Of a stretch of 64,000 nucleotides of DNA, positions 1 to 64,000 are shown piece after piece. This DNA is from Bigelowiella natans CCMP2755 (Eukaryota; Protista; Cercozoa). The position numbers were made by a program, and so were the translations under genes. The notes beneath the pieces were generated by a model, which saw nothing but the letters and a program-made list of their open reading frames with translations, was not told the origin of the DNA and did not search any database. Numbering within the stretch: the first letter of the stretch is position 1; each line of letters starts with the position of its first letter. The DNA lies in contig ADNK01002630.1 in NCBI GenBank assembly GCA_000320545.1, positions 1 through 64,000 on the forward strand, written 5' to 3'.

Positions 1-13332: not shown

Positions 13333-16300
13333 ATGGCCAAGAAGAAGAAGAAGAAAAGGCGATCGGACGCCGGCCGCTATGGAATTGAGGAGCACCGGCC
13401 AGGCAGTAGCCACAGCCGTGGTGGTGGGGGACGCGCTGGGCAACGCAAAAATGGTCCGAGCGAGGCCAAGGCTTTCAGATTTACAGTTGAGCGGGTTGTA
13501 ATGGATTCCTCCGGAACTGACGGGGGGAACTCCATGCTGATGAGCCACGAGGCCTTCAAAGCTCACGGCTTTCGGTTTGGGGGAAAGCTCGTGATTCTGG
13601 CGATCGTCGGTGACGGTGACAGCGGCGGCTCGAAGAAGCATTTCGTAGGAACAGTGTGCTGCTGGCCCGCGACTTGCGTTCGACAGCGTGCCATTCGCTT
13701 ACAGCTCTCTTCCATCTGGAGCTCGTTGTTGCAAGAAGGAAGAGAGGTAGAGGTGCGCCAATTGGGTTCATTGGTATCGACCCCATTGTCGGTTCCTGAG
13801 ACCGTGGCCATTCACTTGGTAAATAGTAGTGCGAACGATCGAGAGGGGAAAAACAATCGGCTGCGTGGTGGTAGCGCTGTTGCCTTTTCGCCTCACAAGT
13901 CTCAGGATAATCCTTCATATTTTTCTACTACTACTACGCCTACTAATACTACTACTACTACTGCTACACACAAACCGTCCTCTTCCTCCTCCTTCGTCAT
14001 TTCAAAAGCGGTGCGTCAGTACCTCACAACTGCTTTCCGCGGGGAGGTCGTTGCGGAAGGTTGCACGTTGATGGCCAGCGTGGAAGGGCGGTCTAGATTC
14101 TTCCGCGTCGAGGAAATTTCGGCACGCTCTGTTCGCAATAGTACGCCCTCCAGCCCCAGGCAGACGACAAATGTTCCACCACGTCTCTTTAAGTTGGGCG
14201 GGGAAACGAGACTGGTGTTTCAGCGGGACGCGGCTAGAGATTCGTCACAGCCGCTTGCTGCTCTCCAGGGGAATAAAGAACGGAATAGCCTAGAGAAAGG
14301 GTCGGCTCCACCTATTGACAAAGGCAGCAGCGATGGTGATAGCTTGCACGGTGGTGATGGTGGCCAGATAGCGGCCACACGCTTTGTTGATATTGGTGGT
14401 TTGGGGAATGAGTTGAAGAGAATACGTCAAACAATCGAAGCTGGGTTAGGCTTGCTCCCCAAGCACATCTTCAACTCCTCCCAGGCGACCCCTTTGCGCC
14501 CGCCGAAAGGCCTTCTGCTATTCGGCCCTCCCGGCACGGGGAAAACCATGATTGCGAGGGCCGTGGCGAGTGAGTTTCGAGCTGCCTTTATCACGGTGAA
14601 TTCAGCAGAGATTCTCGGCCGATACGTCGGTGACGCGGAGGAGCGTCTTTCGCGAATATTCCAGGAAGCTGAGGAAAAGGCGCCCTCCATCATTTTCTTC
14701 GATGAAATCGACGCGATATGCCCCAGCAGGGATTCCTCGTCGGGGGTCAACGAGCATACGCAGCGGCTCACTGCGACGCTGCTTACGCTGCTAGACGGCG
14801 CTAATATGCGCGAGGCGCGAGTTGTTGTCATTGCAGCTACCAATAAGCCGAACGACCTGGATGAAGCTCTGCGGAGACCAGGACGGATGGACCGGGAAGT
14901 TGCGGTAGGAATCCCAAACGAGGAAGGGCGCTTTGAGATCTTGACGAAGATGCTGCGCAGCATGCCGCATCGGCTTTCTGAGAGAGAGATTCGGCACTGC
15001 TGCTCGATTTCTCACGGGTACGTGGGTGCTGATCTTCGCTCTCTATGCCAGGAGGCGGCCTTTGCAACGCTAAATCAACTAAGGGAAAATAGGAGGAGGA
15101 GGAGGGGGAGGATGAGAGTGAGGGTAAAGAAGGAAGAACTTAGCATGAATCATCTTCCTCACGCCGCTGGCAAAGCTGTTGGTAGTACTACCCAATCTTC
15201 TTCGTTACTGAAAGGGAAAGTTTCGAGCAATGCGGAGGGGGGAGAGGAAGACTCGAGCTGCAACGAGGTGAGATATTTCGAATGTAATGACAGAGAAGTG
15301 TATCATATACACGCACCTATGTTACCGTCAAAACAGAGCATCTTTTGCTTCTAGCATTTCTGTCTGCAAGCCTAACGATTGCCCTTGTTATGATGGGGCG
15401 CTTGGGCCCGGTCGATTTCGCAACACTTTCAAATTCTAACCTCTCTTTTCGTATATACTGCCGCAGCGTGGAGGCATCGTCAACGTGGAAAACGATGAAC
15501 TGAAAGAAGCAGGAGGGGGGGGGGCAGCGGAAGAAGAGTCAATAACATTCGGCGACTTTCAACGTGCGTTCGCAACCGTTCAACCATCGGCCATGCGCGA
15601 GGTGAGCGTGGAGGTGCCTAAGGTCAGTTGGGAGGACGTTGGCGGTCAATGGCAAGTGAAGCAGCGCCTCAAAGAAGCTGTGGAATGGCCGCTGCGATAT
15701 CCTCATAAGTTCAAGCGTATGGGAATCCGCCCGCCGCGCGGGGTGCTGCTCTATGGGCCTCCTGGCTGCAGCAAAACGCTGATGGCGAAGGCGCTCGCGC
15801 ACGAGAGCTCTCGCAACTTTCTCGCCGTGAAAGGCCCGGAGCTCTTCAGCATGTACGTCGGCGAGTCGGAGCGCGCGGTGAGAGACCTCTTCTCGAAGGC
15901 CCGGGCGGCATCTCCCTCCATCGTCTTCATGGACGAAGTGGACGCCCTGGCCGTGTCCCGGAGCGACGGCAGCGAGGGAAACAGAGCCCGCGACCGCGTT
16001 TTGGGACAGCTCCTCAGCGAGTTGGACGGGATGCAGCCGCTGGAGAACGTCGTGGTCATTGCGGCGACCAACCGGCCTGACCGGATAGACGCCGCGATGC
16101 TGAGGCCTGGGAGGATTGACCGCATGCTGTACGTGGGACTGCCCGATCGGAAGTCTCGAGAGGAGATAGCTGCGATTCAGTTGAAGGGCATGGCACACGA
16201 CAGCGGGAAAGTGAGTCCGTCATTGATCGCCGAGATGACAGAAGGATTCTCGGGCGCGGAGGTGTGCTCGTTGTGCAAGCAAGCAGCTGCCATAGCCCTC

Positions 16301-16429
16301 GAGGAGGACATCGACGCGGAGAAGGTTAGAGCGGAACATTTCGAGGCAGCGCGGAAAGAAAACCCCCCGCGGATCACCGAAGAGATGGTGCAGTGGTACA
16401 AAAACTTTCAAAGCGAATCGCTCGCGTGA
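13333..16429 (+). CDS. AFG2: Double-ring AAA+ ATPase, AFG2/Drg1/SPATA5 subfamily; join(13333..15267,15467..16429), ~965 aa
   Basis: D1: GPPGTGKT, IIFFDEID, AATN, ALRRPGRMDRE, HGYVGADL. D2: PSAMREV..VPKVSWEDVGG, GPPGCSKT (the CSKT variant typical of AFG2/SPATA5), VKGPELFSMYVGESE, MDEVD, LRPGRIDR. The GAG|gtgaga donor at 15267 and ccgcag| acceptor at 15467 join the two ORFs in phase 0. Confidence 0.92.
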
Positions 16430-16559
16430 TGAGTAGTATGGCAAACGCGAACTCTGTGATAGTAGACGGAGCCTGGTGGTGCACAAAAGGATGGGCAGAC
16501 AAATGCTCGCCGCACACGACTTTTTTTATCACCAGGCGTTCGTGAAGTTTTGCACACAT

Positions 16560-17520
16560 CGATGAACACATGGAGACATCTAGACACCTAGAATTACTAG
16601 TCTAAGCAATGGTCATTAAAACTTAGATGATGAAATCACGTACCAGCAAATTTTGTTCACTCGCATCTGCAGGTGGACAAGTCTAGACAGCATGCGATGC
16701 TTACTGCTACGTCAGATTGGAATAGCTAGGATATAGCAGCTAGTGCATATAGAGTCTTCTTGCTAGCTTGTTTGTACGTACGATGATATTTTACGTACAG
16801 CTGCATGATTCTATAATATCGTGCTATGTGCATGGCTAAATGGCTAAATCAAAGTGTGCATCACTTCCAGACAAGCTAGACAATTTGCGAGGCGCGTGTA
16901 CGTACTCACTTGCACATGCACAGGTTGCGCGTACATGTAAGTGCAACAAGCAAAATCAAAAAGAAAATCTACAGTAACCCTAAAACATGTATAAGATGCT
17001 AGGATGAGCTGCGCGTGCGCTTGAATGCGCTACATAGCAAGGTAGCTCCAATGAACTAGTCAAGCTAGCAAGATGCATTTTTACACTACACACGCACGTA
17101 CTTGCTACGATGAATTGCAACATCACCACGCACTTCACAATAATCACAACCGGCGCCTGCGCTAGCTCTAAAGCTGCTGGCTGTATGTTCATTTGTTCTA
17201 CGCACTTGCTTCAGACTTCCATCATTTTGGCAGTCGTGTGTGCAATTCTAGAATTAGCTAGCAGCCACATGCATGCATTTGTGCGTCCATGCAATCAAAG
17301 CTTTGTGAAACAAAACAAAGAAACCCTGCAAGATGAAACAGTATTTAGATTTAATGATTATTTTACCACTTACAGCAGTAAAAACTATTGGGCTAAGTAG
17401 GGCACCATGCCGCTCCACTCGGGTCTTTTGAGTTTGCATGCACAGAGTTTCTAGCTAGTCTAGGCAAGTCTAGAAATCTTCTCAAATTGTCATCGGTAAT
17501 GACAACGTCTAAATAGATGT
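16560..17520. other. CTAG/TGCA-rich intergenic tract 3 (between convergent genes)
   Basis: Many tctaga/gctagc/actagt/gcatgc words between the AFG2 stop and the RNF213-like stop. Confidence 0.8.
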
Positions 17521-17535
17521 GGATTTAGCAGCCTG

Positions 17536-20500
17536 CTACTGCAGATTGATTTTGAGCTCAGATTTGGCAGCCTCGATGACCTGCACAAGGTCGACAATGT
17601 AGCGGAGCGGCACTGCTTTGGGAAATCCCTTTTGGAACCAAGAGTAGGTCTTCAGCGCCTTGCCGTCCAGCTCCGCGTGCTCCATGAAGTCTGCCGCCGC
17701 CTTGGAGGGATCGTGGGTGCCCTCGACGAGAATCGTGGCGATGGTTGATTGCATCACTGCGAGCAGAGCTTCGAGGGTCGCATCGTCAGCAATCTCCTTG
17801 CAATCGAGAATGTCAGCTTTGATCCCCCGCGCGCGCTTCGCGTCGATGGGATGCTTGTAGGACATGTGCACGTCTTGGAACCTCGACTTGACGAGCACCG
17901 ACCGGAGCGTGGCCCAGAGCGAAGCCACGTGCTTCAGCCGCACCTGCTGCTCGATCGTCTTCGACTCCATTGCGCCGGCGGCGTCCTCCATCAGCAACGT
18001 CTCGCGCATGTACGTGGAGATGAGCACCTCGCCCAGATCGCCTGGGGAGGACACCTTGGACGACGATGACGATGCTGATGTCGTAGCGGTAGCTGTCACA
18101 AAGGCAATGACTGTTTCGAGGAGCTGCAGGCACTTTAGCGCCGCAGCGCCTGACCGAAGCTCGCCGAGAATGGAATCGCGCATGTCCGAGGTCAGCTCAT
18201 CCTGAGGAACGCGCCGAGCAATGGCCGCCACATCAATCGCGTCAGCATCGTCGGCGTACTGCACCGCTAGCGAGCTGGTCTCATGCGCATCAACAAGCGG
18301 CTTGCCGATGAAGTAGGTGTCCATCAGGTACTGCTGCGCGTTGTCAAAGTTGTACACAGAGGCTCCCTCCGCGGTGTGATCGACGCACTGCTTCATCACG
18401 AACGGGACGAACCGGCCCTCCAAATCGTACGAAATCGCCTGCGTCTGCGTGAGGAACCGAGGGCTGACAAACGACGCTGCCGCTGCGGCTGAAACCGCGC
18501 CCCCCTGCCCGGCAGACGAGGCGATGTGGAGAAGCTCCTGCCCCGTGTTCCGGAGGAAGACCGCGACGAGGGAGAGGAATTCGTTGTGTCTCTTCACAAG
18601 CTCCATAGTAATGGCCGCCGCACAGCGGCCTTCGTCGCGGTCTGACGCCAGCAGCAGCGTAATGGGAGACGCCTCTGAGACGGAGATGTCGCGGAACTTA
18701 TCAGGGATACGCTCGCCAACCTCCTCCCCCGCATCGGCAACGAAGTGCTTGATCCCTGGCCATGCAAGCTCCCAAGCCTTAGAGTAGCCCTGCAGCGCCT
18801 CGTAGCACGCACGCTTCTCTCCGCTGCCCTTCGCGTACGCTTCGATCGCGTCCTTGACGGTCAGCTTGCGCGCGGATTCCATATCCAAGGCGCGCGTGAG
18901 TCGCGGCACCAGCATCGTTTGGAACCGAAGAACATCGGGGAGGTAGCGAAGAGGGCGCAGCGACTCCTCGGCGGAGAGGAACCGAGAAAGCACCGGGAAC
19001 TTCGCTGAGTCTCCGATGTCCCCACGCCTCTTCGCGAGCGCGGCCGTCGCCTCCTCGTCGCGGCCAAGTTGAGCGGCGAAGTGGCCGAGCGAGAACGCGT
19101 GCCGGTACCTCCATAGCTCAGGGGCGAGCAGCTTGCTCTCCTCCGCCGGCAGCGCCTTGGTGTCTAGGCGCTCATTGAGGTCGTCGGTGAAGAGTGTGAG
19201 CTGTGGGTTAGGGCTGGGCTTTGAGGCATCTCGCAGCTGCTTCAGCAGGATATCAATCTCCACTTTGCGCTGGCTGACAATGCTTTGCGCAACACCGGTT
19301 ACGGAGTCGATGACGATCTGGCGATGTCGCTCGGTCCCGAGGACCCCCCAGTCTTTCATCCACCGGCGTTGTGCTTCCAGCAAAAACCGCCTCTTCGTGT
19401 CACCTGACTGCTTCATCTTCTCCTCTGCTACTTTGGCCAGCGCTACCTCCTCGTCAATGGCCTTGGGAGTCTTCGTGATAAACCTTTCGCCCTCCTTCCA
19501 TTGCGGCAATGCTTTGAGCTTCGCCATAGCCTCTCTAATAGTCTGTTTGTCGATGCTCCACCTGACGAACGAATGCAGCATGTACATAGTCGCGCCACCG
19601 AGTTCCCCCTTCTCGTTTTCCATTTTCTTGGGCGGCGGTATCGCATTCTTCACGAACTCGTGCGAGGCCAACACTGCCTGCAGGCCCTCCACGGTTTTCG
19701 GCCCGAGCTTTCCATCAACGTTTAACTTGGCTTCGGCGAATGCTTTGCCGGCGCCGGCGTGTCCAGGTTTGGGCAATCTATGGTTGACGAAAGTCTGCAT
19801 CGCTTTGACGTCGGCCTCCTCCATCTCCGCAACCGTGAGGTCGGGCCGGTACCCCGTCGGAGCGAGAAAACGATCGGCACCGAGCACGAACTTGAATGCC
19901 CTGCACGCGGCGCCGGTTATCTTCTTCGAATCCACGCCTTCGCTCGGTTTAGGGCAATGGTACACCGGCTTGACGATGCGATTTCCGGGAGCGTTCTTCC
20001 AGACGTCGCCGTCATCGTATTGCACGGAATACGTTCCGTCGCCGTTGTTGCGGACGATTTTGCCCATAAAGACGCCATGCTCGTTCCTAAATTGAGCGCC
20101 AACGCGTTCTCCAGCGGCAAACTTGGTCTTGATTCCTACCGGTTTTGGTTGATGTCAGTGCGAAGTCTGCTGCGGGGGGAATTGAGTAGCTTCGGAATAA
20201 AACGCAGTGGGAGAATGAATCCTCAAAATGCCAGGAAAAATGATAGACAATTATAAACCAAAACCACAAAACAACGCCATACGGCCGAGCTCACCGTGAA
20301 TGCAAAATTCAAGAGAAGAAATCGAAAGCAAGAAAATAAGCGACGAAGACATCCTCGTCATCACTCTTTGATTCTCACAACTGCTCGATATCAAATCACA
20401 AAATACGCCGCGGACGTCGATCATCTTCTATCGCCAACGCTGCTAGAATTGACCTCCCGTCGTGGCAGCCCACATCATTCAAAATCGTCTTTCAGTGAGG

Positions 20501-22320
20501 AAAAATAAAAAGGAAATCCAACCTGTCAAATCGACTTTACTGGCCTTCGCCTTGGCGTCAGCTATAACATCCGCAAGGGTCGGCATTCCTCGCGTTTTCT
20601 TCTTGCTTTTCTTTCCTTCCCTGGCCTCTTGAACCCCTCCTTGTTTTGCCTCGCCGCTCCCAGCGCTCTCGAAACCTCCAACACCTCCGCCAACGAAACT
20701 ATTACCAAATCCACTACCACTTTTATCACCACTGCTCGCAAATGGGTTAGATCCGCCGCCACTCCCAAATCCGCCACTGCTGCTGCTGCTGGAACCAAAC
20801 GGGAGCGAGGGGGCCTTAGCCATGTTCTCCTCTAGCATTGCCTTCAATATTTGATCCTCGTCAATCGGCTAATAAACAGTCGAGTCATCACCGGGCCAAC
20901 GTGAACAGGGAAGCAGGCAGCAGCAAAATCGCGAAGATTTCAACAACTCATAAAATGTTTGGAAACGCGCGTGCGCGCGCACACTTGCACCCCCTCACAT
21001 ACAGGGAGCGAGAGAGAGAGAGATAGGGAGAGAAAGAGAGAGAGAATTTGTGCATAGCACACAAACATGATGCAGAAACACGGCTGCTCGTCCTCGCAAG
21101 ACAAAAAAGAAAACCGACGCGGAAGGAAAGAACAAACCTGCTGCTTTAACGTGGCGGTTGTTGCCTTCAGTGCCTGGTTTGATATTATACATAACTCAGT
21201 GAGATTACATGCCATTCTAATCGAAACACGATCAATGGGAGCGAATATCGTTATTTGGTGGCTCTTGCGAGGAATAGGAGAGATTTTGTATTATGTAAGC
21301 AACCTCCTTCTCTTCTTCCTCCTCCTCCTCCTCCTCCTCTTCCTCCTCCTCAGCTTCCTCTTTCTCCTTCGGGGGAGGCCCCGTATCGGCATTCTCGAAG
21401 CACCAGTTGGCAGCTTGGCCGACGTCGCCATTGCAGGCCATCAGGCCGCGGACCGCGTGATGCTCCGCGATCCCCATCATCGTCAGCTGCGGAGCCATCG
21501 ACTTGTAGAGCTCTCTCTTGGCCTTCTCCTCGGCCCTCTTCTGCTTGGCCAACGCCCTCTGCCGCCTGGCCTCGAGACGCGCCCTGTGAAGCTGCTCGAG
21601 CTGTTGGCGGTACTTCTGCATTGCGCCGAGAGCGGCCTTTTCCTCCGGGGTCAGCCCTGCGTACGGATCGTTGTTATTCTGGAGGGAAGAAAGCTGCAGA
21701 TTCGAGGGGAGCTGTATCGTGCTCCCGGCCAATCGCGAGAGCACGCTTTGCGCGAGGAGCTCGGCGTCCTCGAGCGAGATCGCGAGACTCCTGGCCAGGT
21801 ACGAGAGGTCTGTTTCAATCAGGCCGAGCAGCTTTGCCTCGGGGTCAACAACCTGCGCGTTTGACGAGGAAAGCTCGCGGTTAGTAGGAAGTCGCTAGGA
21901 GGATCTAGTATCAATAGTCCGCTCGTCGATGACTGACGACTGCGGAGTGGTTTGTTTTGGCGACGGATTACCTTCTGCAATCCTACATCGCTCAAAATCT
22001 TGGTGGCAGCTGCCTTCCACGCCTTCGCATCCACGACCGCTGACGACGCGTAAAGAGTGGCGGAGCAGGACAACCTGTAGGGCACATCGATATTGCCCCG
22101 ACAATTAATGGGCTCTGTCAAGAATGATGATCTCTCGCAGCATCGGCGTGTGTCAAAGTGTTGTGTGATAAGAGAGGGCAGGGAAGAGGTCGGTCTACGA
22201 AGTGAATTCGAGCAATTTTGAGAATTCCCCACACCCTTTCGCTCCCTCTTTCTGCCGCTCTCCTCCTTATGCCGCACGCGAAGAAGCATATGCACGCGTA
22301 TATATTTACATATATCTACA

Positions 22321-22362
<42 letters not shown>

Positions 22363-24895
22363 ATCTATATGTGTATAACATCAAACAAACATGTATTATA
22401 TGTTGCGATGCAGCAGTACCGCATCAGCGTCTCGACATTGGCGTTATAGTTCCCGCTTTGGCTGCGGAGGCCTCGTTGCGAATAGGCCCCTGCGCCAACA
22501 GAATTGCTGATAAACGTGAGGAAGAACGGCTTCTTAAGGGCCTTGGCCTGATTGAATTGCTCCGTCTGCCTTGTCCAGTCAAACAACTGGCCGTTCACAC
22601 CGACGAGGATGAGGTTCGCCTGGATTTTGTGCTGCGCCTGAAGCTTGGGATCAACCTGGGGGATAGGTCGTTTTGTGGTTATGTTAATTACTAGTGCGTT
22701 TGAGATACGCCTGGTGTGCTCTTTTTGTGCATCTGGAAATGCGTGGGCGAGTGAGGATGGAGATGGAAGATCATGGAGAATGAAAAATGCCAAGCACGCT
22801 CAGCCTGGCACGGTACTTGTTCTATTAGTATTGTCACTATCCCCCCTCCCCCCCCAACCCCGCTCACTTCCTTCACGCGACTACTATAGCTATCACCTGC
22901 TCAATAACCCCTTTCCGATTAAACTGAATGCCGTATTTCTCCATCGAAGGAACTTTCAGATGAATTAGCCCTTTGCTGCGCGCGGCTAGGGCCGTCTCGA
23001 CGTCATCAAAGTGCGGCAGAGCAAGGTTTATATCTATCTCCTGGAACTGCTCGATATTCGAGCCGCATTCTGCTGGGTATCCGGTATAGATAAAAGCATT
23101 CATATCTTCATAGCTATCACCTTCAAGTGCCACGCTCGAAACGGCCGTTTGCATCTGCTGCTCAGTTGTTGGGAAATCCGCTTGGAACTGCTGGGGGCCT
23201 TCCAACACCTGTCATGGCCAAAGACGGCGTGTGTGCGGAGGATGGGGGGGGGTGGGGGCGGTGGAAGGGACAGTCATGCACATCATCACGGTTCAGTATG
23301 GAATTTGAAATCACTCTCGAGGCACCGTTAATTTCTCCAATTCTCAAAAAACCGAATCAAATAGAAGCTACTTCAGTCACAGGATACTGCGACATCTTGT
23401 CTCCTCCTCCTCTCTTCGTCCTCCTCCTCCTCCTCCTCCTCCTCCCCCTTCTACGACTACTACTGCTACCACTACTACTACTACTAATACAAATGATTCT
23501 TCACCTTTGCTGGAAACCAATCAACGCAGCCGCTTTCGGCTTTATTCGCTACATAGCACCGCATTCCGCTCTGGGGAACGATGCCGTGGAACATCGGCAG
23601 CAAGTATTCCGGCACCGCCTCCGCTTCCTCCTCCCCATCCGCGTCGTCCTCTGCCTCCGGCGAGGAGAGGGGGGGGGGATATTGCAGCTTCCTCTCATCG
23701 AGCAGCTTCCTCTCGCCCTTCTCCTCATCCTTGCCATAGAATCTACACGTAATCTCGTATTTCCCCCCTTCTTTAGGACCCTCGACGGCCGTAACCTCTG
23801 CCTCATGGTAGATCCTGGGGTGCTGAGCTGTGGCGAGCTTCTTCGATTTGCAGAGAATCTTCTCGCCGATTAGCACTGGGGGAGGCTGCTTTTTCTTCGC
23901 CTCGACGGCCTTTCTTTCCGCTTCCATACGCACTTTCACTTCCAAGGGGGGAAACCTCTTGTAAAGAGCGGTTAGACCGGCTGCAACCTGTGGAGGTGGG
24001 TGGGGGGCAAAGGGGATAAGGATAATGATGTTACGAGGCGCGGCGAGGACAGCAGCAAGAGATCAGTCAGCATTTTGGCTAGAGAGGGCCCAGAGGAGCC
24101 CCACAATCAAACACAACTTTTGACACGCTCCCAACAATACACCACACACACGCACATACACGCACATACGCACGCGCACATGCACACGCGCACACGCAAA
24201 CCATGTAGCACCCGGTCGGTACATATAGCCTGTTTTTTACCTTCTTGAGGTCAAAGACAGCGGTCCGCACGAAGGAGAGGACTTCATCGCCTTTCGCTCC
24301 GATGGCGACACCGGCCACTTTCGCAGTCAGACGCTTTGCCAGCATCTGAGCCATGCCGGGATTTTCGCGGAACGCCAGGTGCTCCCCAGCCTTGCTTCCT
24401 GATGCAAACGCTGCGAAGAGTTCCTAAAGGGGGCGGAAATAGGCAAAGAGAAGGGGGGGGGGGGGGAAGGGGGCAGAGAACAAAGAAATGAGGGAAAACG
24501 CCGATCGAAAACAACGGTTATCATTGCGCCAGAAGTATTTCCCCCCGAGCTCTCCACCCCCCTGAATCTGATATCCTAATCCAAAGGAAATGCAATCCTA
24601 CCCTTTCTTGCTCGGAGAAGAACTGGAACTTCTTCTTGGGGTCCTCCACAACCATCGCAGTGAATTTCCGGGCGTTCTCCTTGGCGTAGTCCGGCAGCCG
24701 AGGCATCGATTTAATGAGGAAGCACTCCTGGAAAGCCGCGCATAACAACGCGAGCTTCAATGGGCGCAGATCTGGGGCGGGTGGATCCTTTTTCTCTTCA
24801 GCTTCCTTCTTTTTCTTCTCTTCCTCTAAAGCTGCGCCTCGAAGTTTTTGCTTCTCGGTGGAGAGCCTGAGAGGCAATATAAATACATATATATA

Positions 24896-24934
<39 letters not shown>

Positions 24935-25827
24935 ATATATATATCTATGTGTGCATGTATTTGTATTAGTGAGCGACGATGGTTGATGCTAGTAGTGGCA
25001 AGGTCGCAGCTTAGTCATAGTGATGAATGATGATCACAGCGACGACTACACCTATTTTGCGACTGTTCATACTCGAACGCCCTCCATTTTTATTTTGGAA
25101 TGCATTATACACACACACACACACACACACACGCACACCCACACGCACACCCACACGCAAACACAACTACACACACGTGGATAAACATATAATACAGTGC
25201 TTCAATAGCACGCTTTGCGCGGAAAAATAAGATCAAAGGCCGAGAAGAATCAAATGCACTAATCAGCCGCAGCTCTCTTCGTATTACCCTAGTTTCTTGC
25301 ACGTGTGCACCCGCAGGTCCTCCAGCCTCTGTCTAGTTATTGCTGATTTCTGCGTTACGACTCGCACGTGCCGAGGGTTCATCGTCTGCAGATTCACCTG
25401 CCTCATCCGTTGGATATCGAGCTTGTACTTGGCGGAATTAACTTGGAAATCAACCGAGGTTGCGCCTGTGATTCGCCCCTTCTCGATTTGCAAGTTGGTT
25501 TCAAATGGATATCGTTTCCATCCGGCGCCGTCCTTCCACTCCCAATGATTGACTTCCATGGTAACTCGGCCATTTTGCGCTGGGGTATTCTTCACCTCCC
25601 GGAAGATCAACTCGCCGTAGCTACGTGCCTTAAGGACCTGCAATGTCGCTCTAATCAATTTAGTTGTTTTGATTGACGCTTTTTACGTGGCGCTGTGCTT
25701 GTGCTCCAACATCGAGCGAGGAATACATAAAAATCGTATAATATAAATCGTATAATATATATATATATATATATATTACGATTCTACTCTCTATCTCTCT
25801 CACACACAGCCACCTATAATATATAAA

Positions 25828-25905
<78 letters not shown>

Positions 25906-28900
25906 ATATGGCGTTTTTTATTTATATTACCGATGATTTTGCTGTGTTTTTCTCCTGCTCGATTGCAAGTGCCGTTGCATTCTTAATCTCCCTCTCCACT
26001 GCTGCAATGACCCGGCCAAACCCTTCCTTGGCACGAGGGGCGAGGTCAGACACCAACGCGGCATGGATCGCCCGGAAAGTCGTCGAGTCTCTGAAAAGTT
26101 GAGAACAATTAGGAGGAAGAAGGACGAAGATAAGGGCGATTCAAACGGCAGCGAAGGCGATGTGGAATGCCAAGGAATCAAGCATGCCTGCCCATGTCGG
26201 GGCGACGACTCACCTGAATGGCACCAGCTCTGGCATCAAATCGTCGAAGGTAAACCGGACAAGGCCCTCGCTCTTTCTCGCCCACTCAACAAGCCACTTG
26301 GCGTCAGTGAGAGGGGCGGATCGAAGCGCAGTGTGAAGCAGCTTTTGCCCGGCGATCCGTGCGGTGGCGTCATCGTGGCCCTCTTCGGATGACAACTCGC
26401 TCGCGACGTTTTTCACGCATTTCAGCACGTACCTGTCGTAGGAGGCCGATACGCGAATACACACACACACACAAACAGAGAGATAGAGAAAGATAAAGAG
26501 AGAGTCCAATCACTTTCACAGAAACTCTATAGATCATTCAACGCAGAAGCACAATCACGACAACATCGACGAGCTAAGCAAATCGCACGTTCGCAGAGAA
26601 GGCGCCATGCCCGAGGCGCCGCATTGGCAGATGATCGAATCCAGCTGCTCCGATAGAGCGAGAAGGTCCGCAGGAATGCTTTCCTTATCAGCGCTGCCGA
26701 CATGCGCGACAAGAGCGGATGCGAAGAACTTGACAATGTGCCGCAGCTTCGCAATAGCCAAAAGCACACTATCCGGCGACTTAAACTGCTTCTTCACGTC
26801 CAGAGAGAGCGCTCCGGCGATTTCTTTCGCGGACGTCTTCGCCAACGCGAGGGCCCCGGAGAGCGAGGAGGGAGGGGGCGCGCCAGCGACCTTTTTGACG
26901 TCCTCCGCCCCGCCTCCTTCCGCGAGCAGGCTCTCGTGCATGGAAGCAAAGTTGACCGAGAACAGGTTTCCGATGGCCTTGGCCTTCTTCACGGAGCCCT
27001 GGAGGCACTTTAAGATCTGCGCGCGCGCGGTCTTCCGAAAGGCGGGGTTGGCCAGCTCGTGGAGGGCCGTCAGGAGGCACACCCGCGCGGCGTGGCTTGA
27101 GACGATATCGATGGAGGAGCGCTGAATGCGCTGCCCCGCCAGCGCCTTGAGGAAGTCGCGCAGGAGGTCCTTGTCCTTCATCATGACCCCGCCATCTCCC
27201 AAGCAAAGCTCGAAGATGTAGTACTCCATAAACCGCAGCGCCGAGTCTTTGAGCTGCTGCTCGGTCGCAACTGATTGCTGCCTCACCGTGAATTCCTGGT
27301 CCGGAACGAGCGTCTTGGAGCTCAGTTTTTCGCCGGTGACCGGCGAGATGTCGCTGTCCTTGAGGTAGTCCTCAATCGCCGTGCGCTCGTAAGTCTTCCC
27401 GTCTCCCTGAAGCACCACGGGCTCTTTGATTTCCTCCAGCGTAATCGGGCAGCGGAAATCGTACTCGACCAGTTTTCCCCGGAGCTTTGAGAACATGTCG
27501 ATGACCGCTTTGAGCGCCTTGGAGGTCCGCAATTCGCGGGTGGCCACGGTGGCCAGGGTCGCGAGCGTGTGCTTCGGCGCTACGCGCAACGGCACTGCCA
27601 CGTCGCGCAGGAACGTAAACATAAATGTGAGCTTTGTGAGCTTTTGGCGAACGGCGGCGGAGGCCTTCTGCGCCTGGTCTTTCTCCGCAGCTTCCAGCAT
27701 CGCCGAGGCCGTCGTCTGCGCAGCCTTGAACATTCGAATCCATTGCCCGTACTGCGCGATCTCCGTCCAGTTTTTCCGGGACTCCGCCAGGGTATCGAGG
27801 GCGATGCTCAGCACCTATATGCGGCGATAATGTGGATTAGTTAGAAAACAGCCGAGCTGCCCAGGCTCGAGACGTACACGTTATTATTACACTGCGGCGA
27901 AGGGATAAACGCGACTAAGAAAACGAATAATCCAACGGCAACAACCATCATCAAAAACATGCATCTAAAAGCCAACACACGCAGTATTGTTATGAAACAC
28001 ACCTCTAGGTCGAGAGCCGGGCCAGCCTGCTTTGCCTCGTCAATGTGCTTTAGAACGGCGGCCTTGCACAGAGGCACCGCGTTGATGAGCCCCATGTAAG
28101 AAACCACCATCGCCTCGCACCTCCAGAACAAAGCGTGGATCTCGGCGAACTTCGTCATGTTTTCGCCTCCGTTTTCCAGCCGCAATATCGTCCAGAGAAG
28201 CTGGGCTTGGTCTTCTCTACTGAGAGACTGGCTCGCGCGGCACCGCATGCATGCAAAGTCGTGCACATAGCGCCGAAGCAGCTTTTCCGGGATGCTGCCG
28301 TCCAGGCCTTGCTGGAACTGCATTCGCTTGACCTGGGCGTCGAGGGCTGCGACATCTTTCCCCTCGCCGGTCCGCGCCGTGGAGGCACGGAAGCTGTCAA
28401 TGGCGTTGTGCACAAAGAACGAGAATGGGAACTTCGACTCGAAGGAGGAGCCGAGCCCGTCCGAAGTTACTTCCACCTTTCCGCCCCGCGAGAGGGGCTG
28501 CTGCGCGCTAGAGGCAAATGCGTCCGCGAAGGATCGTCGGTAGAGGTAAAACCAGAGGCTCCGAACCTCTTCGTCGTTCAGAAGCTTGAGTCCATCGTTC
28601 CGGTCGGCGTGGGAGAGGAGTTGTGCAAACCCAGCCGCGAGAGTGTCGCGGATCTGCCGGTGCAATGCTGCCTGGAATGACCTCTCCACGGAGCCGCTCG
28701 TTGCAGCAGCCATCACATCGAGCTTCAGGTTGGACTGGGAGATTAGTCTCTTGACGGTATCCTCGAGCGCCGCTACCAGGTCGGTGTCATCTTGGAGAAG
28801 CTTCATCAGCATTCGTATTTGGCCTTGGACGTCAGTCACGGTGCGGGATTTTTGGTATGCCATGCGCCCCAGAGCGAGGCGGAAAGTGTTCAGAAGGGCG

Positions 28901-28927
28901 CTCGACACCTGTTTCGAATATACGAGG

Positions 28928-28964
<37 letters not shown>

Positions 28965-31900
28965 TGCACACGTGTGTATTCACACGTATGTGTGTGTGCG
29001 AGTTTGTGCGTGTATGTGTACAATATAATTACTCCATATTCATATTATATCGATTTATATGAATATCTGTGTCGCGCATCATGATCTCCTAAGCAGCATT
29101 GCTAGCAGATGTCAAAAAAAGCGCAAATATTTACAGTAGCAGCATTCACAACATCTTCTTCGTCACTGCAAGGGTTTTCGCCACGGCCATCATCACCATC
29201 GTTATTGCTCACACAGTACTTACGTCGAGTGTGCCGATGATTTCTTCCATGGAGAGGTTGGTACGAAGCATGGCTTGGAGATCTGGAAGACCGGTGTCAC
29301 CTGACGCATCGAGGTCATCAATGAAGGCCTGGCGCCATACGTTCGAGTAATCGAGCTGGAATTGTACGTCGCCTCGCTGGAGGTGAATTAAAACGATCAC
29401 ATGCACGCCGCGAGGGCTATCTGCAAGATCCTCCTCCCCAGCGTCTTGGTCTTTACTTTTCTTCTTATCTCCTGGCCCCATCATCATCGGCGTTTTTTTC
29501 TTCATCGAGGACGCATCGTCCTTCCCCATCATGCCGCTCATCTTTGACCGCCCGTCAGTCGCGCCCCCCCCTGCTTTACGAGCACCGGCAGACGGTTCGG
29601 CTGCAGTGGCAGGGCGTCTGCTCGCAATATCTCGGAATTTCTCCGAGGTTGCAAAGCGGTCGCGCTCCCTCTCCAGGATGTACTTTGAGTGCTCAATGCG
29701 ACGCAGGCTTGCCGCCTGAGGGTCACATTGGAGGAGGAAGACGTCGCCGTCCTTGCACTCCCCGAAAAACGAGGATACGGCGCTCCGAAGGTCGCGCTCG
29801 CTGGATAGCTCGTGGAGGTTGATGGTGGTGATGCTCGTCCACTTCGTCTTCGCAGCTACCAAATCTGCTGCGCTCTCCCCGAACGGCGTGAAGGTGAGAA
29901 GCTCTACACGCGAGCCAACCTTGGCACTGGCTGCTGTTTTGCTAGGCTTAGATGACTTTTCTTCCTTTTCATCGGTCTTTGTATCTGCGCCATTTTCTTC
30001 CGATTTCGGATTCGCTGGCTTCGTCGTTGCGTGAGCCGACTCCTCCTCATCTGCCCAGACGTCGATCATCCGCTGCGAGAAGGTGACGAGATCGGCATGC
30101 GACTGCTGCGAGAAGTACACCTCGCCGACATCGACGCCGAACTTCGACTTGAGCGCCTGCTGGCGCTCGCTGATATCCATCACGCGGCAAACGCTCTCCG
30201 GAGTCGCGGTCCACAACAGCCGCCGGATGCATTCATGCAGTGCGGCTGCCGACGAAGCAGACGCACCCTCAGCACCCGCAGCGGCGGAGGCAGCACTAGC
30301 TTCCGCAGATTTGGCGCTGAGAAAACTGGCTGGCAGGCTCTGAATCAATGATGCGAGCATGTCTATGTGATATCCGGTAAAGCAAGCCCGCAGTTCCGAC
30401 ACGCTGGCGCGCGAGTCCTCCCCACACGCGAAGATCCTTGCGAACAGCTGGAGGCTCTCCAGAAGCTGGCACTGCTCCGCATCGAGGAGGTCCTTCCTCT
30501 CCAGGACCTGCTTCTCGAAACGGTTGAGCAACGGCGGCGCGAGCCGGTTGTACGCGTCGATTTTCTCCACGACGACGATGATGCGGAACCGAGGGTCGAT
30601 CTCGCAGAGCCTATTGCTGGTCCCAAACGCGATGCGAACGTACAGCTTGTTCCCAAACTCGGTGTAGTGCTGATTCAGGAGGTCATAAAGCGACTCGTAC
30701 AGAGCTTCGCAGTGAACGAGGACGACCGTGCGCCCCTGCGCCATGCAGAGCTTCACCTGTTGGAGAGCCTGCATGATCTGCAAGTCGTTTTGGTCCGCGG
30801 GGAAATCGGAGCCGTATATCACCTCGGTCGTTGCGTGGTCCAGCAGCCGCGTGGCGCCGAAGAGAAGGCGAAGCGCGGCGCCATTCTTGGTGAGAAGCAT
30901 CAGCTGGCGGCTCTCCTTGGAGTTGATATTCGCCGAGACAAGCTGCACCACGCCCTTGCGCTTGGCATCTTTTATCGGCAGGCCGATGGCTCGAAAGAAG
31001 ACCTCAAGAACGTCCGCCATCGCCTCGGGCTTGCCGCCGAAGTTGCGTTGAACGGCGTCAACGAGCACGTCGCCGTCGAGGTTTCTTCCCTTCTGCTCCC
31101 GCAGCACGAGGTTGATGTGCTTCACGGTGGAATAGAACTCGCGGAGTCCCCAGAAGTCTCGCTGCTTCTGCGTGCGGTAGACTTCGTCGTAGGCCCGCGC
31201 AATCGAGCGGAGGAAGCCGTCGAGCTGCACGTTCTGCACCATGCCCTGCGCCGTTTTGGACAGGTCCTCGACGCCCGGGGCGGCGCGGAAGAGGTGCACG
31301 GCTCGGTTCATCTTCGCTGGGTCCAGCGCCCAGTTTGAGATCCCGACGAGGCTGTAGTCGCCACCCTCGTCGAGGACTTTGTGCAGCACTTTGAGGGGGA
31401 GGTGCGGCGACTGCTCCGCCAGCCCGACCTCGTCGAGCAGCACGATGACGATAGAGTTGGGGCTTTGCTGCTTGTACTTATGCGCCTTCATAAACGCCTG
31501 CTCGATGCCGGCCGAGGTAGACAGCGGCGAGCATTGGTAGGAGAACAAGGAGACCGACGGAAAATGACGGAAGAACTCGCTCTCGGAGGCCTCCCCGTTC
31601 ATGTTGGACATGATCAGCTTCATCGCCAGGCTCTTCGAAGTTCCCGGTTTCCCGACGACGAATATCGGGATTTGGTTCAAAATGGAGACCATGATCATGA
31701 AGAGGTTCTCCAGCAGCGCGTCGTTGAGCGCGATGCCGGGCCCGAGGTGCACGTGGCGCACGAACGACCGCATCACCTCATCGACGGTCTTGCCGAAGAC
31801 GCGCGCGTTGAGATCCAGCCACGTGCAGCGCGGACCGTACTTGGGCACGCGGCGCATGTTCCAAAAGCCAATGCTGACGTACCCAATCGGCTCCTGGAGC

Positions 31901-33304
31901 TTCAAGTAAACCTCCTGCAGCTTCGCGCCGTAGCCCTTGCGATCCCGCTGGCCGAGCCGGGCGTAGTAGCAATAGGCGAGGGACATGAGCATCGCGCGGC
32001 GTACGTGATCCCTGGTGCGCTCTTCGACGTTGAAGAAGTCCGCGGTGGTCCACGGCACCGCGGCCTTCGCGCCGACGCTCTTCGCGAAGAACTCTCCGAA
32101 CCAGCGGAAGATCTTTACGCACCGAGCCACGTCGCGGAGGGATACGACGGAGCGCTCGCCGTCATACGACGCCCGCACGTACTCTTGCGAGGCGCAGATG
32201 AGCTGGGCGAATACCTCGACGAAGTCGCCGAAAGTCCCGTCGCCTTGTTCCATCTCCTCCATCAGTTTTTTCATGTCTTCCTCGGATATCTGCTCTGCTC
32301 CGCCGCCGCCGCCCGCGCCCGCCTGCTTGTCCTTGGACGGGTCTTTCACGATTCCTTGCGACCCGATCTTGATCTGGCGGCTTTGGTCATAGCTCAACTT
32401 CTCGCCTTTGCCGCCGGTCATGATAGAGGAGGGATTGACCTTTGTGGGGGGGGGGGGGGGGGGGGAAAGAAATTTATGCAGAGGAAACAGAAAAGAGGTT
32501 TTATTATTCGACTGGCACCGATGTCACAGTCTAATCAAAACCGAGAAGTCTCCTCCAAATGCTTCCGCAAAACACATCATGATAGGCATAACAGCATTGC
32601 ACGATCAGACGCATCAGGAGTGGTCATTTCCGGGCATCTTGCCGGCTTCTCAGCCCGACGTATACGCACCTTGTTGTCCGTGTCGCCATCGTCGAAGCGA
32701 ACCGCGTAAGTTCCGTCGGCGTTCAGCGCGGAGATCCTCCCATAGTAAAAATTGCCTTTTTTGTTACGGTACTTTGCCTTGACCTTCTGCCCGATGCGGA
32801 AAGTGCCCCCGCTGGCCATGGTTTTTCGCATCATTGCGCGGTACTTGTCGAGGCGGTCATTCCCGTCTTTCCCGTCCGCGGGAGGGACAGCGGAGGCGTC
32901 CGCCCCCACGCCGCCGTCCGGCGTATGGCCGGCTCCTTTCTTCTCGTCGTCAGCCGCTGCGTGCTTTTGCTCGTGAAGGTAAATCCCAAGCTGCCGCTTC
33001 AGCATAGCGCGGATGTAGATCTCCTCGGTCTCGGGCGGGAGAGCGCCGAAGTCGTAGACGTGGTCTACCATTGACTCAGGAAGGGGGTGCACGCGGTACA
33101 CGAGGTTTTTGAGAGGATCGCGAATGCCTGTGCCGACGTTCTCCCCCGCGTCGCTTGTGTACTGGTCAAAGGCGAGGCCGTGCATGGCCTCTTGCTCTGC
33201 AGCGGCCTTGCTCTTGAGTCGGTACGGGTTGCACGCGCAAATAACCTGTACGTTCGTTGTTGCTTAAGTTTAGTCCGTGTCACAGTCACTTTTGAACGAT
33301 ACAG

Positions 33305-33341
<37 letters not shown>

Positions 33342-36300
33342 GCTTACACATTGTCCGGTGTGATACACGTGTATGTTGAAATCAAAGTTAAGAAAATAAT
33401 GTTATGGCGAGAATTCTTAGTAACGAGCGATTTTGTATCGTGTATAGATTGATGGGGGGACGGCGAACTCTCAAATGCACAACCCACAGGTCAAACAAAC
33501 GCCCCAACTCGCGCCAGTGGTTCCCTCGCTCTCGAGAGGGAGGCAACAACTCACCTTGAGATTTTCCGGAAGAAACTCGCCCTGCATCGAGCCGTCGCAG
33601 ACGATTTCCTTGAACAGGCCCATGCAGTTGCAGGTATTGACTTCGTCCAGGAAGACGACGATGCGCTCCTCCCTCGTCATGTAGCTCGCCTCTATGATCG
33701 CCCTCCGCATCCACTTGACCACGTCCTCCGCCTCCATCCCGCCGTGGATGTTGAGCGTGCGCAGGGGGAGGCGCAGAATGCCGCAGAGCTGCCGCACGAG
33801 CGAGCTCTTGCCGCAGCCCGTCTCCCCCATGATCATGATGGGAAGGCCGTTTTTGAGGCGGAGCTGGATGGCCAGCATCTTGAGCAGGTTGTCGATGGTG
33901 ACGACGTAGGTGGGGTCGGGCTTGTTCCGCCCCACCGAGTTGCGGAGCTGGTAGCCCTCGAGCTTGCGGAGGATGGCCATTCCCTCCTCGGAGGACATGT
34001 CGCGCCAGTCGCGGTCCAGGGACGTCTCCAATTTCCCGCCCAGCGACATCTGCTGCTTGAGGTTTTCGAGGAGGCCGCGCTCGATGAACTTGCGCACGAA
34101 GTTCTTGTTGAGCGCCAGGATGGAGAGGGCGTCTACTCCTCCGTGGCCTTCCACGCTTGGGAACCACAGGCAGATGGGGTGGTCCGTCTCGTCCCATTTG
34201 GTCATGTTCTCGAAGCGCGAGGCCATCAAATCTGGGTTACCGTTTTTGCTCTCAGCGTCGCCTTTCTCGTCCTCCGCGGCGGAGTCGGCGGGCCCTTTCA
34301 CCTTGCCCTTCTTCAGTTTTTTCCGCCCGACAGCCCCGTATTGCCATTCCCGGGGGACGGCGCGCATGGAGAAGTCTTTCGAGGTGGCAATTAGCATATC
34401 GGCCATTGCGTTGCGAAGGCCGTGGAGACCTTCCAAAAACTCGTAGACGTGCGGTTGCGTGAGCGAATAGCCGAACTCGGGGTCCATGCCGAAGAAGGCG
34501 TCCTTCATGTAACGCACGAAGTTGTTGAAGATCGAGAAGGACGGCGCGTCGTTGGGCTGAGTCTTGTTCTCGGTGAAGCTTCTCAGGAGCTCGAAGGCCT
34601 CAGCAGGCTCGATCGCGCCGCATGTGCGCGGGTTCCAAAGCTTGTCTTGCTCCCAAGTCGCGGATTTGATGAACTTCCGCTCTCGGAAGGCCTTCAGAAA
34701 GCTCGCGACGTAGTTTAAAGGTTCCATGGAGTCGTACTGATGCAGCTTAAGCTTCGTGCACTCTTGGTCGGTGAACGTGACTGTGCGCTGCTCGAAGGTC
34801 TCCACCCCTACCGCAAGCCGCCTTTCCGGTAGCAGCGCGCAGACTTGCAAGGCGTTGGCGGTCCTGTTCCCAGAGCTGTTTGGGATCTCCACGAAGAACG
34901 TGTCCTTCGTCCGGCGCGCATACACCGCGCATGTCGCCGGGTCCTTGAGCACGCCGACGATGAGGAGCTCGAAGAGGCACGTATTCGCGTCCGCGGGAAT
35001 CACATGGCCGACGTCGAGATGGATAGCGTTGCTTTCTCCTCGGGCATGTCCGAAGCGGGAGAGCCGCCGCACTAACGTGCCGGCCGTCGAGCTCTCGTGG
35101 TAAGGGACGCGGCGGTATTTTAGCCCCTTCTCCTCGCGCTGGCGGTCGGCCACGCTTCGTAGGATATAGCCGGTTTTGCCGCCGCCGTTAATGTTGGAGG
35201 AGATGGCCACCGTCTCGCCGTTGTGCTGCTTCGCTGCCTCGGCGACTGCAGTGCGCAGGGATTTCCGATCCAGCGCGCCGAGGGGAGTCGCGTGCGCAGA
35301 GAGGGAGTTGAGGATGACCTGCCGCGGTTTCCCCGAGACGAACAGCAGCGAGGCGGAATCGCGGGTCCGATAGCGGGCCAGCATCTCGCGGAGCCTCGCC
35401 AGCACCGAGACCTGCATTGCGTAGTCGAGCTTGTGCACGTCGGCGAGGCAAAACACGCACCGGCCTAGTCCGTGGGATTTGGCGGCCAGGAACCTGTACA
35501 GGATGAGCTCGACGTCCTCGAGGCTAGTGCCTTTCGTGCAGAACAGGATCTCTCCTGGCTCGGGCAGTCGCCCTCTGCGGACGTAAACTGAGAGCACGAG
35601 GTCCAGAACAGCGCTGGGAGACTCCGCACAGGACACCCACATCGGCAGGGTTTGCTTCTTCCCTGCTCCCACGCCCTGCATACGCTCGTCTTGCGAGAGA
35701 TGCAGCATATCCGTCTTGTTGCGGGAGTCTGCGCCTGGCATCGGAACTCTCCGGAACGTGACGGCTGATTTCGACGCCGAGGCGGCGCCTTCCTTCGCGT
35801 CCTTTGCCTTCTCCTCCTCGCTCGGGGCCATAATCCATCGGAGGATCTTCCCCACGGCCTCGAGCTGGTACCTATTCGTTTTCGTCCCCATTGCGTTGTC
35901 GCCGTCTTTGATCTCGGACGTGCGCGAGCGCAGCTCGCGACGCCAGACGGTGTGCATGGCGCGCACCCGCTCAACGTCAACGCGCGAAGAGAGCAGGTGC
36001 AGTAGAGCGCAGAACTCTTGGATGGCCTCGTACGATGACCGCCCGGTGCTGCCGGAGCGCGAGCGGACGCGCTTGCGCTCTTTCTTCAGGCCGAGGGACT
36101 CGATGAGCGCGGTCGTCTCGGCCGGGCGAGGCGCACCGCACATCACGCAGCGCTTTTGGAACGTCTTGTTTTTGAACCGACACGAGGAGCACCGCCAGTG
36201 ATCCATGATCGCCGCAGCCGCCTTCTTGTCGGCCTCCTGCTTTCGCTCGATCGACGATGGGGATCTCTCTAGATCGGGCGGGGCACTGCCATCGGCCGCG

Positions 36301-39300
36301 TTGTCGTCCCCCTTCCGTTGCGCTTTGTTTACACTTGAGGACTCATCGGACTCAAGACCTGGGGGCTTCTCCATTTCTTCAATTAGCCGCTTTTCCTCGA
36401 GCTCCTCCTCGATGTCGATTTTGGACCGCTTTCGCTCCCCCATGATGTTCTGAATCAAAACCAGAAGCTCGCGCATGCGGAAGTAGTTCAGGTAGTAGTA
36501 CTTCTCGCGCATCTCGCGAACGGTCTCCCTCCACGCTGCGAGCTCGGCGCAGAGTCGCGTGTACTCAGCCTTGAGGTTGCGTAGCCCTTCCTCGTCGGTG
36601 GTGAGGAAGATCCTCTTCGTGTACTGCTGGTTTTGGAAAGCGAAGTGGCCGGATTCGTACAAGGTCACAACTTGCGTTTTGATGTCCACAGCGACTCGCA
36701 GCTGCTCCAAGAACGCGCTCACCTTCGCGCTCATGTCGTGTTCCTTCTGCATCTTCTTCGGGATCTCGGTCATTATGACGCGAGACCTCAAATCCATCAG
36801 AAACTCCTCGCTCTTTGTTTCGATAGCCTTTTCCTCCGGCGCCCTCTTCTTGGCGGAGGCGTTGACAGCGCTGACCTTTTTGTCCCCCCCTCGCAGCTCC
36901 TCGTGCGGCTCGAGGGCGAGCACCGCATCGGGGTTGGGGTCCGACTTGAGCACGATGACGCCCGCGTTGAGGAAGTGGAGAATGTCCTTGCAGGCTCGGA
37001 CCCCTGCAGACTCGGTCTGCTTGGTGATGATGAGCTTGAAGGCCGCGAAGTTTTGCTGCACCGTAGTGAGGTGCGCGACTAGATCTCCGTTTTGGAGGTC
37101 CACCGCACGGAACGTCTCGAAGAACCCGGCCAGTGATGCGTATGGTGGCTTGTTGTACAGGAGCTGCAGCATGGCGGTTCGGACCGTCGCCAGACTCCCC
37201 GTCGCGTTGATCACATTGGCCTCTGCACCCGAGTCGAGGATGAAGGAGCGGTATTGGTTAAATTGACCTTGATGCTTCTGCATTAAGATCCACTTCACCA
37301 TGTCTTCGCTCGCAGGCTCTGCGAGTATGCGCAAGAACTCGCACTGCGCCGCGGTCAAATCGGAGCCGAGGTCCTTCTTGATCGGGGCGAGGAGAGACGA
37401 CAGCGAGTTCAGAGTGAGGGTGCTCCACTGCTTCTGCAGCGTGGCGGACAGCTCGAGCAGCTTCGCGTACACGTGGTCCTTCGACTCGTCTGTCTCAAAC
37501 AGAGACCCGAAATCATACTTGCGAAGTTTCAGGATGGCGGGCAGGGTGATCTTGAGTTCGGAGAGCACCGCAAAGTCCTCGAGCTGTACCAGCGCCTTCT
37601 CGTGCCAGCTGCTCTCGCCCTCCCCGCCCTTGCCTTCCGCGCCGCCGGCGCCGCTGCTTTTCTTGCTCTCCACGGCGTCTCCTTCCCCGCTCGCGCTCAA
37701 GACCATCAGCTCGGCGACGGAGTCTTCCATAGTGTTGACTTTGCCAAACGTTTCGATGAGAAGAGGCACGGACGCCTCCCCCCGTTTGACGCTGTCGAGA
37801 AGGGACTTCCAGCGCTTTTTGATGGCGGGAACGAGACGATCCATCACGCTTTTGTGAGAGAGCGGATGCTCTTTCATTAGGTTTTCATGGTCTAGTCGCG
37901 CGATCTGATCAGCAGCCGAACCGGCCCCCTTGCCGTCCTCCTTTTTGCCGTCGCCCCCCGCAGCAGCAGGTGCGACGAGGGGGAAGACAGAGGGCTTGGG
38001 GATGGTAGACGCGGACATTCCTATCGACGTGAGAATCACCTCCTTGCCTACCTCTCGCCACATATTCAGGAAAATGAGAGATCGATGCGCCGCGTAGAGC
38101 CAGGCGATGTTAGCGAGGTGCTCGCTCGGCATCATCTTTGGGAGCAGGGAGAGCACAGAATTCACGGCGAACTTGTTGTACCCCTCGTTGAGCTTTTTGA
38201 GCTCCTCTGGCAGCTTCCCGACGATAATCGGGACGCCGCAGTCGCAGAACTGGCGCAGGTACACGTTGATCTGGCCGAGCGCCGTGTCAAATTTCCTCAC
38301 GACTGCAAGCCATCCATTCACGACGTCCTCGGTTACTCCGCTGAGCCCTAGAAGCTCGAAGAGCTTGAGCGCATTGTCCTGATTTCGCTCGACGCTCATG
38401 AGATCTCCCAGATTCATGGTGCCTTTATCAGGCGCCAGCTGTTTGGCGGCGGACCCCATGACCGACTTCACGTGCGCTAGCACCTTGTTGAACGCTGTGT
38501 GACTCATCTTCGCGTCGCCGCTGCCATCGAGCCCGCGGGTGGTAAAGATTTCCAGCCAGAGCGCGGATGAATCTAAAATGCGGCCGAGGGAAGGCGTGCT
38601 GCCGCCCGCGCCGAGGGTGAGCGCATGGAAGAATTGGTGGCTGAGCGGCGAGTCTACTGGCAGCTTGTTTAGCGTCGCCACTGCAAATTGGATCTCATCT
38701 ACGTTCCGCCTCTCGGCCATTGCGCCGAGTAGCTTCGAGCCGACGTTTATCAACTCCCGCGCCAGGGCGGGGGCATACTTAAACGCGCCGCCATTCCGGA
38801 TGCCGAGGCCGCATAAGGTTCTAACGACATCTTTGGGAAAGCCCATCATCGGCCGACAGCGCTTCAGCTCAAACAGCAGCGTGTCGGAACTCGCGGCGTG
38901 GTAGACGGAGGCCTTGCAGATCTTGTCAATCAGCTCGCAGTTGCGACTGAGCGCGTCGAGCATCCTGCTGGCCCTCTCCTCGGGCTCGACGTCCTTGAGG
39001 ACGTCTTCGGTGAAGTAGAAGCTTCTCTTCACGCTCACCACCTTCTTCAGGAAGGGCTTGGCTTGATTCCCGTGCCGAAACCACTGGTACACCGCCTGCC
39101 CGAGCTTGGTGAATTTCTGTGCCAGAGCGTCGGCCTTCTTCCTCTTGGGGTGATCCAAAGGCAGCTTCTCCTCGCCGCGCCGGAGGCACGCTGGCATCTG
39201 CAGATCGGCGTATCGGCGAATCGACACTCCAAGAACATTTATCAGCGCGTCGCTCAGCTCGGCGTCATGCGCCTCGGCGCAGTGGTTCTCGAAGGCAGCC

Positions 39301-42300
39301 TGCGCGATTTCCGGGATTTGCAGCGCGGGGAACTCCCCGATAATCCCCGTGATCTCCTTGATCTCCGCGACGCCGAAGTCGCAGCGCCGCAACCACCCGA
39401 CGACTGTCTGGCTGAGCCCCTGGTTGATCATAGAGCGGACCTCGTGGCGAGCGAGCAGCACGCGCAAGCTTTCAGTCGTTGGCGCGAACTCAACGAGGGT
39501 GTGGAGATAAGCCATGCCGATGCTCAGCAGCGCCTCGCCGGGTGTAATCCCCGTGTCCTCGGCGTCCGCCGGCCTCGCGGCGCGCTCCGCGCGCTCCTGC
39601 GCGAGGAATTGCGCGGCCGTCTGGAGGGTCTTGGCTGCCATCTGCACGATGGACTTCGTTTCCGCGGCGAAGGCCGTAGCGAGCTCCTGCATTCTCTTCC
39701 TCTTCTTTGTGCTGACCGCCTGGGGAAGGGGTTTGAGGCGGTCGGCGTGGGCGATTTCCTCTCCGTGCGCCCCTAGCGCGACCTTGTAAGTGCCGTCGCT
39801 GAGGACGTTGAGAACCAGCCCTTGGTAGTAGTACCTGCTGGTGAGGCTGCGGCACTTGAGGCTGTCTCCCCGCTTGAACCCTCGTTTACACCCCGCGTTC
39901 GCGGGGAAGGGGAGCTTCGGGAGCTTGCTGAAACGCCTCAGCACCGGCGCAATCTTGATCCAGCGGAAGTCGTTGACGTTGAGAAACCGCGCGGCGGCCT
40001 CCTGCAGCCCGGTCACTGACTTCTGGTACTGGTTTCCAAGCAGACCGGGTAGATCAAGAGCCCGCGCTAGATTCACGTCGAGGTTTTCGAGGACAAAAGC
40101 ACACCACGGCTCGGGCTCGAGGCGGAGGGCGACGTCCTCGTGGTAGACGTCCGTCCCCTTCCAGTGCGACACTTCCTTGGTTGAGTCCGTGCTCAGACCC
40201 AACGCACCCGGGATAACGAGGAGCGCCATCATGGCTCCGACGGGGGCGGGCTTGTCACCGATAAACTCCTTCAGCTTCTGCAGGCCGCTTGCTGTCAGCG
40301 TATCGCCGACTCCTCGCGAGACTTCCATATCGCCGAAGATTGCGCAGACGCGCGCCACGAAGGTTTTCGGCGTGACTAGCCCTCGGAGCACACCCTCGAA
40401 ATCGCCGATGATGCCGGCCTCGAGCGCCTCGCGCTGGGAGAGCGACTTGAAACCGTCGTAGAATTTCTTGTACTTTTTGTTCTTCTTGTTCGGGCGGAAG
40501 ATGGCGAAAAACTCCGCCTTCATCTTCTTCTCACGCCGCGGGTGGCCGCCCTCCTCCCACACCGCCTCACCTTGCGCCATAACGCACCGCCACTCGAAGA
40601 TGCCGGTTTTGCAGTTCTCGGTCTTTTTGAAGGGCAAGTCGATCGTCCCATGGTATTTCTTTGGATTGGCCCCGTCTTGCTGCAGTTTAAACTAATACAG
40701 ATAAGAGCAGCGACGGAGAGCACGGGGTGAGGAGGACCAGAGAACGGGGGTGCAGCATAACGCAAATTTGAGAATATATAATGTTAAAGGCCGAGAGTTT
40801 TTGGGAGTCTTTGTGAAAGACGTGAGAATAGAGGGCGGGGGAAACATTGTGTACTTTCTGCATAATCATCAGCATCGTCATCATCATTGCTGCATGCCGA
40901 CTTCTTTATTATCCTCACAAGCAAACTAACACTGGGAAATACTACTTCTAATACATAGACTCTCTTCTTCATCGTCGGTGAGCAAGACGATTTGCGACAT
41001 TTGCTAACATGCATATAATAAATAACAGTAACCAAAGGCAGCAGCCGGCAAGCTTAGAAGGACGGGACGATAACGACGAAAAAAGAGGAAAAAACCTTCA
41101 ATTCCTTCATCTCCCCCATCGTCGCTGGGGTTCCCTGTACATAAAGTGCACAGTCCTTGTGCTCCTGCATCCAGCTCGCGTCAATGATTACATGAAACGT
41201 CGCTTGATTCTTCGCCTCGGGGTCATTCGGCGTGTACGGCTTGAATTTCTCCACGTACTTTCCCACGTTCTCCTGGCGGACGTGCTGGCCTTTCAAGCCG
41301 TATATGGAGAAGCTTTCCCCCACGAGGCGCTTCCAGACGTAAGACCGGTACTCGGATTCGAGGTCTTGGACTGAACGGGTTTCATCGTTGGCATGATAAT
41401 TGTGAAGAAGGACCAAAAGAATAAGAAGAAGAAGAAGTGGTGGTAGGATGAGCAGGATGATGATGAAGGATAAAAAGAACAGCAAGAAGAAGAAGTAGTA
41501 GGATGAGCAGGATGATGATGATGATAATGCTACTGGCGGTATTGGTAGTACTCCCCTCATCAACCCCCCCCCCCAAAATACACCCTCTCTCCTTGGCTCT
41601 GGACAACAATACCGTAGTGCTGCCCGTCGTTTGGGTCAAATCGGTCTACTAGGCACTTTTTCCATTCGAAAGGTTCATCTGAGTAACAATAACACATATT
41701 CAATAATATCAACTCGTGATCGATCAATTGACGATAAGCGAGGCCGCACATAGCACAGCACATTCAACCCAGCGCAGCAGTAAACATCTTGAACATCCCC
41801 ATTACACCATACAAGTCGCTGTCATCATTTGGGGAAAACAATTGAGTACTCGTAATACTACTGCTACGTACGTACGTACCGCCGTCGCGCGACTCAAATA
41901 CAAGAGAGATCTCTTTCTTGTTAAGGAATTCGGGGTTGGTCTCGTCATATCCCCATTCACCCTCTGCATGTGCGTCAGGGTTTGGATCTGCCTTCAGCAC
42001 CTTCGCGTCGCCAAGGTCCATCTTGGGGCGAGCGATAATAGTTTCCCCCCACTGCCGGTTCGGATGAATAGTAGCGGGTATGAGAGGAGGAAGGGGGTGG
42101 GGCAAAGATATCGCATATGTGAGAGCTAAGCTAAAAGTCGTCACGCCAATGCTAGATTTATCTTCTCTGACTACTTTTTTTTTCTATAGGTTGACCATCA
42201 AGGAAACATGGCCACACAAAAAGCAGGAAAATCATGTGTGGAGTGAATCTTAGTTTTATTATCACCGTGTCGCCGCTCCCTCCTCGGAATTTTGAATGCA

Positions 42301-42825
42301 TTTTTTTGGTTTTCTCATCATATTGCAGTTTAATCTCTGCCCCATTGAAGAACTTACCTGCAATCACACGTTTAAAAGTTCATTTTCACGATAAAATAAC
42401 ATGTCTACAAGACCGATGCTGTTTTGCTTATGATATGCTACGGGATAGAAGAAAAGTGCGTCTTATATGAACTCTCACCAATCATCCAGCCTTCGGCCGG
42501 CTCCAAAGGAACATGGTCTGTTTTTTCTATGAAGTAATATCTACCCTGTTTCTTCTCCACGCGGTATCTAAGAAATATTTGCGGGCACTATTCAAATGGT
42601 GTGGGTTTTTAATAACAATAACATTGCTTACTCGGAGCGAGCATAGTAGCGCCAGGTCCCTTCCCACTGCTCGTTAGGCACTCCCGATGTCCTGGTAAGA
42701 GGAAGGTAATGTTTGATCGACAACAAAACTCGAAAGCCAGATTTACATATTAGACGAAAGCACTGATTCGTGTATTGCTTGCTTTTGCCGGATGGTGAAT
42801 ATGTTTTTGCTAAATTGCCTTACAT
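17536..42825 (-). CDS. RNF213: Giant RNF213/mysterin-like AAA+ ATPase-E3 ubiquitin ligase (~6,500 aa, ~25 exons) with U-box, WWE, Tudor-like, PDZ-like, UBA, ZnF-RanBP2 and PG-binding-like domains
   Basis: Ordered RNF213-family motifs: LPEPGEILFC, SNINGGGKT, IHLDV, CLFELLIVG, FFVEI, IMGETGCGKS, LNIHGG, VFLDEVNT, ICACNPYR, LVYRVHPLPESM, VSLRDVARC, IALNDALLENLFM, VGKPGTSKSLA, SYQCSPLST, LLDEVGLAEQSPHLPLKVLH, VGISNWALDPAKMNR, GLREFYS, RNFGG, YGSDFP, LYESLYDLLNQHY, PPLLNRFEKQ. The CTD reads YLPDVLRFQ, ISYDLE, GKPLV, LKHVASLW. ORFs 33471-40637, 32577-33185, 29209-32421, 27841-28908, 26555-27814 and 17536-20067 plus small exons join in frame at the GT-AG junctions I checked. The start is inferred. 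Confidence 0.93.
19560..19812 (-). other. Tandem peptidoglycan-binding-like (PG_binding_1-type) motifs within the RNF213-like protein
   Basis: DVKAMQTFVN...KLNVDGKLGPKTVEGLQAVL, followed by a second, degenerate KGELGGATMYMLHSFV; matches the VxxLQxxL...LxVDGxxGPxTxxAlxxfq pattern. Confidence 0.6.
19970..20125 (-). other. Tudor/SH3-like barrel domain
   Basis: FAAGERVGAQFRNEHGVFMGKIVRNNGDGTYSVQYDDGDVWKNAPGNRI. Confidence 0.8.
21391..21498 (-). other. UBA domain
   Basis: MAPQLTMMGIAEHHAVRGLMACNGDVGQAANWCFEN (MG[F/I]...A.RAL....GDV..A.NW pattern). Confidence 0.85.
22510..22960 (-). other. PDZ-like domain split by one intron
   Basis: LKVPSMEKYGIQFNRKGVIEQ|VDPKLQAQHKIQANLILVGVNGQLFDWTRQTEQFNQAKALKKPFFLTF (YGI loop, ILxxVNG, terminal LTF strand). 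Confidence 0.55.
25360..25560 (-). other. WWE domain
   Basis: HWEWKDGAGWKRYPFETNLQIEKG...VDFQVNSAKYKLDIQRMRQVNLQTMNPRHVR (W-W-E, YxID, MxQxNxxT..RxVR). Confidence 0.88.
27295..27465 (-). other. U-box domain
   Basis: DFRCPITLEEIKEPVVLQGDGKTYERTAIEDYLKDSDISPVTGEKLSSKTLVPD. Confidence 0.92.
29300..35660 (-). other. Dynein-like six-AAA core of the RNF213-like protein
   Basis: AAA2 has P-loop GGGKT with degenerate Walker B (IHLDV). AAA3 (GETGCGKS/VFLDE) and AAA4 (GKPGTSKS/VLLDE) are intact. AAA1, 5 and 6 are degenerate (e.g. LMLLTKNGAA, ELLTFTP). Confidence 0.88.
32420..32805 (-). other. Tudor-like domain inserted between AAA3 and AAA4
   Basis: FRIGQKVKAKYRNKKGNFYYGRISALNADGTYAVRFDDGDTDNK|VNPSSI. 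Confidence 0.8.
36123..36197 (-). other. RanBP2/NZF-type zinc finger
   Basis: WRCSSCRFKNKTFQKRCVMCGAPRP = W-x-C-x2-C-x3-N-x6-C-x2-C. Confidence 0.9.
39730..39880 (-). other. Tudor-like domain in the N-arm
   Basis: FKRGDSLKCRSLTSRYYYQGLVLNVLSDGTYKVALGAHGEEIAHADRLKP. Confidence 0.65.
40535..41220 (-). other. CBM20-like domain (N-arm), split by an intron
   Basis: ATFHVIID...ALYVQGTPATMGEMKELK|LQQDGANPKKYHGTIDLP...IFEWRCVMAQGEAVWEEGGHPRR, matching the CBM20 pattern (VTF, lyV.G, G.i.LP, FEYK, vWE...R). RNF213 is known to carry a CBM20-like N-arm domain. Confidence 0.65.
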
Positions 42826-43770
42826 TTTCAGACGAGGAGTTCGCGAACGTACGCTGTGCCTCTTCGAAGTAATGTATACGAGCGTAGACCTTGTTGCTAA
42901 AAGCAAGGATTATATAAGGCAATAAATTAAAATTTTGAGGAATTCAAATTCCCACACGAGCTGCATTGGAATGAGAGATAATAATCTTAGAATGATCTGA
43001 CATATGATACAGGAAGATGAATGGTGTGATGTGTGATGCACCACTTTTTTTGGTTCGGAACGGCTCGAGGAGCTAGTAGACAGGGTGGGGCCACCTTCTC
43101 GCCTCGCGTATTCTGCGCTGTCACAACTCACACAGAGACTATATCCTATTTTACTGTATTTTGGGATTATATACTTTGTCGTTTAATAAAAATGTATTGT
43201 AATTTGTCTTACTTATTGCTTCCGCCGGGGATCCTCTGAACCAAATCCTTCCAAGCTAAAGTCTTACCTCGCGCGTTCTGGGAAATAGGGTGCCGATCGC
43301 GATATTTCTTGGATCCGAAATCGTGCACAGAGACTGCAATTCAAGCAAAACGACAAAGTATTTGGAAGACGTAATGAGAAATTACACGCGCAACTGTGAA
43401 ATTGTGGTAATTTCCATTGGATTTCCGTCAAAGTTCAACTAATTCGTGATCAGTCGGCTCAGTCGGCTCCCCTTCTTTTCTCTCTCATCGGGAAGCTCTG
43501 CCCTGCCAAATTCGCGGAAATTATTTAAATACGACATGTAATTTTTATTGTCGCATTTGTTTTAATCATTAATTCACAAGTGTCCGTTTATACATGGCGT
43601 CATCATTTGTACCTTGTCTCATTTAAACTTTTGATCCATTCACTAATTAAAAAAAATACCCTATGAATGTATAGAGCGACATAAGTTGAGTGCTGACGCA
43701 TTAAGCTTCACATATCCTTTTTATTCCGTGGGCCGACACCGATCCGCCTACTCGCTCCTCGCGGGAGAGG

Positions 43771-44847
43771 ATGCGGGGGATATTTCTGGGGACACTTGTG
43801 TTGGCGTTTGCCATTCTTGGACTCTTTGAGAAGCTTGGGACTTTCAACAGTAGCCATGTGATTGATAACAATAACGTTTCCTCACTTCATTCGGCCGGTC
43901 GGCTACATGTGCTTTTCTTACACGTGTGTCTGTTTTGAATACGAGCAGGGGTTTCTCAGGAAGCAAGCGGCTAAAATTAAGTCGAAGTTGAGGAAAAATA
44001 TGCCTGGAGCACCAAAACGTTGATTCAGCGTTTTTTTTATTTAAATTTGTCCTCTGAGGGATCCTGACATCTCATTAATTGTCCTGAATCTCCACATGCT
44101 TTGCTTGCAGGCAATGGGAGGGTTGTCCGAAGATATGAACGAGGTGGCTTGAAGACAAGGTCAGTAGTGGTGAAAATTACAAAACGCTGAGGGCGCTATT
44201 CGCTGGTCGTCGCTTTCGATAACACCTCCTACCAATCCCCCCCTTTCAGGCATGAGGACAGCATGCTACACGAGCTTTGGGAGGCATCAAAGAAAAATAA
44301 GGTTCAGTATTCACTACAATACTCTAGAAATAGGATAATGGCAGTGGTATGATATTTTCGTATAAATACATAACAAAATATACACATTTAGCACTCCGTG
44401 TATGTGTGTGTGTGTATGTGTGTGTGTGTGTGTGTGTGTGCGTGTTCATATCGTACACCTTTGCTTGAGCCTCCCTGCGCAATGAGGATGGTCTAATTGC
44501 GCATTGGCCATTGTTCATTGTTCCTGCCTTCTGAATTGAATCAAAAGTTTACTATCTCCACAAAAGGCCAAACTGCCTCGGACATATAGTCTCCGCGACA
44601 TACTGAGAAAGGACCAGGAGGAGGAGGAGCTGCCTCCACGTAAGCTTAGCTGAAACTCGTGAATATACAATTTCATGCTCTCACCTGAAACTGGTAGATC
44701 AGTATTCACTCGGCTAAGATTTTTATATGGCAGCGATGGAATTGCCAAAGATGCCGCTGTGGAAGATAAAACCGAAACTTGAGTCCGAAATGCTGCTAAA
44801 TGTCACCCTCCTTGAAGGGTATAAAGTGAATTCGAATATCATGATTT

Positions 44848-44878
<31 letters not shown>

Positions 44879-45312
44879 CACATACACACACACACATAAA
44901 CACATACACTGACAGAAGCCTTTATTTCCTTAGCGATCGACTCCGCCGAGATGCATCGTTGGATGTATTTTGCCGCCGCGAACTAAAACTGGGGCCAAAG
45001 ACTTTCAAAAAGATTCGGGAGGTCAAATGTTATGCGGTCCATATCCATGCCCCATTTGAAATCAAATCCGTACATTCTCTTAACTGATCCCTCCCCCCCC
45101 CCACCCCCCCTCCCCCTGCCTCGTTGTTTCCGAACAGAAACATTATTTGGTGTGTCAAGCCTTCAACATCAAACAAAGGGGGCCTAAAGCTTCTGCATCT
45201 AATCCTGGCTATAGCAAGGTAATAGTGATGGCAATAGCCTTGATGTATGGGTGGGATTTTTGCTCAAGAGCGGGAAACTGCAGATATGTATATTATACAC
45301 ATATTATAAATA

Positions 45313-45352
<40 letters not shown>

Positions 45353-46952
45353 CATATGTAAATATTATATTCATATATAGATATTTCCTTGCCTTATTCC
45401 CCACTCGTTTGTCACGAAATTGATGGTACATCTATTTCCAGCTAATATATCATTTCGGCACTGTACTCGAATCCCGAGCCCTTCTGAGTCACCAATAAGA
45501 GGGGGGGGCGGGGAGGGCAGCAGAGAGGTGACGAGGATGGGGAGGAGTACATTCCTCAAGCATTTTTCATTTTTCCTAATTCTTTTTATTCTCACCACAC
45601 ACTGGCCAAAATGAATAGATTCTACGATTTCGATCACGGATTCTCCACGGTGGTTGGAAAGCACGTGAGCTCCGAGGTGAGGAGGGCACACAGAGCGACG
45701 ATATACCACATATGCGAGCAGCACTGATAGAAAACATTGCTGTAGCTAACAATTATTACTCTCGTCTTGAGAAATAACCCAAAAAATAGCCAAAAAGGAA
45801 GATCTTGCATATTCTCAAGCTTTGACTTGCGGTTCTTTGAATGAGGCCAAATGCTGGCGCGCGCGTCTTGTCACTGCACAACGATCGACGCTCCGTGTAG
45901 ATAGAGAAACACTGCTAAGAGTGTATTTTTCATCAGGCAATTCGCAACAAAATCAAAGACAAAATAAAGGTACGAATATATGCATATGTACATATATAAT
46001 ATAATATATATATATATATATATACACATTAAAATAAATGGCACAGCGTGGTTCGGTGCCTGCGTTACCTCGGAGCATGTATATCGTAGAATCAGACACT
46101 CTGTTGTGAAGAGGAAGAAAACAAGCCTTTTAGGAGTATTTCGCTCAAATGTTATTAGCAATGTATGCTACTGAAATCTCCCGACTCAAAATCCCTGAAC
46201 CATTCACAACACGCATGGGTAATATGCTCTTGTCGCCGGGAAAACGAAGAGAGTACCGTCCGAATCTCTACAATGACTACACTATCTATGACTGATCATT
46301 TGAGTTTGATGGAAGCTGCGTGCATTTGTCAGCTTGAGTTTCGATGGTTTCACCACAAACGCATCTTCCGACTCGAGACGGCCGCGCGCCAGGTGGTGGA
46401 ATACAACCCGTACTCGAAATGACATTTCCTTTTAAGTGCATTTGAATTAAACTGCGCTCGACGGGGCCGGTGGCCTGATAGAAGAAATCCTTTTTTTTTT
46501 CATATTTTTTTAATAATTTGTCCGAAGCTACAACGCGCGCTACGATATGAAATGAGCAGTTTGGCGTTTACACAAATCCCATTACGCAGAGAGCACTCGA
46601 AGCAGCAAAACACCAATATGCAAAGAAACTTCAAGTTCGGTTGGAAAAAGGTCTACTTTGCCCCCCCCCCCCCCCCCCCTTCTCTCTCTCTCTCTTCTTC
46701 TCATTGCCTCTGTCTATTTTTCTCTTCGTCGCTTACATTCTTCCCTGCGGTCTCTTCGTGCTCTCTACTTCCGCACTTGCAGTGAAAGAGAAGCAAAACG
46801 CGATCCAAAAGGTGATGAGAAAGGCGCTCTCGACGGGCAGAAGTGACGGAGAGAACACAGATGAGGATGACGATGACGAGACTGAAGAGGAACCCAAATT
46901 TAGTAGCGAAAGCGATTATGGACCGGACGGTGTTGGTGACGATGAAGATTGA
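43771..46952 (+). CDS. Unknown multi-exon protein with N-terminal signal peptide, basic leader and acidic C-terminal tail
   Basis: MRGIFLGTLVLAFAILGLFEKLGTFNSSH|GFLRKQAAKIKSKLRKNMPGAPK|RNGRVVRRYERGGLKT|RHEDSMLHELWEASKKNK|AKLPRTYSLRDILRKDQEEEELPP|PMELPKMPLWKIKP... splices in frame over at least 8 exons and ends ...ENTDEDDDDETEEEPKFSSESDYGPDGVGDDED*. Middle exons (45440-46400) are uncertain. Confidence 0.65.
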
Positions 46953-46959
46953 TTGGGTG

Positions 46960-47830
46960 TCAATCGCGCAAAAGCTTGCCTACACGTTTCCGCCCTAGCA
47001 CATTAGAGATGATGATGGGCATACAAAATATGATATATATATAATATATATCATATTCTAGATATTACTGTAGTGTCTATTATGATGTCACGAATTTCGA
47101 TGCTCTGTGTGATGGATCCCAATCATTTTCTGGGTGCAATCGCATGCGGGGATGCGTTGTTAGCACCTCGCCAAGCTACAATGTCGAGCTATGAGCTGAC
47201 GCTCTGCGATTGTTTCAGTCTAGCTGTGTCTCGATCCATCCTAGTCGCATTCTTTAGATGTACATCTGTGCAAATTGCGCACCCTTTTTTTGCTAGATTG
47301 TGGCACAGTGCTTGCGCCATCACAGTATTGGTTTGAGTGGATCTCCAGGTATGATGGCTTGACGCGTAGCAAGCACTCTAGACAGAGTCGAACATGCGTT
47401 TGCATTCGTCAAAGAAAGCTTGCGCGCAGACATGTTAGATGCCATGCACGATTTGCGCACCGCGCTAACGTCCCATATATGCTTTTTGCACGCAACACCA
47501 TCCACGAGTTCATTTGTTGAAACATCGATCGATGTTGCCGACTAACACCCGCGACACCCTAGTGCAGATTGAGATAAACACGAAGTGTCGTGCGAGCGCA
47601 CGTCGTTTTTCTTTTCACTTGCATGGGCCTAGAGCTATGGAGACCATGCTAGCATGTGGATGTTCATCAACCATCACCAGAAGTGATGCCGTGTTGAACA
47701 TGGATCTCGCATTGATGGTTGCAATGGTTGCAAAAACAACGCGCACATCTAGACATGCCACTGCGCCAGTTTAAATTGAGGACTTTCTCTAGTGCGCACG
47801 GCTCCATGCGTTGAGAGACGTATACATTTG
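46960..47830. other. CTAG/CATG/TGCA-rich intergenic tract 4 (between convergent genes)
   Basis: Dense ctag/catg/tgca words between the stop at 46952 (+) and the stop at 47923 (-). Confidence 0.75.
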
Positions 47831-47922
47831 CATCATGAATGGCGAAGGACACGCTTTGTCCGCACACTTGTAATAGGCGTTCTTAAATCTTGCCATCATT
47901 GGATTAGCAACCAAGTCCAAAT

Positions 47923-48425
47923 CTATCCTACTCTCGAGGAACGAGAGAAGACCAGCTTTCGCATGAGAAATCGTCTCCCAGCACGAGCTGGAACTTCAAC
48001 CAGGCCATGTAAGACAAACGATGATACGAAGGTAAACGTTAATAGAATGCCGCATGACACAGAGAAATGCACGTGGGCCATGAGGATGCTGTCGGTGGGA
48101 GGGAAGATCCAGTTCTGTGGAATAAATATGAGCAGGAAATCACAATAGTAAGTACGTACGCAATTCGCTCGTCTTCAATCTACACAAGCAACGAAACGCA
48201 TTCTTGCACATACAGACAATTCTGTCGATTTTGAATCATTTAGCAGCAGCAGCAGCATTTAACGCAGGTTCAATCCCGCAGGGAGGAGTCACTTGTTTTC
48301 TTCGTTGAAATGCAGTAAAACTCGAATGCACTGCCAGATTTAAGTTGCGAGATATACATCTCTCCAAAAGGCCATGCGTTAAATTAAGCCGCAATTATGT
48401 AACTCATATATACACGCGCGCGCGC

Positions 48426-48459
<34 letters not shown>

Positions 48460-49958
48460 ACACGCACGCACGCACGCATAAATATCTACCCAACCTACAC
48501 ATACAAAATGCACAAATAAATGCTTCGAGAGGTTTTGCTTCGGAAACACAAGCATCACCACGTATTGACATACCCTCACAGGAGTAAGGCCCCACCCCTC
48601 TGGGGCAAGAAGAATCGGTAGCGTCACAGACTGAATGAAGAGAGAAACACATCCCCTTAACACGAGAATCATTTCTTAAAGAGCTCAAACCATACGACGT
48701 AACCGCAATTTTGCCCCAGCTAATTCGTCCTAGCTAGCAACCCCTCCATCCACGATTTCATCAAAACCTCATCATTGCCCACTGCTGAGCGTGCAATACA
48801 TGGTTCGTCTGAGCTCACGCGCTCATTGGGGGCGGAGTCGAAGGGAATATACTTCGTGGAATGGATGGAAACATCTCTCTACCCTAATAATACCTGGATA
48901 AGGAAGGTCGTATAGCTGAGCTCGGCCAGCACTCGCACCGTCTTCAAGGACCACGGTGTGGCGGGTGAAACACAGCAGCGGTGCGCAGACACGGTACAAT
49001 CCAACATCAAATCAAACGCTCAAACGGTTTTTTTTTTTAATGGGGGGAAAAAATTTAAAAAAATAAAATCGTTAGTTTGCAGCCGCATGCACAAAAAAAA
49101 CAATCCGTTCTCCCAGGCCAGGCGCTCTCTCCGGAGCTATGCTTCGGAGCATGCACTCTTTCCCCCATCCGTTCACCCAAAAACACCAAAGCAAAAAACC
49201 AAAAGTAGGCAACAACACCTTTGAAGTCAAAATGGCCGTCATCGCCCTTTGGCCGGTGTTCTGCGGAGAGAGATCGCGCTGCTGGCCGACCCAAAACACA
49301 ATCGCTCGCGCAATTGCAAAGGAAAACAACGGGGGAACAAGCACCTTTGGGGAAGCGGGCGAGAGGGAGACGAAGAAACACAAATCAGAAAAGCACAAGA
49401 TGAGCGTCTCGCCTTTTACTCATATGATTTTCACATAGGATAATGCCACCTCCTCCTCCTCCTCCTCCTCCTCCTCAAACATCACGCAACGTCATTTAAG
49501 GTAGAAAGCTGTGTTGTCCTTCCATCGGCCATATTAGCGACGAGTATGTGTGAGCGCATTTGTGGAGGAAGAACAAGAAGGCGTAGAGAACAACGAAGAA
49601 GAAGAGGAAGAAGTAGAAGAAGAAACACAGGCTCGTTACTGGGGGAAACAATGTCAAGCTCGTTGACCTCAATTATCTTGGTGAGAAAAGGCTCATCCTC
49701 CTCTAACGCTTTCCCCCAAGGTTGGCCTAAGGACAGCATATATCACTGTATACTGACGTATTAATATATTTATAGTCATGGCTTATAATATCAGCTGCGC
49801 TTTATGCTTGCCTCTGCTCGGCGTCCAAGGCTGCAGTGCATACGTTCCAAGCACCACGAGCGCCGCAAACGCCAAACTCAACCTGTTTTATACGAAGCAG
49901 CAACAAAGTCGAGCGGCGTCAATGCGAGCTCACAATTACTAAATACGCGCTCACAAGC

Positions 49959-49995
<37 letters not shown>

Positions 49996-50666
49996 TATTT
50001 TATATCCACTCTCCTCAGCAGCGTCAATGCATTTATGGCGAGTATGCCCTTGCTATCTACATGACAAAAACCGCATCTTTCATGCTGCGACATCGTTAGC
50101 ATACCGATGAAACATGATAGCGACCACGGTAGGATGAAAGCGGCTCTGCTGCTGCTGCTGCTGCTGCTGCTTGGTTACACGTGACTCCTTCTGCGAAGTA
50201 GACGAGAGGTCTTGCAATGGCAGCTCGTGCTTCAAGACGTAATCCCCTCCTTCAATCGCCTAAGTGGGATCATGGGGGAGGAGATGAGGAATTGTCTATA
50301 TGAGTCTTGTCGGAGAGGGAAAAGGGGAGGTGACACACGATACATGCTTCCTAACGAGGCTCTCCCCCCGCCCCCCTTCTCCATAGCAGGTTCCAACCAA
50401 AAGCAAAGCTGCTATTTGGTTCCCCGCGGGGACGCGGCCCAACCCCCTCCGTGAGTAGGAGCAAAAACAAAAGGAGGAAATGGAAAGGAATAACCAAGCC
50501 GGCACTAATCAATCGACTCAGGACGAAGGCGCGTTGTAACTACCATGCAGGCCCATATGCCGGCTATGTAAGGGCTCAAGTGCGTGGCCAAGCTATTCGC
50601 GTACCAGATCGGCTTTTCGAGATAAAACGCACTGGGTAGACGAACACAAAATAATAATAACATCGG

Positions 50667-50710
<44 letters not shown>

Positions 50711-51476
50711 TGTGTGTGTGTGTGTGTGTGATGTTTATTTATATATTACATATAACAAACGAAGGAATTTCATTCTCCAACCACATCTCCAGGATGCACA
50801 TGCACAACACAAAACACACGCAGCCGAGTGGTAAAAGGCTGTTCTCCAGCAAGCAAATCAACTGGGTTTCCACACCTATACGCTCGAATCACGATGCCGA
50901 CGAAGAAGAAGATAACTAGACCTATATTTCAGCGCATTGGCCCACAACAAGCAACAACAACAGCATCACATGATCAAAATTGAGAAAGCTGTGGTCATTG
51001 AGAGAGAAAAGGATTTACTAACTAGACGGACAAAGGGGGTGCGTGCGCAGCACGCGAATACAAAACCGAAGGACACCCTAAAGACTCTACTCATTTCACC
51101 TCTCCCGTCATTGAGGAAAAACGCAAAAGCTGCAGCTTTGCCCCCGCGATCGATCCGCTGTCCGATCAAGTATCTGCGAAGAACCTGCAAGGAAAAACAG
51201 CTCACTACTACCATCCATCTCCTCGCTGTCTACTCGTTAGTGCACGTCGATCCAGCAAGCAATAGAGTGGAAATGAAATTGAGAAAAAAACCAAAAAAAG
51301 GGTACATGATATTGATATGTACATATTAGATGGCTCTGCGCATTATTGCAAGCTGCCTCCAAGCATTTTCTTTGAAAAGCGCTTATCTGCGGCGCTGGGT
51401 TTCTTACCGGTGTTACGAGGAGATGGAACTGCATATCGACGGCCCTGTTCGCACCATCAGCAGCCCGACAACAAAC

Positions 51477-51545
<69 letters not shown>

Positions 51546-52025
51546 CAAAAAATAATATCGTCTTGGCCTTTTTGCACAGATATTACTGAAAAATACTCAT
51601 ACGCGCAGCTACATGCTGCAAATGCTCTTTCTAAGAATCCCCACAGGCAACCGCATCGATCGTATCGGCCAAGCATGCCAAGTGCTACATCGTCATGGTT
51701 TTCGAGGTAATTTCGCTCATCATCATCATCACGATCGTCATCATCATCATCATCACAATCGTCATCATCATCATCATCACCGTCGTCATCATTATCATCA
51801 TTATCATCATCGTCGTCGTCATTACGTTGTCCAAGAGAACATCAGGCTCGCTAGGCCGGCAGGATGCAAGTTTTGAATCATCCTGATGATGAAGAGGAAG
51901 TGGAGGGGGGGGGGGGGGGGGGGGGGGGGGTAAAAAAAACGAAAACAACGGGAATAAGACTGTCTACATCGCTTCGATTCTGCGCTCTCTTGCTTACTTT
52001 ATTCAAGATATACTGATCTCCACTT

Positions 52026-52066
<41 letters not shown>

Positions 52067-53498
52067 ACATAATATTAATACATATTATATCATCGTGTGT
52101 GCTTGAGTTATCAGCGGGCACTTTGCAATGTGAGAAGTGCCTCGCACACTACGCCTAATAGCTGTTTTTTTGCAGAGAAGCAAGCGTTCATCAGCGTTCA
52201 TTTCACTATAAATGTTGGTTAGTTTGCGGCTATATGAATTATCGTTACAGGAGGTGGTACGGCAAGGCCTTGAAGCAGCTCGAGCGCATATTGTATGGGT
52301 TCTATCGGAACCACAACATTTAATATGAGTCGGCGAGGCATCATAACGTTAAGGAAAACAATAGTTCCTGAAATATACTATTTGTATACGAAAATCCAAT
52401 GAACTACCAATATCGCTTCAAGCGCAAAAGCAGCCATATGCGGGGGAAGGAGCCGCAAATAGCGTGAAACCAGCGACGTCCAATAGCCTCCATATCTACA
52501 CAACAGCAAAACATACACGCGGAAATTGAGCAGGATTCCTACCAGACCTGACCTCACCCGAAGAAGCTTGCCGAAAACGCGAACATTCATAAGCTATTGC
52601 CCTTAAAAGAACAAGACGAGACTATTTCGTCTCGGGCTGCTTGTTATATGATAGCTACAATGGAGCCGATTCTCAAGGGTGCTTACTTTCGGCGATAAAC
52701 CGAGCGCGCGAATAAAAACCCCGACAGCACCTGATGCGAAGGACAACGCAGAGAGGGACAATGCGGTTGGTAATACGACCTAGGGAAAAAGAAACGAAGA
52801 GTTCGGCTTGCGTGTGAACTTACTTGGAAGATGTCAACTGCGCGCTCTCCTGATTGGGTATGAACAGAAATCCAGGATGAATTGGGGCTCTATACTCAGT
52901 GCGCGTGGCACACTTCGCAGAATGTTTACTGACCAAGTCGCAGGACTCTGATTAGCGGAGACTGGAAGAACGCTCGCTGGTAGGCGTCTTTACCTGTTGA
53001 TAATGAAGGCCGCCACTATGAGAAACACGTGTATTGAAAGGCAGTAGACTAATGAGAACGAGGGTGGTAAAATTGAGCGGGTGTTACCATACGGGAACTT
53101 AGAATCCATTGAATCGGGCGCTATTGTCATCGTCATCCAGTGGAAGAATAGCACCTGTTATTCGGTCATCATATAGCATATCGAAACTCGAGCCAAAAGA
53201 GCACTATCACTACCGTTAGCACTGCGACGACTCGAAGTCCATCAATGATTATGATCCTCTCCCTCACTTTCCCAGGCCACCGGCCACTACATGTCAGCCC
53301 GAAAAGCTCCCTGTGCGTAATTAGCGTCATCTTTAGAGAGACACTTCGGGGAAAAAGTCACGCGTCGTCTTCGTTGATAAGGTTATTCGACCTAATCACC
53401 GGCACTTTCTCAAGTATCGATGGCTTAGAGGGAAGGGGCGAGGCCCGTATTCGTGCGAATCTTGATGATCGGGCGGGGTTGTTTCCTCCATTGCTCAT
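47923..53498 (-). CDS. Acyltransferase family 3 (Acyl_transf_3; OafA/NRF-6-like) multi-pass membrane O-acyltransferase
   Basis: Spliced motifs in family order: IIIDGLRVVAVLT|VLFFH, GERAVDIFQ|VLSGFL, SRYLRLLPPH, SLMFSWTTAVDMQFHLLVTP, THLSPYIAGI, ILTSK|TVRVLAELSYTTFLIQ, SFVLHGLVEVP...stop at 47923. Start is probably MSNGG at 53498. Confidence 0.88.
51716..51822. repeat. Imperfect (CAT/CGT)n trinucleotide repeat in an intron
   Basis: catcatcatcacgatcgtcatcatcat...; lies immediately after the AC|gtaatg donor of an AT3 exon on the minus strand. Confidence 0.9.
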
Positions 53499-54105
53499 TC
53501 TCCCGTGGTTATCCCCCCTCCGACCATCCTCTCTTCCTGGCCTGTAGAACTGATCAACGATGATCAGCCTTTCAGCTCCTACGATGTCTCCAAACATAAC
53601 AAAAATATATTTTTTACAGGTGAAAATGCTCCGAAGTCAACAACTTTCTCATTAGACGACAATAAAACGCCCTATTTCTCACAGTGAGCAATTCAAGCAG
53701 ACCAGGGACTAAGGAGCTTACTTCTTCTGCGAATTGCGGATTGAATCATGGATTGATTTAATGTCGCCCATGTCAAACCGTATGTATTATCCAAATTTTA
53801 TAAAATACTCCAGAATCAATTGTCTCTATAATTAATTTACATGACAATTTGTATTTTAATTTCATCTTTATTCTTATCGAGAGAACTTCGTAAATATTTT
53901 GCCAGATTAATAATTCTTTCTGCCACGTAACCTCTGAAGCGATACCCCCCCCTCGTCAGCTTCACGGCGACTGCAGCAGAAGGACAAAGCACTCGGAAGT
54001 CATTTGCTTCGATGTAAGTGCAATTAATGAATCATATCATCTCGTGTAACGGGAAAGTGAGTAGGCTGAAAAGTGGATATAAAGCTTTGTTTTCGGATGA
54101 AAGTC

Positions 54106-55125
54106 TCATATTAACGCCACTGTGCTCTCCCCTTTCCTCTTCACTGCTGCCACTAGGAGCTTCAGTTTCTCACATGAGGATGATGCGGTAGAGGATGCTA
54201 AATGATTGAATTCATTGATTGTTTTTAGAGGGCGAAATCGCCGTCGGTAGCAATATCTGAATCTCATGAATACACCGCCCCCCCCCCCCCCTTTCCAGAT
54301 CACCGAGAACGCTCCTGGGAACCCAACGATTGTTATAAAGGTTGGGAATTACGCTTATTTTCTGCATCCTACAGATATATTTCTTTGTTGACTTGTATCG
54401 TTTGAATAGATTTTGAAAGATTCGTTTCTTTCGAGCATGTTTACGAATTGCCATCTCTAACACGTATTCTCTGAGTCCCCCGCCTCCTAAAAATTAGCAG
54501 CCCACTTTGACTCTCCGACGATTGGTATTATTAGGTTGGAACCTCCAGTCTCGTCGATGCGAATACTGGGCTCCCAGCTCTTTCGAAGATCGCTTGTTTG
54601 ATAGAGGTTGTTTTTGTTACTCAAGATATTCTTAACCCCCCCTTCCGATGAAGGCCTTAGTTATACAACTAGTAGGTCACAAGAGTTTCTCGCAATTATT
54701 GGATTTTAAATGGCAAAAACAAGACTTTGACATTTAAAATTCACCATTTTCGCTTCTATTCCTCCCCCCCCCCCCCCATTTACCCCTGTGTATAGAACGT
54801 GTGCATCCTCAAACGTCAAAAGCTCAACGTCGTTTTGGTACTATGGATCAAATTCTTCTTGATTCACATCATAAATCGAATAGCTGATACAAATAGTCCA
54901 ATCTTAGTAGCTATCCGAGAGGAAGCAAAGGATTTTTGGGGGTTACTTGCAAGCACTCGCAGTTGCATTAGATAGGCCCTTCTGATGATTTGAAAGGTAT
55001 CTTCTGGAGCTGTAGGGTTCGGGTGTTTAGCTCTCAATCTAAAGGTCTTTCTTTGCGAGATGCGTATTAGCACATGATTCTGACAATCGTAGTCACGCGT
55101 ACTAACATACACGCGCTCGCATTCG

Positions 55126-55162
<37 letters not shown>

Positions 55163-55395
55163 TCACACACATACATATTAGAAGAGTTATACGTACTGTA
55201 TATGCTGTTTTGGTTGTGAATTAGGAACGACCTTCCGGCGTGATGATGAAACAGGTGTGTGAGAGTGGATTTGGATAAAAAATAAGCATTTCTACGGCGA
55301 AATGCCCTCTTCAAGCGACTGTAACCGATTTTAGCTGCTCCTCCAATAGTTATTGTAGTAGAATTATGCTACATTGAGAGCCTTTTCCGTCTGGG

Positions 55396-55449
<54 letters not shown>

Positions 55450-56450
55450 TTGCGTGTATGCGTGTTTAAACGTATATGGTTAATGGTTGACACGCACAGG
55501 CATTAGCGGCGACGGGGCAGGCAAAGCTGATGGAACTCTATGGAAGAATGTTCAATGTAAAATGAATAAACTACTAACTGGAATTTAGAGACTTCTGCAG
55601 TCTGTTTAAGCGTGTCGCAGCTCGATGCAACCACCGAAGGCCGCGCCGCGAGCCCTTCCCCGTTGATTTATTAAACTACGGGTGCCTTTCAAACACAGTC
55701 ACTTGGGGAGTCGTGCGCGCAAGTGCTGCTTACATATGAGAACCTTGGTATTTATCTTCTTTTTCAATGTTGTTGTGGGTGAATGCTACTACTACTAGTT
55801 GTTAGGTGTTTTACGCTTATGTGTATGTGTGTGGGGGGGGGGGGGGGAGGGTGGGGGGGAGGAAGACTCAAACTAACACACGTGCAAAATAATTTCTATC
55901 ACAGCACTTTAAATGACATTAAGGCTTCATTCAGCCGTGACTTTGAATCAGCACAGTGCCTCCTATTGACAGAGGAGGCATTTGGAGGCTTATGTAGTAG
56001 TATCGTGGGAATCTGCGCGTGTTCATTTGCGGCGTGCCGTGCTGATCAACCATAAATTCCCACTCAGGAAATCGAAGTCAGCACAAGAATGCAATAAACA
56101 CATTTGAAGGTAGTTTCATCGGGCAAAACCAGTCACGATGATGATGACGCCGGCAGCGACGATTATTGAGTCGGTGTGGAGATGAGAGAACCCCCCGCCT
56201 TTATTTGTGCTTTCTCTCAGCGTTATTCAAGCTAGGTGTGGTTCCCATTGTTAACGAAAACGACACGGTGAAAGCTGCGATGATATTTTATGGCGCTGCT
56301 ACTATAAATATATTGTGCATCTTATCGTAATCTATCCTTCGCTGTGTTCTCTACGATCTCGACGTGATAGTTTGCCTCGTGCAGCTAAGCGTTAGAAAGA
56401 GGAAATATGATGCTTTCAGTAGGGAGTATATAATACATATCGTATAGCAC

Positions 56451-56503
<53 letters not shown>

Positions 56504-57155
56504 GAAGTGCGGGCAGAACTAACGTTTGAACTTGCAAATGTACCTTCCCACAGGTTGCAGTCGAGGAGCTGAGATTCGGTGAAATTGCAGTTAGCTATAG
56601 TACGGCGGTGCTGCTAGGTGTTGCGTGGTTCAATTAAACGGCATTACTATTTTGAAATGTAATATGTTCATATTGAAATATATGATGCATTATATGATAT
56701 ACGAAGGTGATAACGATTGCCTCTCCGCAATGGTAGCGTCGATGCTAAAGGCGAAGTAAGAACACCTCCAATTGTTGTTTCCGTCACGCCAACGCCGTGA
56801 GTCATAACCCGCATCTTCCTATCGCAGGCACCTGATAATCCTCACTGATGTCGACGGCTTGTACACATCAAATCCCACGAAAGATCCGGTTTGGCAGCTG
56901 TAGCATCGTTTGTGTGTTTTCGAGAGAGAGAGAATAAGATCGCATTGTCTCCATGAACACACCATTAATTCTTCTTGTCTTTGCTGTGTATTGTTGTTGT
57001 GGTTGTTGTTGTTTTGTTGTTGGCCGTGGTGGCGGTGGTGCTGCAGGAGGCAAAACGGATAGAAGTCGTTGAAGATATAGAGTCGCTAAACGTCGATGTT
57101 TCGGTATTATTATTAATAGACAAACGATAATATGCAGATGCCCGCATTCTTATGA

Positions 57156-57199
<44 letters not shown>

Positions 57200-58462
57200 G
57201 TTTCTCTCTGTGGTGTGTGTGTGTGTGTGTGTGTGTGAGTGTACTATAGAGCGACGTGTATAATGATTGAATGTGAGAATGGCTCGATGTTAAGCACCTC
57301 CCTTCTGGCAAGCTGTTTTGCAAACAATAAATATTGCAACGACGCAATTTCATTATAACTACTCGTTCACAATCCGGGCTATGATGCATCGTTCCTTCCC
57401 TTTCTCCCTTCCCCGCCCCCCCTCCCCCCCGCCACGGTGCCTTTTGGCGCACAGTCAAAAGGATCTTCACTAGGGACGGGAGGTGGGTAAATTAGTAGGC
57501 TTGCTGCTACCAATACAGCAAAATCCGTTACAAAAACCTTTGCAGAGGAGGAGTGAGAGAAGGGAAAATAGAGCGGAGCAGAAAGCGTTGCTTTTCTATG
57601 AAGAGATAATATAAGAGAGAGAGAGAGAGAAGGCGAGAGGGAGAGAATGAGCAAGGAGAAAATTCCTACGTTAATACTTCAAATTCCATAGTCAGTTATT
57701 GCATTCTTATCGCTTGCCACTTCGGTCTACTACTGCTTCTTCTCTTTCCATTTCGTCTCGTATTTTCTTGCCGTCGCGAAGGAATGGCCACCAAAATCAC
57801 GGCCGCAAAGCTAGCAACTGCATCTGGTTGGTACATGCACAAGATTCTAATCAGGAGATTTTTGACTTTCCTACTTTTTAAATAATAATCTGCATGTATA
57901 TATCCGCTAATGACACGCAGCAAGAATATACAAAATCCACCACGCTTTCACGCGCCCATGCTTGCAGTAGTGCCGTAGTAATAGTAGTAGTAGTCGTAGT
58001 AGTAGTGGTAGGTAGTAGCGAAGACGACGTAGTAGTTATGAAATGGGAAGCATCAGTAAAGCTGCTAAAGCTCTTAAACTTAAAAAGGAGTAAATGTATA
58101 ACTTTAGCAAGCGAGATGAACTACTAGCACCACAAATTAGTATCTGCCAATACACTCGACTGAATACGATGTTCTCGCTGATGAAAGGTGTCAGAATGTC
58201 CATCGTCTCCGCGGCGGATCCGGCAGTTATTGTTCAGGTTGGGAGCGGCGTCGCTGGGAATCACGCCGACAATTTTTCGCCTAAAATTGCAAAAAATATT
58301 TTCTCGGAATGTGACAAGCCCAGCGGCGATAATTTGGTGTTGGCTTTGTAGCGTCGTTGGGACGTGCAACGTCCGCCTGTGTCTTAAAGTCTTGATGATA
58401 CATCTCTCTTTGTGTGCCAATTCTCGTTCCGTATTAGCACGTGTGTGTATTGAGGAAAAGAA

Positions 58463-58495
<33 letters not shown>

Positions 58496-58642
58496 ATTTT
58501 GATTCTTATTGCTTTTTGATGAAATCTGCTGATTGTATATGCTTTCCTATTCAGGTGCTGAAAGGTGATAAAGTCGGGACGTTGTTTAAAGTAGGCCATG
58601 ATAGTAACACTAGATACGTGAAGATATTACATAATATACGTG

Positions 58643-58684
<42 letters not shown>

Positions 58685-59700
58685 GTTGTGTGTGTGTGTG
58701 TATTAATATATTCACACGCACTATGTGTATAGAGCTTATAGATAACGAGTGTACGCATACCACGTTTTCCTTTCATTCGTCAATATTGATGCTGAAGCTC
58801 GCTGGGTTATCCCTCAGAAGCGCACGTTGAAAACTAGTAAGGACAAAAAGCGTTGGATTGCTGGCCTCCCGGTCGTGATAGGAGAACCATGCCGGGGAAA
58901 GGAGACGGGGGGGAAGGGGGGGGGGGAAGATAGAATAGACAAAACAAAAACGAAGAAGTAGAGAACCATTAGGCTTTTCTGCGCTACTGCCTGCCTTGAA
59001 ATGGATAAGCATCATTCGCCGTGCCAACATAGAAACATATTTCATTTTGGTATTTTAGCTGAATGCATAAGATTAATGATGAAACTGAAATGTATTGGGG
59101 TTGTTCTCAAATGCCGCCTTAACCGTCGCTTCAACCCAAACCGCAGGCCCGGCAGTTCTTATATCTGGATAAGGGCGCTGTGAGCGCAGTGATGAAGAAA
59201 AAATCACTATATGCGGCCGGAATCCAGAAAATTCGAGGAAAGTCAGTGAATATTTACACTACGTGATATTAGCAGAGATGGGTGCGCCTAGATTTGTTTG
59301 GCAAAAGCTTGTCCTTATAGAAAAAGTGTGGACTTTCTGTAAAGTTGTCTTTTTTGAGTGGTCTATTTATTTCGTCGATAACGATGGATGTTATTCGTTG
59401 CTTTTTTTACCCAGATTCCCTGCTAACGTAGCGATCGGCTTGTGTGATATGAAAGGTGTTTAGGCAGCTTTCTTATTAGCAGCAGCGGCTGCAGCACACG
59501 GCAGTAGCGCCAAACCTCTCACGAATGCCTAGTAGTTTCAAATGCCTCTGCCACTAAGATATTCCTCCTGGTTATCTTGTCTATGCTGAAAGCAAAACTT
59601 AGTTTTTGAACTGAAAAGAAACTAGCTTTTTTAAAAATCTTTCTTCACCAATTTAGGCTAGTGCATTTACATTTGTATATTAACCAAAAGAATATAAATA

Positions 59701-59739
<39 letters not shown>

Positions 59740-60037
59740 GTCATCAATTGATATCCGAATATTTCAAAAAATGGATTCTTGGATTAGACAAAGTTACCGA
59801 TTTAGATACCAATGCCTCGAAGCATCTGTTTTTGAGCAGTACTCACCTTTGGGCTATTCTTCTCGTTTTCCGGTCGTTCGTTTATCGTAGGAAATGTATT
59901 TGCGCAAGGATTGGTCAATTACTCAAGGTAACGACAGATATGAAACTACAACTTAAATAGTCAAGGAACTTTTGTCAGACGTATATTAGCACCTCTCTAT
60001 TCATGGAGCAGAACTCCACGTATCCTATGTTTAAATC

Positions 60038-60077
<40 letters not shown>

Positions 60078-60461
60078 CGTATATTTGTGCTTACTCTATT
60101 TGCCTGTAACATCAGCGTGGAGCTGGATATGCTGAAAGGAAAGCAAATGAATGAATGCTTTGAGGTCAATGCATGCAGAAAGTCTAGTGAACGATGAGCG
60201 ATCCCTCGTCGTCTAAAGAATTACTAGAATTTTTACTGATGAAGATCTTAGCATTTCTTCCACCACTCACCGCATTGGGAATTGATTTTTCCGTTAGAGT
60301 CTTGGCTATTATGGGGCTGAATGCGTGATACATCGAGGAAATATCGTCCTTTTCCAGGTCGTCTTGCCGCTTGTTTGTTGCGTTCAGACTACTGCGCACT
60401 CGGAATTGCAACTTCTATGGGTTTCGAAAACTTCGTTAAATAAACAGCCAAATGCATTTGA

Positions 60462-60497
<36 letters not shown>

Positions 60498-60590
60498 GCG
60501 CGCGCGCGAAAACATACGTGACTACATAAATTGGATGTTTAGTTCGATCCCTCAGCAGCTTCTCCGAAGCAAGTTTTCCGGGTCTCAAGC
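54106..60590 (-). CDS. Putative unidentified multi-exon gene(s)
   Basis: Several minus-strand AG...GT bounded open segments separated by microsatellite-bearing spacers, e.g. KLQFRVRSS...KSIPNA|gtgagt (~60271-60414), KTFRLRAKHPNPTAPEDTFQIIRRAYLMQLRVL (~54870-55050) and GLREYVLEMAIRKHARKKRIFQNLFKRYK (~54305-54490). No family recognised and no full splice path established. Confidence 0.35.
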
Positions 60591-60759
60591 ATCGAGAGCA
60601 TTCCATCGCAGGACCTCAACGAGGCGGTGAAGCCTAGTGGTAGTAGCGTGGTGTCGTCTTCAAAAATCAAAGGCGAAACAAACGAAGAGACCAAAAAGAC
60701 TTGACGTACACTGCATGTTAAGGAGTTCTAAAAAATCATTAAAGCACAGACAACAGCAA

Positions 60760-61880
60760 TTAGAAAATCTGTACCTGGCTAGCTAGGGGCGCCCGGTTGA
60801 TCATGCTGCTTAATCTAGCAATGTCAGTATGGTTGTTTCACGTGCTGCACGATGTCTAGACTTGTTGGTGCGATGCTTCTTTTTGATGGAAGGCTGTGAA
60901 ACGTGACATTTCTGATTTGCATGCTAGCATGTGCGCATGCTAGCATGGACAACATTAGAACAAGAACGCATTTCAACGACCTGTACTGGCGTCTTGCGTG
61001 TGACTCCTCTAGCTAGCTAGCCGGTTAGTCCTGCACATTATTGCAGCATCGTTTTTCCAAGTCATGCACATAGCTGCAACGTGCTGCGCAGCAAATCACA
61101 GGATGCTCGATGAAAGACTTTGAACAGCTAGTGCTGGTTTGCGCTGCGCGGCGATGTGCTAGGCCTGCATGCACCACACAGCTCCGTCAAACCTGCAACG
61201 AATTGCCAGAACATGCATGTGGAAGCTTTTGCGCGCGACCAAGCGCGTCATGTGATGTGATGGACATTAAATTGGATTTGCTCGCATTTCTTTGAAATTT
61301 TTCGTGCACATCACATTTGGTTGAACACACGCGCAAAAGCATTCAAAATGTGGCAGAGAACAAACGCGCAGCGTGCATCCTCTGCACTATCGGGTGTGAA
61401 TTTTCACACTTTGCGCGCTCACTGAGGCCTTGAAGATGGACATTTAGGTCAATGTTTCGGTCATTTTTTGAGCGAGGTTTGGCCATCGGACAAGTTCTGA
61501 TGACTTTTCTTTGACCAACTGCAACTGCCTGCTGCTTCAAAGCGCGTCGCAAAGCGCTGCACTGTTCACAACTCCGTCGTTACCGGGTTTGACGGAGCTG
61601 TGTGCATGTCTGTCACAACTCACAACAGACACAGCAATGCTAGAATGTGGCAAATGTGTTGTGCATGCATCATGTTGCATGTCCATCATGCACTCGCAAA
61701 GCTGAGATTGCTGCAAACTGTGCTGCAGAACTTGATGTGCACAACGCAGACAATGCAGCCACTAGATACAGTTGTCAGATCGCATCTAGACGTACATCCG
61801 TGCTCGAGCAGCGTCTCGCCCATGCATGCATGCTAGCTCTGCATCAATGCGACAGTATCAGCGAAACAGCCCATTAGCTT
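60760..61880. other. CTAG/CATG/TGCA-rich intergenic tract 5
   Basis: Contains gcatgctagcatgtgcgcatgctagcatgg, ctagctagctag and very dense tgca/catg; lies downstream of the stop at 62316 (-). Confidence 0.8.
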
Positions 61881-62315
61881 CGCGTCATATGTGACTCCGA
61901 AATGAAAGCGTTTTGCGTTTGATGTGCATAAAATGGTGGGCAGAACAGCCGGACGAGCATGCCACCATGAAGAGGAACTGACAAGTATTCTTTCTTAGTC
62001 ACAAATTCTAATTGCCTACATGCTCGCCGCACGTGGCCACGAAATAAAGACGACGGAGCGTCATCACGCAAAATAACTATTTAACCCTGCGAGACGCTTT
62101 AACAGAATATATTCGGACGAGATTATCGGTGTTATCATAGAGTTTCATTAGCTAGCTAGGGATATGGATCTTCGGCTAAACATGAACGAGTATTGGAGAG
62201 AATTTGAGCGATGTTCTGTATCTGGTTCTGCATTTGTCACCCTGTACGTTCCTATGGATTTCTATAATCGACTGGAGTGGCTGCACGCTGATAAGGATGG
62301 GGAACGGCTGTTTCT

Positions 62316-62512
62316 TCACTCATCGTCTCGGAGAGAGATCTCGATCATATCCTCAAGCATATGCTTTTCGAGGTTGTACAGGGAGAGCGACTTTCGCATG
62401 TTGTTTCCGATGAGAGTCGCAATTCCAATCACGATCAGCCCTGCGCGGACAACGGAAAAAGGAAGAAACGGGAAAGAAGTATGAGGAAAAAACGACGAAG
62501 GAATAAGAATAT

Positions 62513-62553
<41 letters not shown>

Positions 62554-63051
62554 AAAGACTCGAGAATGGAGAGGAGATCACATCACGAATCTGCATTGAT
62601 AACTTTCTGAAGCGTTCATTAATCAGTATGCAAATACACCTGCTCCGACCCCCAATCTCTCCCGTCTCCGCCTCTCCCTTTGCTCTTGGGGAGAGGAGGT
62701 CACGCTCTGTGCATTTGCGCTGAGTTCTGAGAAACAACACAACAATATCAACAACAACAACGGAAGTATTCTTTTTTAACTTTCCTCAAAAAAGAAGAGA
62801 CCACACTAACGACACACAGACGCACACACATGCACGAACTCGCGCGCACACACGCACGAACTCGCGCGCGCAAGCTGAGTGTATCTCCATATGTAATATA
62901 ATATATCATATATTACATATACATAGAAGGAAATCACGAACGATATGTATATGATCGATTGATGATGCGTATCATCCATATAGTAGTACGACACAACCAA
63001 AATCGTCGTGTTAAACGATGTGATTACCGTTTGCGCTGTTTCGCATAGAGA

Positions 63052-63083
<32 letters not shown>

Positions 63084-63099
63084 CTATACATGTTATAAC

Positions 63100-63141
<42 letters not shown>

Positions 63142-63733
63142 GCATATATGCACATGCATTTATATCTTAACATTTGTTACATATTACTCTTCTTATCTCC
63201 AAATCCAGACATTGCAAGCATTGCGTTACTGCGTGTCAGATTACAAATACTTTGAGAGCAGTAGATTAGCGAATTGCAGCACAGACATTCATATGTTCAG
63301 AAGAAAATAAATATATTAGTCTATAATGCATATATATTTATATATATATATATATATATATATAATATGAATATATGTATTGAATGATAGTAATTTATTT
63401 AACTTACATTCTCTCTCCCCAATCTTCATTTGTCCAACCGAGAGGCCTTCGTGCTAGAAGAAATGTAACCTTTGACCATGGCAAGAAGGTAGTCAGACTC
63501 AAACTGAGAGAAGTGCTGGCCGATCGCGCGGAAACAGATAGCGTGTGTGTGACCCCCATCGATATGTTTAGTGTTAGTTAGCTTGAGGTAGGTCTATTAA
63601 TAACAACTGGCATCTGCATTAGTACATAAACTAAAATATCAAAAACGAACATACCAATAGGATATAATCAATATTTATAAGGAATCGTGTGTGTGTAGCT
63701 ACCAGATCGTCGTAAAGGCGCTGGGAGAACCTG

Positions 63734-63769
<36 letters not shown>

Positions 63770-64000
63770 ATATTGATATTGTATGATGCATATTAGACAC
63801 ATTCAAGTGAGTAATGTATTGCAGCAAAATCGAGATTACGCACGAAAGCCCCGATCAATATAACAATCAATACCCTCCTATTACTTTTACCATAATAATA
63901 ATTATTCTCTCACCAACCGACGTTACTACAAAAATCATACTCCCCCCCCCCCCCTCCCCCCCCCTCTCCACGTCCTTCTCCCTCTTCTCCTTTTCCTCCT
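62316..64000 (-). CDS. 3' part of an unidentified gene entering from the right edge
   Basis: In-frame spliced segments FSQRLYDDL|HFSQFESDYLLAMVK...ELSANAQSVTSSPQEQRERRRRERLGVGA|GLIVIGIATLIGNNMRKSLSLYNLEKHMLEDMIEISLRDDE*; possible C-terminal membrane anchor. Confidence 0.5.

Follow-up and report, generated by a model that had tools for sequence, protein, structure and literature searches.

An RNF213-family paralogue of Bigelowiella natans with a U-box, a decayed RZ finger and putative modification readers in its E3 module

Results

A single spliced gene on the minus strand

The window, a 64,000-nucleotide stretch of Bigelowiella natans CCMP2755 (contig ADNK01002630.1), carries on its minus strand a coding frame of 19,374 nt in 21 exons that translates into 6,457 aa with zero internal stops (frame check; Table 1), and an in-frame alternative donor at 26559 would yield a product of 6,467 aa. 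A preliminary description had proposed one spliced frame of about 6,500 aa spanning 17536-42825; the frame is indeed open through 6,457 codons and its lower end is confirmed by the stop at 17536-17538, but the start was moved from 42825 to an ATG placed at 42021. At this 5' end, the long RNA contig is about 300 nt longer than the gene model with the predicted ATG. Exons E1-E3 are predicted, with E1 and E3 matched in both paralogues (see below), whereas alignment with paralogue ORFs, which run on without interruption at these points, confirms junctions E4/E5, E6/E7 and E7/E8.

The gene is expressed in the alga as a single spliced gene. Transcript ends within 20.1-26.5 kb had been named as the mark of separate genes; there, every intron from 26.2 to 20.1 kb has GT..AG ends and is spliced in RNA, as seen from joints or adjoining contig pieces in RNA runs of three studies, with zero differing letters. 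The RNA assemblies break only once in this interval, at a GAG repeat (21304-21366), and this break is bridged by a loose end at 21175 that reads the repeat from the opposite side. A spliced RNA contig of 16,738 nt begins at 21367 and, with 14,277 nt of its sequence lying upstream of position 25635, extends past 40.7 kb.

Table 1. Features of the window copy and location of its paralogues
Feature	Position	Strand	Evidence or remark
Coding region	17536..42021	-	Frame check, RNA joints, paralogue collinearity
Exons E1-E4	42021-41880, 41678-41613, 41370-41096, 40679-33555	-	
Exons E5-E8	33245-32670, 32439-29224, 28908-28003, 27814-26589	-	
Exons E9-E12	26432-26214, 26090-25931, 25637-25288, 24866-24602	-	
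Exons E13-E16	24423-24241, 23987-23505, 23208-22897, 22655-22420	-	
Exons E17-E21	22074-21972, 21852-21304, 21173-21138, 20868-20523, 20135-17536	-	
N-terminal Tudor-like barrel across E1/E2, intron included	41613..41913	-	By eye; collinear with C1447
CBM20-like segment across E3/E4, intron included	40500..41203	-	By-eye motif resemblance, clearer in C1447
Tudor-like barrel, N-arm, E4 residues 267-300	39780..39881	-	In-house Tudor HMM
RanBP2/NZF-type zinc finger, W-x-C-x2-C...C-x2-C	36123..36203	-	Pfam, PDB
First Walker A GETGCGKS, taken as AAA3	33804..33827	-	Walker B FLDEVNTC about 70 residues downstream
Tudor barrel after first Walker B block, E5 residues 148-192	32670..32804	-	Pfam, tblastn
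Exon 6, best-conserved AAA core	29224..32439	-	phmmer and motifs
Second Walker A GKPGTSKS, taken as AAA4	about 31630-31653	-	Walker B LLDEVGLAE
U-box, at RING site of animal RNF213	27290..27457	-	Pfam U-box
WWE, exon 11	25362..25547	-	Pfam WWE
Exons 12-13, E3-core blocks ahead of the RZ finger in homologues	24241..24866	-	51-homologue profile
Exon 14, Tudor/Agenet-like beta-rich insert	23505..23987	-	483 nt, phase-0/phase-0
Decayed RZ finger, exon 15	22999..23175	-	Pre-RZ 'FPT..' motif, then '..YTGYPAECGSNIE..'
PDZ-like segment across E15/E16, intron included	22500..22959	-	By eye
UBA, exon 18	21385..21495	-	Pfam UBA_7
Exon 20, Gly/Ser-rich low-complexity linker, FG-type motifs	20523..20868	-	RNA-supported
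Tudor barrel, start of exon 21	19969..20130	-	PTM_DIR17_Tudor, tblastn, in-house HMM seed
'VDGKLGPKTVEGLQA' motif, peptidoglycan-binding-domain-like, sub-threshold	19687..19731	-	PG_binding_1
RNF213-type C-terminal domain	17575..19209	-	phmmer, profile, BLAST
Paralogue C3250	G000 C3250:40545-58225	-	
Paralogue C1447	about 64700-84836	+	

The RNF213 chassis and two further copies in the genome

Assignment to the RNF213 family of giant AAA+/E3 proteins is borne out by the similarity of the AAA core and the C-terminal domain to solved RNF213. Searches were run on exons taken singly. Exon 6 matched solved RNF213 at E 3.5e-99 (phmmer) and 3,489 homologues at E up to 0.001, the N-arm/AAA region matched at E 2e-24, AAA_5 scored above its Pfam cut-off and both Walker A/B pairs are intact. 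The C-terminal domain aligns with residues 4803-5077 of human RNF213, for which a structure is solved (E 3e-8, phmmer), and was also recovered by profile (E 1e-26) and by BLAST to 47 homologues. On a 51-homologue profile of the E3 core, E12, which matches both paralogues too, falls at positions 54-88 and E13 at positions 110-166 (E 0.001), while the first 93 residues of E18 match the conserved post-RZ block (E 7e-6). Judged by sequence, the gene is a lineage-specific paralogue of the RNF213 (mysterin) family that has kept the chassis, namely the N-arm, AAA ring, E3-core blocks and C-terminal domain.

A search for paralogues with differing domain sets, as the preliminary description had advised, uncovered two more RNF213-type copies in the same genome (C3250 and C1447). 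All three copies have a base plan of N-terminal Tudor, RanBP2 finger, AAA, U-box and C-terminal domain, and both paralogues also have the N-terminal exons in common with the window copy. Of the architecture once presented as novel, the U-box, N-terminal Tudor and RanBP2 finger are therefore common property, but the inserts in the E3 module are special to the window copy. Its AAA core is 64-67% identical to the paralogues and about 46% identical to a protein of Ectocarpus fasciculatus (CAM9257784.1); in a quick tree the three paralogues group as a single clade (SH-aLRT 98), within which the end branch leading to the window copy is the longest (0.39 versus 0.25 and 0.28). C3250, C1447 and the Ectocarpus protein resemble the window copy in having a U-box at the RING position, but differ from it in that their RZ finger is canonical and they carry no WWE. 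Neither paralogue showed a UBA; the Ectocarpus protein has one in the N-arm gap exactly where the window copy has its zinc finger, and other homologues display sporadic UBA, NHL or CBM_20 modules. From the U-box exon to the C-terminal domain, the relatives span about 500-990 aa (about 500 in C3250) versus about 1,400 in the window copy.

Domains inserted in the E3 module

The U-box described at the place of the RING scores far above threshold (Pfam E 1.4e-10, 41.6 bits versus a cut-off of 21.4). Among solved structures, plant U-box proteins come closest to it (E 2e-8), and the domain also occurs in the Ectocarpus protein and two further homologues. The notion of a rebuilt E3 module holds as well: since the core blocks of E12, E13, E18 and E21 flank them in order, the accessory domains lie inside the collinear conserved module and are not end fusions. 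These inserts, about 1,100 aa in the E3 module and one Tudor in the AAA region, are special to the window copy, and a survey of the E3 modules of 38 homologues turned up neither a WWE nor a UBA, Tudor, PDZ or PG-binding domain. Secure among them are the WWE (Pfam E 6.3e-12, 46.1 bits versus a cut-off of 21.1), whose closest solved relative is the HUWE1 WWE (E 1.1e-4), followed by DTX1 and TRIP12, and the UBA (UBA_7 E 2.8e-7, 30.8 bits versus a cut-off of 27), which is preceded by a coiled-coil stretch and followed by a poly-Glu tract (21304-21366). Both are predicted readers of host modifications, not pathogen sensors, and ligand binding by the WWE, UBA, NZF and Tudor domains is putative, deduced from family membership.

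Other calls had to be revised. Exon 14, which separates the pre-RZ blocks from the RZ remnant, had been read as two Tudors; its language-model look-alikes (Atlas) are Agenet/Tudor clusters (0.84, a lead only) and a single-sequence AF2 model (pLDDT 50.7) features beta strands, weak hints that were not confirmed, with no homologue match by BLAST or profile comparison and no Foldseek match of the model at E up to 0.001. The PDZ-like segment is split by an intron and neither half matches Pfam at E up to 10. In place of two PG-binding-like domains there is a single 15-residue motif (PG_binding_1 E 0.08, 13.6 bits versus 23; PG_binding_3 E 0.11), and language-model look-alikes of this segment (Atlas) are PG_binding_1 clusters (0.92).

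Tudors and other modules of the N-arm and AAA region

Three Tudor-like barrels are supported, but all Tudor matches lie below the Pfam cut-offs. The barrel in E5, absent at this site from both paralogues, matched Tudor_5 (E 2.3e-5) and four more Tudor families under cut-off and resembles the N-arm Tudor of C3250 (tblastn E 1e-6). Likewise, the exon-21 barrel matched PTM_DIR17_Tudor under cut-off (E 0.0066) and a paralogue N-arm Tudor by tblastn (E 3e-5). An in-house Tudor HMM whose seeds include these two barrels detected the non-seed N-arm barrel (E 0.006), which is common to both paralogues, with Tudor_5 and PTM_DIR17_Tudor matches in the paralogues and a weak KOW-like match. The RanBP2-type finger is similarly borderline, matching Zn_ribbon_RanBP at E 1e-5 but with 25.1 bits versus a cut-off of 27; it also matched the Nup153 finger in the PDB (E 0.004), and each paralogue has such a finger at the corresponding site. 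The ubiquitin-binding NZF signature is T-F..M, and the finger of the window copy reads R-F..M. The intron-split CBM20-like segment is unconfirmed, its halves having no Pfam match at E up to 10, and CBM_20 was found in one of 20 homologue N-arms. Residues 378-515 of human RNF213 are a CBM20 (PMC11549300), so the earlier view that these accessory domains are all missing from animal RNF213 was wrong in this respect.

Decay of the RZ finger

All 32 aligned E3 modules contain the RZ finger, whose Cys and Gly columns alone are invariant across the entire module, and so do 44 of the 47 homologues with a C-terminal domain. An RZ HMM, made from the RZ matches of 68 homologues and run at maximum sensitivity, gave no hit when all six frames of the whole window were scanned (best E 0.5), and PF20173 had no Pfam match on any exon frame. 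The same method recovered the RZ of both paralogues, intact in C3250 (E 3e-22) and split by an intron in C1447. As the preliminary description had it, a remnant survives at the collinear position of exon 15: the 'FPT..' motif and one Cys (23065-23067), with a weak collinear match to profile positions 174-189 and with substitutions at four of the four zinc-ligand positions of the alignment. The further claim that the catalytic cysteine is retained is ambiguous, since this residue can be aligned with either the nucleophile C4516 or the zinc ligand C4528; the MAFFT alignment pairs it with C4528. Human RNF213 owes its in-vivo activity to the RZ finger and not to the RING, with C4516 as the proposed nucleophile and C4505, H4509, C4525 and C4528 as metal ligands (PMC11549300).

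By comparison of the three paralogues, the RZ was lost in the window copy alone, after the triplication. Within the family this loss is rare and not unique, as three or four other homologues are also without a detectable RZ, absences that may be gene-model gaps.

Discussion

With tentative, less than even, confidence we propose that the window copy is a U-box RNF213 paralogue without an RZ finger that would act as an ATP-gated ligase steered by modification readers. Since the RZ transthiolation site is gone, the U-box is the only recognisable ubiquitin-transfer element, and the protein may work as a RING/U-box-type ligase that passes ubiquitin from an E2 directly onto lysines, possibly in the role of an E4-like chain extender. 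The accessory domains would read existing marks and so steer the ligase to its targets, the WWE recognising iso- or poly-ADP-ribose, the UBA and perhaps the NZF-type finger ubiquitin, and the Tudors methyl-lysine or methyl-arginine. Human RNF213 ubiquitylates LPS; the two RZ-bearing paralogues may keep the ancestral chemistry, in which case the three copies would have divided or diversified their roles. In animals the RNF213 RING is not known to have a bona fide substrate (PMC11549300), so an RNF213 with the U-box alone might have weak ligase activity or lack it altogether.

The preliminary description instead envisaged an immune sensor-effector that coats and ubiquitylates bacteria, with the RNF213 chassis bearing swappable modules for microbial or infection-derived ligands (cell wall, ADP-ribose, ubiquitin, methyl marks and C-termini) by analogy with integrated-domain NLRs. 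Such a role would fit with human RNF213 being an antimicrobial coat-forming ligase whose N-terminus is under positive selection (PMC11549300), with three diverged paralogues of differing domain sets in the genome, with the sporadic UBA, NHL and CBM_20 modules of homologues, including the Ectocarpus UBA at the zinc-finger site, and with the weak PG_binding_1 signals. We nonetheless regard it as unlikely: the element lost is the RZ, which in human cells is needed for bacterial ubiquitylation and for coat formation on bacteria (PMC11549300), the secure inserts are predicted readers of marks made by the host, the sole microbe-directed module, the PG-binding-like motif, scores below threshold as a single match, and the PDZ-like segment lacks confirmation. 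Quite improbable, too, is a catalytically reduced adaptor or regulator, a reader-rich scaffold with minor or no U-box activity that would co-assemble with the two RZ-bearing paralogues or bring substrates to them. The confinement of RZ loss to the window copy, with the RZ kept by its sisters, and the well-conserved AAA core argue for such a partner, but a U-box so far over the Pfam cut-off and resembling active plant U-box proteins suggests that E2 interaction is retained.

Because one Cys and a nearby His persist, residual thiol chemistry is possible in the RZ remnant, and exon 15 could in principle hold a working nucleophile in a zinc-free RZ site that keeps transthiolation and possibly non-lysine ubiquitylation. 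One register does align 'GYPA-ECG-SNIE' with 'GHPY..ECG-RPME', which makes the Cys the C4516 equivalent, with a His 18 residues downstream versus 21 in the consensus. Given the replacement of all four metal ligands, the lack of any RZ score from the HMM, the MAFFT register and the abolished function of the human metal-site mutant H4509A (PMC11549300), we hold this to be very improbable. It is scarcely credible that at least two adjacent genes, or a mis-assembly, were read as one: E1-E3 and junctions E3/E4, E5/E6 and E8/E9 are predictions and the RNA assemblies are interrupted at the GAG repeat, but a spliced 16.7-kb contig covers 21.4 to past 40.7 kb, the loose end at 21175 reads across the break, three studies concur without a differing letter, all codons are open, and the RNF213 C-terminal domain lies 3' of every insert, with E3-core blocks interleaved in order.

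The locus encodes an RNF213 relative without the family's catalytic RZ yet with a U-box and putative readers of ADP-ribose, ubiquitin and probably methyl marks. Many of its parts are already known or common elsewhere, such as the CBM20 of human RNF213 (PMC11549300) and the U-box of the Ectocarpus homologue. Compared with animal RNF213/mysterin (6TAX, 7OIK, 8S24), it is alike in the N-arm and the dynein-like AAA ring with two Walker-bearing units, its E3 module and C-terminal domain are collinear and significantly similar, and an N-terminal CBM20 is possibly common to both. By contrast, it has a U-box for the RING and a decayed RZ finger, adds a WWE, a UBA, several Tudor-like barrels and a RanBP2-type finger, and is about 1,250 residues longer than human RNF213. 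HUWE1, TRIP12, DTX and RNF146 likewise place WWE and/or UBA-type readers beside a catalytic ubiquitin-transfer domain, but they have no AAA ring, and their scaffold and catalytic domain (HECT or RING-DTC, versus the U-box here) are not homologous; the likeness is one of working principle, not of membership. Plant U-box proteins, UFD2 and CHIP share with the window copy a zinc-free canonical U-box, which in these E3/E4 ligases is joined to ARM, TPR or the Ufd2 core, whereas here it is embedded in an RNF213 E3 module.

Results

Gene model and transcripts

Chaining stop-free frames on the minus strand yielded a 21-exon model of the RNF213-like gene (E1-E21, numbered from high to low coordinate) that runs from a predicted ATG at 42021 to the stop codon at 17536-17538 and comprises 19,374 nt of coding sequence (6,457 aa), with no internal stop in a frame check of the joined exons; with an alternative in-frame donor at 26559 the protein would be 10 aa longer. 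The exons were joined solely for this check of frame and length, and all database searches, family scans and fold predictions were conducted on single exons. GC content is ~0.60 in the large exons versus ~0.43 outside the gene, and (TA)n microsatellites with nearby (TG)n or (CA)n runs lie at 33300-33345 and 28930-28965, in AT-rich introns between the ~60% GC exons.

We compared the interval 20100-26099 (6,000 letters) with one raw RNA-seq run and with contigs of three runs from three further studies. Not a single letter differed between RNA contigs and genome over this interval, and ten introns were skipped, eight as listed joints and two (23209-23504 and 24867-25287) inferred from neighbouring pieces of single contigs; each of the ten reads CT..AC on the plus strand, that is GT..AG on the gene strand. 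At an eleventh intron (26091-26213) a loose contig end at 26095 is followed by letters resuming at 26219, and at a twelfth (21174-21303) the loose end at 21175 reads the reverse complement of a GAG repeat in exon 18. This repeat (21304-21366), which encodes the poly-Glu run of ~20 Glu/Lys at the end of the exon, breaks all RNA assemblies and is their only break point. A contig of 16,738 nt from the RNA contig set X5 carries 14,277 nt of mRNA upstream of 25635 as compared to 13,942 nt for the model exons from the E1 acceptor to 25635, and therefore spans 21.4 kb to beyond 40.7 kb. Because this contig is ~300 nt longer than the model at the 5' end, the start at 42825 proposed in the preliminary description could not be confirmed. 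The claim of one continuous gene fared better, as no transcripts ending within the 20.1-26.5 kb interval were found. Junctions E4/E5, E6/E7 and E7/E8 were independently confirmed by the uninterrupted ORFs of two paralogues, which align straight across them. The stretch, in whole or in part, occurs in apparent RNA assemblies of seven studies, and the spliced form was present in all three runs compared. A pseudogene was rejected on the open frame, the spliced introns and the RNA assemblies with the spliced form; the gene is real, expressed and well delimited.

Two kinds of RNA contig depart from the spliced form: low-depth contigs cross the last intron (20136-20522) unspliced (window 20108-20551), and a contig of the X4 set lies inside intron 22075-22419 (about 22100-22255) and continues into 255 letters absent from the window. 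Intron retention, carry-over of DNA or a chimeric assembly could explain them. A convergent neighbour at 13333-16429 on the plus strand ends ~1.1 kb from the RNF213-like stop and contains two ORFs, of 673 and 314 aa, both encoding a classic AAA domain with an AAA lid (PF00004, E 1e-42 and 3.5e-43). It resembles a type II Cdc48/NVL/Pex-like ATPase, and a homologous-protein search with it returned mostly archaeal CDC48.

An RNF213 chassis with a base plan shared by paralogues

Solved RNF213 was matched by exon 6, which encodes the dynein-like AAA core (E 3.5e-99), and by exon 4 (E 2e-24), while exon 21 matched the C-terminal domain of human RNF213 (residues 4803-5077, E 3e-8; profile E 1e-26). 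A full HMMER scan with exon 6 returned 3,489 relatives at E up to 0.001, and the best AAA-core identity to a Cercozoa protein is 53%. AAA_5 also exceeds its Pfam cut-off. Two catalytically competent AAA units characterize RNF213, whose two nucleotide sites are said to be active (PMC7311170); the window gene has two Walker A/B-bearing units, the first pairing GETGCGKS with FLDEVNTC and the second GKPGTSKS with LLDEVGLAE. A homologue of 5,207 aa (P0055) considered as human RNF213 was rejected on its Walker A positions, and human residue numbers were therefore taken from PMC11549300 only.

The E3 module lacks a RING finger and has in its place a U-box that is nearest to plant U-box proteins among solved structures (E 2e-8). 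The wider RNF213 family is not defined by the RING, as Pfam detected one in just a single E3 module among 32 from homologues. Two further copies, on contigs C3250 and C1447, were found in the genome (91.4 Mb, 3,736 contigs), with 64-65% identity in the AAA core. Both have the order N-arm Tudor, RanBP2 finger, AAA, U-box, RZ finger and C-terminal domain. A U-box is likewise combined with an RZ finger in two further homologues and in Ectocarpus fasciculatus CAM9257784.1, whose N-arm carries a UBA. Since the Tudor, the zinc finger and the use of a U-box instead of a RING are shared in this way, they belong to the base plan of the clade and are not inventions of the window gene. In a quick maximum-likelihood tree the three paralogues form one group (SH-aLRT 98), in which the longest end branch belongs to the window copy. 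Intron density differs markedly among the three copies: the RZ finger of C1447 is split by two introns into three fragments (profile 2-12, 11-25 and 26-49; C1447:81500-82100) and that of C3250 lies inside a single 1,139-aa ORF.

N-arm accessory modules vary across the family. One N-arm gap holds a RanBP2/NZF finger in the window gene (36123-36600) and both paralogues and a UBA in the Ectocarpus protein (P0161, residues 1296-1407), so an exchange of two distinct ubiquitin-binding-type modules may have taken place there. The finger of the window gene (PF00641) scores 25.1 bits versus a cut-off of 27 and has all four Cys ligands. The signature of ubiquitin-binding NZF fingers is T-F..hydrophobic; the window finger reads R-F..M and that of C3250 T-F..M. 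In an alignment of 20 N-arms, two homologues carry NHL repeats (best E 1.4e-9) and one of 20 N-arms a Pfam CBM_20 (E 4.9e-8). A CBM20 is published for human RNF213 (residues 378-515, PMC11549300); the resemblance in the window gene was seen by eye, and Pfam gave no CBM20 match on the two intron-split exon halves.

Loss of the RZ finger

No exon frame of the window gene matched the RZ finger (PF20173). A search of six frames of the whole window at maximum sensitivity, with an HMM derived from the RZ segments matched in 68 homologues, likewise found nothing (best E 0.5); the same HMM recovered the intact RZ finger of C3250 (E 3e-22) and the three exon fragments of that of C1447. Among the aligned homologue E3 modules, 32 of 32 have a Pfam RZ finger, and its Cys and Gly are the only invariant columns. 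An RZ finger is present in 44 of the 47 homologues with a C-terminal domain and missing from the other three and from a fourth protein, P0107. The homologues P0065, P0076, P0133 and P0107 (4,156-6,039 aa) have neither an RZ nor any other Pfam domain in their last 1,400-1,540 residues, and BLAST aligns three of the four to the C-terminal domain. They may represent further RZ losses or gene-model gaps.

In human RNF213 the RZ metal ligands are C4505, H4509, C4525 and C4528, with C4516 as proposed nucleophile and H4537 as general base (PMC11549300). Exon 15 retains the pre-RZ 'FPT..' motif followed by '..YTGYPAECGSNIE..', a remnant in which all four metal-ligand positions (human numbering) are substituted. 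The lone Cys of this remnant (23065-23067) aligns with C4516 or C4528, the latter being the choice of MAFFT. Loss of the zinc ligands can be called firmly and retention of the catalytic cysteine cannot.

Domains inserted into the E3 module

A single profile of the region around the RZ finger aligned collinearly with E12, with E13, with a weak pre-RZ motif in E15, with residues 3-93 of E18 and with residues 309-460 of E21, the core being interrupted at several places between and beside these blocks (Table). In the AAA region a Tudor-like barrel is inserted behind the conserved block past the first Walker B and is absent at that site in both paralogues. As the extra domains sit inside a collinear conserved core, their origin by terminal gene fusion was rejected. 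None of 38 homologue E3 modules scanned contained WWE, UBA, Tudor, PDZ or PG-binding domains, and BLAST of exons 10-20 against 150 homologues gave no match.

Table. Domains above Pfam cut-off, interruptions of the E3 core and exons of the E3 module.
Feature	Location	Positions	Strand	Content or support
U-box (PF04564)		27290-27457	-	Pfam E 1.4e-10; 41.6 bits (cut-off 21.4)
WWE (PF02825)		25362-25547	-	Pfam E 6.3e-12; 46.1 bits (cut-off 21.1); profile positions 2-66 of 67
UBA_7 (PF22562)		21385-21495	-	Pfam E 2.8e-7; 30.8 bits (cut-off 27)
E3-core interruption	E11			WWE
E3-core interruption	E14	23505-23987		483-nt exon, phase 0 at both ends
E3-core interruption	end of E15 through E17
E3-core interruption	E18 residues 94-183			coiled coil, UBA, poly-Glu
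E3-core interruption	E19-E20			low-complexity Gly/Ser/FG-rich linker
E3-core interruption	E21 residues 1-308			Tudor-like barrel and PG-binding-like motif
Exon	E13	24241-24423		phase 0 at both ends
Exon	E15	22897-23208		phase 0 at both ends
Exon	E18	21304-21852		phase 0 at both ends
Exon	E19	21138-21173		phase 0 at both ends
Exon	E20	20523-20868		Gly/Ser-rich with FG-type motifs

The U-box, WWE and UBA of the preliminary description each exceeded their Pfam cut-offs. The WWE is closest to that of HUWE1 (E 1.1e-4), followed by DTX1 and TRIP12, and the alternative family UBA (PF00627) remained below cut-off (18.2 versus 22.4 bits). Several Tudor families matched the E5 barrel and the one that opens E21, all below cut-offs; both copies match the N-arm Tudor of a paralogue and each other, and an HMM made from them found a third copy in the N-arm portion of exon 4 (E 0.006). 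A Tudor-like barrel at the E1/E2 junction was recognized by eye and is collinear with the C1447 paralogue. For exon 14, look-alikes at 0.84 and a low-confidence beta-rich model (AF2 without alignment, pLDDT 50.7) weakly hint at a Tudor/Agenet fold; Foldseek gave no match to this model at E up to 0.001, its weak top rows being chromo-barrel and Tudor folds. Pfam searches at E up to 10 on exons 14, 15 and 16 and the first 300 residues of exon 4 returned no Tudor, PDZ or CBM20. Exon 14 consists of exactly one symmetric exon lacking a counterpart in any homologue, the pattern that insertion by exon shuffling would leave. Exon 20 recalls nucleoporin FG regions or other disordered linkers.

Other proposed domains stayed below cut-off or gave no match. 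Where two peptidoglycan-binding-like domains had been claimed, we observed one 15-residue PG_binding_1 motif (PF01471) below cut-off (E 0.08, 13.6 versus 23 bits), and language-model look-alikes of the segment at 0.92 are a lead only. The AF2 model of the first 314 residues of exon 21 without alignment reached pLDDT 39, and a homologous-protein search with residues 1-320 returned none, a null that means little because of the length window of the search. The PDZ-like segment, split by an intron, gave no Pfam match on either half (E15 or E16) at E up to 10.

Discussion

The interest of this gene rests on the loss of the RZ finger and the internal insertion of reader domains, not on the U-box or a shown immune role. 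Nearly all work on RNF213 concerns vertebrates, in which the known activity is that of the RZ finger and no substrate of the RING is known (PMC11549300); our literature search found no paper on non-animal RNF213 architectures or on an RNF213 with WWE or Tudor domains. The window gene is a natural, expressed variant that has dropped the RZ finger and kept a good U-box and two intact ATPase sites, and it thus allows the capacity of the RING/U-box position on its own to be tested directly. The gene further reveals where the surface of the E3 module accepts the insertion of entire domains, one such insertion being encoded by a single phase-0/0 exon, and together with its two RZ-bearing sisters it forms a compact comparison set within one organism.

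We tentatively favour, as a possible reading, that the protein acts as an ATP-gated U-box ligase, perhaps an E4-like chain extender, brought to its targets by readers of ADP-ribose, ubiquitin and methyl marks, and that the RZ-bearing sister paralogues would keep the ancestral chemistry. The immune sensor proposed earlier, a giant ligase with many sensor domains, is unlikely: it is weakened because human RNF213 needs RZ activity to ubiquitylate and coat bacteria, and because the sole module directed at microbes scores below threshold. A role as scaffold or adaptor seems slightly less probable still. That the exon 15 remnant is active free of zinc is very unlikely, its lone Cys being placed by MAFFT at a ligand position, and an artefact, set beside the open, spliced and expressed frame, is extremely improbable.

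More speculatively, and with small probability, the three paralogues could be a diversified set for cell-autonomous defence in a bacteria-eating alga, in which the RZ-less copy, as sensor or adaptor, would recognize marks induced by infection (ADP-ribosylation, ubiquitin, perhaps peptidoglycan) and nucleate or direct coats built by the RZ-bearing copies. If true, this would place RNF213-based immunity deep in eukaryote evolution. Such a division of labour between RNF213 paralogues would be analogous to the sensor/helper arrangement of paired NLRs, and the ATP-gated, reader-steered ligase that we favour would find its likeness in HUWE1 and RNF146, in which readers steer targeting.

Follow-up and report, generated by a model that had tools for sequence, protein, structure and literature searches.

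The last exon of an RNF213-like ubiquitin ligase gene in the alga Bigelowiella natans (contig ADNK01002630.1, minus strand) appears to encode a strongly diverged PGBD-like module coupled to a Tudor-like domain. The two would form a single native two-domain cassette, a paralogous copy of which lies in the C-terminal part of a USP-type deubiquitinase, and on balance we favour a shared docking role of this cassette for the ligase and the deubiquitinase. Cell-wall enzymes of bacteria and phages carry the PGBD-like three-helix domain PG_binding_1 (PF01471), and an earlier note on this DNA had read a tandem motif in the exon as a module of this kind, possibly acquired horizontally, that could dock the ligase on the bacterial cell wall. 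Coordinates refer to the window, the whole stretch of 64,000 nucleotides that was analysed, and the features of the ligase gene all lie on its minus strand.

The frame that holds the module is open for 872 codons (20154-17539, minus strand) and ends at a stop codon at 17536-17538. RNA contigs X1 and X12, together with the marine metatranscriptome contig X15, join position 20134 directly to 20522 and thereby skip an intron of 387 bases (20135..20521) that has GT..AG ends and keeps the frame. Since this joint is seen in RNA and the exons on either side are both open in one shared frame, 17536..20134 is the in-frame last exon of the gene, holding the Tudor-like domain, the PGBD-like module, a helical region and the C-terminal domain (CTD). 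The listed open reading frame (843 aa from an ATG at 20067) misses the first strands of the Tudor-like domain, which begins at approximately 20134. In the C-terminal half of the last-exon frame, 17833..19005 is homologous to the RNF213 CTD: phmmer matched it to PDB chains of human and mouse RNF213 with E 3e-8, and in these solved structures the match aligns to human residues 4803-5077. The earlier note had placed the motif in the last exon, sharing its frame with the RNF213 CTD, and the splice joint, the open frame and the CTD match bear this out.

Further upstream, the X1 and X12 contigs skip six more introns (20869-21137, 21851-21969, 22073-22417, 22654-22894, 23986-24238 and 24423-24600), some of whose joints are also present in X15; all skipped stretches of the gene have GT..AG ends on the minus strand. 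Among raw RNA reads, run X24 contributed eight on the stretch. A glycine/FG-rich exon (20522..20868) is spliced to the last exon in the RNA contigs, with a matching order in an ortholog transcript (L007). Domain searches, run exon by exon on single exons, located a UBA domain at 21385..21495 (Pfam UBA_7, 31.4 bits), a WWE domain at 25362..25547 (46.1 bits) and, at 27290..27457, a U-box (41.6 bits) standing where the RING of the E3 module would be expected. In the large upstream exons (29212..40637), Pfam finds AAA modules of the dynein type (AAA_5, AAA_7), a zinc finger of the RanBP2 type (Zn_ribbon_RanBP) and another Tudor-like domain (Tudor_5). The dynein-like AAA+ core is represented by AAA_5 (30.5 bits) and AAA_7 matches in two large exons, while the second Tudor-like domain (Tudor_5) occupies 32580-33263. 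The WWE, UBA, second Tudor-like and RanBP2-type zinc-finger domains (33474-40637 exon) are small reader modules accreted around the AAA/U-box core.

Two observations concern the surroundings of these exons. In the RNA contigs, a 38-base piece (21138-21175) runs into a glutamate-rich repeat (approx. 21175-21366) and the junction falls within the repeat; an extra small intron or a micro-exon at 21138-21366 is likely. On the plus strand of the window lie two open reading frames at 13333-16429, each with an AAA lid and a classic AAA domain, the latter scoring 146 and 148 bits; they are probably one two-AAA (Cdc48/NVL-like) gene that runs convergently towards the ligase gene's 3′ end.

Within the last exon, the Tudor-like domain (19954..20134) gives weak Pfam matches (PTM_DIR17_Tudor 21.6 bits, 53-BP1_Tudor 19.2 bits) and matched hundreds of Tudor-repeat proteins in the representative search. 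Four helix units follow. U1 (ITGAACRAFKFVL, 19882..19920) is predicted to be helical and aligns to helix 1 of the PG_binding_1 domain of the deubiquitinase and to the ortholog; U2 (TGYRPDLTVAEMEEADVKAMQTFVNHR, 19777..19857) aligns with the relatives and is predicted as a long helix, in an uncertain register; U3 (VDGKLGPKTVEGLQAVL, 19669..19719) contains the D-G-x-x-G-x-x-T motif and is picked out by Pfam PG_binding_1/PG_binding_3, by hhalign and by a pattern match. U4 (EKGELGGATMYMLHSFVRW, 19558..19614) is the second motif of the earlier note; five of its residues (E, G, L, G, T) do not vary in a three-way alignment of the ligase with the ortholog (P0015) and the deubiquitinase (P0152). Translated on the minus strand, 19560-19812 contains DVKAMQTFVNHRLPKPGHAGAGKAFAEAKLNVDGKLGPKTVEGLQAVLASHEFVKNAIPPPKKMENEKGELGGATMYMLHSFVR, as had been quoted, and U3 and U4 share one minus-strand frame, with the helix-start motif present as DGKLGPKT at 19690-19713 and GELGGAT at 19588-19608. 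A 15-residue PGBD pattern (G-x-hydrophobic-[GDNSTE]-x-x-[TS]-hydrophobic-x-x-hydrophobic-[QKERH]-x-x-hydrophobic) has exactly two matches in the 128,000 codon positions of the window's six frames (19669-19713 and 19564-19608) and two in 191,017 residues of unrelated hit proteins, one of these being the ortholog's own unit; as the pattern was composed after the motif was known, such counts are illustrative. The tandem motif described at 19560-19812 is therefore present as stated, with both units in one frame. Two further helix units lie upstream of it, reaching approximately 19932 directly after the Tudor-like domain, so the boundaries of the module widen from 19560-19812 to about 19558-19932.

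Direct comparison did not place the module in the PGBD family. Against a gathering cut-off of 23 bits for PG_binding_1, the module scores 13.8-14.7 bits (E 0.036-0.07), with only model positions 41-55 aligned (15 residues, the VDGKLGPKTVEGLQ unit); PG_binding_3, with a cut-off of 24.6 bits, scores 12.8-15 bits and covers just the same unit. Both scores are under their cut-offs, and the HMM search that had been proposed as a check of the PG_binding_1 assignment (14 bits against 23) does not confirm it directly. These two are nonetheless the sole Pfam families listed for the module piece (E 0.03-0.14). A six-frame scan of the whole genome (91 Mb) with PF01471 did not recover the ligase locus at E<=1, and neither PHROGs nor NCBIfam matched the ligase segment. 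Sequence and profile searches of the PDB with the module returned nothing; this search is insensitive, since a profile of the bona fide paralog likewise retrieves no PGBD there. Profile-profile comparison (hhalign) of the module with the native PGBD modules gave P 6e-5, over just 24-30 aligned columns, corresponding to one unit. For the three-helix fold expected from the earlier note, AlphaFold2 predicts helices at U1, U2, U3 and U4, but with pLDDT values of 42.4 (single sequence) and 44.2 (4-row alignment) their packing is not credible. Judged by the refuting condition of the earlier note, which asks for a profile or structural match, the module does not pass on direct evidence. Word-index protein searches with exon residues 1-260, with residues 205-420 of P0015 and with the deubiquitinase cassette yielded no further relatives, so the module alignment stayed at 3-4 rows; profile searches of the alga's own genome returned known loci only, and a metagenome scan one CTD fragment. 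The feature neighbours of the ligase segment in the ESM-Atlas are PG_binding_1/3 clusters (0.89), a kind of score that the tool itself rates as a lead only.

These results leave some room for a chance or convergent motif, i.e. a lineage-specific helical linker of amphipathic G-x-L-G-x-x-T units that has neither common descent nor a common fold with the PGBD. A Pfam score that is sub-threshold and confined to 15 residues would fit such a linker, as would the single-unit hhalign match, the want of a confident fold and an ortholog segment that has no Pfam PGBD match. It is harder to reconcile with the only two pattern matches in the window's six frames being adjacent and in frame with one another, and with the evidence from a second gene of the same genome.

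The PF01471 genome scan identified two other native loci, on contigs C280 and C1529. At the first (G000:C280; L004:4824-9833, minus strand), a Tudor-like domain closely resembling that of the ligase stands ahead of the PGBD. A spliced MMETSP transcript of this gene (P0152, 2655 aa), which agrees with the genomic ORF at 99% identity, encodes a giant USP-type deubiquitinase (Pfam UCH, 142.8 bits) with a Tudor and four-unit PGBD-like cassette in its C-terminal part, at residues approximately 2325-2500. The segment 2385-2520 of P0152 scores 28.1 bits with PG_binding_1 over model positions 5-57, above the 23-bit cut-off. The ligase exon aligns with P0152 at E 2e-15, colinearly through Tudor, U1, U2, U3, the linker and U4, indicating that a ligase and a deubiquitinase of one genome share one cassette. 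When the Tudor part is left out, BLASTP still aligns the ligase with P0152 over U3-U4 (E 2e-5), and P0015 with P0152 over 129 residues (E 9e-7); none of 3000 composition-preserving shuffles reached the score in either comparison. After removal of U3, P0015 still scores above all 3000 shuffles, while the ligase score is reached by 38 of the 3000 and becomes marginal, a point in favour of the linker. Taken together, however, the shuffle tests favour real similarity, and the ligase module is significantly similar to a sequence that itself passes the PG_binding_1 cut-off. The colinear match of Tudor and U1-U4 to a cassette that passes over the full Pfam model, together with the position of two diverged orthologs among PGBD clusters in feature space, leads us to consider the linker unlikely, though it keeps some weight. 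The PGBD-like assignment in the earlier note thus survives through homology to the paralogous cassette and language-model neighbours rather than through its own profile score. From these comparisons, U1-U3 (19669-19932) are probably genuinely PGBD-like and strongly diverged, followed by a conserved fourth unit (19558-19614).

The third locus (G000:C1529; L001:688-2181, plus strand) encodes a PPR-like protein with long homopolymer runs, in which PG_binding_1 scores 25.5-29.1 bits and the domain has PHROG endolysin matches at E 4e-5. This protein is another native, intracellular-type setting for PG_binding_1.

The cassette is also found outside this genome. Ortholog P0015 is 35% identical to the ligase over 400 residues (E 8e-68) and keeps four helix units in corresponding places (FSIEDVKAVQYLV, EGKLNAGTVTGFERLI, SDNELDSASIENLQKML and EKGVLGPLTLHLFRKW); its segment, 31% identical to ours, has PG_binding_1/3 clusters as ESM-Atlas neighbours (0.90, 20/30 matches). 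In a related organism, the transcript-like contig L007 contains a single ORF of 1985 residues with, in this order, two UBA domains, an FG-rich part, Tudor, PGBD-like and CTD regions. A second relative, P0053, has the helical region and CTD only, with no U4 in the expected place, and appears to be without the PGBD-like module. P0015, with its full cassette, and P0053 were the useful relatives from an exhaustive representative search that was dominated by Tudor-repeat proteins. Its hits (P0001-P0150) include hundreds of proteins, as long as 7637 aa, in which the Tudor-like repeats number up to 35; one of these proteins (P0009) also has PUB domains, and such Tudor-array proteins are a large, little-described class. 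Separately, the marine metatranscriptome contig X15 is 95-99% alike to 19621-19847, with eight differences, among which A96T, V94L and one synonymous change are listed, partly in U3 and partly ahead of it; the PGBD-like module is expressed by a close relative in the sea.

We next consider the origin of the module, which the earlier note saw as grafted into the ligase by horizontal acquisition. Its composition (GC 0.585, GC3 0.732) is close to that of the rest of the last exon (0.603 and 0.757), it is kept in the 35%-identical ortholog, and paralogous modules occur in two other native genes; this part of the claim finds no support. The search for close bacterial or phage relatives that had been suggested alongside it was likewise unproductive. 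Of the nine matches (E<=10) in a tblastn search of 2.3 Gb of phage genomes, eight lie in related endolysins of Lactococcus phages, within the PGBD region. The best of them is the Lactococcus phage P092 endolysin (Amidase_2 + SH3_3 + PG_binding_1), which resembles the module over three helix units (33% identity over 87 residues, pairwise E 1e-7); it differs in that the match has a database E of 0.9 and is absent from ortholog P0015, with no sign of recent common descent. A plasmid tblastn search produced noise only, and a scan of 185,579 bacterial and archaeal species genomes with the PGBD pattern revealed no close relative. Not significant at database level, not common to the ortholog and accompanied only by noise from plasmids, the kinship with phage endolysins was given little weight. 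There is no sign of recent transfer, horizontal acquisition is not supported by these comparisons, and, judged by composition and distribution, the cassette is native and old.

This history bears on the proposal that the ligase owes a hold on the bacterial cell wall, and with it targets beyond LPS, to a peptidoglycan-binding domain of bacterial or phage origin. The D-G-x-x-G-x-x-T motif is present, the best phage matches do fall in an endolysin PGBD, mammalian RNF213 acts on cytosolic bacteria, and the source alga is marine and possibly bacterivorous. Against this stand the native codon composition, the lack of a close relative in phages (best E 0.9), plasmids and species genomes (by the pattern method), the position of the module within a spliced exon flanked by eukaryotic domains, its presence in both the ortholog and the deubiquitinase paralog, and the cytosolic type of the ligase. 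Moreover, annotations place PF01471-type domains in the majority of primate matrix metalloproteinases and also in plant enzymes of this class, where peptidoglycan binding has not been shown, so cell-wall docking does not follow from the fold; the paper on the plant enzymes leaves it to be determined whether bacterial patterns are bound (PMC9085222, PMC2715019). We therefore regard an acquired cell-wall binder as improbable. A native cassette that recognizes cell wall or muropeptides, and so brings ligase and USP deubiquitinase to one bacterial surface in a bacterivorous alga, seems to us similarly improbable; were it true, a lineage remote from animals would possess a writer-eraser pair for the ubiquitin coat of bacteria, and the handle of this pair would be peptidoglycan instead of LPS. 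Peptidoglycan as the cassette's ligand is possible and not favoured. The cassette gives no support for bacterial gene transfer and none yet for peptidoglycan recognition.

The reading we prefer is a native docking cassette. On this reading, 19558-19932 would encode a strongly diverged helical module of the PG_binding_1 type, with three helix units and a conserved G-x-L-G-x-x-T fourth, set between the Tudor-like domain and the helical CTD in the last exon of an AAA+/U-box ligase. The occurrence of the same Tudor and PGBD-like pair on both a ligase and a deubiquitinase suggests that it may bring the two enzymes to one partner or structure, and the PGBD-like part could present a small surface of three helices to which a protein or a glycopeptide binds. 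A different, intramolecular role is conceivable, in which the bundle is a regulatory latch that packs on the E3/CTD region of the ligase and on the USP domain of the paralog. In matrix metalloproteinases the PF01471-type pro-domain packs on the catalytic domain in this manner, and the module of the ligase does sit between the E3 region and the CTD. In those enzymes the domain lies in the pro-peptide (PMC2715019), near the N-terminus (PMC9085222). The module has no cysteine-switch-like element, however, and no structural model speaks for such packing; that one cassette accompanies two catalytic domains with no relation to each other points to an external partner rather than a latch, which on this analogy we judge very improbable. 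If the docking reading is correct, ubiquitin enzymes that act inside a protist cell have taken on a domain family known from cell-wall enzymes and from the pro-peptides of metalloproteinases, fused to a Tudor-like reader, and the shared cassette yields a concrete hypothesis of a common target for ligase and deubiquitinase.

Comparison with known systems helps to place the cassette. The ligase module resembles PG_binding_1 in its D-G-x-hydrophobic-G-x-x-T helix start followed by hydrophobic-x-x-L-Q, in the repetition of helix units at similar spacing and in its homology to a paralog above the family cut-off. It departs from the family in its lower score and longer loops, in a conserved fourth unit that falls outside the 57-position model, and in its setting, fused to a Tudor-like domain in a cytosolic eukaryotic ubiquitin ligase. 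With the PF01471-type domains of metalloproteinases it has in common a eukaryotic setting in which peptidoglycan binding is not an established function (PMC9085222, PMC2715019). Those domains belong to secreted pro-enzymes and form an N-terminal pro-peptide, whereas the module of the ligase is internal, paired with a Tudor-like domain and part of a giant intracellular protein. In the RNF213 literature that was searched, no RNF213-like protein is reported to have a peptidoglycan-binding domain, and no counterpart of the Tudor and PGBD-like cassette was found in the aligned region of human or mouse RNF213. The algal ligase shares with mammalian RNF213 (mysterin) a dynein-like AAA core, a homologous C-terminal domain and giant size, while differing from it in the U-box that replaces the RING and in its additional WWE, UBA, RanBP2 zinc-finger, Tudor-like and PGBD-like modules. 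Its Tudor and PGBD-like cassette adds a new architecture to a known domain family, and the make-up of the ligase as a whole shows the modularity of RNF213-like ligases outside animals.
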